Assembly: GCA_013043985.1 (NCBI GenBank)
Contig: JABEVJ010000261.1
Location: 1 to 34,278 of the forward strand
Direction of reading: 5' to 3'
Source: Legionellales bacterium
Lineage (GTDB): Bacteria > Pseudomonadota > Gammaproteobacteria > UBA1113
Length of the DNA stretch: 34,278 nucleotides
Part shown: positions 1 through 34,278 of the stretch, in pieces
Position numbering within the stretch: the stretch's first letter is position 1
How the letters are laid out: each line of letters begins with the position of its first letter
The notes under the pieces: model-generated
Database searches by the model: none
What the model saw: only the letters and a program-made list of their open reading frames with translations
What the model was told of the DNA's origin: nothing
Translations under genes and position numbers: made by a program

Positions 1-159
1 CTTTCTCAATCATATCCTTTCTCTCCTCGTTTAATCAGGAAGAGAGTTTCTCAAATAATATTTTTTTTTGTTAGGTGGGGTTTATCGAGCGGTTACAATA
101 AATCAGCGATGCATCATCAGACAAATTCATTTTTGGTTGATTTGTCATCAAACCTGATT

Positions 160-282
160 TGTAGAAGATGTAGAAGGTTTGTAGAAAGAATGTAGAGGGG
201 AAGTAACCTGGGATAGTTTATTCAACAGATTGATTTAATTGTATTTTTTAAAACGAATCTACGTTTGTAGAAGATGTAGAAG
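160..282 (+). repeat. Iteron-like cluster A: six copies of TGTAGAAG or a one-mismatch variant
   Basis: Octamer starts at 160, 169, 180 (tgtagaaa), 191 (tgtagagg), 266 and 275. Spacing within subclusters is 9-11 bp. An AT-rich spacer (199-265) lies between them. All copies are in the same orientation. Confidence 0.8.
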
Positions 283-423
283 CTTTTTTTTGTTGAACTG
301 AATGAAACATTGGAAAAGTGCTGAAAACCTTGGAATTTCATCTGTCTATTGAGCCAATGCACGCGGGCTAATAGTGTTGACACTATGTCGAAGAGTAAAG
401 TATTAAGCAAAGGGGAAAATATC

Positions 424-915
424 ATGGCAAGTAAAATACTGATGAGTGCCTGTTTGTTGGGGGATAAAGTACGCTATGATGGAAACGATTGCTTGCAAAC
501 CCATGCTAAATTACAAGCCTGGATCAAAGCAGGCAAGGTTGTTTCTATTTGTCCCGAAATGGCAGGTGGTTTGCCCGTACCGAGGCCGCCAGCAGAAATT
601 GAACAGGACAAAACCGCGACCATGGTATTAGCCGGTGAGGCAAAAATACGCACGATCGGGGGAGAAGATGTCACGAAAGAATATATCACGGGAGCTCAAA
701 AAGCCTTGGCGCTCGTTAAACAGCATCATATTCAGGTGGCTATTTTGAAATCACGCAGCCCTTCCTGTGGGGTCAGACAAATCTATGATGGTACGTTTTC
801 GCATGGCTTGATAGCGGGTATGGGTCTGACCGCACAGCTTTTATCGGAGTATGGCGTGCAAGTTTTCGATGAAACAGAAATTGATCTCGCCCTGGAAACA
901 GCAGAAAAGACATGA
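424..915 (+). CDS. DUF523 (YbbK/TudS-like) family protein
   Basis: MASKILMSACLLGDKVRYDGNDC... is the typical DUF523 N-terminus. I chose the ATG at 424 because the RBS aagggga lies 6-7 nt upstream. The longer ORF from 349 overlaps the repeat region. Confidence 0.7.
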   Translation: MASKILMSACLLGDKVRYDGNDCLQTHAKLQAWIKAGKVVSICPEMAGGLPVPRPPAEIEQDKTATMVLAGEAKIRTIGGEDVTKEYITGAQKALALVKQHHIQVAILKSRSPSCGVRQIYDGTFSHGLIAGMGLTAQLLSEYGVQVFDETEIDLALETAEKT

Positions 916-1985
916 AAAACTCGACTCTCCTTATCCAGCCCTTATCGTTAGCTGAAGCGCAAAAAAAACGGGAAAACCAGCATACTTATACGGGTTGCAT
1001 TATTTTAACACATGATCACCGTATCCTGCTGCAATTACGCGATGCTGGATTTAAAAAATTTGCTTCTTGTATTTCTGCTTTCGGAGGTTGCATCGAGGAA
1101 GATGAAACCCCTGAGCAGACTATTTGTCGTGAGTTAAACGAGGAATTAGGGGCGAAAGTCGCTGCTTCAGAGCTTGTGTTTATCAGTGCCTATACCGAAG
1201 CGGTGACCCATTTTACCGATGTCATTTACGGTTATTTTTGGCATGACAAGCACAATACGATTACGGGTTGCTTTGAAGGAAGTCCGTTATATTGCTCGTC
1301 TGCTCAGGAGGCATTAAAACAACCTGATTTGATGGATGATGTGCGGTGGCTGCTTGAACAGTGCCAAGAGCAAAAATTGATTCGGGAGAGATTGGCACAT
1401 TCAGTGACACCCTCTTCATTGCAACCTATTGAGAGGGTTATAACCGATATTCATTCCATTGAAAAATTTTCCACTCACCGCCTGATTGCTCGTCGAATTG
1501 AATCAATGGATTTAGAGCTGTTGGCGGAAATGGACTCTCATCCCATGGTTATGGCCACCTTGGGTGGCGTTAAAACCAGAGAAGAAACCGAGGCTCGCTT
1601 GGCGTGGAACTTGAAACAGTGGGAAGATAATAGCCATGGTCTGTGGCTATTTTTTTTAAAAGAAACGGGCAAGTTTATTGGGCGAGCGAGCCTACGACGC
1701 ATGATTGTTGACGATAAAGACGAGCTTGAATTAGGTTATGCCCTGATGCCTGATTTTTGGGGTAAGGGTTTTGCGACTGAAATGGCTCAAGCCTGCATCG
1801 AGATTGCCTTTGATTATCTTGATTATGAAAATATTGCCTGCTTTACCGCGCTAACTAACGCTCCCTCACGCCGTGTGATGGAAAAATTGGGATTTCAGTA
1901 TGAAAAAAACTGCATGCATGCCAATACTCCCCATGTTCTTTATCGGTTGTGTAATCCAAAAAAAAACCTATCAAAAACCGAGTAA
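912..1985 (+). CDS. Nudix hydrolase fused to a GNAT (RimJ/RimL-like) acetyltransferase
   Basis: The Nudix box G-CIEED-E-TPEQTIC-RELNEELGA sits in the N-terminal half. The C-terminal half (LGYALMPDFWGKGFATEMAQACIEIAF...RRVMEKLGFQYE) is GNAT-like. The start overlaps the previous stop by 4 bp (ATGA). Confidence 0.75.
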   Translation: MKNSTLLIQPLSLAEAQKKRENQHTYTGCIILTHDHRILLQLRDAGFKKFASCISAFGGCIEEDETPEQTICRELNEELGAKVAASELVFISAYTEAVTHFTDVIYGYFWHDKHNTITGCFEGSPLYCSSAQEALKQPDLMDDVRWLLEQCQEQKLIRERLAHSVTPSSLQPIERVITDIHSIEKFSTHRLIARRIESMDLELLAEMDSHPMVMATLGGVKTREETEARLAWNLKQWEDNSHGLWLFFLKETGKFIGRASLRRMIVDDKDELELGYALMPDFWGKGFATEMAQACIEIAFDYLDYENIACFTALTNAPSRRVMEKLGFQYEKNCMHANTPHVLYRLCNPKKNLSKTE

Positions 1986-1988
1986 AAG

Positions 1989-2873
1989 ATGAATAACTCG
2001 ATCTCAGCATACAAACAGCATCTTAATCTTCAAAAAGCGACTTTTTCGCGTATCGACCATGACGATGCGATGGTTGCCATTGTTTATCACATTACCCAAC
2101 CAACGGGTGAGCAGTTTATTCTAAAAATATGTCCTCGCACTCAGGATTACTTACGTGAAGCGTATTTTTTGAAACACTTTGCGGGTCAATTACCCGTTCC
2201 ACGTATTATACAGCTTGTGGAACCAGAAGCAGACGTTGATGGTGCCATTCTCATGGAGTGCTTACAGGGAAAATTGCTGACGGAAAACGATGTTACCGAT
2301 ACCTTGGCTTATGAAATAGGGGTGCTTCTTGCCCGCATTCACCTCAATAGGACATCGGGTTACGGGGATTTAACGAAACCAGAGGATTTAAATCCTGCTC
2401 CGCGTTTTCATTTTACCTCAAAATTTGAAGAGGGTTTTGCAGAATGCAGTCATCATTTACCTAGTACACTGCTTGAGCAATGTCATCGTTATTATGATAC
2501 CAATATTGATTTTTTAACCAACGTTGATGGCTCCTGCATAATACACCGCGATTTTCGACCTGGAAACATAATAGTTCACAAGGGTAAAATCGAAGGAATC
2601 ATTGATTGGGCTTCAGGACGTGCGAGCTTTGCTGAGGAAGATTTTTGCCCTTTGGAGCACGGAGAATGGCCAATCCATCCGAGCAGTAAAAAATCTTTTT
2701 TAGCCGGATATGCCAGCGTTCGACCGCTCCCTGATTACCGTACCATTATGCCATTTTTGCGTATGAGCAGAGCATTTGCTACCATTGGTTTTACCGTCAA
2801 ATGCGAGACATGGCAAACCAAAAACTCGCGTGCTTATGAGTTTAACCGCCGATTTCTTGAAGCGTTTTTTTAG
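1989..2873 (+). CDS. APH-type phosphotransferase (aminoglycoside/choline-kinase fold)
   Basis: Catalytic loop IIHRDFRPGNIIV and the metal-binding segment IIDWASG are present. Length is 294 aa. Confidence 0.75.
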   Translation: MNNSISAYKQHLNLQKATFSRIDHDDAMVAIVYHITQPTGEQFILKICPRTQDYLREAYFLKHFAGQLPVPRIIQLVEPEADVDGAILMECLQGKLLTENDVTDTLAYEIGVLLARIHLNRTSGYGDLTKPEDLNPAPRFHFTSKFEEGFAECSHHLPSTLLEQCHRYYDTNIDFLTNVDGSCIIHRDFRPGNIIVHKGKIEGIIDWASGRASFAEEDFCPLEHGEWPIHPSSKKSFLAGYASVRPLPDYRTIMPFLRMSRAFATIGFTVKCETWQTKNSRAYEFNRRFLEAFF

Positions 2874-2882
2874 GAGGCTGAT

Positions 2883-3368
2883 ATGTCAGACAATAATAAT
2901 GAAACCATGGCTGATAAAACAGGAGCGGATAGTATTCAAATTGTGAAAGCATTAAGCCCCCGTGAATGGGAAGCAATCCGCCATTTTCGTCAATATTATT
3001 TTTTTGATAAAGCATCCATAATCGATCCTTACACCTGGACTTTCAATCATGAAAAACATGATCATCTTGTTCTGTATAAAGGATCATTGATGGTAGGGTA
3101 TGCTCATCTTCAATACTGGCCTGAATCAAGAGTGGCTTTAAGAATTATTGTGGTTGATGAGCCACATCGAAATCAGGGGTTAGGCTCTGAATTTTTGCAT
3201 CAAATTGAACTCTCGTTAAAAGAGCATGGGATTGAAAAAATACACGTCCAGTCATCACCGGAAGCCTATCAATTTTACTGCCAAAATAATTATATCGACA
3301 TGCCATTCAATGATCCGGATGGTTATGAGTCATGCTCTTCGGACATTGATATGGGTAAAATTTTATAA
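2883..3368 (+). CDS. GNAT family N-acetyltransferase
   Basis: Acetyl-CoA motif VVDEPHRNQGLGSEFL. RBS aggagg lies upstream of the ATG. Confidence 0.7.
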   Translation: MSDNNNETMADKTGADSIQIVKALSPREWEAIRHFRQYYFFDKASIIDPYTWTFNHEKHDHLVLYKGSLMVGYAHLQYWPESRVALRIIVVDEPHRNQGLGSEFLHQIELSLKEHGIEKIHVQSSPEAYQFYCQNNYIDMPFNDPDGYESCSSDIDMGKIL

Positions 3369-3409
3369 GGGCGTTTACTCTCCCATCGCTCACGGTTCTT
3401 TATCACTCA

Positions 3410-5179
3410 TTAGCCTGGAATAAAGCCGTTCTTCTGTTTTTGCCACAACTCGGTAAAATGCCCTTTTTTATCGAGCAGAGCTTGCATCGAGCCATCTTCG
3501 ATGATTTTTCCCTGCGAAAACACAAGAATCCTGTCCATATTCGCGAGCGTGGAAAGCCGATGGGCAATTACAATGGCAGTGGCGTCTTGCATGATGTGTT
3601 TTAAACTGTGTTGAATATTTTCCTCAGTCACTGAGTCCAAAGCAGCAGTGGCCTCGTCCAAAATCAGAATCGGTGCTTTTTTCAGAATAGCGCGGGCAAT
3701 AGCAATACGCTGACGCTGTCCGCCCGAGAGTTTGATTCCTCGCTCGCCCACCAAGGTATGATAATGTTGGGGGAGCGCACTGATGAATTCGTGACATTCG
3801 GCACGTTTTGAAGCCTCAATAACTTCTTCATCTGTTGCTGTCAGTTTACCGTAGCGAATATTTTCCATGAGTGAGCGGTGAAACAACATGGATTCCTGCG
3901 GGATCATAGCGATGGATTGTCGAAGCGAACCCTGAGTAACCTCAGCAATATTTTGACCATCAATATAAATTGATCCTGCTTGTAAATCATAAAAACGAAG
4001 CAGTAATTGAATAAAGGTAGTTTTTCCCGCACCGGAAAAGCCCACCAGCCCGATTTTTTCACCCGCTTTAATGCGCAGACTCAATCTTTGAAATAAGGGG
4101 CGTTCGGCATCGTAACCAAAAGTAATCCGGTCAAGCACAATCTCTGGCGTCTTAATAACCAAGGGAGGGGCATTTGGCGCGTCGAGAATATCGTGCCCTT
4201 CCAATAATTCCGAAAGCGCATTTTGTATTTTGCCGATTTCTCTCACACACTGACCAAATTGAAAGGCGCACCACCACACATACATGAGGGCACTGAAGGT
4301 TAACATCCCAACCAAAGTAAAATCACCCACCGTGATGTTTTTATGCTGCCAAGAGATTAATAAACCGCCAAACATCGCAATTAAGGCGATAATCGTGCTG
4401 ATGTCCTGAATCAAACGCACTTTTTCGAGTGAAAAAGCCGCATCCCACGCGCGCCTTTGCTCTATCATCTGATATTGATTCAAATAGTTTAATTCGTGAT
4501 TCATACTCGAAAAAATACGAATGGTTAAAATATTGTTGATGGCATCGGTAATCTTACCGCTTAACCGTGAGGTACTGTCAGCATGTTTCTCAGCAAAATG
4601 ATTGACTTTTTTCAAACTGAACAAGGTAATTGAAAAGTGTACAATGACCCACACGGCTAAAATACTGCTAAATAAAGGACTGGCCAAACTCAATAAAATA
4701 AAGACGTTCACTAAAAAAACGCCAGTAGAAATAAAATTGTAGATAAACATTTCAGAAATCATCTGGGCACCGCTGGCTAAATCGGCCACCTTACTTGCGA
4801 GGCTGCCTGAAAAGCGATCGCTGAAAAATTGATGGGAATGATGCCCCAGATATTGAAAGACATTTTCCCGAATGGTTGCGCGGAGCTTGGCAAAGCCCTT
4901 TCCAGCCAGCGCACCTTGAAAGCGAAGAGCAGTTGCCGTGAAAATCCAGCAACCTAACCATAGCAAAAGCGGCACGGAAAACGTGCGCCACAAATGCGGA
5001 ATCGGTGGTTTTAATGTGCTCATGCGATCAATGAACAGTTTGATAAAAAAAGGGTAAATCGTTTCATTGATCGCCCAAATCACGGCAACACTGGCCATCA
5101 GCACAAAAAACCAAGGCTGTTTTTTAGTGAAAAATGCCAGAAATGAAAGCGGTTTGCTGGGTAAGGACGGTGTTGGCAT
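3410..5179 (-). CDS. ABC exporter, fused permease and ATPase (MsbA/multidrug type)
   Basis: Six-TM N-terminal half. Walker A GFSGAGKTT, signature LSGGQRQRIAIARA, Walker B ILILDEATAALD. Confidence 0.9.
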   Translation of the reverse strand: MPTPSLPSKPLSFLAFFTKKQPWFFVLMASVAVIWAINETIYPFFIKLFIDRMSTLKPPIPHLWRTFSVPLLLWLGCWIFTATALRFQGALAGKGFAKLRATIRENVFQYLGHHSHQFFSDRFSGSLASKVADLASGAQMISEMFIYNFISTGVFLVNVFILLSLASPLFSSILAVWVIVHFSITLFSLKKVNHFAEKHADSTSRLSGKITDAINNILTIRIFSSMNHELNYLNQYQMIEQRRAWDAAFSLEKVRLIQDISTIIALIAMFGGLLISWQHKNITVGDFTLVGMLTFSALMYVWWCAFQFGQCVREIGKIQNALSELLEGHDILDAPNAPPLVIKTPEIVLDRITFGYDAERPLFQRLSLRIKAGEKIGLVGFSGAGKTTFIQLLLRFYDLQAGSIYIDGQNIAEVTQGSLRQSIAMIPQESMLFHRSLMENIRYGKLTATDEEVIEASKRAECHEFISALPQHYHTLVGERGIKLSGGQRQRIAIARAILKKAPILILDEATAALDSVTEENIQHSLKHIMQDATAIVIAHRLSTLANMDRILVFSQGKIIEDGSMQALLDKKGHFTELWQKQKNGFIPG

Positions 5180-5338
5180 GAGCGTTATTCGTATGAAGGT
5201 TAAAGACTTATTTTAGCATAATAAAAAAACAGCAACAATTCGGGTTACGTATTTCGTCAAAAAATAAAACAGACTATTGACAATACTCGAAAGAAGCTCC
5301 ACGCTTGTCCCTGTCAGCAAAAACGTACAGGGGGAAAG

Positions 5339-5799
5339 TTGCCAAATCATATTGAACATTATTATCAGATGGAAGATTTTTTCTTTAGTTTGATGAGCAA
5401 GCAACGACTTAACTTTGATGAGGGTTGCGCCTATGTGACGGGTGTGCAGGCAGAAAACTTGAATCCGCTGATGTTAAGGAACGGGGTGACACCTCGTCTT
5501 GGAGCAAGCTATCACCACACGAACATTTGTGCCACTTTAGCCTCTATATTGACAAAATTCCGGTAGCATCGCTGACCTTATCTATTGCAAATGGTTTAGC
5601 TCGCATTGATGATGTGGGAACATTGCCCGCCTATCAACGGCGAGGGTACGCGACGGACTTAATCCGCCATGCATTAACGCTTGCCTATCGGTTAGGCATA
5701 ACACATTGTTTTCTGGAGGCAAGCTTAAGTGGTCAAGTCGTCTATGAAAAAATAGGGTTTAACACGTTGTTTACCAGTGAAATTTATGTCAAAACCTGA
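5339..5799 (+). pseudogene. GNAT acetyltransferase interrupted by a single-nucleotide frameshift
   Basis: The N-terminal part is in the frame of ORF 5339..5566. The GNAT core (LPAYQRRGYATDLIRHAL...YEKIGF) is in the frame of ORF 5425..5799. The two frames overlap around 5470-5520, near a GGGG run at 5482-5485. Confidence 0.55.
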
Positions 5800-5849
5800 A
5801 ATAAAACGCTACGGGTAGCGATATGATTGTTTTAAGGAGGATCAAAACC

Positions 5850-6179
5850 ATGTTTGCTGTTATTTACAGAGGATTCATTTTACCAGAGCATGAGCAGGCC
5901 TATCGCCAAGCATGGAGGGAAATTGCTGATTATTTTGTTCAACATGCAGGGGCACTTGGCTCCACATTACATAAAACGCCAGCCGGAGAATACATTGCGT
6001 ATTCACGCTGGCCAGATAAAGCAACCCGTGATCGTTATTGGGATGAGCAAGGCAATTTGCAGACAGTAGCAGGATTAAATGAGACCATTGCCACGTTAAA
6101 AATGGCGATTGATCGCAATAAACCCTATGATGAAATTGCGATGGAAGTCGTGGATGAAACCGAGAAGAAAATACCCTAA
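5850..6179 (+). CDS. Antibiotic-biosynthesis-monooxygenase (ABM) domain protein
   Basis: MFAVIYRGFILPEHEQAYRQAWREIADYF...YSRW is typical of small ABM/ferredoxin-like-fold proteins. A strong RBS aaggagg lies 9 nt upstream of the ATG at 5850. Confidence 0.6.
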   Translation: MFAVIYRGFILPEHEQAYRQAWREIADYFVQHAGALGSTLHKTPAGEYIAYSRWPDKATRDRYWDEQGNLQTVAGLNETIATLKMAIDRNKPYDEIAMEVVDETEKKIP

Positions 6180-6233
6180 TATTTTAGGATATTTTAAATG
6201 AAACAAAGAAGATGAATAAAGGGGGAAAAATTA

Positions 6234-6788
6234 ATGAGCGAATATCAATATTATGAATTTTGTCGGATTGGCAGCCCGCTTTCTGCTGAAGCTCGGAAAA
6301 CAATGCAGTCACTTTCCAGTAGAGCAAAAGTCAGCACCCATGGTGCCTCTTATACCTATAATTATGGTGATTTTCGCGGCAAGCCTGCAGAGTTGGTTTT
6401 AAACTATTTTGATGTATTTTTTTATATCAGTAATTTTGGCACTCTTCGGCTGATATTTAAATACCCTGAAAATCAAATTACTGAAGAAGAGATAGAAAAA
6501 TACAGGATTAAACACGTCATCCACTATCAAAAGCATGAGCAGTATGGATTGCTGACTATTGATATTAATAATGAAGAGGGTTTTGGATGGACAGAGGGGG
6601 AAGGATTGCTGGCCGATTTATTGCCACTTTATGATGAAATAAAAGATAACCATTACCATTTTTTACAAGTCGTTTCGGCTGTTCATGATCATTTTATGGG
6701 AGAAAATTCAAACACACTAAGCAATTTACTGACCAAAAACACTTTATCATCAGCAGAAAAAACTTTTGTGGCATGTGTTGGTCTTTAA
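6234..6788 (+). CDS. Hypothetical protein
   Basis: Clean 184-aa ORF with RBS aggggga. I recognise no motif with confidence. Confidence 0.5.
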   Translation: MSEYQYYEFCRIGSPLSAEARKTMQSLSSRAKVSTHGASYTYNYGDFRGKPAELVLNYFDVFFYISNFGTLRLIFKYPENQITEEEIEKYRIKHVIHYQKHEQYGLLTIDINNEEGFGWTEGEGLLADLLPLYDEIKDNHYHFLQVVSAVHDHFMGENSNTLSNLLTKNTLSSAEKTFVACVGL

Positions 6789-6797
6789 TGAAAATCG

Positions 6798-7634
6798 ATG
6801 ACAACTAATACTTACAGTCATGAAATGCAGCAACAACTCAAAGAAAGCCTCGAATTATTGAAAATGATTTTAGGATCGGATCTTTTGGGTGTTTATCTTT
6901 ATGGTTCATCTCTTGTAGGCGGACTGCAAAAATACAGCGACATTGACTTATTCGTTGTTGTCAAACGCGCGACAACCCCAGAGGAAAAAACCAGATTAAT
7001 TGCTCATCTTCTTCCAATCTCGGGTATTTACATGAAAAGTTCAAAGCGGTCTATTGAAATGACCTTTGTTGAGAAGTCAGCGATTAATCCTTGGCATTAT
7101 CCTCCACACTGTGATTTTCAATATGGTGAGTGGTTACGCCAATCTTTTGAGAAAGGCATGCTTGACCTAGGGATGACTCATGAGATGCCAGATCTAGCGA
7201 TCATTGTTACTCAAATTTTATTAAAGTGTCAAATTCTACAGGGATTAGAGCCTGAGCAATTATTGGCGGATGTCCCCTATCATGATTTTACAAAAGCCAT
7301 GCATCATGATTTAAATAGACTGGTCACCGATCTTGAGCATGATACTCGAAATGTCCTGCTGACTTACGCACGAATTTGGAGTACCTTAGAAACCAATGCG
7401 ATAAGATCTAAACCTGTCGCAGCAGACTGGGTAATGTCTCATTTGCCTAAAGTGTATCAACCCGTGATGAAGCGAGCTAAATCAATCTGTATCGGTGTAG
7501 AAAATGAATATTGGGGTGATATCCAAGAGCTTGTAAAACCGTGTGCGGATTTTATGGCCAATAAAATCAATGAACAGTTTGCATTGATAAACGTTGATGA
7601 TCTTAATCAGGTTATAAAACTTGCCGAGCGGTAA
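6798..7634 (+). CDS. Aminoglycoside nucleotidyltransferase, aadA/ANT(3'')/ANT(9)-like
   Basis: N-terminal NTase motif LLGVYLYGSSLVGGLQKYSDIDLFVVV. C-terminal DUF4111-like helix region (LLTYARIWSTLETNAIRSKPVAADWV). The distance from the start to the motif matches AadA. Confidence 0.8.
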   Translation: MTTNTYSHEMQQQLKESLELLKMILGSDLLGVYLYGSSLVGGLQKYSDIDLFVVVKRATTPEEKTRLIAHLLPISGIYMKSSKRSIEMTFVEKSAINPWHYPPHCDFQYGEWLRQSFEKGMLDLGMTHEMPDLAIIVTQILLKCQILQGLEPEQLLADVPYHDFTKAMHHDLNRLVTDLEHDTRNVLLTYARIWSTLETNAIRSKPVAADWVMSHLPKVYQPVMKRAKSICIGVENEYWGDIQELVKPCADFMANKINEQFALINVDDLNQVIKLAER

Positions 7635-7656
7635 TTTTCGGTAGAGGGGTATTTTA

Positions 7657-8925
7657 ATGAAAATTAAGAAAACGATTCATGATGTCATCAATGGCTTGCT
7701 GCCAACCATGGAACCTAACGGTACTCTGCTTGTCGCTCTCAATGAGGAAATCATTTATAAACAATGTTTTGGTTTTGCCGATATGGCAAATAAAACACTT
7801 GTCACTTTCGATACTCAATTCCTGGCAGGTTCAGTGACCAAACAGTTTACGGCAGCAGCCATTCTAAAAGCATTGCTTGATATCAGCTTACAAAACGGAA
7901 TAGATAAAAATGATCTTGCCAATTTAAAAAACAACATCCAAGCCAAGTTAGCTCATGCTGTAGCTCATTATTTGCCACAGGAACATCCTCTCTGGGATGG
8001 TTTGATGCCATCATGGGCGAAGCGGGTGACTTTACACCAGCTATTAATACATTCATCCGGCATATCCAATTATACAGGGTTGCCCGATTTTGAAAACAAA
8101 GCGTTTCCCAAACCTTCTGATTTGGTTGATTTTTTTAAAACACATGATTTGGAGTTTAATTCAGGAGAAAAATTTTCGTACAGTAATTCAGGCTATTTTT
8201 TATTGGGAATAATTGCACAACAAATAACGCATCAGCCGCTGGAAAGTTATTTGCAAACTCAATTTTTTGCACCATTCAACATGCACGCCAGTTTTTTGGC
8301 CACGCAACATACCGCTAAAGAATTGAAACAGACCGACTCTCGCGCCGCAAACTTAGCCTGTGGCTATCAATTCGACATGACGAAACCACAGGCAAACTTA
8401 ATTGAGGTGAAAAACTCTATATCGATGCAAATCCCGGGAGCTGCGGGCAGTCTTGTGTCGACTGCTTCGGACTTACTTAAATGGAATAATGCGTTATATA
8501 CTGGAAAAATTATTCCACTATTTTTGCTTGATTTGATGCTGAAACCGCATATACAGACAGAACAAAAGAATGCCTATTATGGATATGGTATAGAGGTTTT
8601 GAAATCCGGTTCTTTTGGAGAGTATTATACGCACAGAGGAGGCATACCGGGTTTTCATTCAAAATTGACTTTCATTCCATCTTTACAGTTATCCATGATT
8701 GTTCTGGAAAATCTCCATGAAGACAAGAGCCGTTTGATGCCAGAGATAGAAAGGATGAGAGCGGCATTGCCAACGACATTGACTGAAAGTGAAAAATGGC
8801 AGGAAGTTGACAAAATGATAGCGGGTAAATATCCCAGTATCATTGAAAACAGGCAGCGGTATGAGCTTATGCTGGTGGAGGAAGCCATTATAGAGGCATT
8901 GTCAGTATTCGAAAACCGTATTTAA
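7657..8925 (+). CDS. Serine hydrolase of the beta-lactamase (class C/esterase) family
   Basis: SxxK motif SVTK and YxN motif YSN (YSNSGY). Length is 422 aa. Confidence 0.75.
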   Translation: MKIKKTIHDVINGLLPTMEPNGTLLVALNEEIIYKQCFGFADMANKTLVTFDTQFLAGSVTKQFTAAAILKALLDISLQNGIDKNDLANLKNNIQAKLAHAVAHYLPQEHPLWDGLMPSWAKRVTLHQLLIHSSGISNYTGLPDFENKAFPKPSDLVDFFKTHDLEFNSGEKFSYSNSGYFLLGIIAQQITHQPLESYLQTQFFAPFNMHASFLATQHTAKELKQTDSRAANLACGYQFDMTKPQANLIEVKNSISMQIPGAAGSLVSTASDLLKWNNALYTGKIIPLFLLDLMLKPHIQTEQKNAYYGYGIEVLKSGSFGEYYTHRGGIPGFHSKLTFIPSLQLSMIVLENLHEDKSRLMPEIERMRAALPTTLTESEKWQEVDKMIAGKYPSIIENRQRYELMLVEEAIIEALSVFENRI

Positions 8926-8962
8926 CCAATAAAGATTGAGTTCCACATTAAGAGAAAATTGG

Positions 8963-9742
8963 ATGAAAACTAAACACATAACGCCATATGACGATATTAA
9001 TCGTATTTGCCTTATGTTATCAGAAAAGCTGAAAAATATTTTGGGAAACACACTTATCGGTATTTATCTCACAGGCTCACTCAGCTACGGTGATTTTAAT
9101 ACGGGTAGTAGCGATATTGATTTTCTAATTGTTTTGCATACCCTCCCATCAGAAGAACAGCGTAAAAAAATTCAAGATATGCATAAAAAAATTGCAGAGC
9201 AGCATCCAATATGGGCAAAACGCATTGAGGCTTCTTATATCACGAAAGATATGTTGCAAAGCAACGAGTCACCCAAAACACCACGACCCTATGTCAATGA
9301 GGGAAAATTTTGGGATGCAGCTCCCTATGGGAGTGAATGGCTATTGAACCTTTACGTCTTACAGGATTGTGGCATCGCTTTAGTTGGACAAGAGCCAAAA
9401 ATGTTGATTGGCCGTCCAATTGATATCCATGAGGTAAGATTAGCTTCAAAAAATGATTTTTATCAAGAATGGAAGCCGTTGTTGACAGAGCCATCTGCTT
9501 TAAACGACAGTCATTCACAGGCCTATGTTATTCTTACCCTTTGTCGAATTCTGCACAGAGCGAAAAATGATAATGTGGTTTCGAAAAAAGAGGCTGCCGC
9601 TTGGGTAAATGAGGCTTATAATCAGCAATGGAGTTCATTGATTAAAAAAGCTGAAAACTGGTATTATGAACAAGAATTGAATGAAATTGATGAAATCTTC
9701 AGGTTTATTCGATTTATTGCCACAGAATTAGAGGCAGGATGA
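8963..9742 (+). CDS. Second nucleotidyltransferase-domain + DUF4111 protein (aadA-like family)
   Basis: LIGIYLTGSLSYGDFNTGSSDIDFLIVL plus C-terminal AYVILTLCRILHRAKNDNVVSKKEAAAWV. I prefer the ATG at 8963 over the TTG at 8936. Confidence 0.7.
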   Translation: MKTKHITPYDDINRICLMLSEKLKNILGNTLIGIYLTGSLSYGDFNTGSSDIDFLIVLHTLPSEEQRKKIQDMHKKIAEQHPIWAKRIEASYITKDMLQSNESPKTPRPYVNEGKFWDAAPYGSEWLLNLYVLQDCGIALVGQEPKMLIGRPIDIHEVRLASKNDFYQEWKPLLTEPSALNDSHSQAYVILTLCRILHRAKNDNVVSKKEAAAWVNEAYNQQWSSLIKKAENWYYEQELNEIDEIFRFIRFIATELEAG

Positions 9743-9760
9743 ATTGACCTTGCCAGAAAA

Positions 9761-11206
9761 ATGGAGCTGTCTATGTTAAACCCCTTTTACCCCAGCAAAA
9801 AATTGAATGAATTCATCATTGCTTACGTCAATACAAAAAATGAGGTAGAAAAAAACAAATTATGGGATGAAATCAATACTCCACTAATTGAGGACATTCC
9901 CGATGACCGTACGCATCAATACGTCACATTTCTTTATCGCTTTGAAGATATAAATTCTGCAAAAACCCCGGTGACTTATCTGTATAGTAGCATTCTCGAA
10001 CTACCGTTTTCAAAAGATAGCCAATTTATCCCCATCCCTGAAACCGATATAGGCTATTTAACCCTGAAATTGCCGAATACACTGCGAGCAGCTTACAATA
10101 TTGTGACGGTGGATATTGATTTACCGGGTGACGAGGCTCTTGACGCTATCAGCCCCATTGGGCAATCACCAATATTACCGAAATTTACAGGTGAAGTGAA
10201 TAAAGCCAATGCAAAACTTATGTTTTTGTACGAAGCCAAAAAATTGGGACTTGACCCTAAAAATAAATTAAAAGCCTATGATATCAATGGTGCTGATGAG
10301 TATATTGAAATGGAGTCTGTTTTTGAACTATCGATGGCACCAAAAGATAATTTTTCTCCTTCCACCATCGAGCAAGTCAAAGCAGAACGTGATTTATTGC
10401 GAAAAAATGGCCGTTTTATAGAATGCGATCTTGATTTTTCAGATACCTGCCTGAAAAACCTGGATGATTATAAAAATGAAAACTCAGATTCGCTTACAAA
10501 ATCCACCCGAAAATATTGGATTTACCTACCGCCTGAGTATGAAAAAGCGACTGAAGCAGAATACCCTTTTATCCTTTTTCTGGATGGAAGCTCCTATTTA
10601 AATGCCATTCCGGCTCCTTCTATTCTGGAGCGAATGATGACAGAGAAAATGATTCCACCCACTATTGCCGTTTTTTTTGAATATTCAATGACTGATCGTT
10701 TTAGCGAATATTATTGCCATGATCAATTTACTGAATTTTTGGCCAATGAATTTGTACCCTTGTTACGCCATAAAAAGCACCTAAAAATAGCCAACAGCCC
10801 CGCATTATCAACGATTGTCGGTTTGAGTGCCAGTGGATTGGCTGCCTTTTATGCAGGGCTTCGTTACCCCACTCTATTTGGAAATGTGATCGCACAATCC
10901 GCTTCTTTTTGGGCAAAAAAACAAACTGAACTTGAGGACATAATTTTTGAAAATAGCCTCAAAATTAACGCCTCTTTCTTTAACCTTGAGGCAGGCTCCT
11001 ATGAAAACACGCCTACGGAGTATCAATTTCCTGACGATGCAAAAGAAAACCTTTCTTTACTGCAAGCAGTTAAAAATGTACATAATTCTCTCAATAAACA
11101 AGGTATTCCGGTTGTCTTCCATGAATTTGTGGGTGGGCATAATTACCTCTGCTGGAAGACGTCCTTATCCACACGATTAAAAGAGGTGTACCATCATAGG
11201 AAATGA
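9761..11206 (+). CDS. Alpha/beta-hydrolase esterase, enterochelin-esterase (Fes)-like architecture
   Basis: YWIYLPPEY...YPFILFLDG, and a nucleophile elbow GLSASG. There is a long N-terminal domain as in Fes-type esterases. An alternative start at 9773 has a better GGAG RBS. Confidence 0.65.
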   Translation: MELSMLNPFYPSKKLNEFIIAYVNTKNEVEKNKLWDEINTPLIEDIPDDRTHQYVTFLYRFEDINSAKTPVTYLYSSILELPFSKDSQFIPIPETDIGYLTLKLPNTLRAAYNIVTVDIDLPGDEALDAISPIGQSPILPKFTGEVNKANAKLMFLYEAKKLGLDPKNKLKAYDINGADEYIEMESVFELSMAPKDNFSPSTIEQVKAERDLLRKNGRFIECDLDFSDTCLKNLDDYKNENSDSLTKSTRKYWIYLPPEYEKATEAEYPFILFLDGSSYLNAIPAPSILERMMTEKMIPPTIAVFFEYSMTDRFSEYYCHDQFTEFLANEFVPLLRHKKHLKIANSPALSTIVGLSASGLAAFYAGLRYPTLFGNVIAQSASFWAKKQTELEDIIFENSLKINASFFNLEAGSYENTPTEYQFPDDAKENLSLLQAVKNVHNSLNKQGIPVVFHEFVGGHNYLCWKTSLSTRLKEVYHHRK

Positions 11207-11219
11207 CGAAATAAACCCA

Positions 11220-11531
11220 TTAAACTTTCAGATTAAATCCGGTTAATCCCTCATATCCCCCTTCGGCAATACGGATGATTTCCTCTTTAGCAGGGTGTGT
11301 TACCGCATCATGGAAGAAAGTATCCAGTGTGGCTTCATTTTCAAAATCAATGAAAAAAACATGGGTAAATCGCCTGTTTGCGCTTTCTTCGTGAAACTCG
11401 CATTCGCCGCCCAAAAAACTGATAATTCCGGGTAATTTGTTTTTAAGCGCAATAAAATGAGCGATTGCCATTTCTATGGCCTGCTTGGTGACACTGGGCT
11501 TTACTTTGAATAGGATGGTGTGTCTTATCAT
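11220..11531 (-). CDS. Dabb (stress-responsive alpha/beta-barrel) domain protein
   Basis: MIRHTILFKVKP... spans 103 aa with the typical Dabb layout. It lies convergent with the esterase gene. Confidence 0.6.
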   Translation of the reverse strand: MIRHTILFKVKPSVTKQAIEMAIAHFIALKNKLPGIISFLGGECEFHEESANRRFTHVFFIDFENEATLDTFFHDAVTHPAKEEIIRIAEGGYEGLTGFNLKV

Positions 11532-11550
11532 GGTTGTTACCTCACGTTAA

Positions 11551-11736
11551 TTAATACAAACCGCACGGAGCGGGTCTGGGAGTAAGAATACGAAAACGCT
11601 GCGAAGGGTCAGGCAATGTATTTTCTCTTTCCTTTACCAATATTTTTGAACAACTCTCAATCGGCGCAGGTTGAAAAAAACAGTGACGATTTACTTCGTC
11701 CTCTCTGTAGTAACACATCTTTTTCATATCGCTCAT
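11551..11736 (-). CDS. Small hypothetical protein (61 aa), uncertain
   Basis: It sits 20 nt upstream of the Dabb gene and divergent from the LysR gene. No recognisable motif. Confidence 0.3.
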   Translation of the reverse strand: MSDMKKMCYYREDEVNRHCFFQPAPIESCSKILVKERENTLPDPSQRFRILTPRPAPCGLY

Positions 11737-11797
11737 ATACGGTTACCGCCTTTCGTTTCTCTTCCCCTTATTGTATATTAATTGTATAATGAATGAA

Positions 11798-11812
11798 ATT
11801 CATGCCATGAAT
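11798..11812. promoter_or_regulatory. Perfect 15-bp palindrome ATTCATG-C-CATGAAT containing a T-N11-A LysR-type box
   Basis: It lies in the 98-bp divergent intergenic region between 11736 and 11835. TATAAT at 11785-11790 lies just upstream on the + strand. Confidence 0.55.
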
Positions 11813-11834
11813 AATCATTATTGAGAAAATTCAT

Positions 11835-12746
11835 ATGTTAAATATCAACTTTAATCTTTTAAAGGCACTGGATGCGTTGCTTTCAGAGCAGAATGTATCA
11901 AAAGCAGGGGATAAAGTAGGTGTCACACAATCTGCTATGAGCGTTTCCTTGAATCAACTCAGAAAAATGTATCGCGATGATTTACTGGTCAGGGGCGTGC
12001 AGGGTCGTATGAGCCTGACTGTTTTTGCCGAAGCATTAAGGCAACCTGTTCAAGAGGCCATGCGTCAAATGGAAACCGTGTTTATTGCCCATACGCCTTT
12101 TGAGCCAATTCATAGTACCCGAACGTTTCATATTGGCATGTCGGATTATATTGCCTTTGTATTGTTACCCAACCTAATGAGAATAGTGGGCACTGTTGCG
12201 CCCAATATTAAGATTATGCAACATGCCGTCAACCACCTTGACAGCTTAAGGCCGTTTGAGGAAACCCAACTGGATGTGGTGTTGGGCGATTTTCGCTCTG
12301 TACCCAGCAGCTTGAAAACAACGCGTTTATTTACCGATGACAGTGTGATTGTAGCCGATAAAAAACATCCTGCCTTTGCCAAAAAGACATTCAGTGTCGA
12401 AAAAATGCTGACTTACCCGCAAGTGTTTGTTGCGCTGGAAAGCCAACCAGAGGACAATTTTATTGTTGAAATGCTCAAAAAAAACGGGCATAGCGTCAAA
12501 ATGAGTCTGATGACTCCTCATACTTTGATAGCATTGCAAACATTGCCTAACACCTTACTCATGACCAATACGGTCAAAAAACTGGCTGAACCTTTTCTTG
12601 AACCATTAGGGTTAGTGATGCGTGAAACACCCTATAAACTGCGAAATTACCATGCTAATATGTATTGGCATGCCAGAATGCAGAATGACCCGGCGCATAG
12701 CTGGTTACGGGAACTCATCAAAAATGCCACAGGTCGGCTGGAATGA
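11835..12746 (+). CDS. LysR-family transcriptional regulator
   Basis: N-terminal wHTH LLKALDALLSEQNVSKAGDKVGVTQSAMSVSLNQLR plus a substrate-binding-domain-sized C-terminus. Confidence 0.9.
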   Translation: MLNINFNLLKALDALLSEQNVSKAGDKVGVTQSAMSVSLNQLRKMYRDDLLVRGVQGRMSLTVFAEALRQPVQEAMRQMETVFIAHTPFEPIHSTRTFHIGMSDYIAFVLLPNLMRIVGTVAPNIKIMQHAVNHLDSLRPFEETQLDVVLGDFRSVPSSLKTTRLFTDDSVIVADKKHPAFAKKTFSVEKMLTYPQVFVALESQPEDNFIVEMLKKNGHSVKMSLMTPHTLIALQTLPNTLLMTNTVKKLAEPFLEPLGLVMRETPYKLRNYHANMYWHARMQNDPAHSWLRELIKNATGRLE

Positions 12747-12777
12747 ATAGCAGCTTACCTCTACGCGGATAATCAAA

Positions 12778-14619
12778 ATGACAAATGAAATTCAAATCGA
12801 TGTTGCTCTCGTGCAGCAACTGATCGTTGCGCAATTCCCACAGTGGGCTGATCTTCTCATCAAACCCGTTGAATTTGGTGGCTGTGACAATAGAACTTTC
12901 CGTCTGGGGCGTGAAATGTCGATAAGATTACCCAGTGCTGAAGAATATGTAAGGCAGGTGAAAAAAGAACAAGAATGGCTACCCAAGATCGCACCGCACT
13001 TACCACTTCCTATTCCGCAGCCTCTTGCCATGGGGATGCCTTCAGAAGACTATCCCTGGCATTGGTCAATATATAAATGGCTGGAGGGAGAGAGTGCAAA
13101 TAGTCTTGAGCTTGATGATGCATATTTGGAGATAATCGCGGTGCAGCTTTCGCAATTCTTGCGTGCGTTTCATCAATTTGATGCTGCTGGTGCTCCCGCT
13201 CCGGGGCTTCATAACTGGTGGCGAGCGGCTCATACATCTGTTTATGATGCCGAGACAAGGTCGCTTATCGAAACACTCAAAGATTTTATTGATGTTGATA
13301 ACGCAATATCCCTTTGGCAAAGAGCCATAAACTCTCAATGGGATAGCGAACCTGTGTGGGTTCATGGAGATGTTGCCAGCGGTAATCTCTTGGTGAAAGA
13401 TAATAGACTTGCTGCTGTTATTGACTTTGGTTGTATGGGAATTGGTGATCCAGCCTGTGACCTAACAATAGCCTGGACATTTTTTAGGGGTGAAAGTAGA
13501 AATATCTTTAAGGCAAATTTACATTTTGATGAGGAGACTTGGGCAAGGGCACGCGGCTGGGCGATGTGGAAGGCACTCTATGAGATTTCTGAACTTGAAG
13601 AGAAGAGTGGCACAGAACTAGCGAAGCAAATGCAGATTATTGATGCGGTTATCGAGGAGGATCGGGCTACTCGACGAGGTCATAGTAAGGACGATGATCA
13701 TCCGCTTGGCCTGCCAATCGAATATCAACAAATGCCTGAATATTTCGATGCAAGTAATGTTAATGAAGAGACTGAAGCTAAAAATGCGGTAATACATAGA
13801 CTGTTAAAAGAGCAAAAAGTTAGAACGGTTTTGGATATGACCTGTGGCACGGGCTCACAAGTGTTTTACCTTGTTGAGCGGGGATATGAAGTCATTGGTA
13901 ATGATTTCAGTCCTGCTTTAATTGATATAGCACGAGATAAAGCAAAAAAAATGAATCGTAATATTACTTTCATTAAGGGTGATATGCGTCATGTCAAAAT
14001 AGGCAAATTCGATGCAGTTATCAGTATTTTTAACGCCATTGGACACCTAACCAAAGCAGATTTTGAAGTTGCGGTAAAAAATATATGCGTTAATTTGAAA
14101 GATAACGGCGTATATATTTGGTTCTTCCGGAATTGCCGTGGTGCTTCAAATTCCCCTTCAGCTTTACTTTCGTTATCTATTTGAATTTGAATAACATTCG
14201 TTGAATCGGCATGGTCGTTTTCTGGACAAACCACGGCAATTCCGGAAGAGCCATATATTTTTGATATTTATAACCTACAGGCCATTACTGATGAAACTAT
14301 TGATGATTTTGTGACGAACGTTGAAAGCGTTGTTAATGGTGTCACTATCCATAGTATGCAACATTCTGAGATTGACAGAGAGAAAGGTCTTCTCATCTCT
14401 CATGATCAATATACGATTTTCAAAGATAGATGTGAGCCGGAAATGCACACCAATAGTTTCAGTCTGCAAATTTATACTGCTGAAGAATTACAGGCAATAC
14501 TGAGCGAAAACGAGTTTGAAATAGTCGGCCAATATGACATGGATGGAAATTGTTTTATTGCGGATAAGAGCCTTAATATTCTAACCGTAGCCAGGAAAAA
14601 AAAGCATGTTAAATGCTAA
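12778..14619 (+). pseudogene. APH-type kinase fused to a class I SAM methyltransferase, split by a 133-bp insertion
   Basis: APH motifs WVHGDVASGNLLV and VIDFGCMGIGDPACDL. Methyltransferase motif I VLDMTCGTGSQ. Removing 14120..14260 joins ...DNGVYI to FDIYNLQAITDE... in frame with ORF 14311..14619. Confidence 0.8.
14120..14252. mobile_element. MITE-like non-autonomous element with 22-bp terminal inverted repeats and an 8-bp target duplication
   Basis: Left IR GGTTCTTCCGGAATTGCCGTGG (14120-14141) matches right IR CCACGGCAATTCCGGAAGAGCC (14231-14252) at 21/22. The flanking direct repeat ATATATTT lies at 14112-14119 and 14253-14260. There is no internal ORF. Confidence 0.8.
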
Positions 14620-14648
14620 TAGAGGTCAAAAACTGAGAAAGAATAGAA

Positions 14649-15452
14649 ATGAGCAACTTTAAGCCTTACCTTGTCAAATGGCATCTCAAACCGGATGGCG
14701 AACCAATGACAATGCCCAGCAGTGAGCTGCTGCCCGTGCGTTATCAAGGCAAGCCTGCTATGTTGAAAATGGCTAACACAGAAGAGGAGCAAAGAGGCTT
14801 TGCGCTTTTATTGTTCAGGCAAGGGCTTGGTGCAGTGCCGATATTTGAGCATGAGGATAAGGTAATTTTAATGGAGCGGGCGATAGGAAACCGCTCGCTT
14901 GTCAGCATGGCAACAGAAGGGCAGGACAGCGAAGCCACGCGCATTATCTGTGAAGTGACGAATAAAATACATCAATTACAAATCAAGCCTTTTCCCTCTG
15001 AACTAGTACCTCTCAATATCTGGTTCAGGGCGTTGGAGCCGGTGGCAAAGCAGCGGGGCGGCTTATTTCAGAAAGCCCTGTTATTATCAAAGGAACTGTT
15101 AAATACGCCGCAGGAAGTCGCTGCCTTACACGGTGATATTCATCACGGCAATATTCTGGATTTTGGCGAGCATGGCTGGCGGATTATCGATCCAAAAGGA
15201 CTCGTGGGTGAACGCACATTTGATTTTGCGAATATTTTGTGCAATCCTACTCTTGAAATCGCTACCAAACTGCATCGATTGGAAGAGCAGGCATTGCTCA
15301 TCGCGCAGCTGGCAGAGGTTGATTATATCCGTTTATTGAAATGGGTGTTGGCGTATTCAGCACTGTCAGCCTCATGGCATCTTGAAGACGGCACGAATCC
15401 TGAGCTGGCACTCAGGGTCGCCACAATAGCTCATCAGCTGTTACGTCATTAA
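14649..15452 (+). CDS. APH(6)/StrB-like aminoglycoside (streptomycin-type) phosphotransferase
   Basis: LHGDIHHGNIL, IDPKGLVGERTFDFANIL and AYSALSASW parallel the StrB motifs LHGDLHHENI, IDPVGLVGE and AYGCLSAAW. Confidence 0.75.
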   Translation: MSNFKPYLVKWHLKPDGEPMTMPSSELLPVRYQGKPAMLKMANTEEEQRGFALLLFRQGLGAVPIFEHEDKVILMERAIGNRSLVSMATEGQDSEATRIICEVTNKIHQLQIKPFPSELVPLNIWFRALEPVAKQRGGLFQKALLLSKELLNTPQEVAALHGDIHHGNILDFGEHGWRIIDPKGLVGERTFDFANILCNPTLEIATKLHRLEEQALLIAQLAEVDYIRLLKWVLAYSALSASWHLEDGTNPELALRVATIAHQLLRH

Positions 15453-15477
15453 TGAACAGAGAAAGGTGATAAAAAAT

Positions 15478-16107
15478 ATGTCCATCTTATCCTGGTTAAC
15501 AGCCAAGTATTACGACAAAATCATGCAGGATGCCGAAACGAAAGGGCTGAAAGAGTGGCGAACGCAATTATTACGTCACGCCACGGGAACGGTACTGGAA
15601 ATTGGAGCGGGCACGGGAAGTAATCTTGAGTGTTATCCGCAGACGATAAAAAAACTGGTGCTGCTCGAACCTAGCCCGCACATGCGACAGCAATTAACGT
15701 TAAAATTATCAGCGAATAACGCATACCCTATTGAATTGTTGGACGGAAAAGCCGAATCTATTCCATTTCCAGATGCTACTTTCGATGCGATTGTTTGTAC
15801 ACTGGTTCTGTGCTCTGTCAAAAACATGGGCAAAGCACTCTCAGAACTGCATCGAGTGCTTGCTCCCGAAGGAAAATTGATTTTTATTGAGCATGTTGCT
15901 GCAGCCAAGCATACAACTCGATTCAAATGGCAAAAAATGGTTGAACCCGTCTGGAAAAGGATGGCATCAGGGTGTCATGTCACCCGTCAAACGGAAGCCG
16001 CGTTGGTTCAGGCAGGTTTCATGATTGAAGACATTGCTCGGCAAAGTATGCGCGGTGTTCCTTCTCTGGTTCGTCCTACCATCCGAGGGATTGCCATAAA
16101 ATGTTAA
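15478..16107 (+). CDS. Class I SAM-dependent methyltransferase (Methyltransf_11 type)
   Basis: Motif I VLEIGAGTGSN and post-I LVLLEPS. The ATG is at 15478; a GTG at 15466 is also possible. Confidence 0.75.
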   Translation: MSILSWLTAKYYDKIMQDAETKGLKEWRTQLLRHATGTVLEIGAGTGSNLECYPQTIKKLVLLEPSPHMRQQLTLKLSANNAYPIELLDGKAESIPFPDATFDAIVCTLVLCSVKNMGKALSELHRVLAPEGKLIFIEHVAAAKHTTRFKWQKMVEPVWKRMASGCHVTRQTEAALVQAGFMIEDIARQSMRGVPSLVRPTIRGIAIKC

Positions 16108-16129
16108 CCTTTAATATATTGCCAATCGT

Positions 16130-17302
16130 ATGCTTTTAGTCGCGGTCATTTTGATGGATCTCTTGGCGGGCATTGAGTTTGATTTATTCGTGCCGAGTTT
16201 TCCTGCCCTGCAAAGCCAGTTCGGTCTGTCGCCTTTTTGGGTAGAAGCGTTATTGTCAGTCAATTTCATCGGTTATTGTCTGAGTCTGTTTTTTGTGGGC
16301 GGGTTGGCCGATAGGTATGGACGTAAACCGATTATTTTGCTGGGGCTAGGCATGTTTACCCTCGGCAGTTTGCTTTGCCCCTGGGCGACGTCCTATTCCT
16401 TTCTTTTTATGGGGCGATTTCTTCAAGGGGTAGGTATTGCGGCTCCCGCGATCTTAAGTTTTTTAATCATTGCCGACGCCTATCCGCTTAAAAAACAGCA
16501 GTATTTGATGGCGATGCTCAATGGTTTAATGAATGTTTCTGTTGGTTTTGCCCCTGTGGTTGGCAGCTATGTCGCCCTGTATTTTCACTGGCAGGGCAAC
16601 TTTATGGCACTGCTGTTGTTAGGGGTACTGGTTTTGGTGATGACGGCCTGTTTTATTCCACACTATCCCTTGCCAGAAAAAAAAGAAACGCTCTCATGGC
16701 GTGGATATGTTCCACTCTTTCAATCAAAACCGTTGATGCTGTTGATGTCACATTTTGTGTTGATGTGCATTCCCTATTGGATTTTTGTGGGTATGTCGCC
16801 TTTACTGTACATGAAAAGCTTAAGGGTGAGTCTTGCTCATTTTGGGTATTATCAGGGCATACTGGCTTTGGTCTTTGGCCTGGGAAGTTTAGGTTTTGGC
16901 TTGATTATCCATCAGTTTGAACAGAAAAAAATACTCTATTTCGCCAGTCAAATCTTTATTGTCAGTTTGATCACCATTGGGTTCACGACGTTGTTCGACA
17001 GCCATAATCCACTCCTGATTACACTCGCCCTGCTTCCTTTTATTATCGGTCAGATTATTCCGTCTAATATTTTGTATCCTTTGTCCCTGAACATCCTGCC
17101 TGAGGCCAAAGGAAAAGTATCGGCGGTGATTCAAGGCTCTCGGCTTCTGTTGACAGCTCTTTCGCTTCAGCTGGCAGGTTATTTTTATAGTGGCTCCTTT
17201 CAATCGATTGGGGTGCTTATCCTCGGTTTTATTTTGATGGCACTGATGACGCTCTTTCTCGTCATCAAAAATCGTGAGTTGATGATGTTAATCAGCCGTT
17301 AA
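16130..17302 (+). CDS. MFS drug-efflux-type transporter (Bcr/CflA-like)
   Basis: About 12 predicted TM segments. MFS motif A GGLADRYGRKPIILLG. Confidence 0.8.
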   Translation: MLLVAVILMDLLAGIEFDLFVPSFPALQSQFGLSPFWVEALLSVNFIGYCLSLFFVGGLADRYGRKPIILLGLGMFTLGSLLCPWATSYSFLFMGRFLQGVGIAAPAILSFLIIADAYPLKKQQYLMAMLNGLMNVSVGFAPVVGSYVALYFHWQGNFMALLLLGVLVLVMTACFIPHYPLPEKKETLSWRGYVPLFQSKPLMLLMSHFVLMCIPYWIFVGMSPLLYMKSLRVSLAHFGYYQGILALVFGLGSLGFGLIIHQFEQKKILYFASQIFIVSLITIGFTTLFDSHNPLLITLALLPFIIGQIIPSNILYPLSLNILPEAKGKVSAVIQGSRLLLTALSLQLAGYFYSGSFQSIGVLILGFILMALMTLFLVIKNRELMMLISR

Positions 17303-17318
17303 AGAATAAACCCGCTCG

Positions 17319-17449
17319 TGTAGAAGCCTGTAGAAGGAAAAACACGGGTTGTAGAAAAAGGCATTGGCTCGTTTATTTTTATTTATTGTTATTTTTCATG
17401 CAGTTACAATAGCGAGGCAAATTTTGTAGAAGTTGTAGAAATGTAGAAA
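17319..17449 (+). repeat. Iteron-like cluster B: six copies of TGTAGAAG or TGTAGAAA
   Basis: Octamer starts at 17319, 17329, 17350, 17425, 17434 and 17442. An AT-rich spacer (17365-17400) lies between subclusters. It shares GTTACAATA (17403-17411) with the region upstream of cluster A (95-103). An 8-bp IR flanks it: aaacccgc at 17308-17315 and gcgggttt at 17459-17466. Confidence 0.8.
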
Positions 17450-17471
17450 GCCCCCTGTGCGGGTTTGGGTG

Positions 17472-18968
17472 TTATGTATGGGGGTTCACCAGTAAGGTGG
17501 TTTTATTATCCAGCCTGGACTCTTTGAGATAACCCCGCTCGAGTAACGTTTCAATGGCTTTCTTTCGTCTGGCTTTATCACGAATAGGGCAAAATTGATC
17601 AATATAGCGTGGCGTGGCCATTTCCAGTGCTTTTTCTTTCATCCACTGGATTAATCGGTTAGCATCACTGTGTTCCTGTTCGGGTTTGACGATGTTCAAC
17701 ATCCGTCTGGCTTCCACCAAATGCCAGTGCATGATATCGATGGCACGTTCAATGTTGTCAGTCTCGATATGGCCTGTTTTGCCTTCAAATAGATGAAAGA
17801 GTCCGGCGAGCCTGGCCACATTTTCCCCGGCTTTACTGACGAAATCAGGAATGCTGCCCCATTGATGCGGGTTTTTAAGCCCCCGTTCGAGTTCGTTGAA
17901 AAACATAATCCAACGGTGTTTGCCCTGTGGCGAAAATTGCAGGGTGGGTAAGTTATGACAACCGGACGCATCAAAAAACGTCGTTTCATCAAGGCAATCG
18001 GTCAGCCGTCGTTGAAAATCACTCAAGGCTTGCAGGGTCTGGGGTGGCTCTTGGTAGTAGCGTCCGCCCATGGCGGAGCTCGGGTAGGCCAAGAGGCAGC
18101 GAGCCATGAAACCACTCTGACGGCTGATGCCGTCATTTTTTGTGAGCATTTGTTGCAGAATGGCAGGTTGTAGCATCAGGCTCACGGTAAGACGGCGGTT
18201 GGCAATATGAAATGTACCGCTGGTTTTGCGGTGGGCAGAGAAGGGCTTGCCATCCCATAGACGGTTTAACATGGCAACAAAGCGTGTGGCACTCTGCTGC
18301 ATGCCTGGACTGCTGATGACAATCCCGCCCTCATCGCTCCAGAGTGAAGCACTTGGCCAACCTTTGGCAAGCTGTGAGACCATCGCCTCTTGGGTCGTAT
18401 CTTCAAAAAAGAGATGCGGCAGCACAGGAATTTCCGGCTCATCCAGCATCAGCTCGGTAAATTGGTCTTTCATCTCATCGATGTCATTTTTGCCTTCACA
18501 AGTCGCTCGGCGAATTTGGCCGAGTAAGCCTTCTTTTTCGGCAAACCATGCTTGATGCAGGGTTTTAGCCAGTTGTAATGAAGGTTGTAACTGCTCGCGT
18601 GCGCCTCTTTCCCAGGCGCGAATGGATTGACTTAAGGCATGATCGGCGGCACTTTTACGCTCGCCAGAGGCCGCGACCACCACAAAATACATGGATACCG
18701 GACTCACTAACAGGGTATCTCTGGCCACATTCGCCAGCGTTTGACAGGCAAGTGAAACCGCCGATAGAGCACTGCAGGCAATTAAAGGCAGGGGTTGCTG
18801 TCCGTATTGTTGATAAAGCTGAACGGCATGACCAATCAGGGGCGGCAAACTTTCCACCGGATAGGGTAGCGAGAGAGAGCTTTCTTCCATAAACGGAATG
18901 GGCTTAGGCCAATTAAGTTCAGTGATAATATCGTTTAATGATTCGGATGATAAAAGTGTTTTTTCCAT
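17472..18968 (-). CDS. DUF3987 (YfjI-like) protein, of the kind found in P4-type or plasmid replication modules
   Basis: 498 aa. The overall pattern matches the DUF3987 family, including a deviant P-loop-like AASGERKS. It starts 14 nt after the upstream GNAT toxin stop, so it is probably co-transcribed. Confidence 0.6.
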   Translation of the reverse strand: MEKTLLSSESLNDIITELNWPKPIPFMEESSLSLPYPVESLPPLIGHAVQLYQQYGQQPLPLIACSALSAVSLACQTLANVARDTLLVSPVSMYFVVVAASGERKSAADHALSQSIRAWERGAREQLQPSLQLAKTLHQAWFAEKEGLLGQIRRATCEGKNDIDEMKDQFTELMLDEPEIPVLPHLFFEDTTQEAMVSQLAKGWPSASLWSDEGGIVISSPGMQQSATRFVAMLNRLWDGKPFSAHRKTSGTFHIANRRLTVSLMLQPAILQQMLTKNDGISRQSGFMARCLLAYPSSAMGGRYYQEPPQTLQALSDFQRRLTDCLDETTFFDASGCHNLPTLQFSPQGKHRWIMFFNELERGLKNPHQWGSIPDFVSKAGENVARLAGLFHLFEGKTGHIETDNIERAIDIMHWHLVEARRMLNIVKPEQEHSDANRLIQWMKEKALEMATPRYIDQFCPIRDKARRKKAIETLLERGYLKESRLDNKTTLLVNPHT

Positions 18969-18982
18969 GATTTTCTTTCTAA

Positions 18983-19609
18983 CTATGTGGCATCTAAGAC
19001 CGCTTTATATCGGTGAATATCAAAAAACAATAAGGAGATAGCTTCTTCCTGATTGTTTTGTGTCGTCAATAATTCAAACCCTAAATGGGTATAAAAATTG
19101 ACTGATTCTTGTTTGGCATCGACCACTATATAACGGCAACCAATGTGCGGTGTAATCTTATTCATGACTAAACTAACGCAAAATTCTACCAAACCTTTTC
19201 CGTAACCCTTACGCTGTAATTTTTGATCAACGGCAAGACGGGCAATTTTGACGGCTGGCAAAACATCGTACTTGACGGATGAGGGGCTTTCTTCTGGTTT
19301 TTGATGTCCATTTAAATGAATTTCGCTACTCATCAAGGTCACGTAACCCCACACTTTTTGGCTGACTTCTACGGGTTCAATCAAGACGTAGGTTTTCGCA
19401 ATATCATTGGTGTGAAAATCAAGCGCGTCTTTTTTAAGGAATGTTTTTAAAGGCGTATAACTGGGATTACCAAGAGAAAGCTTCACATTGTCGTTTTCTT
19501 GAATGGCTCGCAACTTAAGTGTTAAAGGAAGGGTAATCACATTAAGCACCACGGCGAATTTTATCTTTTTGAGGGCGCAGGATAACCGCTCCGGTCTTAT
19601 CAAACTCAT
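18983..19609 (-). CDS. GNAT toxin of a TacT/KacT-like toxin-antitoxin pair
   Basis: The core IARLAVDQKLQRKGYGKGLVEFCV...GCRYIVVDAKQESVNFYTHLGFE matches GNAT-toxin architecture. The real start is probably the GTG at about 19549, which overlaps the antitoxin stop (GTGCTTAA), rather than the ATG at 19609. Confidence 0.65.
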   Translation of the reverse strand: MSLIRPERLSCALKKIKFAVVLNVITLPLTLKLRAIQENDNVKLSLGNPSYTPLKTFLKKDALDFHTNDIAKTYVLIEPVEVSQKVWGYVTLMSSEIHLNGHQKPEESPSSVKYDVLPAVKIARLAVDQKLQRKGYGKGLVEFCVSLVMNKITPHIGCRYIVVDAKQESVNFYTHLGFELLTTQNNQEEAISLLFFDIHRYKAVLDAT

Positions 19610-19745
19610 TCAAGAGTTTTTTGCCCTCTTGTAAGGTTGTTATTGCGCGTGGGTTAGGCGTTTTGTCTTGAATTTTACTCAAAAACGCATCTGCATCTTT
19701 GCCTGAGAGATGCCACCCTGAAAATGTTGATGTTTTGACAGCCAT
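19542..19745 (-). CDS. Putative short antitoxin (67 aa)
   Basis: It lies immediately upstream of, and overlapping, the GNAT toxin. FSGWHLSGKDADAFLSKIQDKTPNPRAITTLQEG resembles the C-terminal toxin-binding half of DUF1778 antitoxins. No obvious RHH N-terminal half is present. Confidence 0.5.
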   Translation of the reverse strand: MAVKTSTFSGWHLSGKDADAFLSKIQDKTPNPRAITTLQEGKKLLNEFDKTGAVILRPQKDKIRRGA

Positions 19746-19765
19746 AGTCTATAAATCCGCTCTTG

Positions 19766-19805
19766 TTATACCTTTCTTCATTATACCACAGAAAAGATGG
19801 GTATA
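19766..19805 (-). promoter_or_regulatory. Promoter and operator of the TA/DUF3987 operon
   Basis: The minus strand reads TGGTATAAT, an extended -10 (TATAAT = complement of 19780-19785). TTATACC lies at 19766-19772 and 19781-19787, with the inverted copy GGTATAA at 19799-19805. Confidence 0.55.
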
Positions 19806-19837
19806 AAAACGCACGCAGCATCGAAAATGGCGTTATT

Positions 19838-20380
19838 TTATATTTGTTGGTGTATTTTTTCTTTTATCATAAGTTGTAAGGTGGCAGGTATGCCGAGTGT
19901 GTCCGTTGTTTCAATGACTTTATGTAGAGTAAAACCGCATTTTCTGAACAAACGAAGCGAGCGTGTATTGCGACTGTCCGGATCGACCAAGCAGTAATCA
20001 TAACTTGGCCAGATAATTTGCTGCAAAAAAGTTTCCACTATCTGCTGTCCGAACCCCTTCCCGATATAATCAACCTCACCCATCAATAAATCCAGTCCGG
20101 CTGCGCGTTCAATGATCTCATCGGGAAAATCCTGGTTTGGCCAAGGGTAATCAATTATTGGGCAGTATTGGCAATAAGCGATAGGGGTACTCTCGGAAAA
20201 AACCACGAAGCCACGCACAGAAACCGTTTGCATCACGTAGGGCGAAAGTTTCTTTTCAACCTCAGTCAATGTCCAGTTGCGGAGCGAATACAATGTCTGC
20301 ACATGGGGTTCATTAAACCAGCGATGCAAGGTGGGGAAGTCTGTCTCACACAAGGGGGAAAAATGGATATCAAGTGCCAT
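19838..20380 (-). CDS. AAC(6')-Ib-family-like GNAT acetyltransferase (Acetyltransf_8 type)
   Basis: GLDLLMGEVDYIGKGFGQQIV and VDPDSRNTRSLRLFRKCGF parallel the AAC(6')-Ib segments GIDQLLANASQLGKGLGTKLV and TDPSPSNLRAIRCYEKAGF. Confidence 0.65.
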   Translation of the reverse strand: MALDIHFSPLCETDFPTLHRWFNEPHVQTLYSLRNWTLTEVEKKLSPYVMQTVSVRGFVVFSESTPIAYCQYCPIIDYPWPNQDFPDEIIERAAGLDLLMGEVDYIGKGFGQQIVETFLQQIIWPSYDYCLVDPDSRNTRSLRLFRKCGFTLHKVIETTDTLGIPATLQLMIKEKIHQQI

Positions 20381-20445
20381 TGTTTTGCTCTGTCACGATG
20401 CGCCACAGGGAAAACCCGCACCGGATGGTACGGGTTCATTCATGA

Positions 20446-20802
20446 TTAATGCGTAAAGTGAATGAAGTTGGATGACAGGGCAATCACACCTAAAATTACA
20501 GCCAGTGCGGTATAACCCCGTTTGAGGATATTGTCTTGCACGTCTTTAATTTCAAGCCGCAAATCCTTAATATCGATATGGATTTTATGGAACTCTTTAT
20601 GAATTTCTTCACGAAGCTGAACCGTTCTGTCATCAAATCGTTTCAAAGCTGCCTCTATCATCTGGTCTACCTCACTTTGCGTGTATAAATTCTCAGCTAA
20701 TGCTTTTGCCAACGCTGTTGCATGCACCTCAGAATGAGGTACGCCTCCTTTGTCTAGCATTTTAGCATAGCTCAGGCTATCAAACACTATCGGTTTACTC
20801 AT
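20446..20802 (-). CDS. DUF1640-like coiled-coil protein with a C-terminal TM helix
   Basis: 118 aa. N-terminal FDSLSYAKMLDKGGVPHSE, a central coiled coil, and a C-terminal hydrophobic segment ALAVILGVIALS. Confidence 0.55.
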   Translation of the reverse strand: MSKPIVFDSLSYAKMLDKGGVPHSEVHATALAKALAENLYTQSEVDQMIEAALKRFDDRTVQLREEIHKEFHKIHIDIKDLRLEIKDVQDNILKRGYTALAVILGVIALSSNFIHFTH

Positions 20803-20980
20803 TTTTCGATCCTTTTGTCAGAGCCAATCAGAGTAAAACCGCCCTTCGGGGAGAATTTTATCCCCGATTGGGTGGTGATGTGAGCGAAAGTAAGGAGGTG
20901 ACCCCTCACTTTCATGCTTTATTCAGCCACTTGGCTGAATTTTCCGGTGGAGCAGGGGCGTTTTACCGCCTACCCGCGCC

Positions 20981-21391
20981 CTAGAACGGGATATCGTCCG
21001 TCATTTCTTCCTGAGCCTCTGCTTCCTCTGCCGTTGGTTCTTCACCGTGGGCAGTGGGCGTTAATTTCAAAAAGGACTGGCCAACGATTTCAGTGTTGTA
21101 GCAATCACGCCCTTCTTTATCCTGCCACTTGCGGGTGCGAAGTGAGCCAGTCAGATAGAGACGTTCGCCTTTTTTTAAGATTCTGCCGATATTTTCGGCG
21201 GTAACCCCATAAAAAACGACACGATGCCATTCCACTTTTTCTTTAAACTCACCACTGGCCTTGTCTTTCCAGACCTTGCCTGTTGCGACCGATAAAGCGG
21301 TGACGGCATCACCGCCGTTGGGTAAATAGCGTACTTCAGGCTCTTGGCCGAGGTTGCCGATTAAGGTGACTTGATTAATGCCTTTCATCAT
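20981..21391 (-). CDS. ssb: Single-stranded DNA-binding protein
   Basis: N-terminal OB-fold [26 protein letters not shown]...WHRVVFYG, and an acidic tail ending DDIPF. Confidence 0.95.
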
Positions 21392-21415
21392 AAATTCTCC
21401 AGTAAAGTTAAAAAT

Positions 21416-21441
21416 AATTCAGTTTATTTAGAAACTGAATT
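21416..21441 (-). terminator. 10-bp-stem hairpin between the 65-aa gene and ssb (possible attenuating terminator)
   Basis: aattcagttt (21416-21425) pairs with aaactgaatt (21432-21441) around a 6-nt loop. On the minus strand it is followed by ATTTTTAAC. It overlaps the stop codon of the upstream gene. Confidence 0.4.
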
Positions 21442-21637
21442 AACCGTGCCCGCCCATGAGAGTGGTCTCGTTTTTCCCCAATGCATTCAGCTTTGCCAGT
21501 AACAATTTATTTAACCTGATGCTGCATTCTTGAATGACGGTTTTTTCCGATTCATCAAAATGCGCTTCAAGAGTCAATAAATTGCCAATCTCAACAAAAA
21601 GCGCGTGCATTGACTGCTCAATGCGAGATATTTCCAT
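21440..21637 (-). CDS. Small hypothetical protein (65 aa)
   Basis: The ATG at 21637 is preceded by aggaga 5 nt upstream. The longer 77-aa form lacks an RBS. Confidence 0.45.
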   Translation of the reverse strand: MEISRIEQSMHALFVEIGNLLTLEAHFDESEKTVIQECSIRLNKLLLAKLNALGKNETTLMGGHG

Positions 21638-21771
21638 CGGTTTCTCCTGTTTACCTCGCTGAAGAATCTTCATCCTGACGGATAAAAAATGCTCCGCAAG
21701 GATGATGATTTAAAACAGGGATTGAGATGTTTTTCATTGAAAAAACCCTCTCTGCCTGTTCACTTGATAAA

Positions 21772-21801
21772 ACAACGCTCTTTATTGAAAAAGAGCGTTG
21801 T
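21772..21801 (-). terminator. Rho-independent terminator downstream of the methylase gene
   Basis: A perfect 12-bp stem: acaacgctcttt pairs with aaagagcgttgt around a 6-nt loop. The minus strand continues TTTATC. Confidence 0.7.
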
Positions 21802-21916
21802 GTCTGAAACAACGTTTTTCTAAAGTCGATGGGTTATCAGCCATTCAAACGTCAAGATAACTGTCTACAAGACCAACCCCTTTCGGGGTGGGTTTCGCAG
21901 GAGTTTCACCTGCTCA

Positions 21917-23272
21917 TCAGTTGTATTGAGTTGTTTCTTTTTTTGCTTTCTCCTCGGGTTGAATCGGTAACGGCTCATGTTGGCTGGACGGTTTTGTTGC
22001 TTGCGCCTCAATCGCGGTCAGTGCCTTGCAAAGCGATTGCCACTGCAAACAGTGCTCATGTAATGTGAGCAAAAGTCCTCGGCATTCACTTTCTTCTTTC
22101 TCAAGTAGCGTCATCTTCTGGGCAAGAGCCTGCTTTTTCTCCTCAATGCTACCCAGTTGTTTCTCCAGCTTGGTTTGCCAATCCTGCAAGCTCACACTAT
22201 GCGTCGTGGTAGGAGAAACAACGTAGCCAGATTCCCATGATTTCTCTGCTGTTTCGCTGTCCTCAATTGATTCCTCCTTGGTGAGAGCGGATTGAAGAGC
22301 AGTCGTTGGGTTTGATATATCTGCACCCAGCAACCTTTCTGACTTTTCTGTCCGCTTACACGTCAATTCATCTCTTCCATAAACCGTAATAAACTCGATT
22401 TTCCCCATTACCTGCTCGGGATGCTGAAAAAAATACGTGTTCATTTGTGCTCGTTTGACTCCTTCCCGAACCGTTCGGGCATTGACCCAACGGGTATTAC
22501 CCGCCCGTTTTTGCAGAATGACGACATCAACAGTGACTTTCGCATCATCAAACAGGTCATCCGGTAATCGGTACGCTTCAACGAGTGAGCCACCTTCTTT
22601 AGCAATGATATGGCGCACGTGTTTTTCGGGCGCATCCAGAAAATAACGCGGTAATACCATCGCCAAGAATCCATCCGGCTTTAACAATCTCATGCATTTA
22701 CCGACAAAATAGTGGTGGATGCTGACATGCGTTAAATCCGGATGTTGCTCATCTTTCACGTTGATTTGTCCATAGGGCGGATTCCCGATAATCAAATCAA
22801 AGCCCTCCTCATCATTAATAAAGTTCTCAAATCCCTGGTGCCTGACATCCACATCCGGATACAGGGCGCGAAGTAAACGACAGCTTGTGCCATCCATTTC
22901 AACAGCAACACACTGTGCTCCTTTCCAGCTCGGTGGCATTTTCTTCACAAAAACACCATGCCCTGCGCTGGGTTCTAAAATCCGTTGTGGCGAAATGGTC
23001 CATTTTCCGAGTTTTTCATAAACAAACCCCACTAAATTTTCTGGCGTGTAATACGCTGACCTAAACGTTTCTTTGAGCGCGGTAATCTCTGAATCACTCA
23101 AGAGACGTTTTAACTGCCTGTATGTATCACGGTGATAGACCGCGTCACGTAACCCACCCCAGCCTGAATAATTTTCCAAAACAAGCCTGTCTGGGGTCGG
23201 CTTTTTTAGCTCTGAGAGGGCGTCCAGATTGAGCCGGACGCGCTCGGTATTAAACGTTTCGTTGATTTCCAT
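21917..23272 (-). CDS. Orphan N6-adenine DNA methyltransferase (Eco57I/N6_Mtase type) with a coiled-coil C-terminus
   Basis: Motif I ILEPSAGHGVF and motif IV IIGNPPYGQ. The ATG at 23272 has an aggaga RBS. No adjacent restriction endonuclease is visible. Confidence 0.8.
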   Translation of the reverse strand: MEINETFNTERVRLNLDALSELKKPTPDRLVLENYSGWGGLRDAVYHRDTYRQLKRLLSDSEITALKETFRSAYYTPENLVGFVYEKLGKWTISPQRILEPSAGHGVFVKKMPPSWKGAQCVAVEMDGTSCRLLRALYPDVDVRHQGFENFINDEEGFDLIIGNPPYGQINVKDEQHPDLTHVSIHHYFVGKCMRLLKPDGFLAMVLPRYFLDAPEKHVRHIIAKEGGSLVEAYRLPDDLFDDAKVTVDVVILQKRAGNTRWVNARTVREGVKRAQMNTYFFQHPEQVMGKIEFITVYGRDELTCKRTEKSERLLGADISNPTTALQSALTKEESIEDSETAEKSWESGYVVSPTTTHSVSLQDWQTKLEKQLGSIEEKKQALAQKMTLLEKEESECRGLLLTLHEHCLQWQSLCKALTAIEAQATKPSSQHEPLPIQPEEKAKKETTQYN

Positions 23273-23379
23273 GGGATTCTCCTGGTTGGATAAAAAGACA
23301 GGGGAATCCACCCAGCAGGGAAGGATTCCCCTGCTGGATTGAAAAAATGAGCCTATCAATTTAAGACAGGCTCATTAAC

Positions 23380-24162
23380 TTAATGTGAGGCACGCATGAG
23401 ACGCCTTGGCCATTCGTGCTCATCGTCATCGCCTGAATACGATGAGGGATTGGCTGAATCGTCTAAACGATGCGGCCAATGCACTCCTGCTTCAGGGATA
23501 ATTGATTCCGGTAACCGTCTTTCATTCTGAGTCTGGCTCTCTGAGCCAATCTCTTCTTCGGTGTGCGCTACCTTCCATTCATCCAATGAAGACGAGCTCT
23601 CGTGGTAATTGGCTTCCCGCTTGAACTGTTGTTTCTCCTCCTCACTGAGCCAACCATCATTGATGGACAGAAAACGGGTCAGCGCAGCCTGTCGGTTTTT
23701 TTCATCGGTTCTCGTGTAGGCATCCAGATGGTAACCATAAGCCTGATTGATGCGTTTAATCATGCCAGATAACCATGTCGCTCTTAATTCACTCAGCGAT
23801 TCGATGTCTCGGAAAGAAAATCGCTTTAATTCATCGATTTCCTCGGTAAGCACATCGTACCTGTGGGCGAGATGGGTTTTTTCAGACGCCAGTGCCAACA
23901 TTGTGATGTCCTGCTTTTTCAACGCCATGACTTTTCGTTGATATTGCTTCTGTTGTAATTCGAGCTTTTTCTGCAGAATTATCAGGTTTTCCCTCAAATC
24001 AGCTCGCTCCTCACACAGATAATTTCGAATGCTTGCCAAATCCTGTCTGGCGGGTCGATTCTCAAATGCGAGACGCATTCGGGAAGGCCACTCAAACGGT
24101 GTCAGTACCTTTGTTTTGGTTTTGGCGTAAAAATTAACAAAAAACGGTTTAATGCTTGGCAT
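23380..24162 (-). CDS. Hypothetical coiled-coil protein with an acidic C-terminus
   Basis: 260-aa ORF, first gene of the minus-strand operon. No motif recognised. Confidence 0.5.
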   Translation of the reverse strand: MPSIKPFFVNFYAKTKTKVLTPFEWPSRMRLAFENRPARQDLASIRNYLCEERADLRENLIILQKKLELQQKQYQRKVMALKKQDITMLALASEKTHLAHRYDVLTEEIDELKRFSFRDIESLSELRATWLSGMIKRINQAYGYHLDAYTRTDEKNRQAALTRFLSINDGWLSEEEKQQFKREANYHESSSSLDEWKVAHTEEEIGSESQTQNERRLPESIIPEAGVHWPHRLDDSANPSSYSGDDDEHEWPRRLMRASH

Positions 24163-24354
24163 GATGATTCACTCCAGTAGGATAAAAATAGCCTGTGAAA
24201 TGAACCTCTCCCTGTGGAGATGGATAACATTCCACAGAAAGGTTAATGAGCGTTTATTTTTGGATGAAATCCAAGCATAAACATGATTGATAAAACACCT
24301 GACTAACGTCCGGTTATTAGCGGTTGAGGTGTCAAAATAACAAACGGTCAAGAC

Positions 24355-24566
24355 CTGATAGCAGGTTTCATCGGGATTGCACCGATTCGTCAGTTGTTTC
24401 GTTTGGTTCATAAAAAAGCAACAGCAGCAGAAATGGCTGTTATGAAGATAGAGCATTAACTTGTGTTAACGTGGTTGGTAGGACATCAAGTCTGTGCGAC
24501 CGTTGCTGGCGGTTAATGACGTAAGAGCAAGTACAGTTTGCTGGGTTTTTAGGTGAATTGCAAGCT
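24355..24566. repeat. Non-coding repeat module, copy 1 (order B...A...B')
   Basis: Core A at 24497-24532 matches 29600-29635 (25 of the first 29 positions identical). Motif B at 24355-24400 matches 29660-29702. A degenerate B' lies at 24541-24566. Confidence 0.65.
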
Positions 24567-24696
24567 TTTTTCGATGCCTTTTTGTAAAAATAAATTGCGC
24601 ATTTAAAATTCGCTCTGTTTAAGACAAATTTTTTAAGACAAATTTTCGTTTGTCCTGTATCATTTCAACCTAACAATTCAACCAAGGTACAAGACG

Positions 24697-25746
24697 ATGT
24701 CTGTCATACTCGAAACTGAACGGCTGATTTTACGCACATGGGAAGAGGCTGATGTTGAGCCGATGGCCGCCATCGACCAAGACCCCAAGGTATGTGAGTT
24801 TCTACCTAGCCTCGGCACACTGGAAGCGACCAGAGCACACATCGCTCACATAAAAAATCATTACACCGAACATGGTTTCTCAAAATATGCCGTTGAGCTG
24901 AAATCTACTCACGAGATGATAGGCTTTGTTGGCTTATCGATTCCGTCTTTCGACGCTCATTTTACCCCCTGTGTTGAAATAGGCTGGCGTCTTGCCTCAT
25001 CTCACTGGGAGCAGGGTTATGCCACGGAAGCCTCCAAAGCCGTGCTGAATTACGCCTTTATGACGCTTGGTCTGGATGAGGTAGTGGCTTTTACGGTGCC
25101 TGCCAACCTTGCCTCGCGACGCGTCATGGACAAAATCGGCCTGCGTTATTGTCCTGATGATAATTTTGAGCATCCAAAACTGGCAAAAAACCATCCTTTA
25201 TGCCAACATTTTTTGTATCGCCTCAGGCAGGCCGATTATTTGGCGTTAATGGGTTATCACCCTCAGCCAAAAGCCTTAAACCAATTACTCCGCTCTCGCA
25301 AGGCAACCTTGAACGATTTGCCTGAGATTATCGCATTGCTGAACGATGATGTGTTGGGGCAAACGCGGGAGCAATCTGGAACTGCCTTTGAGCCGCGCTA
25401 TATCGAGGCGTTTCATCGCATCGAAAAAGATGAAAATGCGTATTTGATGGTGATATTGCTGGGTGAGGAAATAATCGGCACCTGCCACCTTAACTTACTG
25501 CCATCGCTCACCTTTCTGGGGTCAACACGCCTTCAGATTGAAGCGGTCAGAGTGGCTACATCGTATCAACGAAAAGGGATAGGGGAATGGATGATAAAAC
25601 AGGCCATTGCCTACGGCAACACCCATGGCGCATCAGTTTTTCAATTAACCACGAACAAACAGCGGGTCGAAGCAAAACAATTTTACGAGCGTCTCGGGTT
25701 TGAGGCAACACATGAAGGCATGAAGTTGTATACTCAAACAACATGA
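24697..25746 (+). CDS. Tandem double-GNAT acetyltransferase
   Basis: The N-terminal half is RimJ-like (LETERLILRTWEEADVEPM...GWRLASSHWEQGYATEA). The C-terminal half is a second GNAT (VRVATSYQRKGIGEWMIKQAI...FYERLGFE). Confidence 0.75.
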   Translation: MSVILETERLILRTWEEADVEPMAAIDQDPKVCEFLPSLGTLEATRAHIAHIKNHYTEHGFSKYAVELKSTHEMIGFVGLSIPSFDAHFTPCVEIGWRLASSHWEQGYATEASKAVLNYAFMTLGLDEVVAFTVPANLASRRVMDKIGLRYCPDDNFEHPKLAKNHPLCQHFLYRLRQADYLALMGYHPQPKALNQLLRSRKATLNDLPEIIALLNDDVLGQTREQSGTAFEPRYIEAFHRIEKDENAYLMVILLGEEIIGTCHLNLLPSLTFLGSTRLQIEAVRVATSYQRKGIGEWMIKQAIAYGNTHGASVFQLTTNKQRVEAKQFYERLGFEATHEGMKLYTQTT

Positions 25747-25792
25747 ATTGATGAATTTTTGACTTTCAAGTATTTTAAACCGGAGATTAACC

Positions 25793-26347
25793 ATGTCACT
25801 CACCCCTTCCCGTATGATGCCGCTCGGCACACGCGCCCCTGATTTTACACTGCTGGACACCGTCTCGGGAAAATCCCTGTCCTTGATGGATCTGAAATCC
25901 GACAAAGCTACGGTGATTCTCTTTATCTGTAACCATTGCCCCTTTGTGCGTCATATCGAGCAACAACTGATGATGGTTGCCCGTGCTTACCAGCAAAAAG
26001 GCATCGCATTTATTGCCATTAGTGCCAATGATGCAACGACCTATCCCGAGGATGCGCCTCATCGCATGACAGAGATTGCCAAGGAATGGGGGATGCCTTT
26101 TCCTTATCTTTACGATGAAATGCAGGAAATCGCCCAAGCGTATGATGCCGCCTGTACGCCCGATTTATTCGTTTTTGATAAAGATTTGCGCTGTGTCTAT
26201 CGCGGTCAGTTTGACAGCTCACGGCCGGGAAGCAGTGCGCCTGTCACAGGCAATGACCTTGTTGAGGCGTTGGAGGGGATATTGGCAGGAAATACGGTCA
26301 ATCCTGAGCAAAGACCCAGCATAGGTTGCAATATCAAATGGAAGTAA
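25793..26347 (+). CDS. Thioredoxin-fold (AhpC/TSA-redoxin-like) protein
   Basis: CxxC motif CNHCPF after APDFTL, and a C-terminal GCNIKWK typical of this thioredoxin-family group. Confidence 0.7.
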   Translation: MSLTPSRMMPLGTRAPDFTLLDTVSGKSLSLMDLKSDKATVILFICNHCPFVRHIEQQLMMVARAYQQKGIAFIAISANDATTYPEDAPHRMTEIAKEWGMPFPYLYDEMQEIAQAYDAACTPDLFVFDKDLRCVYRGQFDSSRPGSSAPVTGNDLVEALEGILAGNTVNPEQRPSIGCNIKWK

Positions 26348-26407
26348 GGCCCAAGTTTACGGAGCTTTTTTCAATATCATAAACTACAATTATAAAAAGG
26401 ATTCTTC

Positions 26408-26920
26408 ATGGGAAATGTAATGGCTGAAAGCAAAGAGAGTAAATATTTAATTATTAAAGATGAGGAGCTTTTTACTGATCGATATTATAAGTTATCTTAT
26501 AGATTGGTTATTTGCTATTCATTGATGAGATATTTTCAAACAGCAAAAAGCGTTGAATATGATAATGACAGAGATAATTGTCGAAATTTTTTGAGCAAAG
26601 TTTTAGGGGCAATTGAAGAAAATAAACCTTATTGCGAGCCAAGTTTTTTGGAAATTTATCCATTTGAGAAAAGTATATCTCAATCTGGATTTGTTGTGAT
26701 TGATCGATCTAAGGCCTGTTATCCATTAGTTCTGTATCCTGAAGATGACAAACCTGAGCATGGTGACAGAATTAGTACCTTTAAAACAGCTGTAGCAGAT
26801 ATTATTGATAATTTAGATAAAATTACTCCAATTTTATACTCTGATACAATCTGGAATCAAGATAAAGTTAGCAGACTAGTAAGGTCTTTCGACTATCCAG
26901 AAAAGGCCAATCAAAAATAA
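26408..26920 (+). CDS. Hypothetical protein, visibly AT-richer than its neighbours
   Basis: 170-aa ORF with no recognised motif. It ends 7 nt from the convergent recombinase gene. Confidence 0.45.
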   Translation: MGNVMAESKESKYLIIKDEELFTDRYYKLSYRLVICYSLMRYFQTAKSVEYDNDRDNCRNFLSKVLGAIEENKPYCEPSFLEIYPFEKSISQSGFVVIDRSKACYPLVLYPEDDKPEHGDRISTFKTAVADIIDNLDKITPILYSDTIWNQDKVSRLVRSFDYPEKANQK

Positions 26921-26927
26921 TATTTCG

Positions 26928-27821
26928 CTAACCACAATAAATTTTGACGATCGCGACACGCGAATGCCCAAGCTCTTCCGATACCATCCGGCGAACAACA
27001 AAATCAATCTGTTTTTGTTGCTCATTCATGGCGTTGGCTGGCATGCCCCCGTTTCGAGGGCACTCCCACCCTTCGGTATTGGATAAATTGGCCGTTAAAG
27101 TCCGGTAACGCTCTTGAGCGTAGGCATGGCGAAGACCGTGTAAATTGCGGTAACCCGAAAGCCGGACTTGTCCAATATAGATGATTTCCTGCTCGCGGTA
27201 GGATTTTTCCGGTGGGATCAAAGAGGCACCCTTGGGTAAGATTTGTTTTAGTTCATCTAAAAAAGCCCGCTGCGCTTCGGTGGTAATGGGGATGGCGCGG
27301 GGAATGCCGCCTTTTGTCCATGAGCCTTTCAACACAAGTTTACTGCCTTTGTCGGCCTCGGTGACAATAAATTTCAAGCTTTCCTCACGGCGTAACCCAA
27401 AAAGTTGTTGCAGTCTGACAGAATGCCGAATCAGGGAGTCAGAGAATCGCGCAAAGTCGATATCTCTAATGGCTTTGTTGTTTTCCGACAGGTATTGTCT
27501 CGGAGCCAGTCCCATCTCGGTATTGGGTGGCACGACCAGCGGATTGCGGATAGCTCTTGCGATAAAGCGCAATTGACTCACCCTGTTTTTAATCGTGGCG
27601 GGGTTGAGATGCTCTTCTTGCCACCGCGCAACCAAGTATTTAACGTGCCGTTGTTTAATGTGATGAATACGGGAGAGCTGATAGCCCGCTTCATGCAGCT
27701 GGGTAATGAACAAACGCGCATTATCTGCGTAATCATGTCTTGATTTGAAAGACAGCCCTTCAACGTCCTTAAACAGCTTATGAATGCTGTAATGCGCATC
27801 CTTTAGAAAACGCCTTGACAT
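26928..27821 (-). CDS. Tyrosine recombinase (small phage-integrase-family protein) with catalytic residues present
   Basis: FGLRREESLK (Arg I), WTKGG (Lys), HGLRHAYAQERY (His-x-x-Arg), LGHSRVAIVKIYCG (His and the Tyr nucleophile). Confidence 0.8.
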   Translation of the reverse strand: MSRRFLKDAHYSIHKLFKDVEGLSFKSRHDYADNARLFITQLHEAGYQLSRIHHIKQRHVKYLVARWQEEHLNPATIKNRVSQLRFIARAIRNPLVVPPNTEMGLAPRQYLSENNKAIRDIDFARFSDSLIRHSVRLQQLFGLRREESLKFIVTEADKGSKLVLKGSWTKGGIPRAIPITTEAQRAFLDELKQILPKGASLIPPEKSYREQEIIYIGQVRLSGYRNLHGLRHAYAQERYRTLTANLSNTEGWECPRNGGMPANAMNEQQKQIDFVVRRMVSEELGHSRVAIVKIYCG

Positions 27822-28639
27822 GTCAATATTTCCTTGATTTTACGGTTGTCGGCGTAGCCCATCTCCTCACGAAGCTGTTTGAGTACGGCCAGTTGGGTTG
27901 TCTTCGCAGAAGACTGACTGAGAGAGACATACCGCTCATGTAAGTAAATGTGCCGAAAATATTCTTTTTGTTGTACGCCCTGTTGTTTGAATGCGTTGGT
28001 ATGAAGCGAGGATAACAACATCAGATTGCCGCCATAGCTGGCACGAAATCCGGTGATAGGTAAGGATTTCAAATCGTGGATAAGGGCTTGCTGCGCCTCA
28101 TTCCAATAGGGAACGGTGCGGTTATGGCTGTTATAGGCCGCTTCCCGCGAAAGGCGGAGTTCGGTGTCTGCCAGCATAAACGGCTCAAAACGGATAGCTT
28201 CCTGTTTTTTAAGACCAAAGCAGACTTGTAACCGACAAACCAGCTGAACATCGGTGTCTCGGATGGATTGAATATTCATGCCTTGTTTAGCCACCGCGAT
28301 AACCGCTTTTTCATACTGAATACCCAGGGTCGGGTTATCGGGGAAAGGGATAGAATCAACATAGGCCACTATGACGCTGCGTAGGATACTGATTTTGCGA
28401 CAAACGGTATTGGATGTGTTGCCTCTTGATTGCCATAACTGAACCAGTTTTTTAAGAACAGGCGTCCGAATTTCTTTTAAACGCGGCACAAGCGAATTTA
28501 GCGCCATTAAATCATCCGGCAGGGAAAAGAGTACTTTTTCCCGCTCACGCCGAAAGCAGGGCGAGCCGCCCGCCATGGATGATAAAGCTTGCTGAATATC
28601 GGTTTTTAACAGGCTTAAACGATTAGACATGTTTTTCAA
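27803..28639 (-). CDS. Paralogue of the downstream tyrosine recombinase with a degenerate active site
   Basis: It aligns with the neighbour, but the equivalent positions read FGLKKQEAIRF (Arg to Lys), YNSHN (Lys lost), EYFRHIYLHERY (first His to Glu) and MGYADNRKIKEILTCQGVF (His to Tyr, no aligned Tyr). It overlaps the downstream gene by 19 nt. Confidence 0.65.
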   Translation of the reverse strand: MKNMSNRLSLLKTDIQQALSSMAGGSPCFRREREKVLFSLPDDLMALNSLVPRLKEIRTPVLKKLVQLWQSRGNTSNTVCRKISILRSVIVAYVDSIPFPDNPTLGIQYEKAVIAVAKQGMNIQSIRDTDVQLVCRLQVCFGLKKQEAIRFEPFMLADTELRLSREAAYNSHNRTVPYWNEAQQALIHDLKSLPITGFRASYGGNLMLLSSLHTNAFKQQGVQQKEYFRHIYLHERYVSLSQSSAKTTQLAVLKQLREEMGYADNRKIKEILTCQGVF

Positions 28640-28872
28640 TCAACATCATGGAAATAACCGGACTGACACCCTGCGAACTGGTTTAGTGTTAGTTGAGCGT
28701 TCCTCGGTTTCACTACGTCCGAGGGTACATGCCTTACGGCATTCGAGGCTCATTAGAGAAGGGGCGTTTCTTAGTCGGTTAATCGGTTCATGATGTCATG
28801 CTCCTGGTCGGTTAATTAATGATAATAACGGGTTAAAAAATAACCGTTCATTGATGGCTTAATCAGCATTCG

Positions 28873-29112
28873 TTAGTCTCGATACAGCTCAATCATGTCT
28901 TGGGTCACTTTCTCGATACTTTCAGGGGTAATTAAAACGTTAATCATCTTTCGAATGGACGGAATCATGTCGGTTTTTTCACGAATACGTTGCTGCGCGT
29001 GTCGTAATAGCTGAAATGACGGTTCGCTTAATAAAAAGGTCGTTTCCTGAGGGGTTTCGGGTAACGCATTGTCGGGTTTTACTATTGCCGTGTGGCGGGT
29101 TTCTTTTTTCAT
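28873..29112 (-). CDS. Small ribbon-helix-helix-like DNA-binding protein (79 aa)
   Basis: TTFLLSEPSFQLLRHAQQRIREK...SIRKMINVLI fits a beta-strand/helix/helix RHH layout. GGAG lies 10 nt upstream of the ATG. Short direct repeats flank it on both sides. Confidence 0.5.
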   Translation of the reverse strand: MKKETRHTAIVKPDNALPETPQETTFLLSEPSFQLLRHAQQRIREKTDMIPSIRKMINVLITPESIEKVTQDMIELYRD

Positions 29113-29128
29113 TGAATCAATACTCCAA

Positions 29129-29223
29129 GTCGTTGTTTACTCTATTCATTTAACAGCGTGCAACTGTCGTTTATGTCGTTTATCGCAAATCATTTATCAA
29201 TGGTCGTTTACTCTCCTCGTTTG
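29129..29223. repeat. GTCGTTTA(Y) direct repeats upstream of the RHH gene
   Basis: gtcgttgtttac at 29129, tandem gtcgtttat/gtcgtttat at 29166-29183, gtcgtttac at 29203-29211, tcgtttg at 29217-29223. Related gtcggttaat lies at 28774-28783 and 28807-28816, downstream of the gene. Confidence 0.65.
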
Positions 29224-29569
29224 CTTTCTATTTTCATATCTCCTGCCTGATGTGCTTGGGTGATTTTTTTAAAAAATCCACTCAAGCTCGAACTATCCTG
29301 CGGATATCGTTTTTCCTCATTCATTTGTCGTGTATTCACTCTTTCATTTCATCGGAAACACTCAATGAGCGTTTTTGAAGTTGTCTCGTCAAAAAAGAGG
29401 TATGCAAAACGACACCGTGCGATGCAGGATGAAGCAAGCCAATCATTTTTTTGACAAAGCAAATAACAGGAGCGATAAAATCACTCTGTGAAGGATGGCA
29501 ATAAAGCCGTCAGACGGATGTTGGCACCTATCTGTTTTTGAAGAACGCTAAACCTTGAAGGGAGTAACG

Positions 29570-29705
29570 CAAGTTGATTAACAACACCAAATCTAAGGTC
29601 GACTGTCGCTGGCAGTTAATGGCGTAAGGAGCAGTTTACATAAGACCAGCAGCAGCAAGCTGATAGTTTCACGGGAGTTGCACCCGATCATCAGTTATGT
29701 TCACA
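29570..29705. repeat. Non-coding repeat module, copy 2 (order A then B)
   Basis: See the feature at 24355-24566. Core A lies at 29600-29635 and B at 29660-29702. Confidence 0.65.
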
Positions 29706-29886
29706 GCCATGATAGCAAAGATACATCTCAAAAAACAAGTGCAAAATATGTTTTTATTTTGCGCAAAAATGAATCAAAAAATCGTCAAAAAAAGCGTTAT
29801 GTTTTAAAATACCAGATGGGTATTTAATTTTTTCGATTTTAACTGCTTGATCAGTAATGATTTTTTGATGACCAAAATTTGAGCTT

Positions 29887-30047
29887 TCCGAGTCGTCACT
29901 GCAAACGGCTTGCAGTGACGACTCGGATACAGTGGTCAGCGAGCTGCCCGCGATGTGCTGCCAAAGCGGTTAAAAAAATCTTTTTAAACCGCTTTGGCAG
30001 CAGAGCAAGGCAGGGCAAAAAATGAGGCAGAGCCTCCCTGCCCTGCC
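29887..30047. other. Cluster of three strong hairpins / inverted repeats
   Basis: IR1 is an 18-bp perfect stem (29887-29904 with 29910-29927). IR2 spans 29957-30001 (gctgccaaagcggtt.aaaaa with tttttaaaccgctttggcagc, one bulge). IR3 is ggcagggca at 30009-30017 with tgccctgcc at 30039-30047, and has a nested gaggc-aga-gcctc at 30024-30036. Confidence 0.8.
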
Positions 30048-30059
30048 AAACGCGCCTCG

Positions 30060-30251
30060 GGTGGATAAGGCTGTGATTTACCCCTTGTTCAGGGTCACTC
30101 CATGCGCTGCACAACCAACCCTATCCCCCGAGGCGCACGAGTTGCTATCGCACCCCTAATAAGGATCGCCAACTTACCCACAAGCTCCACACTATAGCTT
30201 CACAATATCGCAAGCGGTTTCGCTTCGTGTGGATTTGTGGATAAGTTGGCG
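30060..30251. other. DnaA-box cluster within a long imperfect inverted repeat (candidate origin element)
   Basis: TGTGGATAA at 30236-30244 is 9/9 to the consensus. TTACCCACA at 30174-30182 is 8/9. GGTGGATAA at 30060-30068 is 8/9. TGTGGATTT at 30228-30236 is 7/9. Arms 30167-30192 and 30227-30251 form a roughly 25-bp IR. GATC lies at 30164-30167. Confidence 0.6.
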
Positions 30252-30297
30252 AACTATTGAGTCAAGGGGTTTGCACCCCTTTGAACCCCAACAGCCC
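30243..30297 (+). repeat. About 55-nt repeat, copy 1 (partner at 34067-34118)
   Basis: Block 1 (aagttggcgaactattgagtcaa vs aagctaacgaaccattgagtcaa) is 19/23 identical. Block 2 (cccctttgaaccccaacagcc vs ccccttttaaccccaacagcc) is 20/21 identical. Both copies are in the same orientation. Confidence 0.7.
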
Positions 30298-30316
30298 AAA
30301 GAAAAATGAGCGTAAA

Positions 30317-30344
30317 TTTTTTTGAAACGGCCGTTTCAAAAAAA
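30317..30344. repeat. 28-bp perfect AT-rich palindrome TTTTTTTGAAACGG/CCGTTTCAAAAAAA
   Basis: Read directly from the sequence. It lies 36 nt downstream of the kfrA-like stop codon. Confidence 0.85.
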
Positions 30345-30379
30345 ATCAGGATAAAAACGGGAATCCATTCAGTAGCCGA

Positions 30380-31084
30380 TTATTTAACCCGCTCATATTT
30401 GGTGAGTTGTTTTTCAATTTCTGTATTTTTAGCCTCAGCTGCGGTGGCTTTTAAGTCGGATTGATGTTTTTTCTCTTGCAGCTCATGTAATTGTTTCTGT
30501 AATTTTTCCGCGAGGGTTTCCGCTTTTTCAGCGGCTGCATCTGCACGCTCAATTTGAAACTGGGCTTTTGCCGATTCTGTACGGGCTATTTCCTGCATTC
30601 GAAGCGATTCAGTATATTTGGAGTCTATTTCATGAAGGCGTTTTTCATATTCGCTGTTTCGCTCCATGGCCGCCGAGAGTTGCTTCTCCAAGTCGAGGTT
30701 TTTTTGCTGGAGTGATTCTTTCTGGCTCTGCAAATCCTGTTTCAGCGATTCAATTTGCTGCTCATAATCGGCCAATTGAAGATTCGCCTCTTTCAGTTGG
30801 GTCTGCTCTTTTTCCAGTCTTGATTCTAACTCTCGGCGAGTCTCGGCAACCAGACGTCCAAACTCAGCTAGTACGGATTGTTTAAAACCCTCAGACATAT
30901 CACCTGTCACCGATGAGGCAAAATCATTTTCCTGCTTCCAACGGGTTAAGTAGTCCGAAATGGTTGAAAACGAGCCACCAATTCGGGCGTGAATATTGCG
31001 AACGCTTAAAGACTCGCCGAGGTGGCGCATGTCTTGGCATGCTTTGCAGAAATCAGAATAAGAAACCGCTTCTTTTTTAGCCAT
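30380..31084 (-). CDS. kfrA: KfrA-like plasmid DNA-binding protein (N-terminal HTH plus a long coiled coil)
   Basis: MAKKEAVSYSDFCKACQDMRHLGESLSVRNIHARIGGSFSTISDYLTRWKQE matches the KfrA_N pattern, and is followed by about 170 aa of heptad-rich helix. I chose the ATG at 31084; the annotated upstream extension runs through the operator repeats. Confidence 0.7.
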   Translation of the reverse strand: MAKKEAVSYSDFCKACQDMRHLGESLSVRNIHARIGGSFSTISDYLTRWKQENDFASSVTGDMSEGFKQSVLAEFGRLVAETRRELESRLEKEQTQLKEANLQLADYEQQIESLKQDLQSQKESLQQKNLDLEKQLSAAMERNSEYEKRLHEIDSKYTESLRMQEIARTESAKAQFQIERADAAAEKAETLAEKLQKQLHELQEKKHQSDLKATAAEAKNTEIEKQLTKYERVK

Positions 31085-31106
31085 AATGATGTCCTTTTGA
31101 GTAACA

Positions 31107-31145
31107 GATAACGATACGGTAACGTTATCATGTGTTACGATAACG
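31107..31145. promoter_or_regulatory. Putative kfrA-like operator: three GATAACG motifs
   Basis: GATAACG lies at 31107-31113 and 31139-31145, with the inverted CGTTATC at 31123-31129. The cluster lies 23-60 nt upstream of the start codon. Confidence 0.5.
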
Positions 31146-31272
31146 CGCAAGTGTGGATGGAAATAAGGTTGACCGTTCGAACACTACGCTCTGATCTCAA
31201 CAGACTTATCTCTCACCAGCTGGTTTCAAAATCAGGCAAGGCCAAAGCCGTAAAATGATCTTCTCTCATCAA

Positions 31273-31312
31273 TCCGGAAGAATCTGGAAGTATTCGGAAA
31301 TATCCGGAAACA
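31273..31312 (+). repeat. Four tandem helically phased 10-bp repeats, T(C/T)(C/T)GGAA(G/A)NA
   Basis: tccggaagaa / tctggaagta / ttcggaaata / tccggaaaca. They lie in the divergent kfrA-like/ada intergenic region. Confidence 0.8.
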
Positions 31313-31512
31313 ACAAAAAAAACGGGGCATCGTCAGCGTTAAAATTAACCCATTACTCAAGTCATCGAAGCACACGCCACAAAGTGGTGAAATAGGAAAC
31401 AGTTTATGGAAAAAATCAATGCCTGAATTTCGGCGGCAGCCTATCGAAAATCTCCGTATAATGTTTTGAGAACAGGGGTAATAGAATTTATCATTACGCG
31501 GTGGCACTCTCC

Positions 31513-32583
31513 ATGATGACAACAGAAGCAAAGCAACGCTATTATCAAGCCCTGCTTGATAAAAAATCAGAATACGAAGGTATTTTTTACGTTGGCGTAA
31601 AAACAACGGGGGTATTTTGCCGCCCAACGTGCCCCGCACGAAAACCCAAATTTGAGAACTGTGAATTTTTTGAAACAGCTGAACAAGCCTTGCTGGCTTC
31701 TTTCAGACCATGCCAGCGTTGTCGCCCTTTATCACACCCCAACCATGTCTCAATCCTTATTCAAACGCTGGTACAAGCGGTCGAAGTCAACCCTGAAAAA
31801 CGCTGGAAAGAAAATGATTTTAGCCAGCTGGGAGTCGATATATCGACTGCCCGCAGACAATTCAAAAAGCGTTTTGGTATGACCTTTGTTCAATATGCCA
31901 GGGCAAGACGAATGGGTTTGGCCATGAAAAGAATTCGGTCAGGCTCACCTATTATTGATACCCAGCTTGCCAGTGGTTATGAGTCGGATAGCGGATTTCG
32001 CGATGCATTTTCACGCATTATGGGCAGCGCACCCAGTAAAACGGAGGCAACACGCATTTTAAAGGCGGAATGGCTCGATACGCGATTAGGTCCTATGTTA
32101 GTCATTGCCGATGACGAGGGATTATACCTGCTGGAATTTGTTGATCGCCGTGGCCTTGAGCGCGAAGTTGAGCGATTGCGGCTCAAAACAAAATCGGCTA
32201 TTTTACCCGGTCGAACAATACCTATTGACTCTATTGACCTCGAACTCCAGTGTTACTTCAAGGGAGAATTAGATAAATTTGATACTCCCCTGAATCTAAT
32301 AGGATCAACTTTTCAGCAAAATGTCTGGCAAGCATTACAAAAAATTCCCTGCGGTGAAACCCGCTCTTATCTCGATATTGCCCGTGCAATTGGCCATCCT
32401 GCGGCTGTGCGTGCTGTTGCAAGAGCCAACGGAGCCAATCAATTGGCACTCATTATTCCCTGTCATCGCGTTATCAATCATAATGGGGAATTGGGCGGTT
32501 ATGGCGGAGGGATCTCTCGAAAACAGTGGTTAATTCAACATGAAAAACAGATGGCAAATAAAGGAGACAGGTGCAATGAATGA
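31513..32583 (+). CDS. ada: Bifunctional Ada: methylphosphotriester-DNA methyltransferase / AraC-type regulator / O6-methylguanine-DNA methyltransferase
   Basis: The N-terminal Zn-Cys4 region FYVGVKTTGVFCRPTCPARK...FRPCQRCRP parallels E. coli Ada. An AraC HTH lies in the middle. The C-terminal active site is IPCHRV. Confidence 0.9.
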   Translation: MMTTEAKQRYYQALLDKKSEYEGIFYVGVKTTGVFCRPTCPARKPKFENCEFFETAEQALLASFRPCQRCRPLSHPNHVSILIQTLVQAVEVNPEKRWKENDFSQLGVDISTARRQFKKRFGMTFVQYARARRMGLAMKRIRSGSPIIDTQLASGYESDSGFRDAFSRIMGSAPSKTEATRILKAEWLDTRLGPMLVIADDEGLYLLEFVDRRGLEREVERLRLKTKSAILPGRTIPIDSIDLELQCYFKGELDKFDTPLNLIGSTFQQNVWQALQKIPCGETRSYLDIARAIGHPAAVRAVARANGANQLALIIPCHRVINHNGELGGYGGGISRKQWLIQHEKQMANKGDRCNE

Positions 32584-33364
32584 TAAGGTCAACCATGCGA
32601 AACACTTTCATACGCTCCATATCAAAGGCGATCCATTAATTCTGTATAATATCTGGGATGCTGGCAGTGCCAAAGCCATACAGGAGGTCGGTGCAAAAGC
32701 CATTGCAACCAGCAGTTTTGCTGTAGCTGCCACCAATGGCTATGAAGATGGTGAAAAATTACCCTTAGCATGCGTGTTGGAAAATATAGCTCATATTATC
32801 GATAATGTGACCTTACCCGTTACGCTGGATTTTGAAGGTGGGTACGCTCGAGCACCTCATGATCTATACGACAATATCCTTCGTGTTATCGAACGTGGGG
32901 CGGTAGGCATTAACTTTGAAGATCAGATCATCGATGGAAAGGGGCTGTATTCTATTACTGAGCAATGTGCTCGCATTCATGCGGTTCGCCAAAGTGCTTT
33001 AAGCCAGTCCTTTCCTTTGTTTATCAATGCGAGAACGGATATTTTTCTCAAGGCCGATCACGAAGAACATCATACTCAACATATTGATGAAGCTTTAGAA
33101 CGTGCTGTTGCCTATGCTGAGGCAGGCGCAAACGGATTTTTTGCACCTGGCCTGAGAAATGAAAAATTGATTGCCTTGCTTTGTAAATATTCACCCCTCC
33201 CCGTCAATATTATGATGCAGATCTCCATGCCAACGCATAAGCAGCTTGCTGATTTGGGTGTGGCACGCATCAGTTATGGCATTTATCCCTATTGCCAAGT
33301 GATGTCACTCATAAAAAAATCCAGTATGGCTGTCTTTTTTCCATCCAATGGAGAAGTTTTTTAA
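32576..33364 (+). CDS. Isocitrate lyase/PEP mutase superfamily protein (PEP_mutase/methylisocitrate-lyase-like)
   Basis: LILYNIWDAGSAKAIQEVGAKAIATSS, INFEDQ and FINARTD are typical of the family. RBS aaggaga lies 8 nt upstream. The start overlaps the ada stop by 8 nt. Confidence 0.75.
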   Translation: MNDKVNHAKHFHTLHIKGDPLILYNIWDAGSAKAIQEVGAKAIATSSFAVAATNGYEDGEKLPLACVLENIAHIIDNVTLPVTLDFEGGYARAPHDLYDNILRVIERGAVGINFEDQIIDGKGLYSITEQCARIHAVRQSALSQSFPLFINARTDIFLKADHEEHHTQHIDEALERAVAYAEAGANGFFAPGLRNEKLIALLCKYSPLPVNIMMQISMPTHKQLADLGVARISYGIYPYCQVMSLIKKSSMAVFFPSNGEVF

Positions 33365-33422
33365 GGAATAGTGCTGAAACCGCCGTAAAGAAAGCTCATC
33401 GATTCGCAGAAACGTTAAGGAC

Positions 33423-33971
33423 TCACTCTGCCGTTTCCTCAAGATCCTCTTGAGCTATCTGCTTTAAATCAATGTGCTGCTCAAACTCTCCATCAATCAC
33501 TTTAAACAGCAGGTTATAGGAAACGCGCCACCGTTTATGGGTCGTTGTCATGATGCTGGCCGTCTTGGGGTTGAGGCGTATAATGGCACCTGCCATGGAA
33601 ACGCCGTCATGCTGAAAACCCACTGAATCCCCCACACTGAAGTGATTGCGGGTCAACCGCTCTTTTACGCCAGACTGAATGTCGGTGTCGACACCCTCCA
33701 GATTCAGCATGTAATACGGGATTTTCCAGTTGCGTCCCGTGAGAGTGTTTTTGACCACCACATACTTGGGATTACGTTGAAGTACGATAGCGGGCACTGT
33801 TTTATTCGCCTCGGAGTCAAAATAATGGACGGTGCTCCCTTCCCTGAGTGAGTAACGAATACCCTGAACGCGGACAGGATTTTCCATTTCATGGCGAATA
33901 GCCACATTGAGTCGATATAAATCAAACAGGCTAGCTTGTTTCATAGCGTTTAGGAGCTGGGTGTAATTCAT
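33423..33971 (-). CDS. Hypothetical protein with an internal tandem duplication of a small beta-rich (SH3/KOW-like) module
   Basis: Segments GSTVHYFD..VPAIVLQRNPKYVVV...WKIPYYML and GDSVGFQHD..AGAIIRLNPKTASI...WRVSYNLL align with each other. Confidence 0.5.
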   Translation of the reverse strand: MNYTQLLNAMKQASLFDLYRLNVAIRHEMENPVRVQGIRYSLREGSTVHYFDSEANKTVPAIVLQRNPKYVVVKNTLTGRNWKIPYYMLNLEGVDTDIQSGVKERLTRNHFSVGDSVGFQHDGVSMAGAIIRLNPKTASIMTTTHKRWRVSYNLLFKVIDGEFEQHIDLKQIAQEDLEETAE

Positions 33972-34066
33972 CAGTGTATCTCGCGGTTAAAAAAATCGAT
34001 TTCATATATAGCGTGTTATTTATACAAAACGTGGTGAGAATAGCACTCAGTAGGGGAATAGTCGAG

Positions 34067-34118
34067 AAGCTAACGAACCATTGAGTCAAAGCACTTACCC
34101 CTTTTAACCCCAACAGCC
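34067..34118 (+). repeat. About 55-nt repeat, copy 2 (partner at 30243-30297)
   Basis: See the feature at 30243-30297. This copy lies about 100 nt upstream of the minus-strand gene 33423..33971. Confidence 0.7.
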
Positions 34119-34278
34119 AATAAAACAAAAAGCCAACTTGATTTTTAAGCTAAAAATATTTGGTGAAATTGATATCTGATATAGGACTTACGCATTGACA
34201 AGAATATGATAAAATGGCAGTTCTTAAAAAGGACTTGGCCGTGCTGCACAAAACAAAACCATCCACAGCGAAATGCAA

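Follow-up and report, generated by a model that had tools for sequence, protein, structure and literature searches.

A dense block of putative small-molecule-modifying enzymes and exporters on a mobile-element-like contig of an uncultured Legionella-like gammaproteobacterium

Eighteen genes at positions 349-17302 of the window, i.e. the whole 34,278-bp contig stretch analysed, form a dense block of modifying enzymes and exporters in an uncultured Legionella-like gammaproteobacterium. The block is probably accessory cargo, carried on a plasmid- or ICE-like element, that inactivates and exports exogenous small molecules. This is the best explanation because of the domain inventory, the intact motifs, the enrichment, the mobile context, purifying selection, the recurrence of the same enzyme set (here called the guild) in relatives, and the substrate determinants of one nucleotidyltransferase, ANT1. 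Antibiotic-like compounds would be inactivated in the cytoplasm by phosphorylation, adenylylation, acetylation, methylation or hydrolysis and then exported. Against this reading, the three units of the block show no link to one common substrate, and two genes are inactivated.

Results

Composition and enrichment

An earlier note on this DNA had described a dense block of modifying enzymes with two exporters, and Pfam matches bear this out (Table 1). The three APH-fold kinases (1989-2873, 12778-14184 as part of a SAM methyltransferase fusion, and 14649-15452), the two aadA-like nucleotidyltransferases, the two SAM methyltransferase domains, the single Nudix domain, the ABC and MFS exporters and the LysR regulator were all recovered. 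The gene count was 18 instead of 17, and the TudS-like, Dabb and conserved 184-aa proteins were absent from the previous listing. Only three GNAT domains, not four, lie in the block (within the Nudix fusion, the unit 1 GNAT and the pseudogene); four more GNAT-type domains occur elsewhere on the contig, namely three PF00583 (one at 18983-19609, two in 24697-25746) and one PF13523.

Coding density is 95.5% with gaps mostly of 3-54 bp, and the genes fall into three operon-like units (unit 1, 349-3368; unit 2, 5339-11206; unit 3, 11835-17302) with the convergent ABC exporter gene and the Dabb gene between them. The density of the block is real and far above chance expectation: 8 of the 32 APH, APH(6), AadA and GNAT matches in the whole genome (19 PF00583, 9 PF01636, 2 APH(6)-type and 2 AadA_C) lie within this 0.63% of the genome, where 0.20 would be expected (Poisson P = 5.5e-11). 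The genome has two AadA_C genes, both of them within the block, and AadA_C is present in just 1 of 20 relatives.

Table 1. Features of the block and its borders
Feature	Positions	Strand	Basis or remarks
Left bipartite TGTAGAAG repeat array	160-282	+	4+2 copies; bounds block
TudS/DUF523-family (2-thiouracil desulfurase-like) protein	349-915	+	PF04463, 154.9 bits
Nudix-GNAT fusion	912-1985	+	NUDIX and Acetyltransf_3 domains
APH-fold kinase	1989-2873	+	PF01636, 80 bits
Generic GNAT acetyltransferase	2883-3368	+	Pfam
ABC half-transporter exporter, MsbA-like type	3410-5179	-	Fused TMD-NBD; ABC_membrane and ABC_tran
GNAT pseudogene	5339-5799	+	Internal deletion and frame change
ABM-fold small protein	5823-6179	+	PF03992, borderline, 25 bits vs cutoff 23.1
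Conserved 184-aa protein	6234-6788	+	Family members at 50-65% identity
ANT1, AadA/ANT(9)-like nucleotidyltransferase	6798-7634	+	Pfam AadA_C, NCBIfam, residue comparison
S12-family serine hydrolase, D-peptidase/amidase-like	7657-8925	+	PF00144
ANT2, divergent AadA_C nucleotidyltransferase	8936-9742	+	Pfam, NCBIfam, alignment
Esterase, Fes-like C-terminal alpha/beta-hydrolase domain and 245-aa N-terminal region	9761-11206	+	PF00756, 96 bits
Dabb (stress-responsive alpha+beta barrel) protein	11220-11531	-	PF07876, 48 bits
LysR-family regulator	11835-12746	+	Pfam/NCBIfam
APH-SAM-methyltransferase fusion gene, MITE-interrupted	12778-14619	+	Pfam; joined frame
MITE, 133 bp	14120-14252		Terminal inverted repeats; 8-bp ATATATTT target duplication
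APH(6)-family kinase	14649-15452	+	PF04655, 248 bits
Stand-alone class I SAM methyltransferase	15466-16107	+	Motif I VLEIGAGTG; C8 paralogue 68% aa identity
MFS exporter, Bcr/CflA type	16130-17302	+	MFS_1 143 bits; Bcr/CflA 160 vs 201
Right bipartite TGTAGAAG repeat array	17319-17449	+	3+3 copies; bounds block; abuts DUF3987 gene
Acetyltransf_8 GNAT next to block	19838-20380	-	PF13523; AAC_6p_set_A 61 bits vs 280

Boundaries and mobile context

When the whole genome was searched, the paired TGTAGAAG motif was found at the two flanking arrays only. The contig begins just 348 bp ahead of the block, and the left array mirrors the right boundary, which suggests that the block ends there. These borders bear on the idea that the block is the self-resistance or tailoring part of a natural-product cluster with its core genes beyond the contig end. 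ABM, methyltransferase, esterase, exporter and kinase genes are typical of such parts and the contig start is close, but the mirrored array speaks for a block end, no core synthase occurs across the 34 kb, and related clusters in other genomes likewise lack core enzymes, which makes this idea very improbable. The previous statement that biosynthetic core enzymes are absent holds for the window, as its sole candidate, a PEP-mutase-superfamily gene (32540-33364), falls far short of its cutoffs (PEP mutase 48 vs 320, PrpB 66 vs 354) and was rejected.

Mobile-type genes on the contig comprise DUF3987/YfjI, SSB, KfrA, an orphan methylase and tyrosine recombinases of the Phage_int_SAM_2/Integrase_1 type, and GC is 43% compared with 40% for the genome. 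Neither a T4SS nor a tRNA was found on the 34-kb contig. No syntenic copy of the block gene order was found in the genomes or metagenome contigs searched, which fits variable cargo. The AAC(6')-like gene noted beside the block is indeed a GNAT, with a paralogue on contig C253 (49% aa identity), but its likeness to AAC(6') is distant.

A mobile element site with an adjoining GNAT-toxin-like gene and orphan methylase could also point to an anti-phage defence island, in which nucleotidyltransferases, kinases, Nudix proteins, methyltransferases and ABC ATPases would be defence systems. PADLOC gave weak domain-level matches (PDC-S07, PDC-S09, mad2/3/8), but these are partial, fold-level matches of single domains at 30-100 bits. 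Since a complete system is absent, most block proteins have no PADLOC match and ANT1 has aminoglycoside-binding residues, we regard a defence role as extremely improbable.

Unit 1 and the ABC exporter

Unit 1 consists of the TudS-like protein, the Nudix-GNAT fusion, APH and GNAT. Three Cys are visible in the TudS-like sequence, and the Nudix box (GX5EX7REX2EEXG) is complete, at residue 59 of the fusion. The kinase has an HRDFRPGN catalytic loop and IIDW. Its best PDB match is hygromycin-B 4-O-kinase (E = 2e-4), its best curated models are APH(3') and, about equally, homoserine kinase, both far below cutoff, and no close characterised relative was found in Pfam, NCBIfam and PDB comparisons. The GNAT has a C253 paralogue (78% aa identity, dN/dS 0.13). 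The ABC exporter scores under every equivalog cutoff and has homologues at 42-48% aa identity in many relatives.

Unit 2

Unit 2 runs from a GNAT remnant through ABM, the 184-aa protein, ANT1, the S12 hydrolase and ANT2 to the esterase. The defect of the GNAT, described before as a frameshift, is not a 1-nt slip. Residues 11-49 of intact 258-263-aa homologues align to 5351-5465 and residues 166-258 to 5509-5788, so that about 116 codons are replaced by 43 nt; about 305 nt have thus been deleted internally, and the frame has changed. An independent Logan assembly (run SRR9677582) reproduces 4459-12739, including this pseudogene, at 100% identity.

The ABM assignment was upheld, if narrowly. The 184-aa protein has a confident AF2 model (pLDDT 91.4, pTM 0.90), and Foldseek against the PDB found no solved structural relative (best TM 0.28 or lower). 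Homologues of this protein occur in ankyrin-rich genomes. The serine hydrolase had been called class-C-like and is instead an S12 D-peptidase/amidase relative with SVTK, YSN and HRG; a class C beta-lactamase was rejected, as KTG is absent and the model score is 55 vs 415. Among PDB entries it comes closest to D-amino-acid amidase, alkaline D-peptidase and R61 DD-peptidase, and inspection revealed no N-terminal hydrophobic signal. The Fes-like esterase, with a GLSASG elbow and GGH, was recovered as such, though it misses the enterochelin esterase (Fes) equivalog cutoff (123 vs 222). The Dabb protein that follows has a C195 paralogue (77% aa identity, dN/dS 0.11).

ANT1 and ANT2

Residue determinants for spectinomycin versus streptomycin adenylation have been published (PMC6065190). 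ANT1 carries the full spectinomycin set (D48, D50, E87, W112, D182, N185). N173 replaces Trp-173, and segment 168-178 is two residues shorter, without the 177-178 insertion, so streptomycin activity should be absent. ANT1 is thus predicted to be spectinomycin-specific, and would modify spectinomycin-type aminocyclitols by adenylylation at the 9-OH, with ATP and two Mg2+ (D48, D50) and with E87 as catalytic base. Its closest relatives (71-74% aa identity) are from Legionellales and Chlamydiae MAGs, not clinical integrons. ANT2, which is 26% identical to ANT1, retains the ATP/Mg residues and the catalytic Glu, while the equivalents of D182 and H/N185 are missing, and it has neither the spectinomycin nor the streptomycin determinants. 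The view that substrates cannot be inferred was therefore too pessimistic for ANT1 and stands for the other enzymes; spectinomycin, as the predicted substrate of ANT1, is the only drug target that sequence supports among the block genes.

Unit 3 and the MITE

Unit 3 (LysR, APH-MT, APH(6), MT, MFS) resembles, in enlarged form, the LysR-APH(6)-MFS trio of contig C8, which holds paralogues of the regulator (91% aa identity, dN/dS 0.06), the APH(6) kinase (75%) and the exporter (86%, dN/dS 0.07). It may act as a LysR-controlled kinase-plus-efflux module. The MITE insertion reported earlier in the APH-MT gene was confirmed by inverted ends matching at 21 of 22 positions, ATATATTT copies at 14112-14119 and 14253-14260, and an empty site in the C234 paralogue; the MITE is single-copy in the assembly. 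Joining the flanks restores a 566-aa frame, 87% identical to this intact 575-aa paralogue (dN/dS 0.18 and 0.23, one per flank). No such kinase-methyltransferase pairing was found among 1.84 billion representatives.

Selection and the resistance reading

The low dN/dS on both MITE flanks indicates a recent insertion and not long-term decay. Catalytic motifs are kept in the intact block genes, dN/dS against in-genome paralogues is 0.06-0.23 and 2 of the 18 genes are broken, so neither general decay nor, as a general account, the relaxed selection on part of the block suggested earlier is supported.

None of the proteins, the neighbouring AAC(6')-like GNAT included, attained the NCBIfam cutoff of a curated AMR equivalog (ANT_9 221/340 and AadA 169/375 for ANT1; APH_6 229/325; class C beta-lactamase 55/415; AAC(6') 61/280; Fes 123/222; Bcr/CflA 160/201). 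The one model passed, at 199 vs 193, was a broad subfamily model named "aminoglycoside adenylyltransferase family". Similarity to characterised resistance enzymes is low, at 33% identity with StrB for the APH(6) kinase and some 141 bits against Salmonella AadA for ANT1. The label "resistance island" is supported only in part. The GNAT, APH-fold, Nudix and SAM methyltransferase families are functionally promiscuous, with many metabolic, housekeeping and protein-modifying members.

Discussion

The guild recurs in relatives and in pLPP, in varying orders and domain fusions. One locus (G010:C20) has AraC-GyrI, Cass2, GNAT, APH, MT, GNAT, APH(6) and APH, with adjoining RhuM/BRO genes; another (G012:C17) has GNAT, a RibD_C-ANT fusion and APH. 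L042 comprises GNAT, two APHs, GNAT-APH, GNAT-GrpB, GNAT, MT and MFS next to TraG/TraH, and L043 comprises Nudix-APH, two GNATs, MT, APH and an ABC-F protein. The genome itself has a second island, on contig C253. Among the nearest APH relatives, fusions join the kinase to further domains of the guild (GNAT, Nudix, alpha/beta-hydrolase, GrpB, APH(6)), and exporters accompany the enzymes both in the block and next to the C8 and C234 paralogues.

This recurrence weighs on the alternative that mobile elements have gathered unrelated small single-domain genes without a common function, each gene having some metabolic or housekeeping-like role of its own, or no role at all. Such an assemblage would agree with the lack of synteny to the genomes and metagenome contigs searched, with family scores that are all sub-threshold (the best curated model for the generic GNATs is RimI, far below cutoff) and with the two pseudogenes. 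However, at least six independent loci bring the same families together, and the domains are physically fused in many combinations, a pattern that random accumulation would not yield. Purifying selection and operon-like packing with a regulator and exporters also argue against it, and we consider it unlikely.

Legionella encodes GNAT and kinase effectors. The block kinases and acetyltransferases might accordingly be translocated into an amoebal host and not modify drugs; the best matches indicate a lineage with Legionella-like accessory genes, and the distribution of the 184-aa protein family points the same way. Yet the enzymes are of an ordinary bacterial type, closely related proteins occur in Rhizobium, Streptomyces and Enterobacteriaceae plasmids, a LysR regulator and efflux pumps are encoded alongside them, Pfam found no eukaryotic-like domains or repeats in the block, and a Dot/Icm component was detected only weakly in the genome itself. 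Host-directed effectors are therefore improbable, and we prefer cargo that inactivates and exports small molecules.

Comparison with known systems

Like integron cassette arrays, the block strings unrelated small resistance-type genes head to tail on one strand. However, attC sites would not fit into its gaps of 3-54 bp, the contig has no IntI-type integrase, and the units include regulators and convergent genes. Legionella ICE cargo includes annotated beta-lactamase and aminoglycoside-resistance genes (PMC3864950), and a Legionella ICE is reported to alter stress and antibiotic phenotypes (PMC4010831). LGI/GI-T4SS islands and ICE-beta-ox resemble the block in their variable mobile cargo, annotated with beta-lactamase, aminoglycoside-resistance and efflux genes (PMC3864950; PMC4010831), but are defined by T4SS modules and tRNA integration.

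ANT1 shares with ANT(9) and ANT(3'')(9) (AadA) the two-domain architecture, the ATP/Mg residues, Glu-87, Trp-112, Asp-182 and Asn-185, and differs by its sub-cutoff scores and the missing Trp-173 and 177-178 insertion. The unit 3 kinase had been called StrB-like, which is right as to Pfam family PF04655 and the intact catalytic loop (HGDIHHGN); it is only 33% identical to APH(6)-Id (StrB) over 87% of its length and stays below the APH_6 cutoff. Whereas StrB pairs with strA, the partners of this kinase are LysR and an MFS pump. AAC(6')-Ie/APH(2'')-Ia likewise joins two modifying domains in one polypeptide, as do APH-MT and Nudix-GNAT in the block and the GNAT-APH, Nudix-APH, GrpB-APH and APH(6)-APH fusions of its relatives, although the domain lineages differ from those of the block fusions.

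Among the closest parallels is the cargo-bearing half of pLPP, the L. pneumophila Paris plasmid (NC_006365); plasmids almost identical to it occur in L. hackeliae and in further strains of L. pneumophila. It differs from the block in gene order and in most genes, which are non-orthologous, pLPP has blaOXA with BlaR/BlaI, AlaX/YbaK and MerR genes, unlike the block, and it lacks the APH-MT fusion and the APH(6)-MFS module. No TGTAGAAG arrays were found around its YfjI gene (73.6-104.3 kb searched; one chance-level match), and the literature searched held no functional tests of its cargo. On pLPP and on the contig alike, the guild adjoins a YfjI/DUF3987 gene (52% aa identity between the copies). 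The pLPP cargo comprises about 10 GNATs, about five APH-type phosphotransferases, a SAM methyltransferase, alpha/beta-hydrolases, DUF4440, an AadA-family gene 68% identical (aa) to ANT1 and a GNAT-APH fusion, the kinase part of which shares 49% identity with the fusion kinase of the window. Known Legionella plasmids already carry uncharacterised cargo of this type.

Content and density of the gene block

The first half of the contig holds a dense block of genes for putative modifying enzymes (positions 349-17302), with a coding density of 95.5% and gaps mostly of 3-54 bp. Three operon-like units are kept apart by a convergent ABC exporter and a Dabb gene (see table). Nearly all of the domains proposed from the sequence in the earlier note were recovered by Pfam where it had placed them, although the block comprises 18 genes rather than 17 and just three GNAT domains rather than four. 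The first gene, encoding a TudS/DUF523-family protein (155 bits), was missing from that list, as were the Dabb gene and a conserved gene for a 184-aa protein. The density is real and far above chance expectation: eight of the 32 genome-wide matches to PF00583, PF01636, APH(6) and AadA_C lie in the block, which represents 0.63% of the genome (expected 0.20; P = 5.5e-11). Both genome copies of AadA_C sit in the block, and only 1 of 20 relatives carries any.

The window is one complete contig, C121 (34,278 bp). The assembly is 2.70 Mb in 337 contigs (96.7% complete), from a GTDB order with just 21 species-level genomes, and the contig has a GC content of 43.2% compared with 40.0% for the genome. 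The best matches of the accessory genes are found in Legionella plasmids and in MAGs of Legionellales, Tatlockia and Chlamydiae. Mobile-element genes occupy the second half of the contig, namely DUF3987/YfjI, SSB, an orphan N6-adenine methylase, KfrA, two tyrosine recombinases and Ada. The Ada-type methyltransferase/regulator gene and a gene of the PEP-mutase/isocitrate-lyase superfamily share a 44-nt overlap; the latter scores far under the PEP mutase and methylisocitrate lyase cutoffs. This backbone half also encodes a tandem double-GNAT protein (349 aa), followed by an AhpC/TSA-family redoxin. The recurring enzyme-family set, or guild (APH, GNAT, NTase, SAM-MT, Nudix and hydrolases), thus reaches past the repeat-bounded block.

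Neither tRNA genes nor Rfam matches were found on the contig, and promoter and terminator scans of the window gave no informative result. An integron cassette array was rejected on account of gaps too short for attC sites, recombinases of a non-IntI type and the missing Rfam match. A biosynthetic gene cluster was also rejected, as the domain survey of the window agrees with the earlier note in finding no biosynthetic core enzyme. For an anti-phage defense island, PADLOC gave partial fold-level matches only and did not recover full-length components of one system, and this reading was rejected too. A host-effector role for the block proteins is argued against by their bacterial-type relatives and by the LysR regulator and pumps that accompany the enzymes; a check for Dot/Icm in the genome gave a weak result.

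Features of the window and of comparable loci in its own and a related genome
Feature	Coordinates	Content or remark
Left repeat array	160-282	bipartite TGTAGAAG repeats; same orientation and layout as right array
Right repeat array	17319-17449	bipartite TGTAGAAG repeats
Operon-like unit 1	349-3368	TudS-like protein, Nudix-GNAT, APH, GNAT
APH kinase	1989-2873	
Operon-like unit 2	5339-11206	GNAT remnant, ABM, unknown protein, ANT1, serine hydrolase, ANT2, esterase
Conserved 184-aa protein	6234-6788	
ANT1	6798-7634	AadA/ANT(9)-like nucleotidyltransferase
Serine hydrolase	7657-8925	
ANT2	8936-9742	divergent AadA_C nucleotidyltransferase
Fes-like esterase	9761-11206	
Operon-like unit 3	11835-17302	LysR, APH-MT, APH(6), MT, MFS
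APH-MT	12778-14619	kinase-SAM methyltransferase fusion
MITE	14120-14252	133-bp insert in APH-MT
APH(6)-family kinase	14649-15452	
AAC(6')-like gene	19838-20380	
Tandem double-GNAT gene	24697-25746	backbone half
Ada and PEP-mutase-superfamily genes	31501-33364	overlapping
Contig C253, guild island (L045)	387-5819	APH, AAC(6')-like GNAT, GNAT, Nudix, GNAT-NTase-DUF4440 fusion (589 aa), double GNAT
Contig C8, compact trio (L046)	5362-8282	LysR-APH(6)-MFS
Contig C234, APH-MT locus	146-4516	intact APH-MT paralogue and two membrane-protein genes
G012:C17, fusion gene (L038)	2872-4209	RibD_C-nucleotidyltransferase-AadA_C (445 aa)

The two nucleotidyltransferases

ANT1 is the best case for a resistance gene in the block. 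It has the two-domain architecture of an N-terminal NTase and an AadA_C helical domain (AadA_C, 106.8 bits; NTP_transf_2; Polbeta). [quoted passage not shown] Aligned to Salmonella AadA, ANT1 conserves D47 and D49 (numbered D48 and D50 in ANT1), keeps E87 and retains W112, D182 and N185. The streptomycin (ANT(3'')) determinants are lacking, with Asn at 173 and a 168-178 segment that is two residues shorter than that of AadA, and ANT1 is therefore predicted to have an ANT(9)-like activity on spectinomycin only. ANT1 misses the NCBIfam cutoffs for ANT_9 (220.7 against 340) and AadA (168.5 against 375), and the sole model it passes is the broad PRK13746 subfamily (199 against 193).

The closest relatives of ANT1 (71-74% amino acid identity) are split between Parachlamydiales/Chlamydiae MAGs (L013 and L015) and Legionellales/Gammaproteobacteria MAGs (L014 and L016), a distribution suggestive of exchange of the gene between amoeba-associated lineages. 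No other gene of the block is present in their flanks.

In ANT2, the ATP/Mg residues and the catalytic Glu are conserved, but D182 and H/N185 have no equivalents (a gap or Ser, and Tyr, align there), and its ANT_9 score is 56 bits against a cutoff of 340. It resembles the class without these substrate determinants, which probably has some other function (PMC6065190).

Family assignment of the other enzymes

All block proteins score below the curated NCBIfam cutoffs for AMR equivalogs. The proposed StrB-like kinase is supported by PF04655 (248 bits) and by a catalytic loop in which HxDxxxxN is intact as HGDIHHGN, with the downstream Asp in IIDPKG. It is nevertheless only 33.3% identical to APH(6)-Id (StrB identity being taken from copies on plasmids other than RSF1010) and scores 228.6 where the APH_6 equivalog requires 325, and its nearest plasmid relatives, at 44-50% identity, are uncharacterised. 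The APH kinase of unit 1 gave remote matches only, and the AAC(6')-like gene outside the block falls well short of the curated AAC(6') equivalog (61 against 280).

The serine hydrolase does not carry the motif triad expected of a class-C-like enzyme, since its first two motifs, SVTK and YSN, are followed by HRG where KTG would be expected. Identification as a class C beta-lactamase was discarded, with a bla_class_C score of 55.5 against 415 and AmpC aligning to residues 3-67 only, confined to the surroundings of SxxK. The top matches among solved structures are S12 D-amino-acid amidases and D-peptidases. By inspection, the product has no signal peptide, which makes periplasmic beta-lactam hydrolysis unlikely. 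The esterase is Fes-like in its C-terminal half, where enterochelin esterase Fes aligns to residues 242-478 only; the N-terminal domain is unmatched and the score is below the cutoff (122.8 against 222).

The 184-aa protein of unit 2 belongs to a well-conserved family of about 185 aa (50-65% identity), whose members elsewhere are encoded in ankyrin-rich genomes, within accessory or mobile regions. It has no match in Pfam, NCBIfam or PADLOC. Its AF2 model is confident (pLDDT 91, pTM 0.90), and a fold search of the PDB with this model gave no structural relative (TM 0.28 or lower).

Fused, interrupted and deleted genes

The closest relatives of the kinase domain of APH-MT (65-81% identity) are partnered with GNAT, Nudix, alpha/beta-hydrolase, GrpB, AAA-kinase or APH(6) domains, and among relatives of its MT half the fusion partners are GNATs. 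Both halves together were matched by none of 1.84 billion representatives, and the pairing thus appears confined to this genome, while the tendency to fuse is general.

The insertion of a MITE into APH-MT was confirmed. The insert is short and non-coding, has inverted ends matching at 21/22 positions, an 8-bp target-site duplication and an empty site; it departs from the definition of a MITE in being single-copy, with neither a parent transposase nor a second copy found in the assembly. Its inverted ends start GGTTCTTCC and GGCTCTTCC and, together with the 8-bp duplication, presumably resemble ISL3-family ends. When the flanks are joined, they give a 566-aa frame that is collinear with and 87% identical to the intact 575-aa paralogue on C234, another contig of this genome. 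With dN/dS values of 0.18 for the part before the insert and 0.23 for the part after it, the insertion is, to judge from these ratios, recent. Immediately upstream of the intact paralogue are two genes for membrane proteins, one MFS-like and the other encoding a multi-pass protein of about 415 aa that is exporter-like in appearance.

The second broken gene, the GNAT remnant of unit 2, had been ascribed to a frameshift. A 1-nt frameshift or phase variation at its GGGG run was dropped in favor of an internal deletion: residues 11-49 and 166-258 of intact homologues (258-263 aa) align, with 43 nt standing in place of the roughly 116 codons between them. Across 4459-12739 the sequence is identical to a contig from an independent Logan assembly of run SRR9677582; this contig spans the GNAT deletion and not the MITE junction.

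Several block genes have paralogues on other contigs of the genome: LysR (91% amino acid identity), APH(6) (75%), MFS (86%) and MT (68%) on C8, GNAT on C253 and Dabb on C195. The dN/dS ratios against in-genome paralogues are 0.06-0.23, and relaxed selection, suggested in the earlier note for part of the block from the two broken genes, is thus not supported as a general feature. On C8, the compact LysR-APH(6)-MFS trio stands beside cupin, alpha/beta-hydrolase and CinA-like genes. Unit 3 of the window looks like an expanded version of this trio, into which APH-MT and MT would have been inserted.

Boundaries and recurrence of the block

The 17-kb block is flanked exactly by the TGTAGAAG arrays, whose paired motif is found nowhere else in the 2.7-Mb genome. 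In the 30.7-kb stretch around YfjI (73.6-104.3 kb) of pLPP, the L. pneumophila Paris plasmid, the motif has one match, which is at chance level. Candidate roles of the arrays are a binding site for a replication protein or recombinase, or a capture boundary.

Synteny of the whole block was seen in none of 40 relatives, nor around ANT1 in all species genomes, and metagenome synteny scans, for which the queries were the DUF3987 and serine-hydrolase proteins, were both empty. In these searches the gene order is unique to the window, but the enzyme families co-occur repeatedly elsewhere. A second guild island of six consecutive genes lies on C253, where a heavy-metal P-type ATPase comes after it, and the two contigs together hold 11 of the genome's 19 PF00583 matches. 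Similar guild clusters are found on contigs of two related genomes (G010:C20 and G012:C17). The second of these carries another unusual guild fusion (locus L038), whose neighbors are an APH gene, a toxin-antitoxin pair of the AbiE type and a homologue of the window's deleted GNAT. A guild cluster on metagenome contig L042 adjoins TraG/TraH. Another contig (L043/L044), with Nudix-APH, two GNATs, MT, APH and an ABC-F protein, is chromosome-like, having flagellar genes and a weak DotI/IcmL match.

Interpretation and comparison with known elements

A detoxification or resistance island is the best explanation available, and we lean towards it. It is drawn from family membership except in the case of ANT1, and the AMR cutoffs were missed. 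Should these enzymes prove to inactivate drugs, a divergent resistance pool that current AMR databases do not flag would reside in Legionella-like environmental bacteria and on plasmids of theirs. Among its members would be a spectinomycin-type ANT, an APH(6) relative, and fusions of kinase to methyltransferase and of Nudix to acetyltransferase. This pool would sit on mobile DNA, with genes common to chlamydial and other amoeba-associated lineages. If the enzymes do not act on drugs, the block would caution against equating an APH, ANT or GNAT annotation with resistance. In addition, the recurrent re-pairing and fusion of a few domains gives a testable handle on which fused domains share a substrate, a question that bears on the large class of functionally uncharacterised proteins annotated as “aminoglycoside phosphotransferase family” and “GNAT family”.

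A bolder reading, which we consider improbable, takes the block as an example of a recombining toolkit, so far unrecognised, that Legionella-like bacteria and others associated with amoebae would possess. APH, GNAT, SAM-MT, Nudix, AadA/GrpB nucleotidyltransferase and hydrolase domains would be continually re-paired as neighbors and fusions and would travel as cassettes bounded by putative protein-binding repeat arrays; the TGTAGAAG arrays would then mark a site of capture, excision or replication control for the whole 17-kb cassette. Such a toolkit would form a reservoir, in the environment, of antibiotic-inactivating enzymes with new mechanisms and possibly with dual action, such as phosphorylation and methylation of the same drug.

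Loci of the same kind as the block are already known, though uncharacterised, on Legionella plasmids and ICEs; what is new is the modestly novel APH-MT architecture and the unexplained repeat-bounded structure. Backbone relatives in the same order were not found, and as DUF3987 homologues are otherwise distant only (27-33% identity), the same backbone with different cargo can be compared in pLPP alone. The window has the make-up of a pLPP-like cargo island, in which genes of the APH, GNAT, NTase and MT families are clustered next to a mobile backbone and are non-syntenic between elements. In pLPP, the cargo half carries about 10 GNATs, about five phosphotransferases, a GNAT-APH fusion, an AadA-family gene, a SAM-MT, hydrolases and blaOXA, and it adjoins a YfjI gene 52% identical to that of the window.

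What the first reader, a model, noticed from the sequence alone, without database searches (positions are those of the whole stretch)
26928..29112. RHH protein, catalytically degenerate tyrosine-recombinase paralogue and intact tyrosine recombinase in one operon
Genes 27803..28639 and 26928..27821 are paralogues and overlap by 19 nt. The downstream gene keeps the canonical R-K-H-R-H-Y residues. In the upstream gene my alignment shows the following substitutions:
- Arg I is replaced by Lys (GLKKQEA).
- The beta-hairpin Lys is lost.
- The first His is replaced by Glu.
- The last His is replaced by Tyr.
- No Tyr aligns with the nucleophile.

An inactive paralogue translationally coupled to an active one suggests an obligate heteromer, with one architectural or DNA-targeting subunit and one catalytic subunit. 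This differs from XerC/XerD, where both subunits are active. The RHH gene upstream, bracketed by short repeats, could act as the regulator or directionality factor. The system could be a multimer-resolution or site-specific integration module of a little-studied type.
Basis: partly seen in the sequence, partly recalled or inferred. Interest (0 to 1): 0.62.

Follow-up and report, generated by a model that had tools for sequence, protein, structure and literature searches.

The report
Dead-plus-live recombinase-like relaxase module with RNA

Summary
Every sequence claim was confirmed. The genes 27803..28639 and 26928..27821 are paralogues that overlap by 19 nt. The downstream protein keeps R-K-H-R-H-Y. 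The upstream one has lost all of these except Arg II. The dead copy is not a one-off: it founds a coherent family of about 270-aa proteins.

- **Pairing.** In 9/9 analysed loci and 45/45 Legionella pairs, the dead gene overlaps a live gene immediately downstream.
- **RNA.** A structured RNA lies 20-40 nt before the dead gene. It is the orphan Rfam motif RAGATH-13: relatives score 84 bits against a threshold of 80, and the window copy is divergent.
- **Hairpin.** A conserved hairpin with the core GTCACT..AGTGAC lies upstream, at 29887-29927 in the window.
- **Leading-region genes.** Genes such as ssb and ardA or a methylase lie downstream.

The live protein belongs to Pfam PF12835. The literature uses this family as the signature of SGI1 MpsA, a tyrosine-recombinase-like relaxase whose module also holds an oriT with inverted repeats and an essential small RNA.

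My best reading is a MOB_M-type mobilization module in which the dead paralogue is an accessory subunit and RAGATH-13 is the RNA component.

The parts
29887..29927 (-). Hairpin HP1 (CCGAGTCGTCACTGCAA-gccg-TTGCAGTGACGACTCGG) with the conserved core GTCACTGCA..TGCAGTGAC. It is the candidate oriT or recognition hairpin of the module.
   Evidence: Read directly. The same core (CTGCGTCACTGC-loop-GCAGTGACGCAG) lies 400-900 nt upstream of the RNA in about 60 Legionella loci. It also lies upstream of the gene in 11 of 11 orientable loci that have only a live gene. About 0.01 chance matches are expected per locus (my estimate).
29961..30047 (-). Two further long GC-rich inverted repeats, at 30010-30047 and 29961-30003, just upstream of HP1. 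Together with HP1 they form a three-hairpin cluster.
   Evidence: Sequence; terminator-like stems. Legionella loci likewise carry three hairpins, HP1 to HP3. The SGI1 oriT has three inverted repeats (PMC6414798). No function was tested here.
29132..29210 (-). Four direct TAAAC(G/A)AC repeats immediately upstream of the small gene. They are a candidate operator or promoter region.
   Evidence: They are kept in the 80%-identical relative L001.
28873..29112 (-). Small 79-aa protein, putatively DNA-binding. RHH-like by eye but unproven. It is an optional member of the module.
   Evidence: ORF. Homologues sit at the same place in L001, L003, L016 and nine Legionella loci. No family hit. AlphaFold2 pLDDT 69.
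28663..28772 (-). Structured RNA, a divergent RAGATH-13 (Rfam RF02688). It has an outer stem P1, an inner stem P2 (GAGC/GCUC), hairpins P3 and P4, and the invariant single strand AACACUAAAC. It ends about 30 nt before the ATG of the dead gene.
   Evidence: Rfam scores 22.1 bits here against a threshold of 80, but 84.2 and 83.8 bits at the same place in L015 and L003. My own covariance models link them all. Covariation: 93.9% of cells paired, 157 compensatory cells, 0/500 shuffles as high. There are compensatory changes against L001.
27803..28639 (-). Catalytically degenerate paralogue with a two-domain tyrosine-recombinase fold. The six catalytic positions read K-Y-E-R-Y-I. The likely true start is the ATG at 28630.
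26928..27821 (-). Intact PF12834 + PF12835 protein with R144, K170, H228, R231, H286 and Y295. It is a candidate MpsA-type (MOB_M) tyrosine-recombinase-like relaxase.
   Evidence: Pfam gives 43.3 bits (cut-off 22) and 29.9 bits (cut-off 23). There are 4849 relatives. The literature link is PMC10484663, PMC9299015.
20981..24162 (-). Leading-region-like genes on the same strand further downstream: an unknown 260-aa protein, an Eco57I-type orphan methylase and ssb.
   Evidence: Pfam. In the Legionella locus L066 the equivalent genes are ssb and ardA. On pPC1000_1 the equivalent is ssb.

Best explanation
The locus is the DNA-processing (mobilization) module of a Legionella-type plasmid or island. 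It belongs to the class whose nicking enzyme is a tyrosine-recombinase-like relaxase (MOB_M; SGI1 MpsA is the closest characterised case).

The proposed parts, in order on the minus strand, are:
- a cluster of hairpins led by the conserved GTCACT..AGTGAC hairpin (candidate oriT);
- an optional small DNA-binding protein with its own operator repeats;
- the RAGATH-13 RNA;
- the dead paralogue;
- the live enzyme.

**Proposed mechanism (inferred).** The live protein cuts one strand at or near the hairpin with Tyr295. The dead paralogue keeps the DNA-binding and subunit-contact surfaces of the fold but cannot cut. It occupies the second half-site or recruits the live subunit, a role comparable to that of the small SAM-like protein MpsB in SGI1. 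The RNA is made as the leader of the dead gene's message. It acts like the essential sgm-sRNA of SGI1, either as a component of the complex or as a control on it.

Elements that keep only the hairpins, the RNA and the dead gene would be mobilized by a live enzyme supplied in trans.

**Shown here:** paralogy, degeneracy, the fold, gene coupling, RNA structure and linkage, hairpin linkage and gene context.

**Inferred:** relaxase activity, heteromer formation, and any RNA-protein contact.
For: **Family.** The live protein passes the curated cut-offs of PF12834 and PF12835 and has no PF00589 hit. PF12835 is the 'INT_DTR_like' signature chosen for the relaxase MpsA (PMC10484663). The catalytic spacing matches the residues reported for MpsA: R162/H247/R250/H251/Y319 there (PMC9299015), against R144/H228/R231/H232/Y295 here.

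**Layout.** mobSGI1 reads oriT with three inverted repeats, then the essential sRNA, then mpsA, then mpsB, all in one direction (PMC6414798, PMC9299015). Here the order is three hairpins, RNA, dead gene, live gene.

**Hairpin.** The GTCACT..AGTGAC hairpin lies upstream of the gene across the whole family, whether paired or solo.

**Conjugation context.**
- Homologues on 8-15 kb Acinetobacter and Psychrobacter plasmids are followed by a small ORF and a type IV coupling protein, with no other relaxase annotated.
- In Legionella the pair is followed by ssb and ardA. In the window it is followed by a methylase and ssb.
- No conventional relaxase was found among the ORFs of the contig that I scanned.

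**Partnership.** All 7 full-length dead genes in 400 class genomes, and those in all 4 positive genomes among 21 of the order, have a live gene next to them. The genes overlap in 45/45 pairs.

**RNA linkage.**
- The covariance model hits only upstream of dead genes. It found none in about 27 loci that hold only a live gene.
- It gave 5 hits in 400 genomes, all at dead genes.
- About 72 of 80 pattern-selected loci have a dead gene directly after the RNA.

**Recent transfer.** Identical dead proteins occur in different Legionella species.
Against: - No direct alignment to MpsA, MobK or TcpM could be made, and no SGI1 sequence was at hand. The link rests on a Pfam signature and on papers.
- MpsA-type relaxase activity has itself been shown mainly by genetics.
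- The live protein has every canonical recombinase residue, so ordinary site-specific recombination is not excluded.
- The accessory protein differs from SGI1 in both form and gene order. Here it is a full-length dead paralogue upstream; in SGI1 it is a 98-aa domain downstream.
- Homology between RAGATH-13 and sgm-sRNA is untested.
- In solo elements the shared sequence begins exactly at the hairpin. That would also fit an attachment site.
- The contig carries no coupling protein or mating-pore genes.
- Two genomes with solo elements have no live gene at all.
Confidence: 0.55

Rival explanations
1. The pair is a true site-specific recombinase acting as a heterotetramer of two live and two dead subunits. 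Such a complex could exchange only one pair of strands, leaving a Holliday junction for replication or host enzymes to finish. XerC acts this way at cer/psi and at CTX-phage sites, and IntI acts this way on folded attC. The conserved hairpin would be a folded single-strand site.
For: - The live copy has the full R-K-H-R-H-Y set.
- The dead copy keeps the whole fold. Its best PDB match is IntI bound to folded attC.
- The hairpin has a conserved stem base and a free loop length of 4-20 nt, as expected of a folded single strand.
- Homology between solo elements starts within 0-5 nt of the hairpin.
- Several copies occur per Legionella genome, at different places.
Against: - No second hairpin copy occurs at the other end of the 4-kb solo elements.
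- The family is linked with coupling-protein genes and leading-region genes.
- PF12835 is the MpsA signature (PMC10484663).
- This model gives the RNA no role.
- Solo elements have no live subunit.
Confidence: 0.25
2. The dead paralogue is chiefly a regulator. It would be a recombinase-fold repressor, like the master repressors of SPbeta-type phages (SroF of phi3T appears among the fold matches). It would bind the inverted repeats or its own leader, and RAGATH-13 would be a cis-acting leader that sets translation of the operon. The live gene would be merely co-regulated.
For: - Phi3T SroF, a repressor, appears among the fold matches (ranks 25, 27, 34).
- The RNA ends a tight 20-39 nt before the ATG in nearly all of 66 loci, 23-24 nt in 30 of them.
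- The solo clade keeps the dead gene and the RNA under selection without a live gene.
Against: - Stop-start overlap with the live gene is universal where both exist. That fits fixed stoichiometry better than regulation.
- In SGI1 the sRNA does not act by controlling mpsAB expression (PMC9299015, Discussion).
- The RNA has a large invariant single-stranded core and a probable pseudoknot. That is more than a simple operator needs.
Confidence: 0.15

Closest known systems
mobSGI1, the mobilization module of Salmonella Genomic Island 1 (oriT, sgm-sRNA, mpsA, mpsB)
   Same: - A PF12835-type tyrosine-recombinase-like protein with the RHRHY residues acts as the presumed relaxase.
- An oriT with three inverted repeats lies upstream of the gene.
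- An RNA is encoded between the oriT and the first gene, in the same direction. In SGI1 this RNA is essential.
- A second, non-catalytic recombinase-derived protein is made from the same operon.

Sources: PMC6414798, PMC9299015, PMC10484663.
   Different: - Here the accessory protein is a full-length (about 270 aa) dead paralogue encoded upstream and overlapping the live gene. In SGI1 it is a 98-aa SAM-like domain encoded downstream.
- Here the RNA is the roughly 100-nt RAGATH-13 motif. The sgm-sRNA core is about 280 nt. Homology between the two was not tested.
- The live protein here also has the N-terminal PF12834 domain.
- The hosts are Legionellaceae and related uncultured Gammaproteobacteria.
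MobK of pIGRK and TcpM of pCW3 (MOB_M relaxases)
   Same: They are tyrosine-recombinase-like proteins that nick an oriT lying upstream of their own gene. MobK needs its catalytic tyrosine (PMC8152469). Such proteins are often annotated as integrases (bioRxiv 10.64898/2026.01.13.699239).
   Different: The authors report the three proteins as unrelated to each other in sequence (PMC9299015). No dead paralogue and no RNA have been described for either. MobK forms homodimers.
RAGATH-13 RNA motif (Rfam RF02688)
   Same: The copies in L015 and on the Legionella plasmid pPC1000_1 pass the family's gathering score. The window copy shares P1, P2, two hairpins and the AACACUAAAC strand.
   Different: The window's clade has a longer P4 with a conserved UAGUGA loop and scores only 22 bits. 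No paper in the searchable library mentions RAGATH-13. Its link to this gene pair is, as far as I could find, undescribed.
XerC/XerD
   Same: Two paralogous tyrosine recombinases act as a heterotetramer. At some sites only one partner cuts.
   Different: Both Xer proteins keep all their catalytic residues. The NCBIfam XerC model scores 15 bits against a cut-off of 335. The two xer genes are not translationally coupled, and no RNA is involved.

Membership tests
Tyrosine recombinase superfamily (live protein 26928..27821) | Catalytic residues Arg I, Lys, His I, Arg II, His/Trp II and the Tyr nucleophile, in that order | tested here: met
   R144, K170, H228, R231, H286 and Y295 are invariant in 31 relatives and in all 41 live-type rows of the joint alignment.
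Tyrosine recombinase superfamily (dead protein 27803..28639) | Two-domain recombinase fold | tested here: met
   AlphaFold2 pLDDT 95.4. Foldseek matches IntI, Tn1549 Int and lambda Int with probability 1.00 and E down to 2e-6.
Tyrosine recombinase superfamily (dead protein 27803..28639) | Catalytic residues present | tested here: not met
   The six positions read K, Y, E, R, Y, I. Among about 120 family members:
- Arg I is T or K in 110.
- Lys is never kept.
- Arg II is kept in 113.
- A Tyr aligns with the nucleophile in only 17.
Pfam PF12834 + PF12835 (Phage_int_SAM_2 / Integrase_1) | Score above the curated cut-off | tested here: met
   The live protein scores 43.3 against 22 and 29.9 against 23. 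The dead protein scores 21.1 against 22 on PF12834, just below the cut-off, and has no PF12835 hit.
MOB_M / MpsA-type relaxase module | The protein is a sequence relative of MpsA (AAK02039.1) | not testable with these tools
   No MpsA sequence was available. There is indirect support: PF12835 is used as the MpsA signature (PMC10484663), and the residue spacing is nearly the same (PMC9299015).
MOB_M / MpsA-type relaxase module | An oriT with inverted repeats upstream of the relaxase gene | tested here: inconclusive
   A conserved hairpin cluster is present upstream in the window and in relatives. No transfer or nicking data exist.
MOB_M / MpsA-type relaxase module | Association with conjugation genes | tested here: met
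   A type IV coupling protein follows the gene in the same operon on Moraxellaceae plasmids. ssb/ardA or ssb/methylase lie downstream.
MOB_M / MpsA-type relaxase module | A small SAM-like accessory protein (MpsB) downstream of the relaxase gene | tested here: not met
   A full-length dead paralogue lies upstream instead. Downstream of the live gene there is an unrelated 170-aa ORF on the other strand.
RAGATH-13 (Rfam RF02688) | Score at or above the gathering threshold of 80 bits | tested here: not met
   The window copy scores 22.1 bits. Copies at the same place in L015 and L003 score 84.2 and 83.8 bits. My own models R1 and R2 join the window type and the Rfam type in one alignment with strong covariation. 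I file the window copy as a divergent relative, not as a scored member.
Ribbon-helix-helix (CopG/Arc/MetJ) proteins | Profile match, or a beta-alpha-alpha fold in a dimer | tested here: inconclusive
   No Pfam or NCBIfam match at E<=1. There are no PDB relatives. The monomer model has pLDDT 69 and shows helices only. The sequence pattern fits RHH by eye.
XerC/XerD | Equivalog model score | tested here: not met
   TIGR02224 scores 15.3 bits against a cut-off of 335.

The most novel reading that the evidence does not exclude
RAGATH-13 is not a mere leader but an RNA subunit of the complex. In this reading the dead paralogue has been retooled to hold the RNA, and the ribonucleoprotein licenses or aims the cut made by the live tyrosine-recombinase-like enzyme, which may be encoded nearby or supplied in trans. 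'RNA plus recombinase-like relaxase' would then be a general design shared with the sgm-sRNA of SGI1. The orphan RNA would gain a function, and a new kind of RNA-dependent DNA-transfer initiation would be defined.
Probability: 0.25. Interest if true: 0.85.

Novelty: new variant of a known kind. Interest (0 to 1): 0.68.

Why it matters
Tyrosine-recombinase-like relaxases (MOB_M) have only three studied examples. A 2026 preprint claims they are the commonest relaxases on chromosomes and are routinely misannotated as integrases. SGI1, an important carrier of drug resistance, needs an unexplained small RNA for transfer.

This locus shows that a large, separate branch of the same protein family, in Legionellaceae and related bacteria, always carries three things:
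- a catalytically dead full-length paralogue;
- a strongly structured RNA already catalogued as an orphan (RAGATH-13);
- a conserved hairpin.

That gives RAGATH-13 a defined genetic partner. It suggests that an RNA component may be general to these modules. It also offers small, testable units, including 4-kb elements that keep only the hairpin, the RNA and the dead protein. Finally, 'integrase' pairs like this one should not be read as integration or resolution systems by default.

Tried and rejected
- **Close DNA relatives in plasmids.** A megablast of the locus found none.
- **PDB sequence searches.** The live protein, its profile and the small protein's profile gave nothing useful.
- **The search for related loci.** With the single live protein it found no relative. 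I used the genome search and a DNA pattern scan instead.
- **Rfam around loci that hold only a live gene.** There was no ribozyme or other family, only one chance group II intron piece. The RNA is therefore specific to the dead paralogue.
- **A second copy of AACACTAAAC in the window**, as a possible DNA target of the RNA. There was none above chance.
- **Promoter scan.** It was uninformative: 5 sites against 5.1 expected.
- **tRNA genes next to the solo elements**, as possible attachment sites. There were none adjacent.
- **Circularity of the contig.** There is no terminal overlap.
- **Heterodimer prediction.** No multimer tool was available.
- **First structure job for the small protein.** I repeated it with permitted rows.
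- **XerC/D-like resolution system.** I considered this and rejected it.
Full report
**The observation**

On the minus strand the window holds three ORFs:
- a 79-aa ORF at 28873..29112;
- a 278-aa ORF at 27803..28639, or 275 aa from the ATG at 28630, which homologues and the database call favour;
- a 297-aa ORF at 26928..27821.

The last two overlap by 19 nt. They are paralogues, with 24% identity and E = 3e-12.

The downstream protein passes the curated cut-offs of Pfam PF12834 and PF12835. It has thousands of relatives. In these relatives R144, K170, H228, R231, H286 and Y295 are invariant. Arg II is retained.

AlphaFold2 gives the dead protein a confident two-domain model (pLDDT 95.4). Its best solved relatives are tyrosine recombinases.

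**The dead copy is a family**

A search of 1.84 billion representative proteins gave 202 hits. About 120 of the aligned ones, 260-285 aa long, share the degenerate signature:
- FGL[K/T]xxEA in place of FGLRREE;
- Y, H or F in place of the Lys;
- a variable residue in place of His I;
- Arg II kept in 113;
- Y, I, L or F in place of His II.

On a tree the dead proteins are separated from the live outgroup by a long, fully supported branch. This fits one old duplication.

**Pairing**
- In the window's order, all 4 genomes out of 21 that carry a dead gene have a live gene directly after it.
- In 400 genomes sampled across the class, all 7 full-length dead genes do so. About 30 genomes carry live genes alone.
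- In nine diverse loci the stop and start overlap by 8-22 nt. In 45 of 45 Legionella pairs the overlap is 8-32 nt.
- The small upstream gene is present in only 4 of those 9 loci and about 9 of 80 Legionella loci.
- Its RHH fold could not be confirmed. It does have four TAAACRAC repeats in front of it.

The 233-nt gap before the dead gene shows compensatory changes against an 80%-identical relative. All nine loci share one architecture:
- an outer stem;
- an inner GAGC/GCUC stem;
- two hairpins;
- an invariant AACACUAAAC strand.

Rfam matches the window copy weakly to RAGATH-13, at 22 bits against a threshold of 80. The copies at the same place in L015 and on the Legionella plasmid pPC1000_1 pass the threshold, at 84.2 and 83.8 bits.

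I built covariance models of my own to test the linkage:
- They hit only in front of dead genes and found nothing in about 27 loci that hold a live gene alone.
- In 400 genomes they gave five hits, all directly upstream of a dead gene.

A pattern scan of 185,579 species genomes gave 114 stretches, nearly all in Legionellaceae and often several per genome. In about 72 of the 80 loci fetched, a dead gene follows at once.

On 86 copies, 93.9% of cells pair, 157 cells show compensatory change, and no shuffle reaches this. The P4 loop can also pair with the 3' joining strand, with matching changes between copies (by eye). The RNA ends 20-39 nt before the ATG in nearly all of 66 loci. No paper in the searchable library mentions RAGATH-13.

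**A conserved hairpin and the gene context**

About 450-500 nt upstream of the RNA, about 60 Legionella loci carry the hairpin CTGCGTCACTGC-loop-GCAGTGACGCAG. Two more conserved hairpins often follow it. The window has the same core at 29887-29927, with two more long inverted repeats beside it. The core GTCACT..AGTGAC also lies upstream of the gene in 11 of 11 orientable loci that hold only a live gene. The hairpin therefore belongs to the whole PF12835 family.

Downstream of the pair lie:
- ssb and ardA in L066;
- ssb on pPC1000_1;
- a methylase and ssb in the window.

On small Acinetobacter and Psychrobacter plasmids the live homologue is followed by a small ORF and a type IV coupling protein. 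No conventional relaxase, coupling protein or pore gene was found among the contig's ORFs that I scanned.

**What is known**
- mobSGI1 consists of an oriT with three inverted repeats, an essential small RNA encoded between oriT and mpsA, mpsA, and mpsB, a 98-aa SAM-like domain (PMC6414798, PMC9299015).
- The catalytic residues reported for MpsA (R162, H247, R250, H251, Y319) have nearly the same spacing as R144, H228, R231, H232, Y295 here.
- MobK and TcpM are the other studied cases (PMC8152469).
- A 2026 preprint calls the class MOB_M. It finds it very common on chromosomes and often annotated as integrase (10.64898/2026.01.13.699239).

**Interpretation**

The best reading (0.55) is a MOB_M-type mobilization module. 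The hairpin cluster would be the oriT, the live protein the nicking enzyme, the dead paralogue a non-cutting accessory subunit, and RAGATH-13 the counterpart of sgm-sRNA.

A monophyletic Legionella subclade, nested inside the paired clade, keeps the hairpins, the RNA and the dead gene but no live gene. It sits beside an AlpA-like gene and a DUF927 helicase gene in an element of about 4 kb. Two such genomes have no live gene anywhere. This argues against an obligate heteromer. It fits elements that borrow a relaxase in trans. It also shows that the tightest bond is between the RNA and the dead protein.

The rivals are a half-active site-specific recombinase acting on a folded hairpin (0.25) and a recombinase-fold regulator with a cis-acting leader (0.15). 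The three readings are not fully exclusive.

**Limits**
- No MpsA or SGI1 sequence could be aligned.
- No multimer prediction was possible.
- All functional steps are inferred.

Noticed in passing
L059 (Legionella qingyii) 3815-7811; also L057, L101, L074, L075, L088, L090, L080, L112, L106, L108, L070: An element of about 4 kb is shared by many Legionella species at different places. It consists of the terminal hairpin, RAGATH-13 and the dead paralogue, then a convergent DUF927 helicase gene and an HTH_17 (AlpA-like) gene. No live recombinase gene is present. The right end carries five or more TGTCCC repeats.
   Followed up: partly
window 28790-28800; same place in L007, L008, L017, L003, L015, L016, L024: A purine-rich AGGAG(G/A)A box lies 5-70 nt upstream of the RNA's outer stem in all nine diverse loci. 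No consistent small ORF follows it, and its role is unknown.
   Followed up: no
alignment A10 (86 RNA copies): The P4 loop (for example UCUUUG or UUUUG) is complementary to the strand just before the 3' half of P1 (CAAAGA or CAAAA), with matching changes between copies. This is a probable pseudoknot that the Rfam structure does not include. In the window type, UAGUG in the loop could pair with CACUA.
   Followed up: partly
L001 2616-3287: In the closest relative, a 6.3-kb metagenome contig, the live gene is cut short at 223 aa (91% identical over 75% of the length), while the dead gene, the RNA and the small gene are intact. The live genes of L058, L094 and L113 are likewise split by frameshifts.
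   Followed up: no
L001 87-123 (-): An abiF RNA (Rfam RF03085) scores 53.5 bits against a threshold of 37 on the relative's contig.
   Followed up: no
L066, L097, L102; L078, L087: Identical dead-paralogue proteins occur in different Legionella species: fairfieldensis, rubrilucens and jamestowniensis in one set, santicrucis and brunensis in another. This points to very recent transfer between species.
   Followed up: no
L008 321-945 (reverse-complement coordinates): A gene pair that looks like HicA/HicB (judged by eye from the sequence, no profile run) sits where other loci have the small 79-aa gene.
   Followed up: no
window 1-20400: The rest of the contig is dense with GNAT acetyltransferases, APH and AadA-like enzymes, a class C beta-lactamase-family protein, an MFS pump and a DUF3987 helicase. 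This looks like cargo of a Legionella-type plasmid or island.
   Followed up: no
L048 about 4936 and 5102 (550 and 384 nt before the RNA at 5486): Two copies of the HP1 hairpin lie in tandem upstream of an RNA copy that has no dead or live gene after it. This may be a decayed or composite element.
   Followed up: no

What the first reader, a model, noticed from the sequence alone, without database searches (positions are those of the whole stretch)
29113..30379. 1.27-kb ORF-free region with direct repeats, an AT-rich tract, GC-rich hairpins and DnaA boxes: candidate oriV, or possibly oriT
The elements appear in this order:
- GTCGTTTA(Y) direct repeats at 29129-29223.
- One copy of the A/B non-coding module at 29570-29705.
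- A very AT-rich tract at about 29740-29880, with A and T runs and a GATC.
- An 18-bp perfect hairpin at 29887-29927 and two further long hairpins, extending to 30047.
- A 10-bp long-range inverted repeat (30052-30061 with 30127-30136).
- One perfect DnaA box and three near-consensus boxes, embedded in a roughly 25-bp inverted repeat (30167-30251).
- A 28-bp perfect AT palindrome at 30317-30344.

A kfrA-like gene follows directly, which matches where KfrA sits next to oriV in IncP-type plasmids. Repeats, an unwinding tract and DnaA boxes together are the canonical layout of a theta-replication origin.

No adjacent rep gene is visible. Because of that, an oriT or single-strand-initiation role for the hairpins remains possible.
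Basis: partly seen in the sequence, partly recalled or inferred. Interest (0 to 1): 0.62.

Follow-up and report, generated by a model that had tools for sequence, protein, structure and literature searches.

The report
Likely transfer origin, not replication origin
The gene-free stretch is the control region in front of a pair of integrase-like genes typical of Legionella-type mobile islands; its conserved DNA hairpin is most likely where DNA transfer between cells starts, and it does not look like a plasmid replication origin.

Summary
Comparison with 88 related loci changes what they mean.

- **Conserved hairpin:** The 18-bp perfect hairpin (29887-29927) carries a motif, CGTCACTG/CAGTGACG. 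That motif sits once, 0.3-2.4 kb upstream, in front of nearly every homologue of the adjacent intact tyrosine-recombinase-like gene (Int2, 26928-27821). Its outer stem covaries and its loop length varies.
- **Gene context:** In Legionella islands and plasmids the module lies between the coupling-protein end of a genomic-island-type (MPF_G) conjugation system and ssb/ardA-type leading genes. Five plasmids carrying it gave no match to four canonical relaxase families.
- **DnaA boxes:** They lie in the stem of a long hairpin (30166-30252) that recurs near the conserved hairpin in several lineages. This resembles a DnaA-dependent single-strand priming site.
- **"A/B module":** It is a type I hammerhead-like ribozyme (29637-29701, minus strand) just downstream of a conserved extended -10 promoter.
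- **Other features:** The GTCGTTTA repeats are specific to this lineage. The AT palindrome is a terminator-like element after kfrA.

Best reading: an origin of transfer plus a priming site for a recombinase-type (MOB_M-like) relaxase, confidence about 0.55. A recombination site scores about 0.2 and a theta-type oriV about 0.1.

The parts
26928..27821 (-). Int2: an intact two-domain tyrosine-recombinase-like protein and the candidate MOB_M-like relaxase.
   Evidence: It matches Pfam PF12834 and PF12835. R144, K170, H228, R231, H232, H286 and Y295 are invariant in 32 homologues. The AlphaFold model has pLDDT 92.8. Its best PDB folds are IntI-attC, Xer, lambda Int and Cre.
27803..28639 (-). Int1: a catalytically degenerate paralogue of Int2.
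   Evidence: The alignment shows loss of Arg-I, Lys, His-II and the Tyr nucleophile, in this window and in the Legionella and Francisella orthologues. A paralogue upstream of Int2 was detected in at least 41 of 80 loci.
28664..28773 (-). Possible divergent RAGATH-13-like RNA between ORF79 and Int1.
   Evidence: The Rfam match is weak: 22.1 bits, E 0.27, far below the gathering score. It lies at the same position as strong RAGATH-13 hits of 84-107 bits in Legionella loci.
28873..29112 (-). ORF79: the small first gene of the operon, with no assigned family.
   Evidence: It is homologous to the 78-aa gene at the same position in pPC1000_1 (27% identity, E 1e-11). It has no Pfam, NCBIfam or PHROG hit.
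29129..29223 (+). GTCGTTTA(Y) direct repeats just upstream of the ORF79 start: a lineage-specific operator or accessory-protein site, or part of the leader.
   Evidence: Three perfect and two degenerate copies are present. The motif is not shared by relatives, which carry their own short repeats at this position.
29637..29701 (-). The predicted cleavage is after C at 29644.
   Evidence: A covariance model built only from relatives scores it 51.4 bits, E 2e-13. The core CUGAUGA...GAAAC...GUC is present and stem I is ACAUAA/UUAUGU. The closing pair of stem II is U-U. No Rfam hammerhead model matched it.
29709..29719 (-). Predicted extended -10 promoter (TTTGCTATCAT) firing towards the hammerhead and ORF79.
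   Evidence: TTTGCTA is conserved in 6 of 7 aligned sequences (TTGATA in L076), about 20 nt upstream of the hammerhead. The promoter call is read from the sequence and the start site is not mapped.
29740..29880 (.). AT-rich tract between the conserved hairpin and the promoter.
   Evidence: GC is 24.8%. The simple scan found no minus-strand sigma-70 consensus here.
29887..29927 (.). H1: the family-wide conserved CGTCACTG hairpin, candidate core of the transfer origin and site of Int2 action.
   Evidence: It is present upstream of Int2 in 78 of 88 loci. It is the only copy in this genome. Each locus has one copy, 76 in all, against 0 in shuffles. Outer-stem positions 2-4 are 97-100% Watson-Crick paired and use all four pair types. 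Core spacing ranges from 6 to 27 nt. Fold z-scores are -8.9 and -9.8.
29956..30002 (.). H2: a 22-bp-arm hairpin.
   Evidence: With H3 the fold z-score is -8.3 and -9.7. The sequence is not conserved in relatives, although they also carry long hairpins at this position.
30007..30047 (.). H3: a GC-rich hairpin with an inner mini-hairpin. It is terminator-like on the minus strand.
30052..30136 (.). H4: a 10-bp perfect long-range inverted repeat enclosing 65 nt, with a one-mismatch DnaA box at 30060-30068.
30166..30252 (.). H5: a long hairpin with DnaA boxes in its stem, a candidate DnaA-dependent single-strand initiation site ('A-site' type).
   Evidence: Fold energies are -26.4 and -29.0 kcal/mol, z = -7.4 and -8.4. 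The sequence is homologous in L009, L028, L052, L064 and L076. Analogous convergent DnaA-box hairpins lie 180-380 bp from H1 in L028, L031/33/46, L059, L064 and L078/93, and about 130 nt from it in a same-genus genome (L002).
30317..30344 (.). A 28-bp perfect palindrome flanked by T and A runs, 35 bp after the kfrA stop. It is probably a bidirectional terminator.
   Evidence: repeat I11. The position relative to the stop at 30380 comes. The terminator scan did not flag it because it has no loop, so this is an inference.
30380..31150 (-). kfrA-like gene, a neighbour that is not a conserved part of the module.
   Evidence: It matches PF11740 at E 5e-13. No KfrA homologue was found in any of the related loci.

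Best explanation
The region is the cis-acting and regulatory region of a conserved three-gene module: ORF79, the dead paralogue Int1 and the active tyrosine-recombinase-like Int2. This module is typical of Legionella-type genomic islands and plasmids that carry a genomic-island-type (MPF_G) conjugation system.

Proposed mechanism (inferred, not shown):

1. Int2 recognises the conserved CGTCACTG hairpin H1 (29887-29927) in extruded or single-stranded form, helped by Int1 and possibly ORF79.
2. Int2 nicks one strand there, acting as a recombinase-type (MOB_M-like) relaxase. H1 is therefore the core of an origin of transfer.
3. The neighbouring hairpin cluster (29956-30252) folds in the transferred single strand.
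4. Its DnaA-box stem H5 recruits DnaA, DnaB-DnaC and primase, like an ABC-primosome 'A site'. This primes complementary-strand synthesis.

The half of the region nearer the genes is not an origin element.

- The AT-rich tract carries an extended -10 promoter.
- The transcript begins with a hammerhead-like ribozyme.
- A roughly 590-nt leader runs into ORF79-int1-int2 and includes the GTCGTTTA repeats.
- The AT palindrome at the far end is a terminator-like element after kfrA.
For: **H1 belongs with the gene family**
- 78 of 88 loci have a GTCAC...GTGAC hairpin 0.3-2.4 kb upstream of Int2.
- Two Pasteurellaceae plasmids carry a GTCATT variant.
- Each locus has exactly one copy, 76 in all, and shuffled sequence gives none.
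- It is the only such hairpin in the window's own genome.

**Shape, not spacing, is conserved**
- Outer-stem positions 2-4 are 97-100% Watson-Crick paired and use all four pair types.
- G-T pairs are almost absent, so the constraint holds on both DNA strands.
- The distance between the core motifs ranges from 6 to 27 nt. This does not fit a fixed 6-8-bp crossover site.

**Gene context**
- The recurring order is MPF_G genes, TraG_N, TraD (coupling protein), the non-coding region with H1, a small ORF, Int1, Int2, then ssb, ardA, DUF932 or YfjI.
- In Vibrio plasmid pSIO1 the Int2 homologue is followed by a genuine coupling-protein gene.
- Five Int2-bearing plasmids, two with a TraD coupling-protein gene and MPF_G transfer genes (pPC1000_1 carries the full gene set), have no six-frame match to TraI_2, Relaxase, TrwC or MobA_MobL.

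**Protein**
- Int2 keeps the full R-K-H-R-H-Y set and Int1 has lost it.
- The Int2 model has a recombinase fold. The best PDB match is the integron integrase bound to a folded attC hairpin.

**Literature**
- Legionella islands have a conserved tandem 'integrase' pair, and no relaxase has been found in them (PMC3864950).
- Recombinase-type relaxases (TcpM, MobK, MpsA) exist (PMC6414798, PMC8152469).
- A hairpin carrying a DnaA box supports DnaA-dependent priming on single-stranded DNA (PMC6127211).

**H5 recurs near H1**
- Homologous or analogous DnaA-box hairpins lie near H1 in several lineages.
Against: - **No experiment:** Nicking, mobilisation and priming are all inferred.
- **Family membership untested:** No reference sequence or profile for known MOB_M relaxases could be obtained.
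- **Int2 looks like a complete recombinase:** Unlike MpsA, MobK and TcpM as described, it has a full core-binding domain. It could therefore be an ordinary recombinase.
- **Symmetry argument:** A dyad-symmetric site is also what a recombinase dimer would bind.
- **No conjugation system here:** The window's own assembly (337 contigs) has no MPF_G system or TraD.
- **Relaxase absence only partly checked:** Other relaxase families (MOB_V, MOB_C, MOB_T, MOB_B) were not screened in the five plasmids.
- **Published deletion phenotype:** Deleting one tandem integrase in L. pneumophila Corby raised the episomal form (PMC3864950). A relaxase role does not obviously predict this.
- **End chemistry:** Tyrosine recombinases attach to the 3' phosphate. 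How that end chemistry would pilot a transferred strand is unknown.
- **H5 position varies:** It lies on either side of H1 in different lineages. In L002 it sits next to the promoter, so it could be a DnaA-controlled operator instead.
Confidence: 0.55

Rival explanations
1. H1 is a site-specific recombination site for Int2/Int1. It would serve multimer resolution of the excised island or plasmid, or another recombination reaction, and would have no role in conjugative nicking.
For: - Int2 is a complete two-domain tyrosine recombinase with all catalytic residues.
- H1 is dyad-symmetric like lox or dif core sites.
- The same gene and hairpin occur in 4-15-kb plasmids that have their own Rep gene. 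A resolution system would be the usual expectation there.
- Deleting one of the tandem integrases in L. pneumophila changed the level of the episomal form (PMC3864950).
Against: - The distance between the conserved half-sites ranges from 6 to 27 nt, with inner stems continuing in some lineages. This does not fit a fixed crossover region.
- The outer arms covary freely, as expected for base pairing rather than protein contacts.
- The module is linked to coupling-protein genes and leading-region genes.
- Four canonical relaxase families gave no match in the five plasmids searched, two of which carry conjugation (MPF_G) genes.
- The partner protein is catalytically dead, so a heteromer could cut only one strand.
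Confidence: 0.2
2. The region is, or contains, a vegetative replication origin. DnaA boxes and an AT-rich unwinding tract would act with an unrecognised initiator such as the DUF3987/YfjI helicase-like protein at 17472-18968.
For: - There is a local cluster of one perfect and two one-mismatch DnaA boxes.
- A tract of 24.8% GC is present.
- Short direct repeats are present.
- A kfrA-like neighbour is present.
- The module includes a DUF3987 protein that matches phage helicase/primase families, and an ssb gene.
- Plasmids carrying the module, such as pPC1000_1 and pSIO1, have no annotated Rep.
Against: - No Rep family was found in the window.
- The repeats are short, few, irregular and not conserved.
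- The AT tract holds a conserved promoter feeding a ribozyme leader.
- The DnaA boxes lie in a hairpin stem, and their position relative to H1 varies between lineages.
- KfrA is absent from all related loci.
- The module is mostly chromosomal and coexists with separate Rep genes in small plasmids.
- Cumulative GC skew over this single 34-kb contig shows no informative turning point at the region.
Confidence: 0.1
3. The hairpin cluster is mainly RNA-level structure. It would consist of terminators or a structured non-coding RNA read through from kfrA, or an antisense RNA, rather than DNA sites.
For: - A terminator-like palindrome follows kfrA, and H3 is terminator-like on the minus strand.
- Relatives carry several structured RNAs in the same intergenic region: the hammerhead, RAGATH-32 and RAGATH-13.
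- SGI1 needs a small RNA encoded between its oriT and mpsA (PMC9299015).
Against: - H1 pairs are almost exclusively Watson-Crick, with virtually no G-U on either strand. This points to a DNA-level constraint.
- H1 lies upstream of the conserved promoter.
- No Rfam family matches the cluster beyond chance hairpin hits.
- H5 conserves DnaA-box sequence, which is a DNA-binding motif.
Confidence: 0.08

Closest known systems
mobSGI1 module of Salmonella Genomic Island 1: oriT_SGI1, sgm-sRNA, MpsA and MpsB (PMC6414798, PMC9299015)
   Same: - A tyrosine-recombinase-type protein with an HxxRH motif and a C-terminal Tyr acts with a recombinase-derived accessory partner.
- A GC-rich oriT built from inverted repeats lies upstream of the gene.
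- An RNA is encoded between the oriT and the gene.
- Published catalytic positions of MpsA (R162, H247, R250, H251, Y319) have nearly the same spacing as in Int2 (R144, H228, R231, H232, Y295).
- IR3 of oriT_SGI1 has the core CGTCTCTG. That is one base away from CGTCACTG.
   Different: - No sequence-level comparison with MpsA could be made.
- Int2 has its own core-binding domain.
- The partner, Int1, is a full-length dead paralogue, not a 98-aa domain protein.
- A third small gene, ORF79, is present.
- The RNA here is a hammerhead-like motif rather than sgm-sRNA.
- A DnaA-box hairpin is present.
- The distance from the hairpin to Int2 is about 2.1 kb (about 0.8 kb to the first gene of the operon, ORF79), against about 0.3 kb to mpsA in SGI1.
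Tandem 'integrase' pair of Legionella genomic islands with GI-type T4SS (Wee et al. 2013, PMC3864950)
   Same: The tandem arrangement and gene family are the same: 41-46% identity to Legionella homologues and the same neighbours. The published islands lack any recognised relaxase.
   Different: - The paper assigns no function or cis site to the pair.
- The window's copy is a divergent member from a Legionellales-like metagenome genome.
- No T4SS was found in that assembly.
MobK/oriT of pIGRK and TcpM/oriT of pCW3: recombinase-like (MOB_M) relaxases (PMC8152469; bioRxiv 10.64898/2026.01.13.699239)
   Same: The enzyme is recombinase-derived and sits next to an oriT rich in inverted and direct repeats. 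Such genes are annotated as integrases and missed by relaxase typing tools.
   Different: - Those proteins lack arm-binding and core-binding domains.
- They act alone.
- No sequence similarity was tested here.
ABC-primosome 'A site': a hairpin carrying a DnaA box that primes single-stranded DNA replication (Masai et al. 1990 and Masai & Arai 1995, as cited in PMC6127211)
   Same: A long stable hairpin places a consensus DnaA box in double-stranded form within single-stranded DNA.
   Different: - H5 carries two box-like repeats per arm.
- It is untested.
- It could instead act as a double-stranded operator or origin element.
IncP-type oriV next to kfrA
   Same: DnaA boxes, an AT-rich tract, repeats and a KfrA_N-domain gene next door.
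   Different: - There is no TrfA-like initiator.
- There are no 17-22-bp iterons.
- The KfrA adjacency is not conserved in relatives.
- The AT tract is a promoter region.
Bacterial hammerhead ribozymes near integrase and ardA genes (Perreault et al. 2011, PMC3088659) and RAGATH RNA motifs (Rfam RF02688, RF02922)
   Same: Type I hammerhead-like motifs flank the int operon and the leading-region genes. RAGATH-32 and RAGATH-13 follow the hammerhead in Legionella loci.
   Different: - The copy at 29637-29701 has a U-U closing pair in stem II.
- No Rfam hammerhead model reports it.
- RAGATH-32 was not detected in the window, and RAGATH-13 only weakly.
Integron integrase IntI acting on folded single-stranded attC hairpins (PDB 2A3V)
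   Same: It is the best structural match of the Int2 model. It is a tyrosine recombinase that recognises the shape of a folded hairpin rather than its sequence.
   Different: - The match is only marginally better than to Xer, lambda Int or Cre, with TM about 0.5 and 16% identity.
- There is no integron context.

Membership tests
Theta-type plasmid oriV (iteron/IncP-like) | An initiator (Rep) gene adjacent or elsewhere on the element | tested here: not met
   No Rep family was found among the window's main ORFs by Pfam. The flanking and unassigned ORFs were also checked against NCBIfam and PHROGs. The only replication-type proteins are a DUF3987 helicase-like protein and SSB.
Theta-type plasmid oriV (iteron/IncP-like) | An array of 17-22-bp iterons at regular spacing | tested here: not met
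   The repeats are 8-9 bp, with three perfect copies spaced 9 and 28 bp apart. They are not conserved in relatives.
Theta-type plasmid oriV (iteron/IncP-like) | DnaA boxes next to an AT-rich unwinding element | tested here: inconclusive
   Boxes and a 24.8%-GC tract both exist. They are about 300 bp apart, the boxes lie in a hairpin stem, and the tract holds a conserved promoter.
Recombinase-type (MOB_M) relaxase plus oriT module | A tyrosine-recombinase-fold protein with a catalytic Tyr encoded next to the site | tested here: met
Recombinase-type (MOB_M) relaxase plus oriT module | A score above the cut-off of the published MOB_M profile, or clear homology to TcpM, MobK or MpsA | not testable with these tools
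   Neither the profile nor the reference sequences could be obtained. pIGRK is not in the plasmid collection. The SGI1 supplements held no protein sequence.
Recombinase-type (MOB_M) relaxase plus oriT module | Link to a coupling protein or MPF_G system, with no other relaxase present | tested here: met
   This is met in relatives. It is not met in the window's own fragmented assembly, which has no MPF_G genes or TraD.
Recombinase-type (MOB_M) relaxase plus oriT module | Site-specific nicking and dependence of mobilisation on the protein and the site | not testable with these tools
   This needs mating and nicking assays.
Classical tyrosine-recombinase core site (lox/dif/att type) | Two inverted binding arms around a fixed 6-8-bp crossover region | tested here: not met
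   Spacing between the conserved half-motifs ranges from 6 to 27 nt across 70 distinct family members.
Hammerhead ribozyme, type I | The conserved core (CUGANGA, GAAA, UH) enclosed by three helices | tested here: met
   The core and stems I and III are present at 29637-29701 (-). Stem II has a U-U closing pair. In relatives, 12 of 14 pairs show changes on both sides and 96% of cells are paired. Those sequences were picked by a stem-requiring pattern, which inflates the pairing figure.
Hammerhead ribozyme, type I | A match to a curated Rfam hammerhead model | tested here: not met
   There is no hammerhead hit at the gathering score or at E up to 10 on a 191-nt slice. None was listed for Legionella loci either.
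Hammerhead ribozyme, type I | Self-cleavage | not testable with these tools
   This needs in vitro transcription of 29600-29720 (minus strand).
ABC-primosome A-site (DnaA-dependent single-strand initiation) | A stable hairpin with a DnaA box in its stem | tested here: met
ABC-primosome A-site (DnaA-dependent single-strand initiation) | DnaA-dependent priming on single-stranded DNA | not testable with these tools
   This needs an M13-based single-strand initiation assay or a reconstituted primosome assay.

The most novel reading that the evidence does not exclude
H1 plus the DnaA-box hairpin may form a combined transfer and replication origin. A recombinase-derived nickase, active Int2 held in a heteromer with dead Int1, would open one strand at an extruded hairpin. 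DnaA-dependent primosome assembly on the neighbouring hairpin would then start DNA synthesis. The same site would serve conjugative transfer and also maintenance of the excised element.
Probability: 0.1. Interest if true: 0.85.

Novelty: new variant of a known kind. Interest (0 to 1): 0.6.

Why it matters
**An open question in Legionella biology**
- Legionella genomic islands with a GI-type secretion system have been reported to lack any recognisable relaxase or oriT since 2013 (PMC3864950).
- Their conserved tandem "integrases" have had no assigned role.
- The hammerhead ribozymes and RAGATH RNAs next to such "integrase" genes have also been unexplained (PMC3088659).

**What this work adds**
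- One short, easily recognised DNA hairpin (CGTCACTG stem) marks these modules. It is found in Legionellales, Francisella, Vibrio, Pasteurellaceae and Betaproteobacteria.
- That gives a concrete, testable candidate for the nick site of a recombinase-type relaxase.
- It also gives a simple sequence signature for finding mobilisable islands and plasmids that current typing tools call non-mobilisable.

**For this window**
- The stretch should not be annotated as a replication origin.

Tried and rejected
- **DNA similarity searches:** The region gave nothing against plasmids in near or distant mode. Against 60 related genomes the only hit was a 37-nt match, which turned out to be the hammerhead.
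- **Relative search with one protein:** It found no loci. An alignment was needed.
- **Rfam:** No family matched at the gathering score in the window. Low-threshold hits in the hairpin cluster are chance microRNA-type matches. No hammerhead model fired.
- **PDB by sequence:** No recombinase was found with the Int2 profile. A fold search was needed.
- **Homology to known recombinase-type relaxases:** This could not be tested. pIGRK is absent from the collection, the SGI-4 oriT paper is not held, and the SGI1 supplements carry no MpsA sequence.
- **Sequencing runs:** Transcript ends, ribozyme cleavage and coverage could not be examined.
- **Circular plasmid idea:** I considered whether the contig is a complete circular plasmid. 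There is no terminal overlap, so this is undecided.
- **Attachment-site idea:** I considered whether the imperfect direct repeat at about 30231-30296 and 34055-34118 marks attachment sites. It is left unexplained.
- **GC skew:** On a single 34-kb contig it is dominated by gene orientation and was not informative.


Full report
**What the window is**

The window is a whole 34,278-bp contig of a 2.7-Mb, 337-contig genome estimated 96.7% complete. The genome is 40% GC and the window 43%. It has no tRNA genes and no Rfam match at the gathering score.

The finding (29113-30379) lies between two minus-strand units.
- Below it is an operon of three genes:
  - ORF79 (28873-29112);
  - a 278-aa integrase-like gene, Int1 (27803-28639);
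  - an overlapping 297-aa integrase-like gene, Int2 (26928-27821). Both integrase-like genes match Pfam PF12834, and Int2 also matches PF12835.
- Above it is a kfrA-like gene (30380-31150; PF11740).

Further along the same strand are a DNA methylase, ssb, several acetyltransferases and a DUF3987/YfjI helicase-like gene. The left 17 kb carries acetyltransferase, phosphotransferase, nucleotidyltransferase, beta-lactamase-family and transporter genes.

**Checking the observation**

- **GTCGTTTA:** Three perfect copies lie within 45 bp. The window has 5 copies against 0.66 expected.
- **AT tract:** 29740-29880 is 24.8% GC.
- **Hairpins and repeats:** The 18-bp perfect hairpin, the 22-bp hairpin, the third hairpin, the 10-bp long-range repeat and the 28-bp palindrome are as described.
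- **DnaA boxes:** One perfect box (30236-30244, minus strand) and two one-mismatch boxes lie within 185 bp. This is unlikely by chance even after correcting for the whole window, about 3e-3.
- **Folding:** As single-stranded DNA, 29880-30350 folds far better than shuffled sequence (z = -15.2). 29113-29879 does not (z = -1.1).

The region therefore has two halves. The half away from the genes is dense in hairpins and 54% GC. The half nearer the genes is AT-rich to average in composition.

**Finding relatives**

DNA searches found nothing useful, so I followed the proteins.
- Int2 has homologues at 36-47% identity in 198 plasmid records. These include Legionella, Francisella, Vibrio, Pasteurellaceae, Acinetobacter and Agrobacterium.
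- A profile search gave at least 522 matches in species-representative genomes. I kept the best 80 loci, mostly Legionella and Legionellales, many of them chromosomal.
- The DUF3987 protein is about 52% identical to proteins of Legionella plasmids.

An alignment shows that Int2-type proteins keep the complete tyrosine-recombinase catalytic set. R144, K170, H228, R231, H232, H286 and Y295 are invariant in 32 sequences. The upstream paralogue Int1 has lost the first Arg, the Lys, the second His and the Tyr, in this window and in its Legionella and Francisella orthologues.

ORF79 is homologous to the small first gene of the Legionella plasmid pPC1000_1.

The Int2 model is confident (pLDDT 92.8) and is a two-domain recombinase fold. 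Its best PDB match is the integron integrase bound to a folded attC hairpin, followed closely by Xer, lambda Int and Cre.

**The key result: the hairpin belongs to the gene family**

- In 78 of 88 loci, a hairpin with GTCAC on one arm and GTGAC on the other lies 0.3-2.4 kb upstream of Int2.
- The two Pasteurellaceae plasmids that seemed to lack it have a GTCATT variant.
- With a strict definition there are 76 such hairpins in 1.3 Mb of loci, never more than one per locus, and none in shuffled sequence.
- In the window's own genome the only paired instance (flanks complementary) is at 29887-29927.

I anchored 71 distinct sequences on the core motif.
- The four pairs outside the core are 96-100% Watson-Crick.
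- Three of those positions use all four pair types.
- G-T pairs are nearly absent.
- Pairing decays to background by position 7.
- The distance between the two core motifs ranges from 6 to 27 nt. In some lineages the stem continues inward.

Free covariation, a variable loop and Watson-Crick pairing on both strands point to a DNA hairpin or cruciform with a sequence-specific core. A classical recombinase core site would have a fixed 6-8-bp crossover.

**Gene context**

In Legionella elements the order recurs as follows:
1. genes of the genomic-island-type conjugation system;
2. TraG_N and the TraD coupling protein;
3. sometimes AcaB and topoisomerase III;
4. the non-coding region with the hairpin;
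5. the small ORF, Int1 and Int2;
6. ssb, ardA, DUF932 or YfjI.

Within the 9-kb flanks, many of which are cut short by contig ends, the counts are as follows.

| Feature | Loci out of 80 |
|---|---|
| TraD present | 21 |
| Leading-region-type genes downstream on the same strand | 25 |
| Int1 paralogue upstream of Int2 | at least 41 |

In the 4.9-kb Vibrio plasmid pSIO1 the Int2 homologue is followed by a small ORF and a genuine coupling-protein gene.

Five Int2-bearing plasmids were screened. Two carry a TraD coupling-protein gene and MPF_G transfer genes, and pPC1000_1 carries the full gene set. None has a six-frame match to TraI_2, Relaxase, TrwC or MobA_MobL. All five are typed non-mobilisable.

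**What the literature says**

- Wee et al. reported that Legionella islands with this secretion system lack any recognisable relaxase. They carry a conserved tandem pair of putative integrases of unknown role. Deleting one of them raised the episomal form (PMC3864950).
- Recombinase-like relaxases are established for pCW3 (TcpM), pIGRK (MobK) and SGI1 (MpsA with MpsB) (PMC6414798, PMC8152469).
- A 2026 preprint names this class MOB_M. [quoted passage not shown] That is exactly where the hairpin sits.
- The published MpsA catalytic positions have nearly the same spacing as those of Int2.
- One inverted repeat of the experimentally defined oriT of SGI1 has the core CGTCTCTG, one base from CGTCACTG. 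I treat this as a lead, not a test.
- I could not obtain any MOB_M sequence or profile, so family membership is untested.

**The rest of the region**

I aligned the window's region with six Legionella-group loci. Three conserved blocks emerged.

*Block 1: the DnaA-box hairpin (30166-30252).*
- Homologous sequence, TGTCCACATATCCAYACGAAGCG...GAAGCTCTAGTGTGGGTATGTGG, occurs in five of the six loci.
- Analogous convergent DnaA-box hairpins lie 180-380 bp from the conserved hairpin in L. drancourtii, a Tatlockia genome, two other Legionellales genomes and five copies in one metagenome genome.
- In a same-genus genome a perfect-box hairpin sits between the conserved hairpin and the promoter.
- These hairpins are stable on both strands, with z-scores from -4.4 to -8.4.
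- A hairpin that presents a DnaA box in double-stranded form is the defining feature of the "A site", which lets DnaA load DnaB onto SSB-coated single-stranded DNA (PMC6127211). A single-strand priming site beside an oriT makes functional sense.
- Because its position relative to the conserved hairpin varies, an operator or origin role cannot be excluded.

*Block 2: the conserved hairpin itself.*

- On the minus strand it reads ACAUAA-CUGAUGA-stem II-GAAAC-stem III-GUC-UUAUGU. This is the core and helix order of a type I hammerhead ribozyme.
- A pattern search found such motifs in 41 loci, all on the Int strand.
- On 34 of them, 12 of 14 pairs change on both sides. These sequences were selected by a pattern that requires stems, so the paired fraction is partly built in.
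- A covariance model built only from relatives finds three strong matches in the window, all on the minus strand:

| Position | Score (bits) |
|---|---|
| 21864-21927 | 55.6 |
| 29637-29701 | 51.4 |
| 24347-24398 | 47.5 |

- The same model gives 74 matches in the related loci, all on the Int strand. They lie upstream of Int1, or downstream of Int2 or before ssb/ardA.
- Rfam's own hammerhead models report none of these.
- The copy in the finding has a U-U closing pair in stem II, so its activity is uncertain.
- In Legionella loci the hammerhead is followed by strong RAGATH-32 and RAGATH-13 matches. The window has only a weak RAGATH-13-like hit at the equivalent position.
- This fits the published but unexplained association of bacterial hammerheads with "integrase" and ardA genes, Legionella included (PMC3088659).
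- About 20 nt upstream of the hammerhead, six of the seven sequences share TTTGCTA, part of an extended -10 element. It lies at 29709-29719 on the minus strand. The AT-rich tract is therefore at least partly a promoter region, and the transcript would begin at the ribozyme.

*Remaining features.*
- The GTCGTTTA repeats lie in the leader or promoter region just before ORF79 and are not shared. Relatives carry their own short repeats there.
- The AT palindrome lies 35 bp after the kfrA stop and looks like a bidirectional terminator. This is an inference, since the scan tool did not flag it.

**Weighing the readings**

*Theta origin.* This needs an initiator and iterons, and neither is present. 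KfrA adjacency is unique to this contig. The module coexists with separate Rep genes in small plasmids and is mostly chromosomal. I give it about 0.1. Plasmids carrying the module that lack any annotated Rep keep it alive.

*Recombination site.* This is the serious rival at about 0.2. Int2 is a complete recombinase and the site is symmetric. Against it stand the variable spacing, the single site per element, the dead partner, the coupling-protein linkage and the missing relaxases.

*RNA-only reading of the hairpin cluster.* I give this about 0.08. The pairs are strictly Watson-Crick and the hairpin lies upstream of the promoter.

*Best reading.* An origin of transfer with an adjacent single-strand priming site, serving a recombinase-type relaxase, at about 0.55. 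That the region is the cis-acting and regulatory region of the int module, and not a classical oriV, I hold with much higher confidence.

**Limits**

- Nothing here is experimental.
- The window's assembly has no MPF_G genes or TraD. It does contain three relaxase-family genes on other contigs. This copy may therefore be a mobilisable or decayed element.
- Earlier notes of this scan reach a similar reading for related Legionella and enterobacterial loci. I found the hairpin-gene link before reading them. They are not independent evidence.

Noticed in passing
window 21864-21927 (-) and 24347-24398 (-): Two more hammerhead-like motifs match the model built from relatives, at 55.6 and 47.5 bits. 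The first lies just after the methylase gene and before ORF77/ssb. The second falls inside the predicted ORF95 (24169-24456), which may therefore be mis-called.
   Followed up: partly
window about 30231-30296 and 34055-34118: An imperfect direct repeat of about 65 nt (77% identical) includes the shared stretch CGAACYATTGAGTCAA...ACCCCTTTKAACCCCAACAGCC. It brackets kfrA, ORF135, ada, a PEP-mutase-family gene and ORF182. It could mark an old insertion or duplication and is unexplained.
   Followed up: no
window 900-17300: A dense run of small-molecule-modifying and resistance-like genes: several GNAT acetyltransferases, three APH-family kinases, two AadA-type nucleotidyltransferases, a beta-lactamase-family protein, an esterase, methyltransferases, and ABC and MFS transporters. 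A Legionella adelaidensis element likewise carries APH and GNAT genes right after Int2.
   Followed up: no
L002 (same-genus genome G001, contig C52) 1244-1556: A same-genus genome carries the same module in compact form: a CGTCACT hairpin, then a perfect DnaA-box hairpin, then an extended -10 element, then a hammerhead scoring 69 bits with the same stem I as the window, then an Int1-like gene.
   Followed up: partly
own genome contigs C13, C14, C15, C288: Other mobile-element pieces are present in the assembly: a YfjI-like gene (C13), a MOB_P-type relaxase (C14), DUF932 with a MobA_MobL fragment (C15) and a TraI_2-type relaxase (C288). No MPF_G genes or TraD coupling-protein gene were found.
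   Followed up: partly
L012 (Vibrio plasmid pSIO1, 4906 bp): The annotation lists only a 104-aa ORF, the Int2 homologue, a 73-aa ORF and a coupling protein. No replication gene is listed, so how the plasmid replicates is unclear.
   Followed up: no
L019, L036, L016, L009 (Legionella loci), between the hammerhead and Int1: Strong Rfam matches to RAGATH-32 (82-99 bits) and RAGATH-13 (84-107 bits) sit in the leader of the int operon. This ties two RNA motifs of unknown function to this gene family.
   Followed up: partly
oriT_SGI1 sequence (supplement of PMC6414798): Inverted repeat IR3 of the experimentally defined SGI1 oriT reads CCCCGTCTCTGT...ACAGAGACGGGG. Its core differs by one base from the CGTCACTG core found here.
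   Followed up: no
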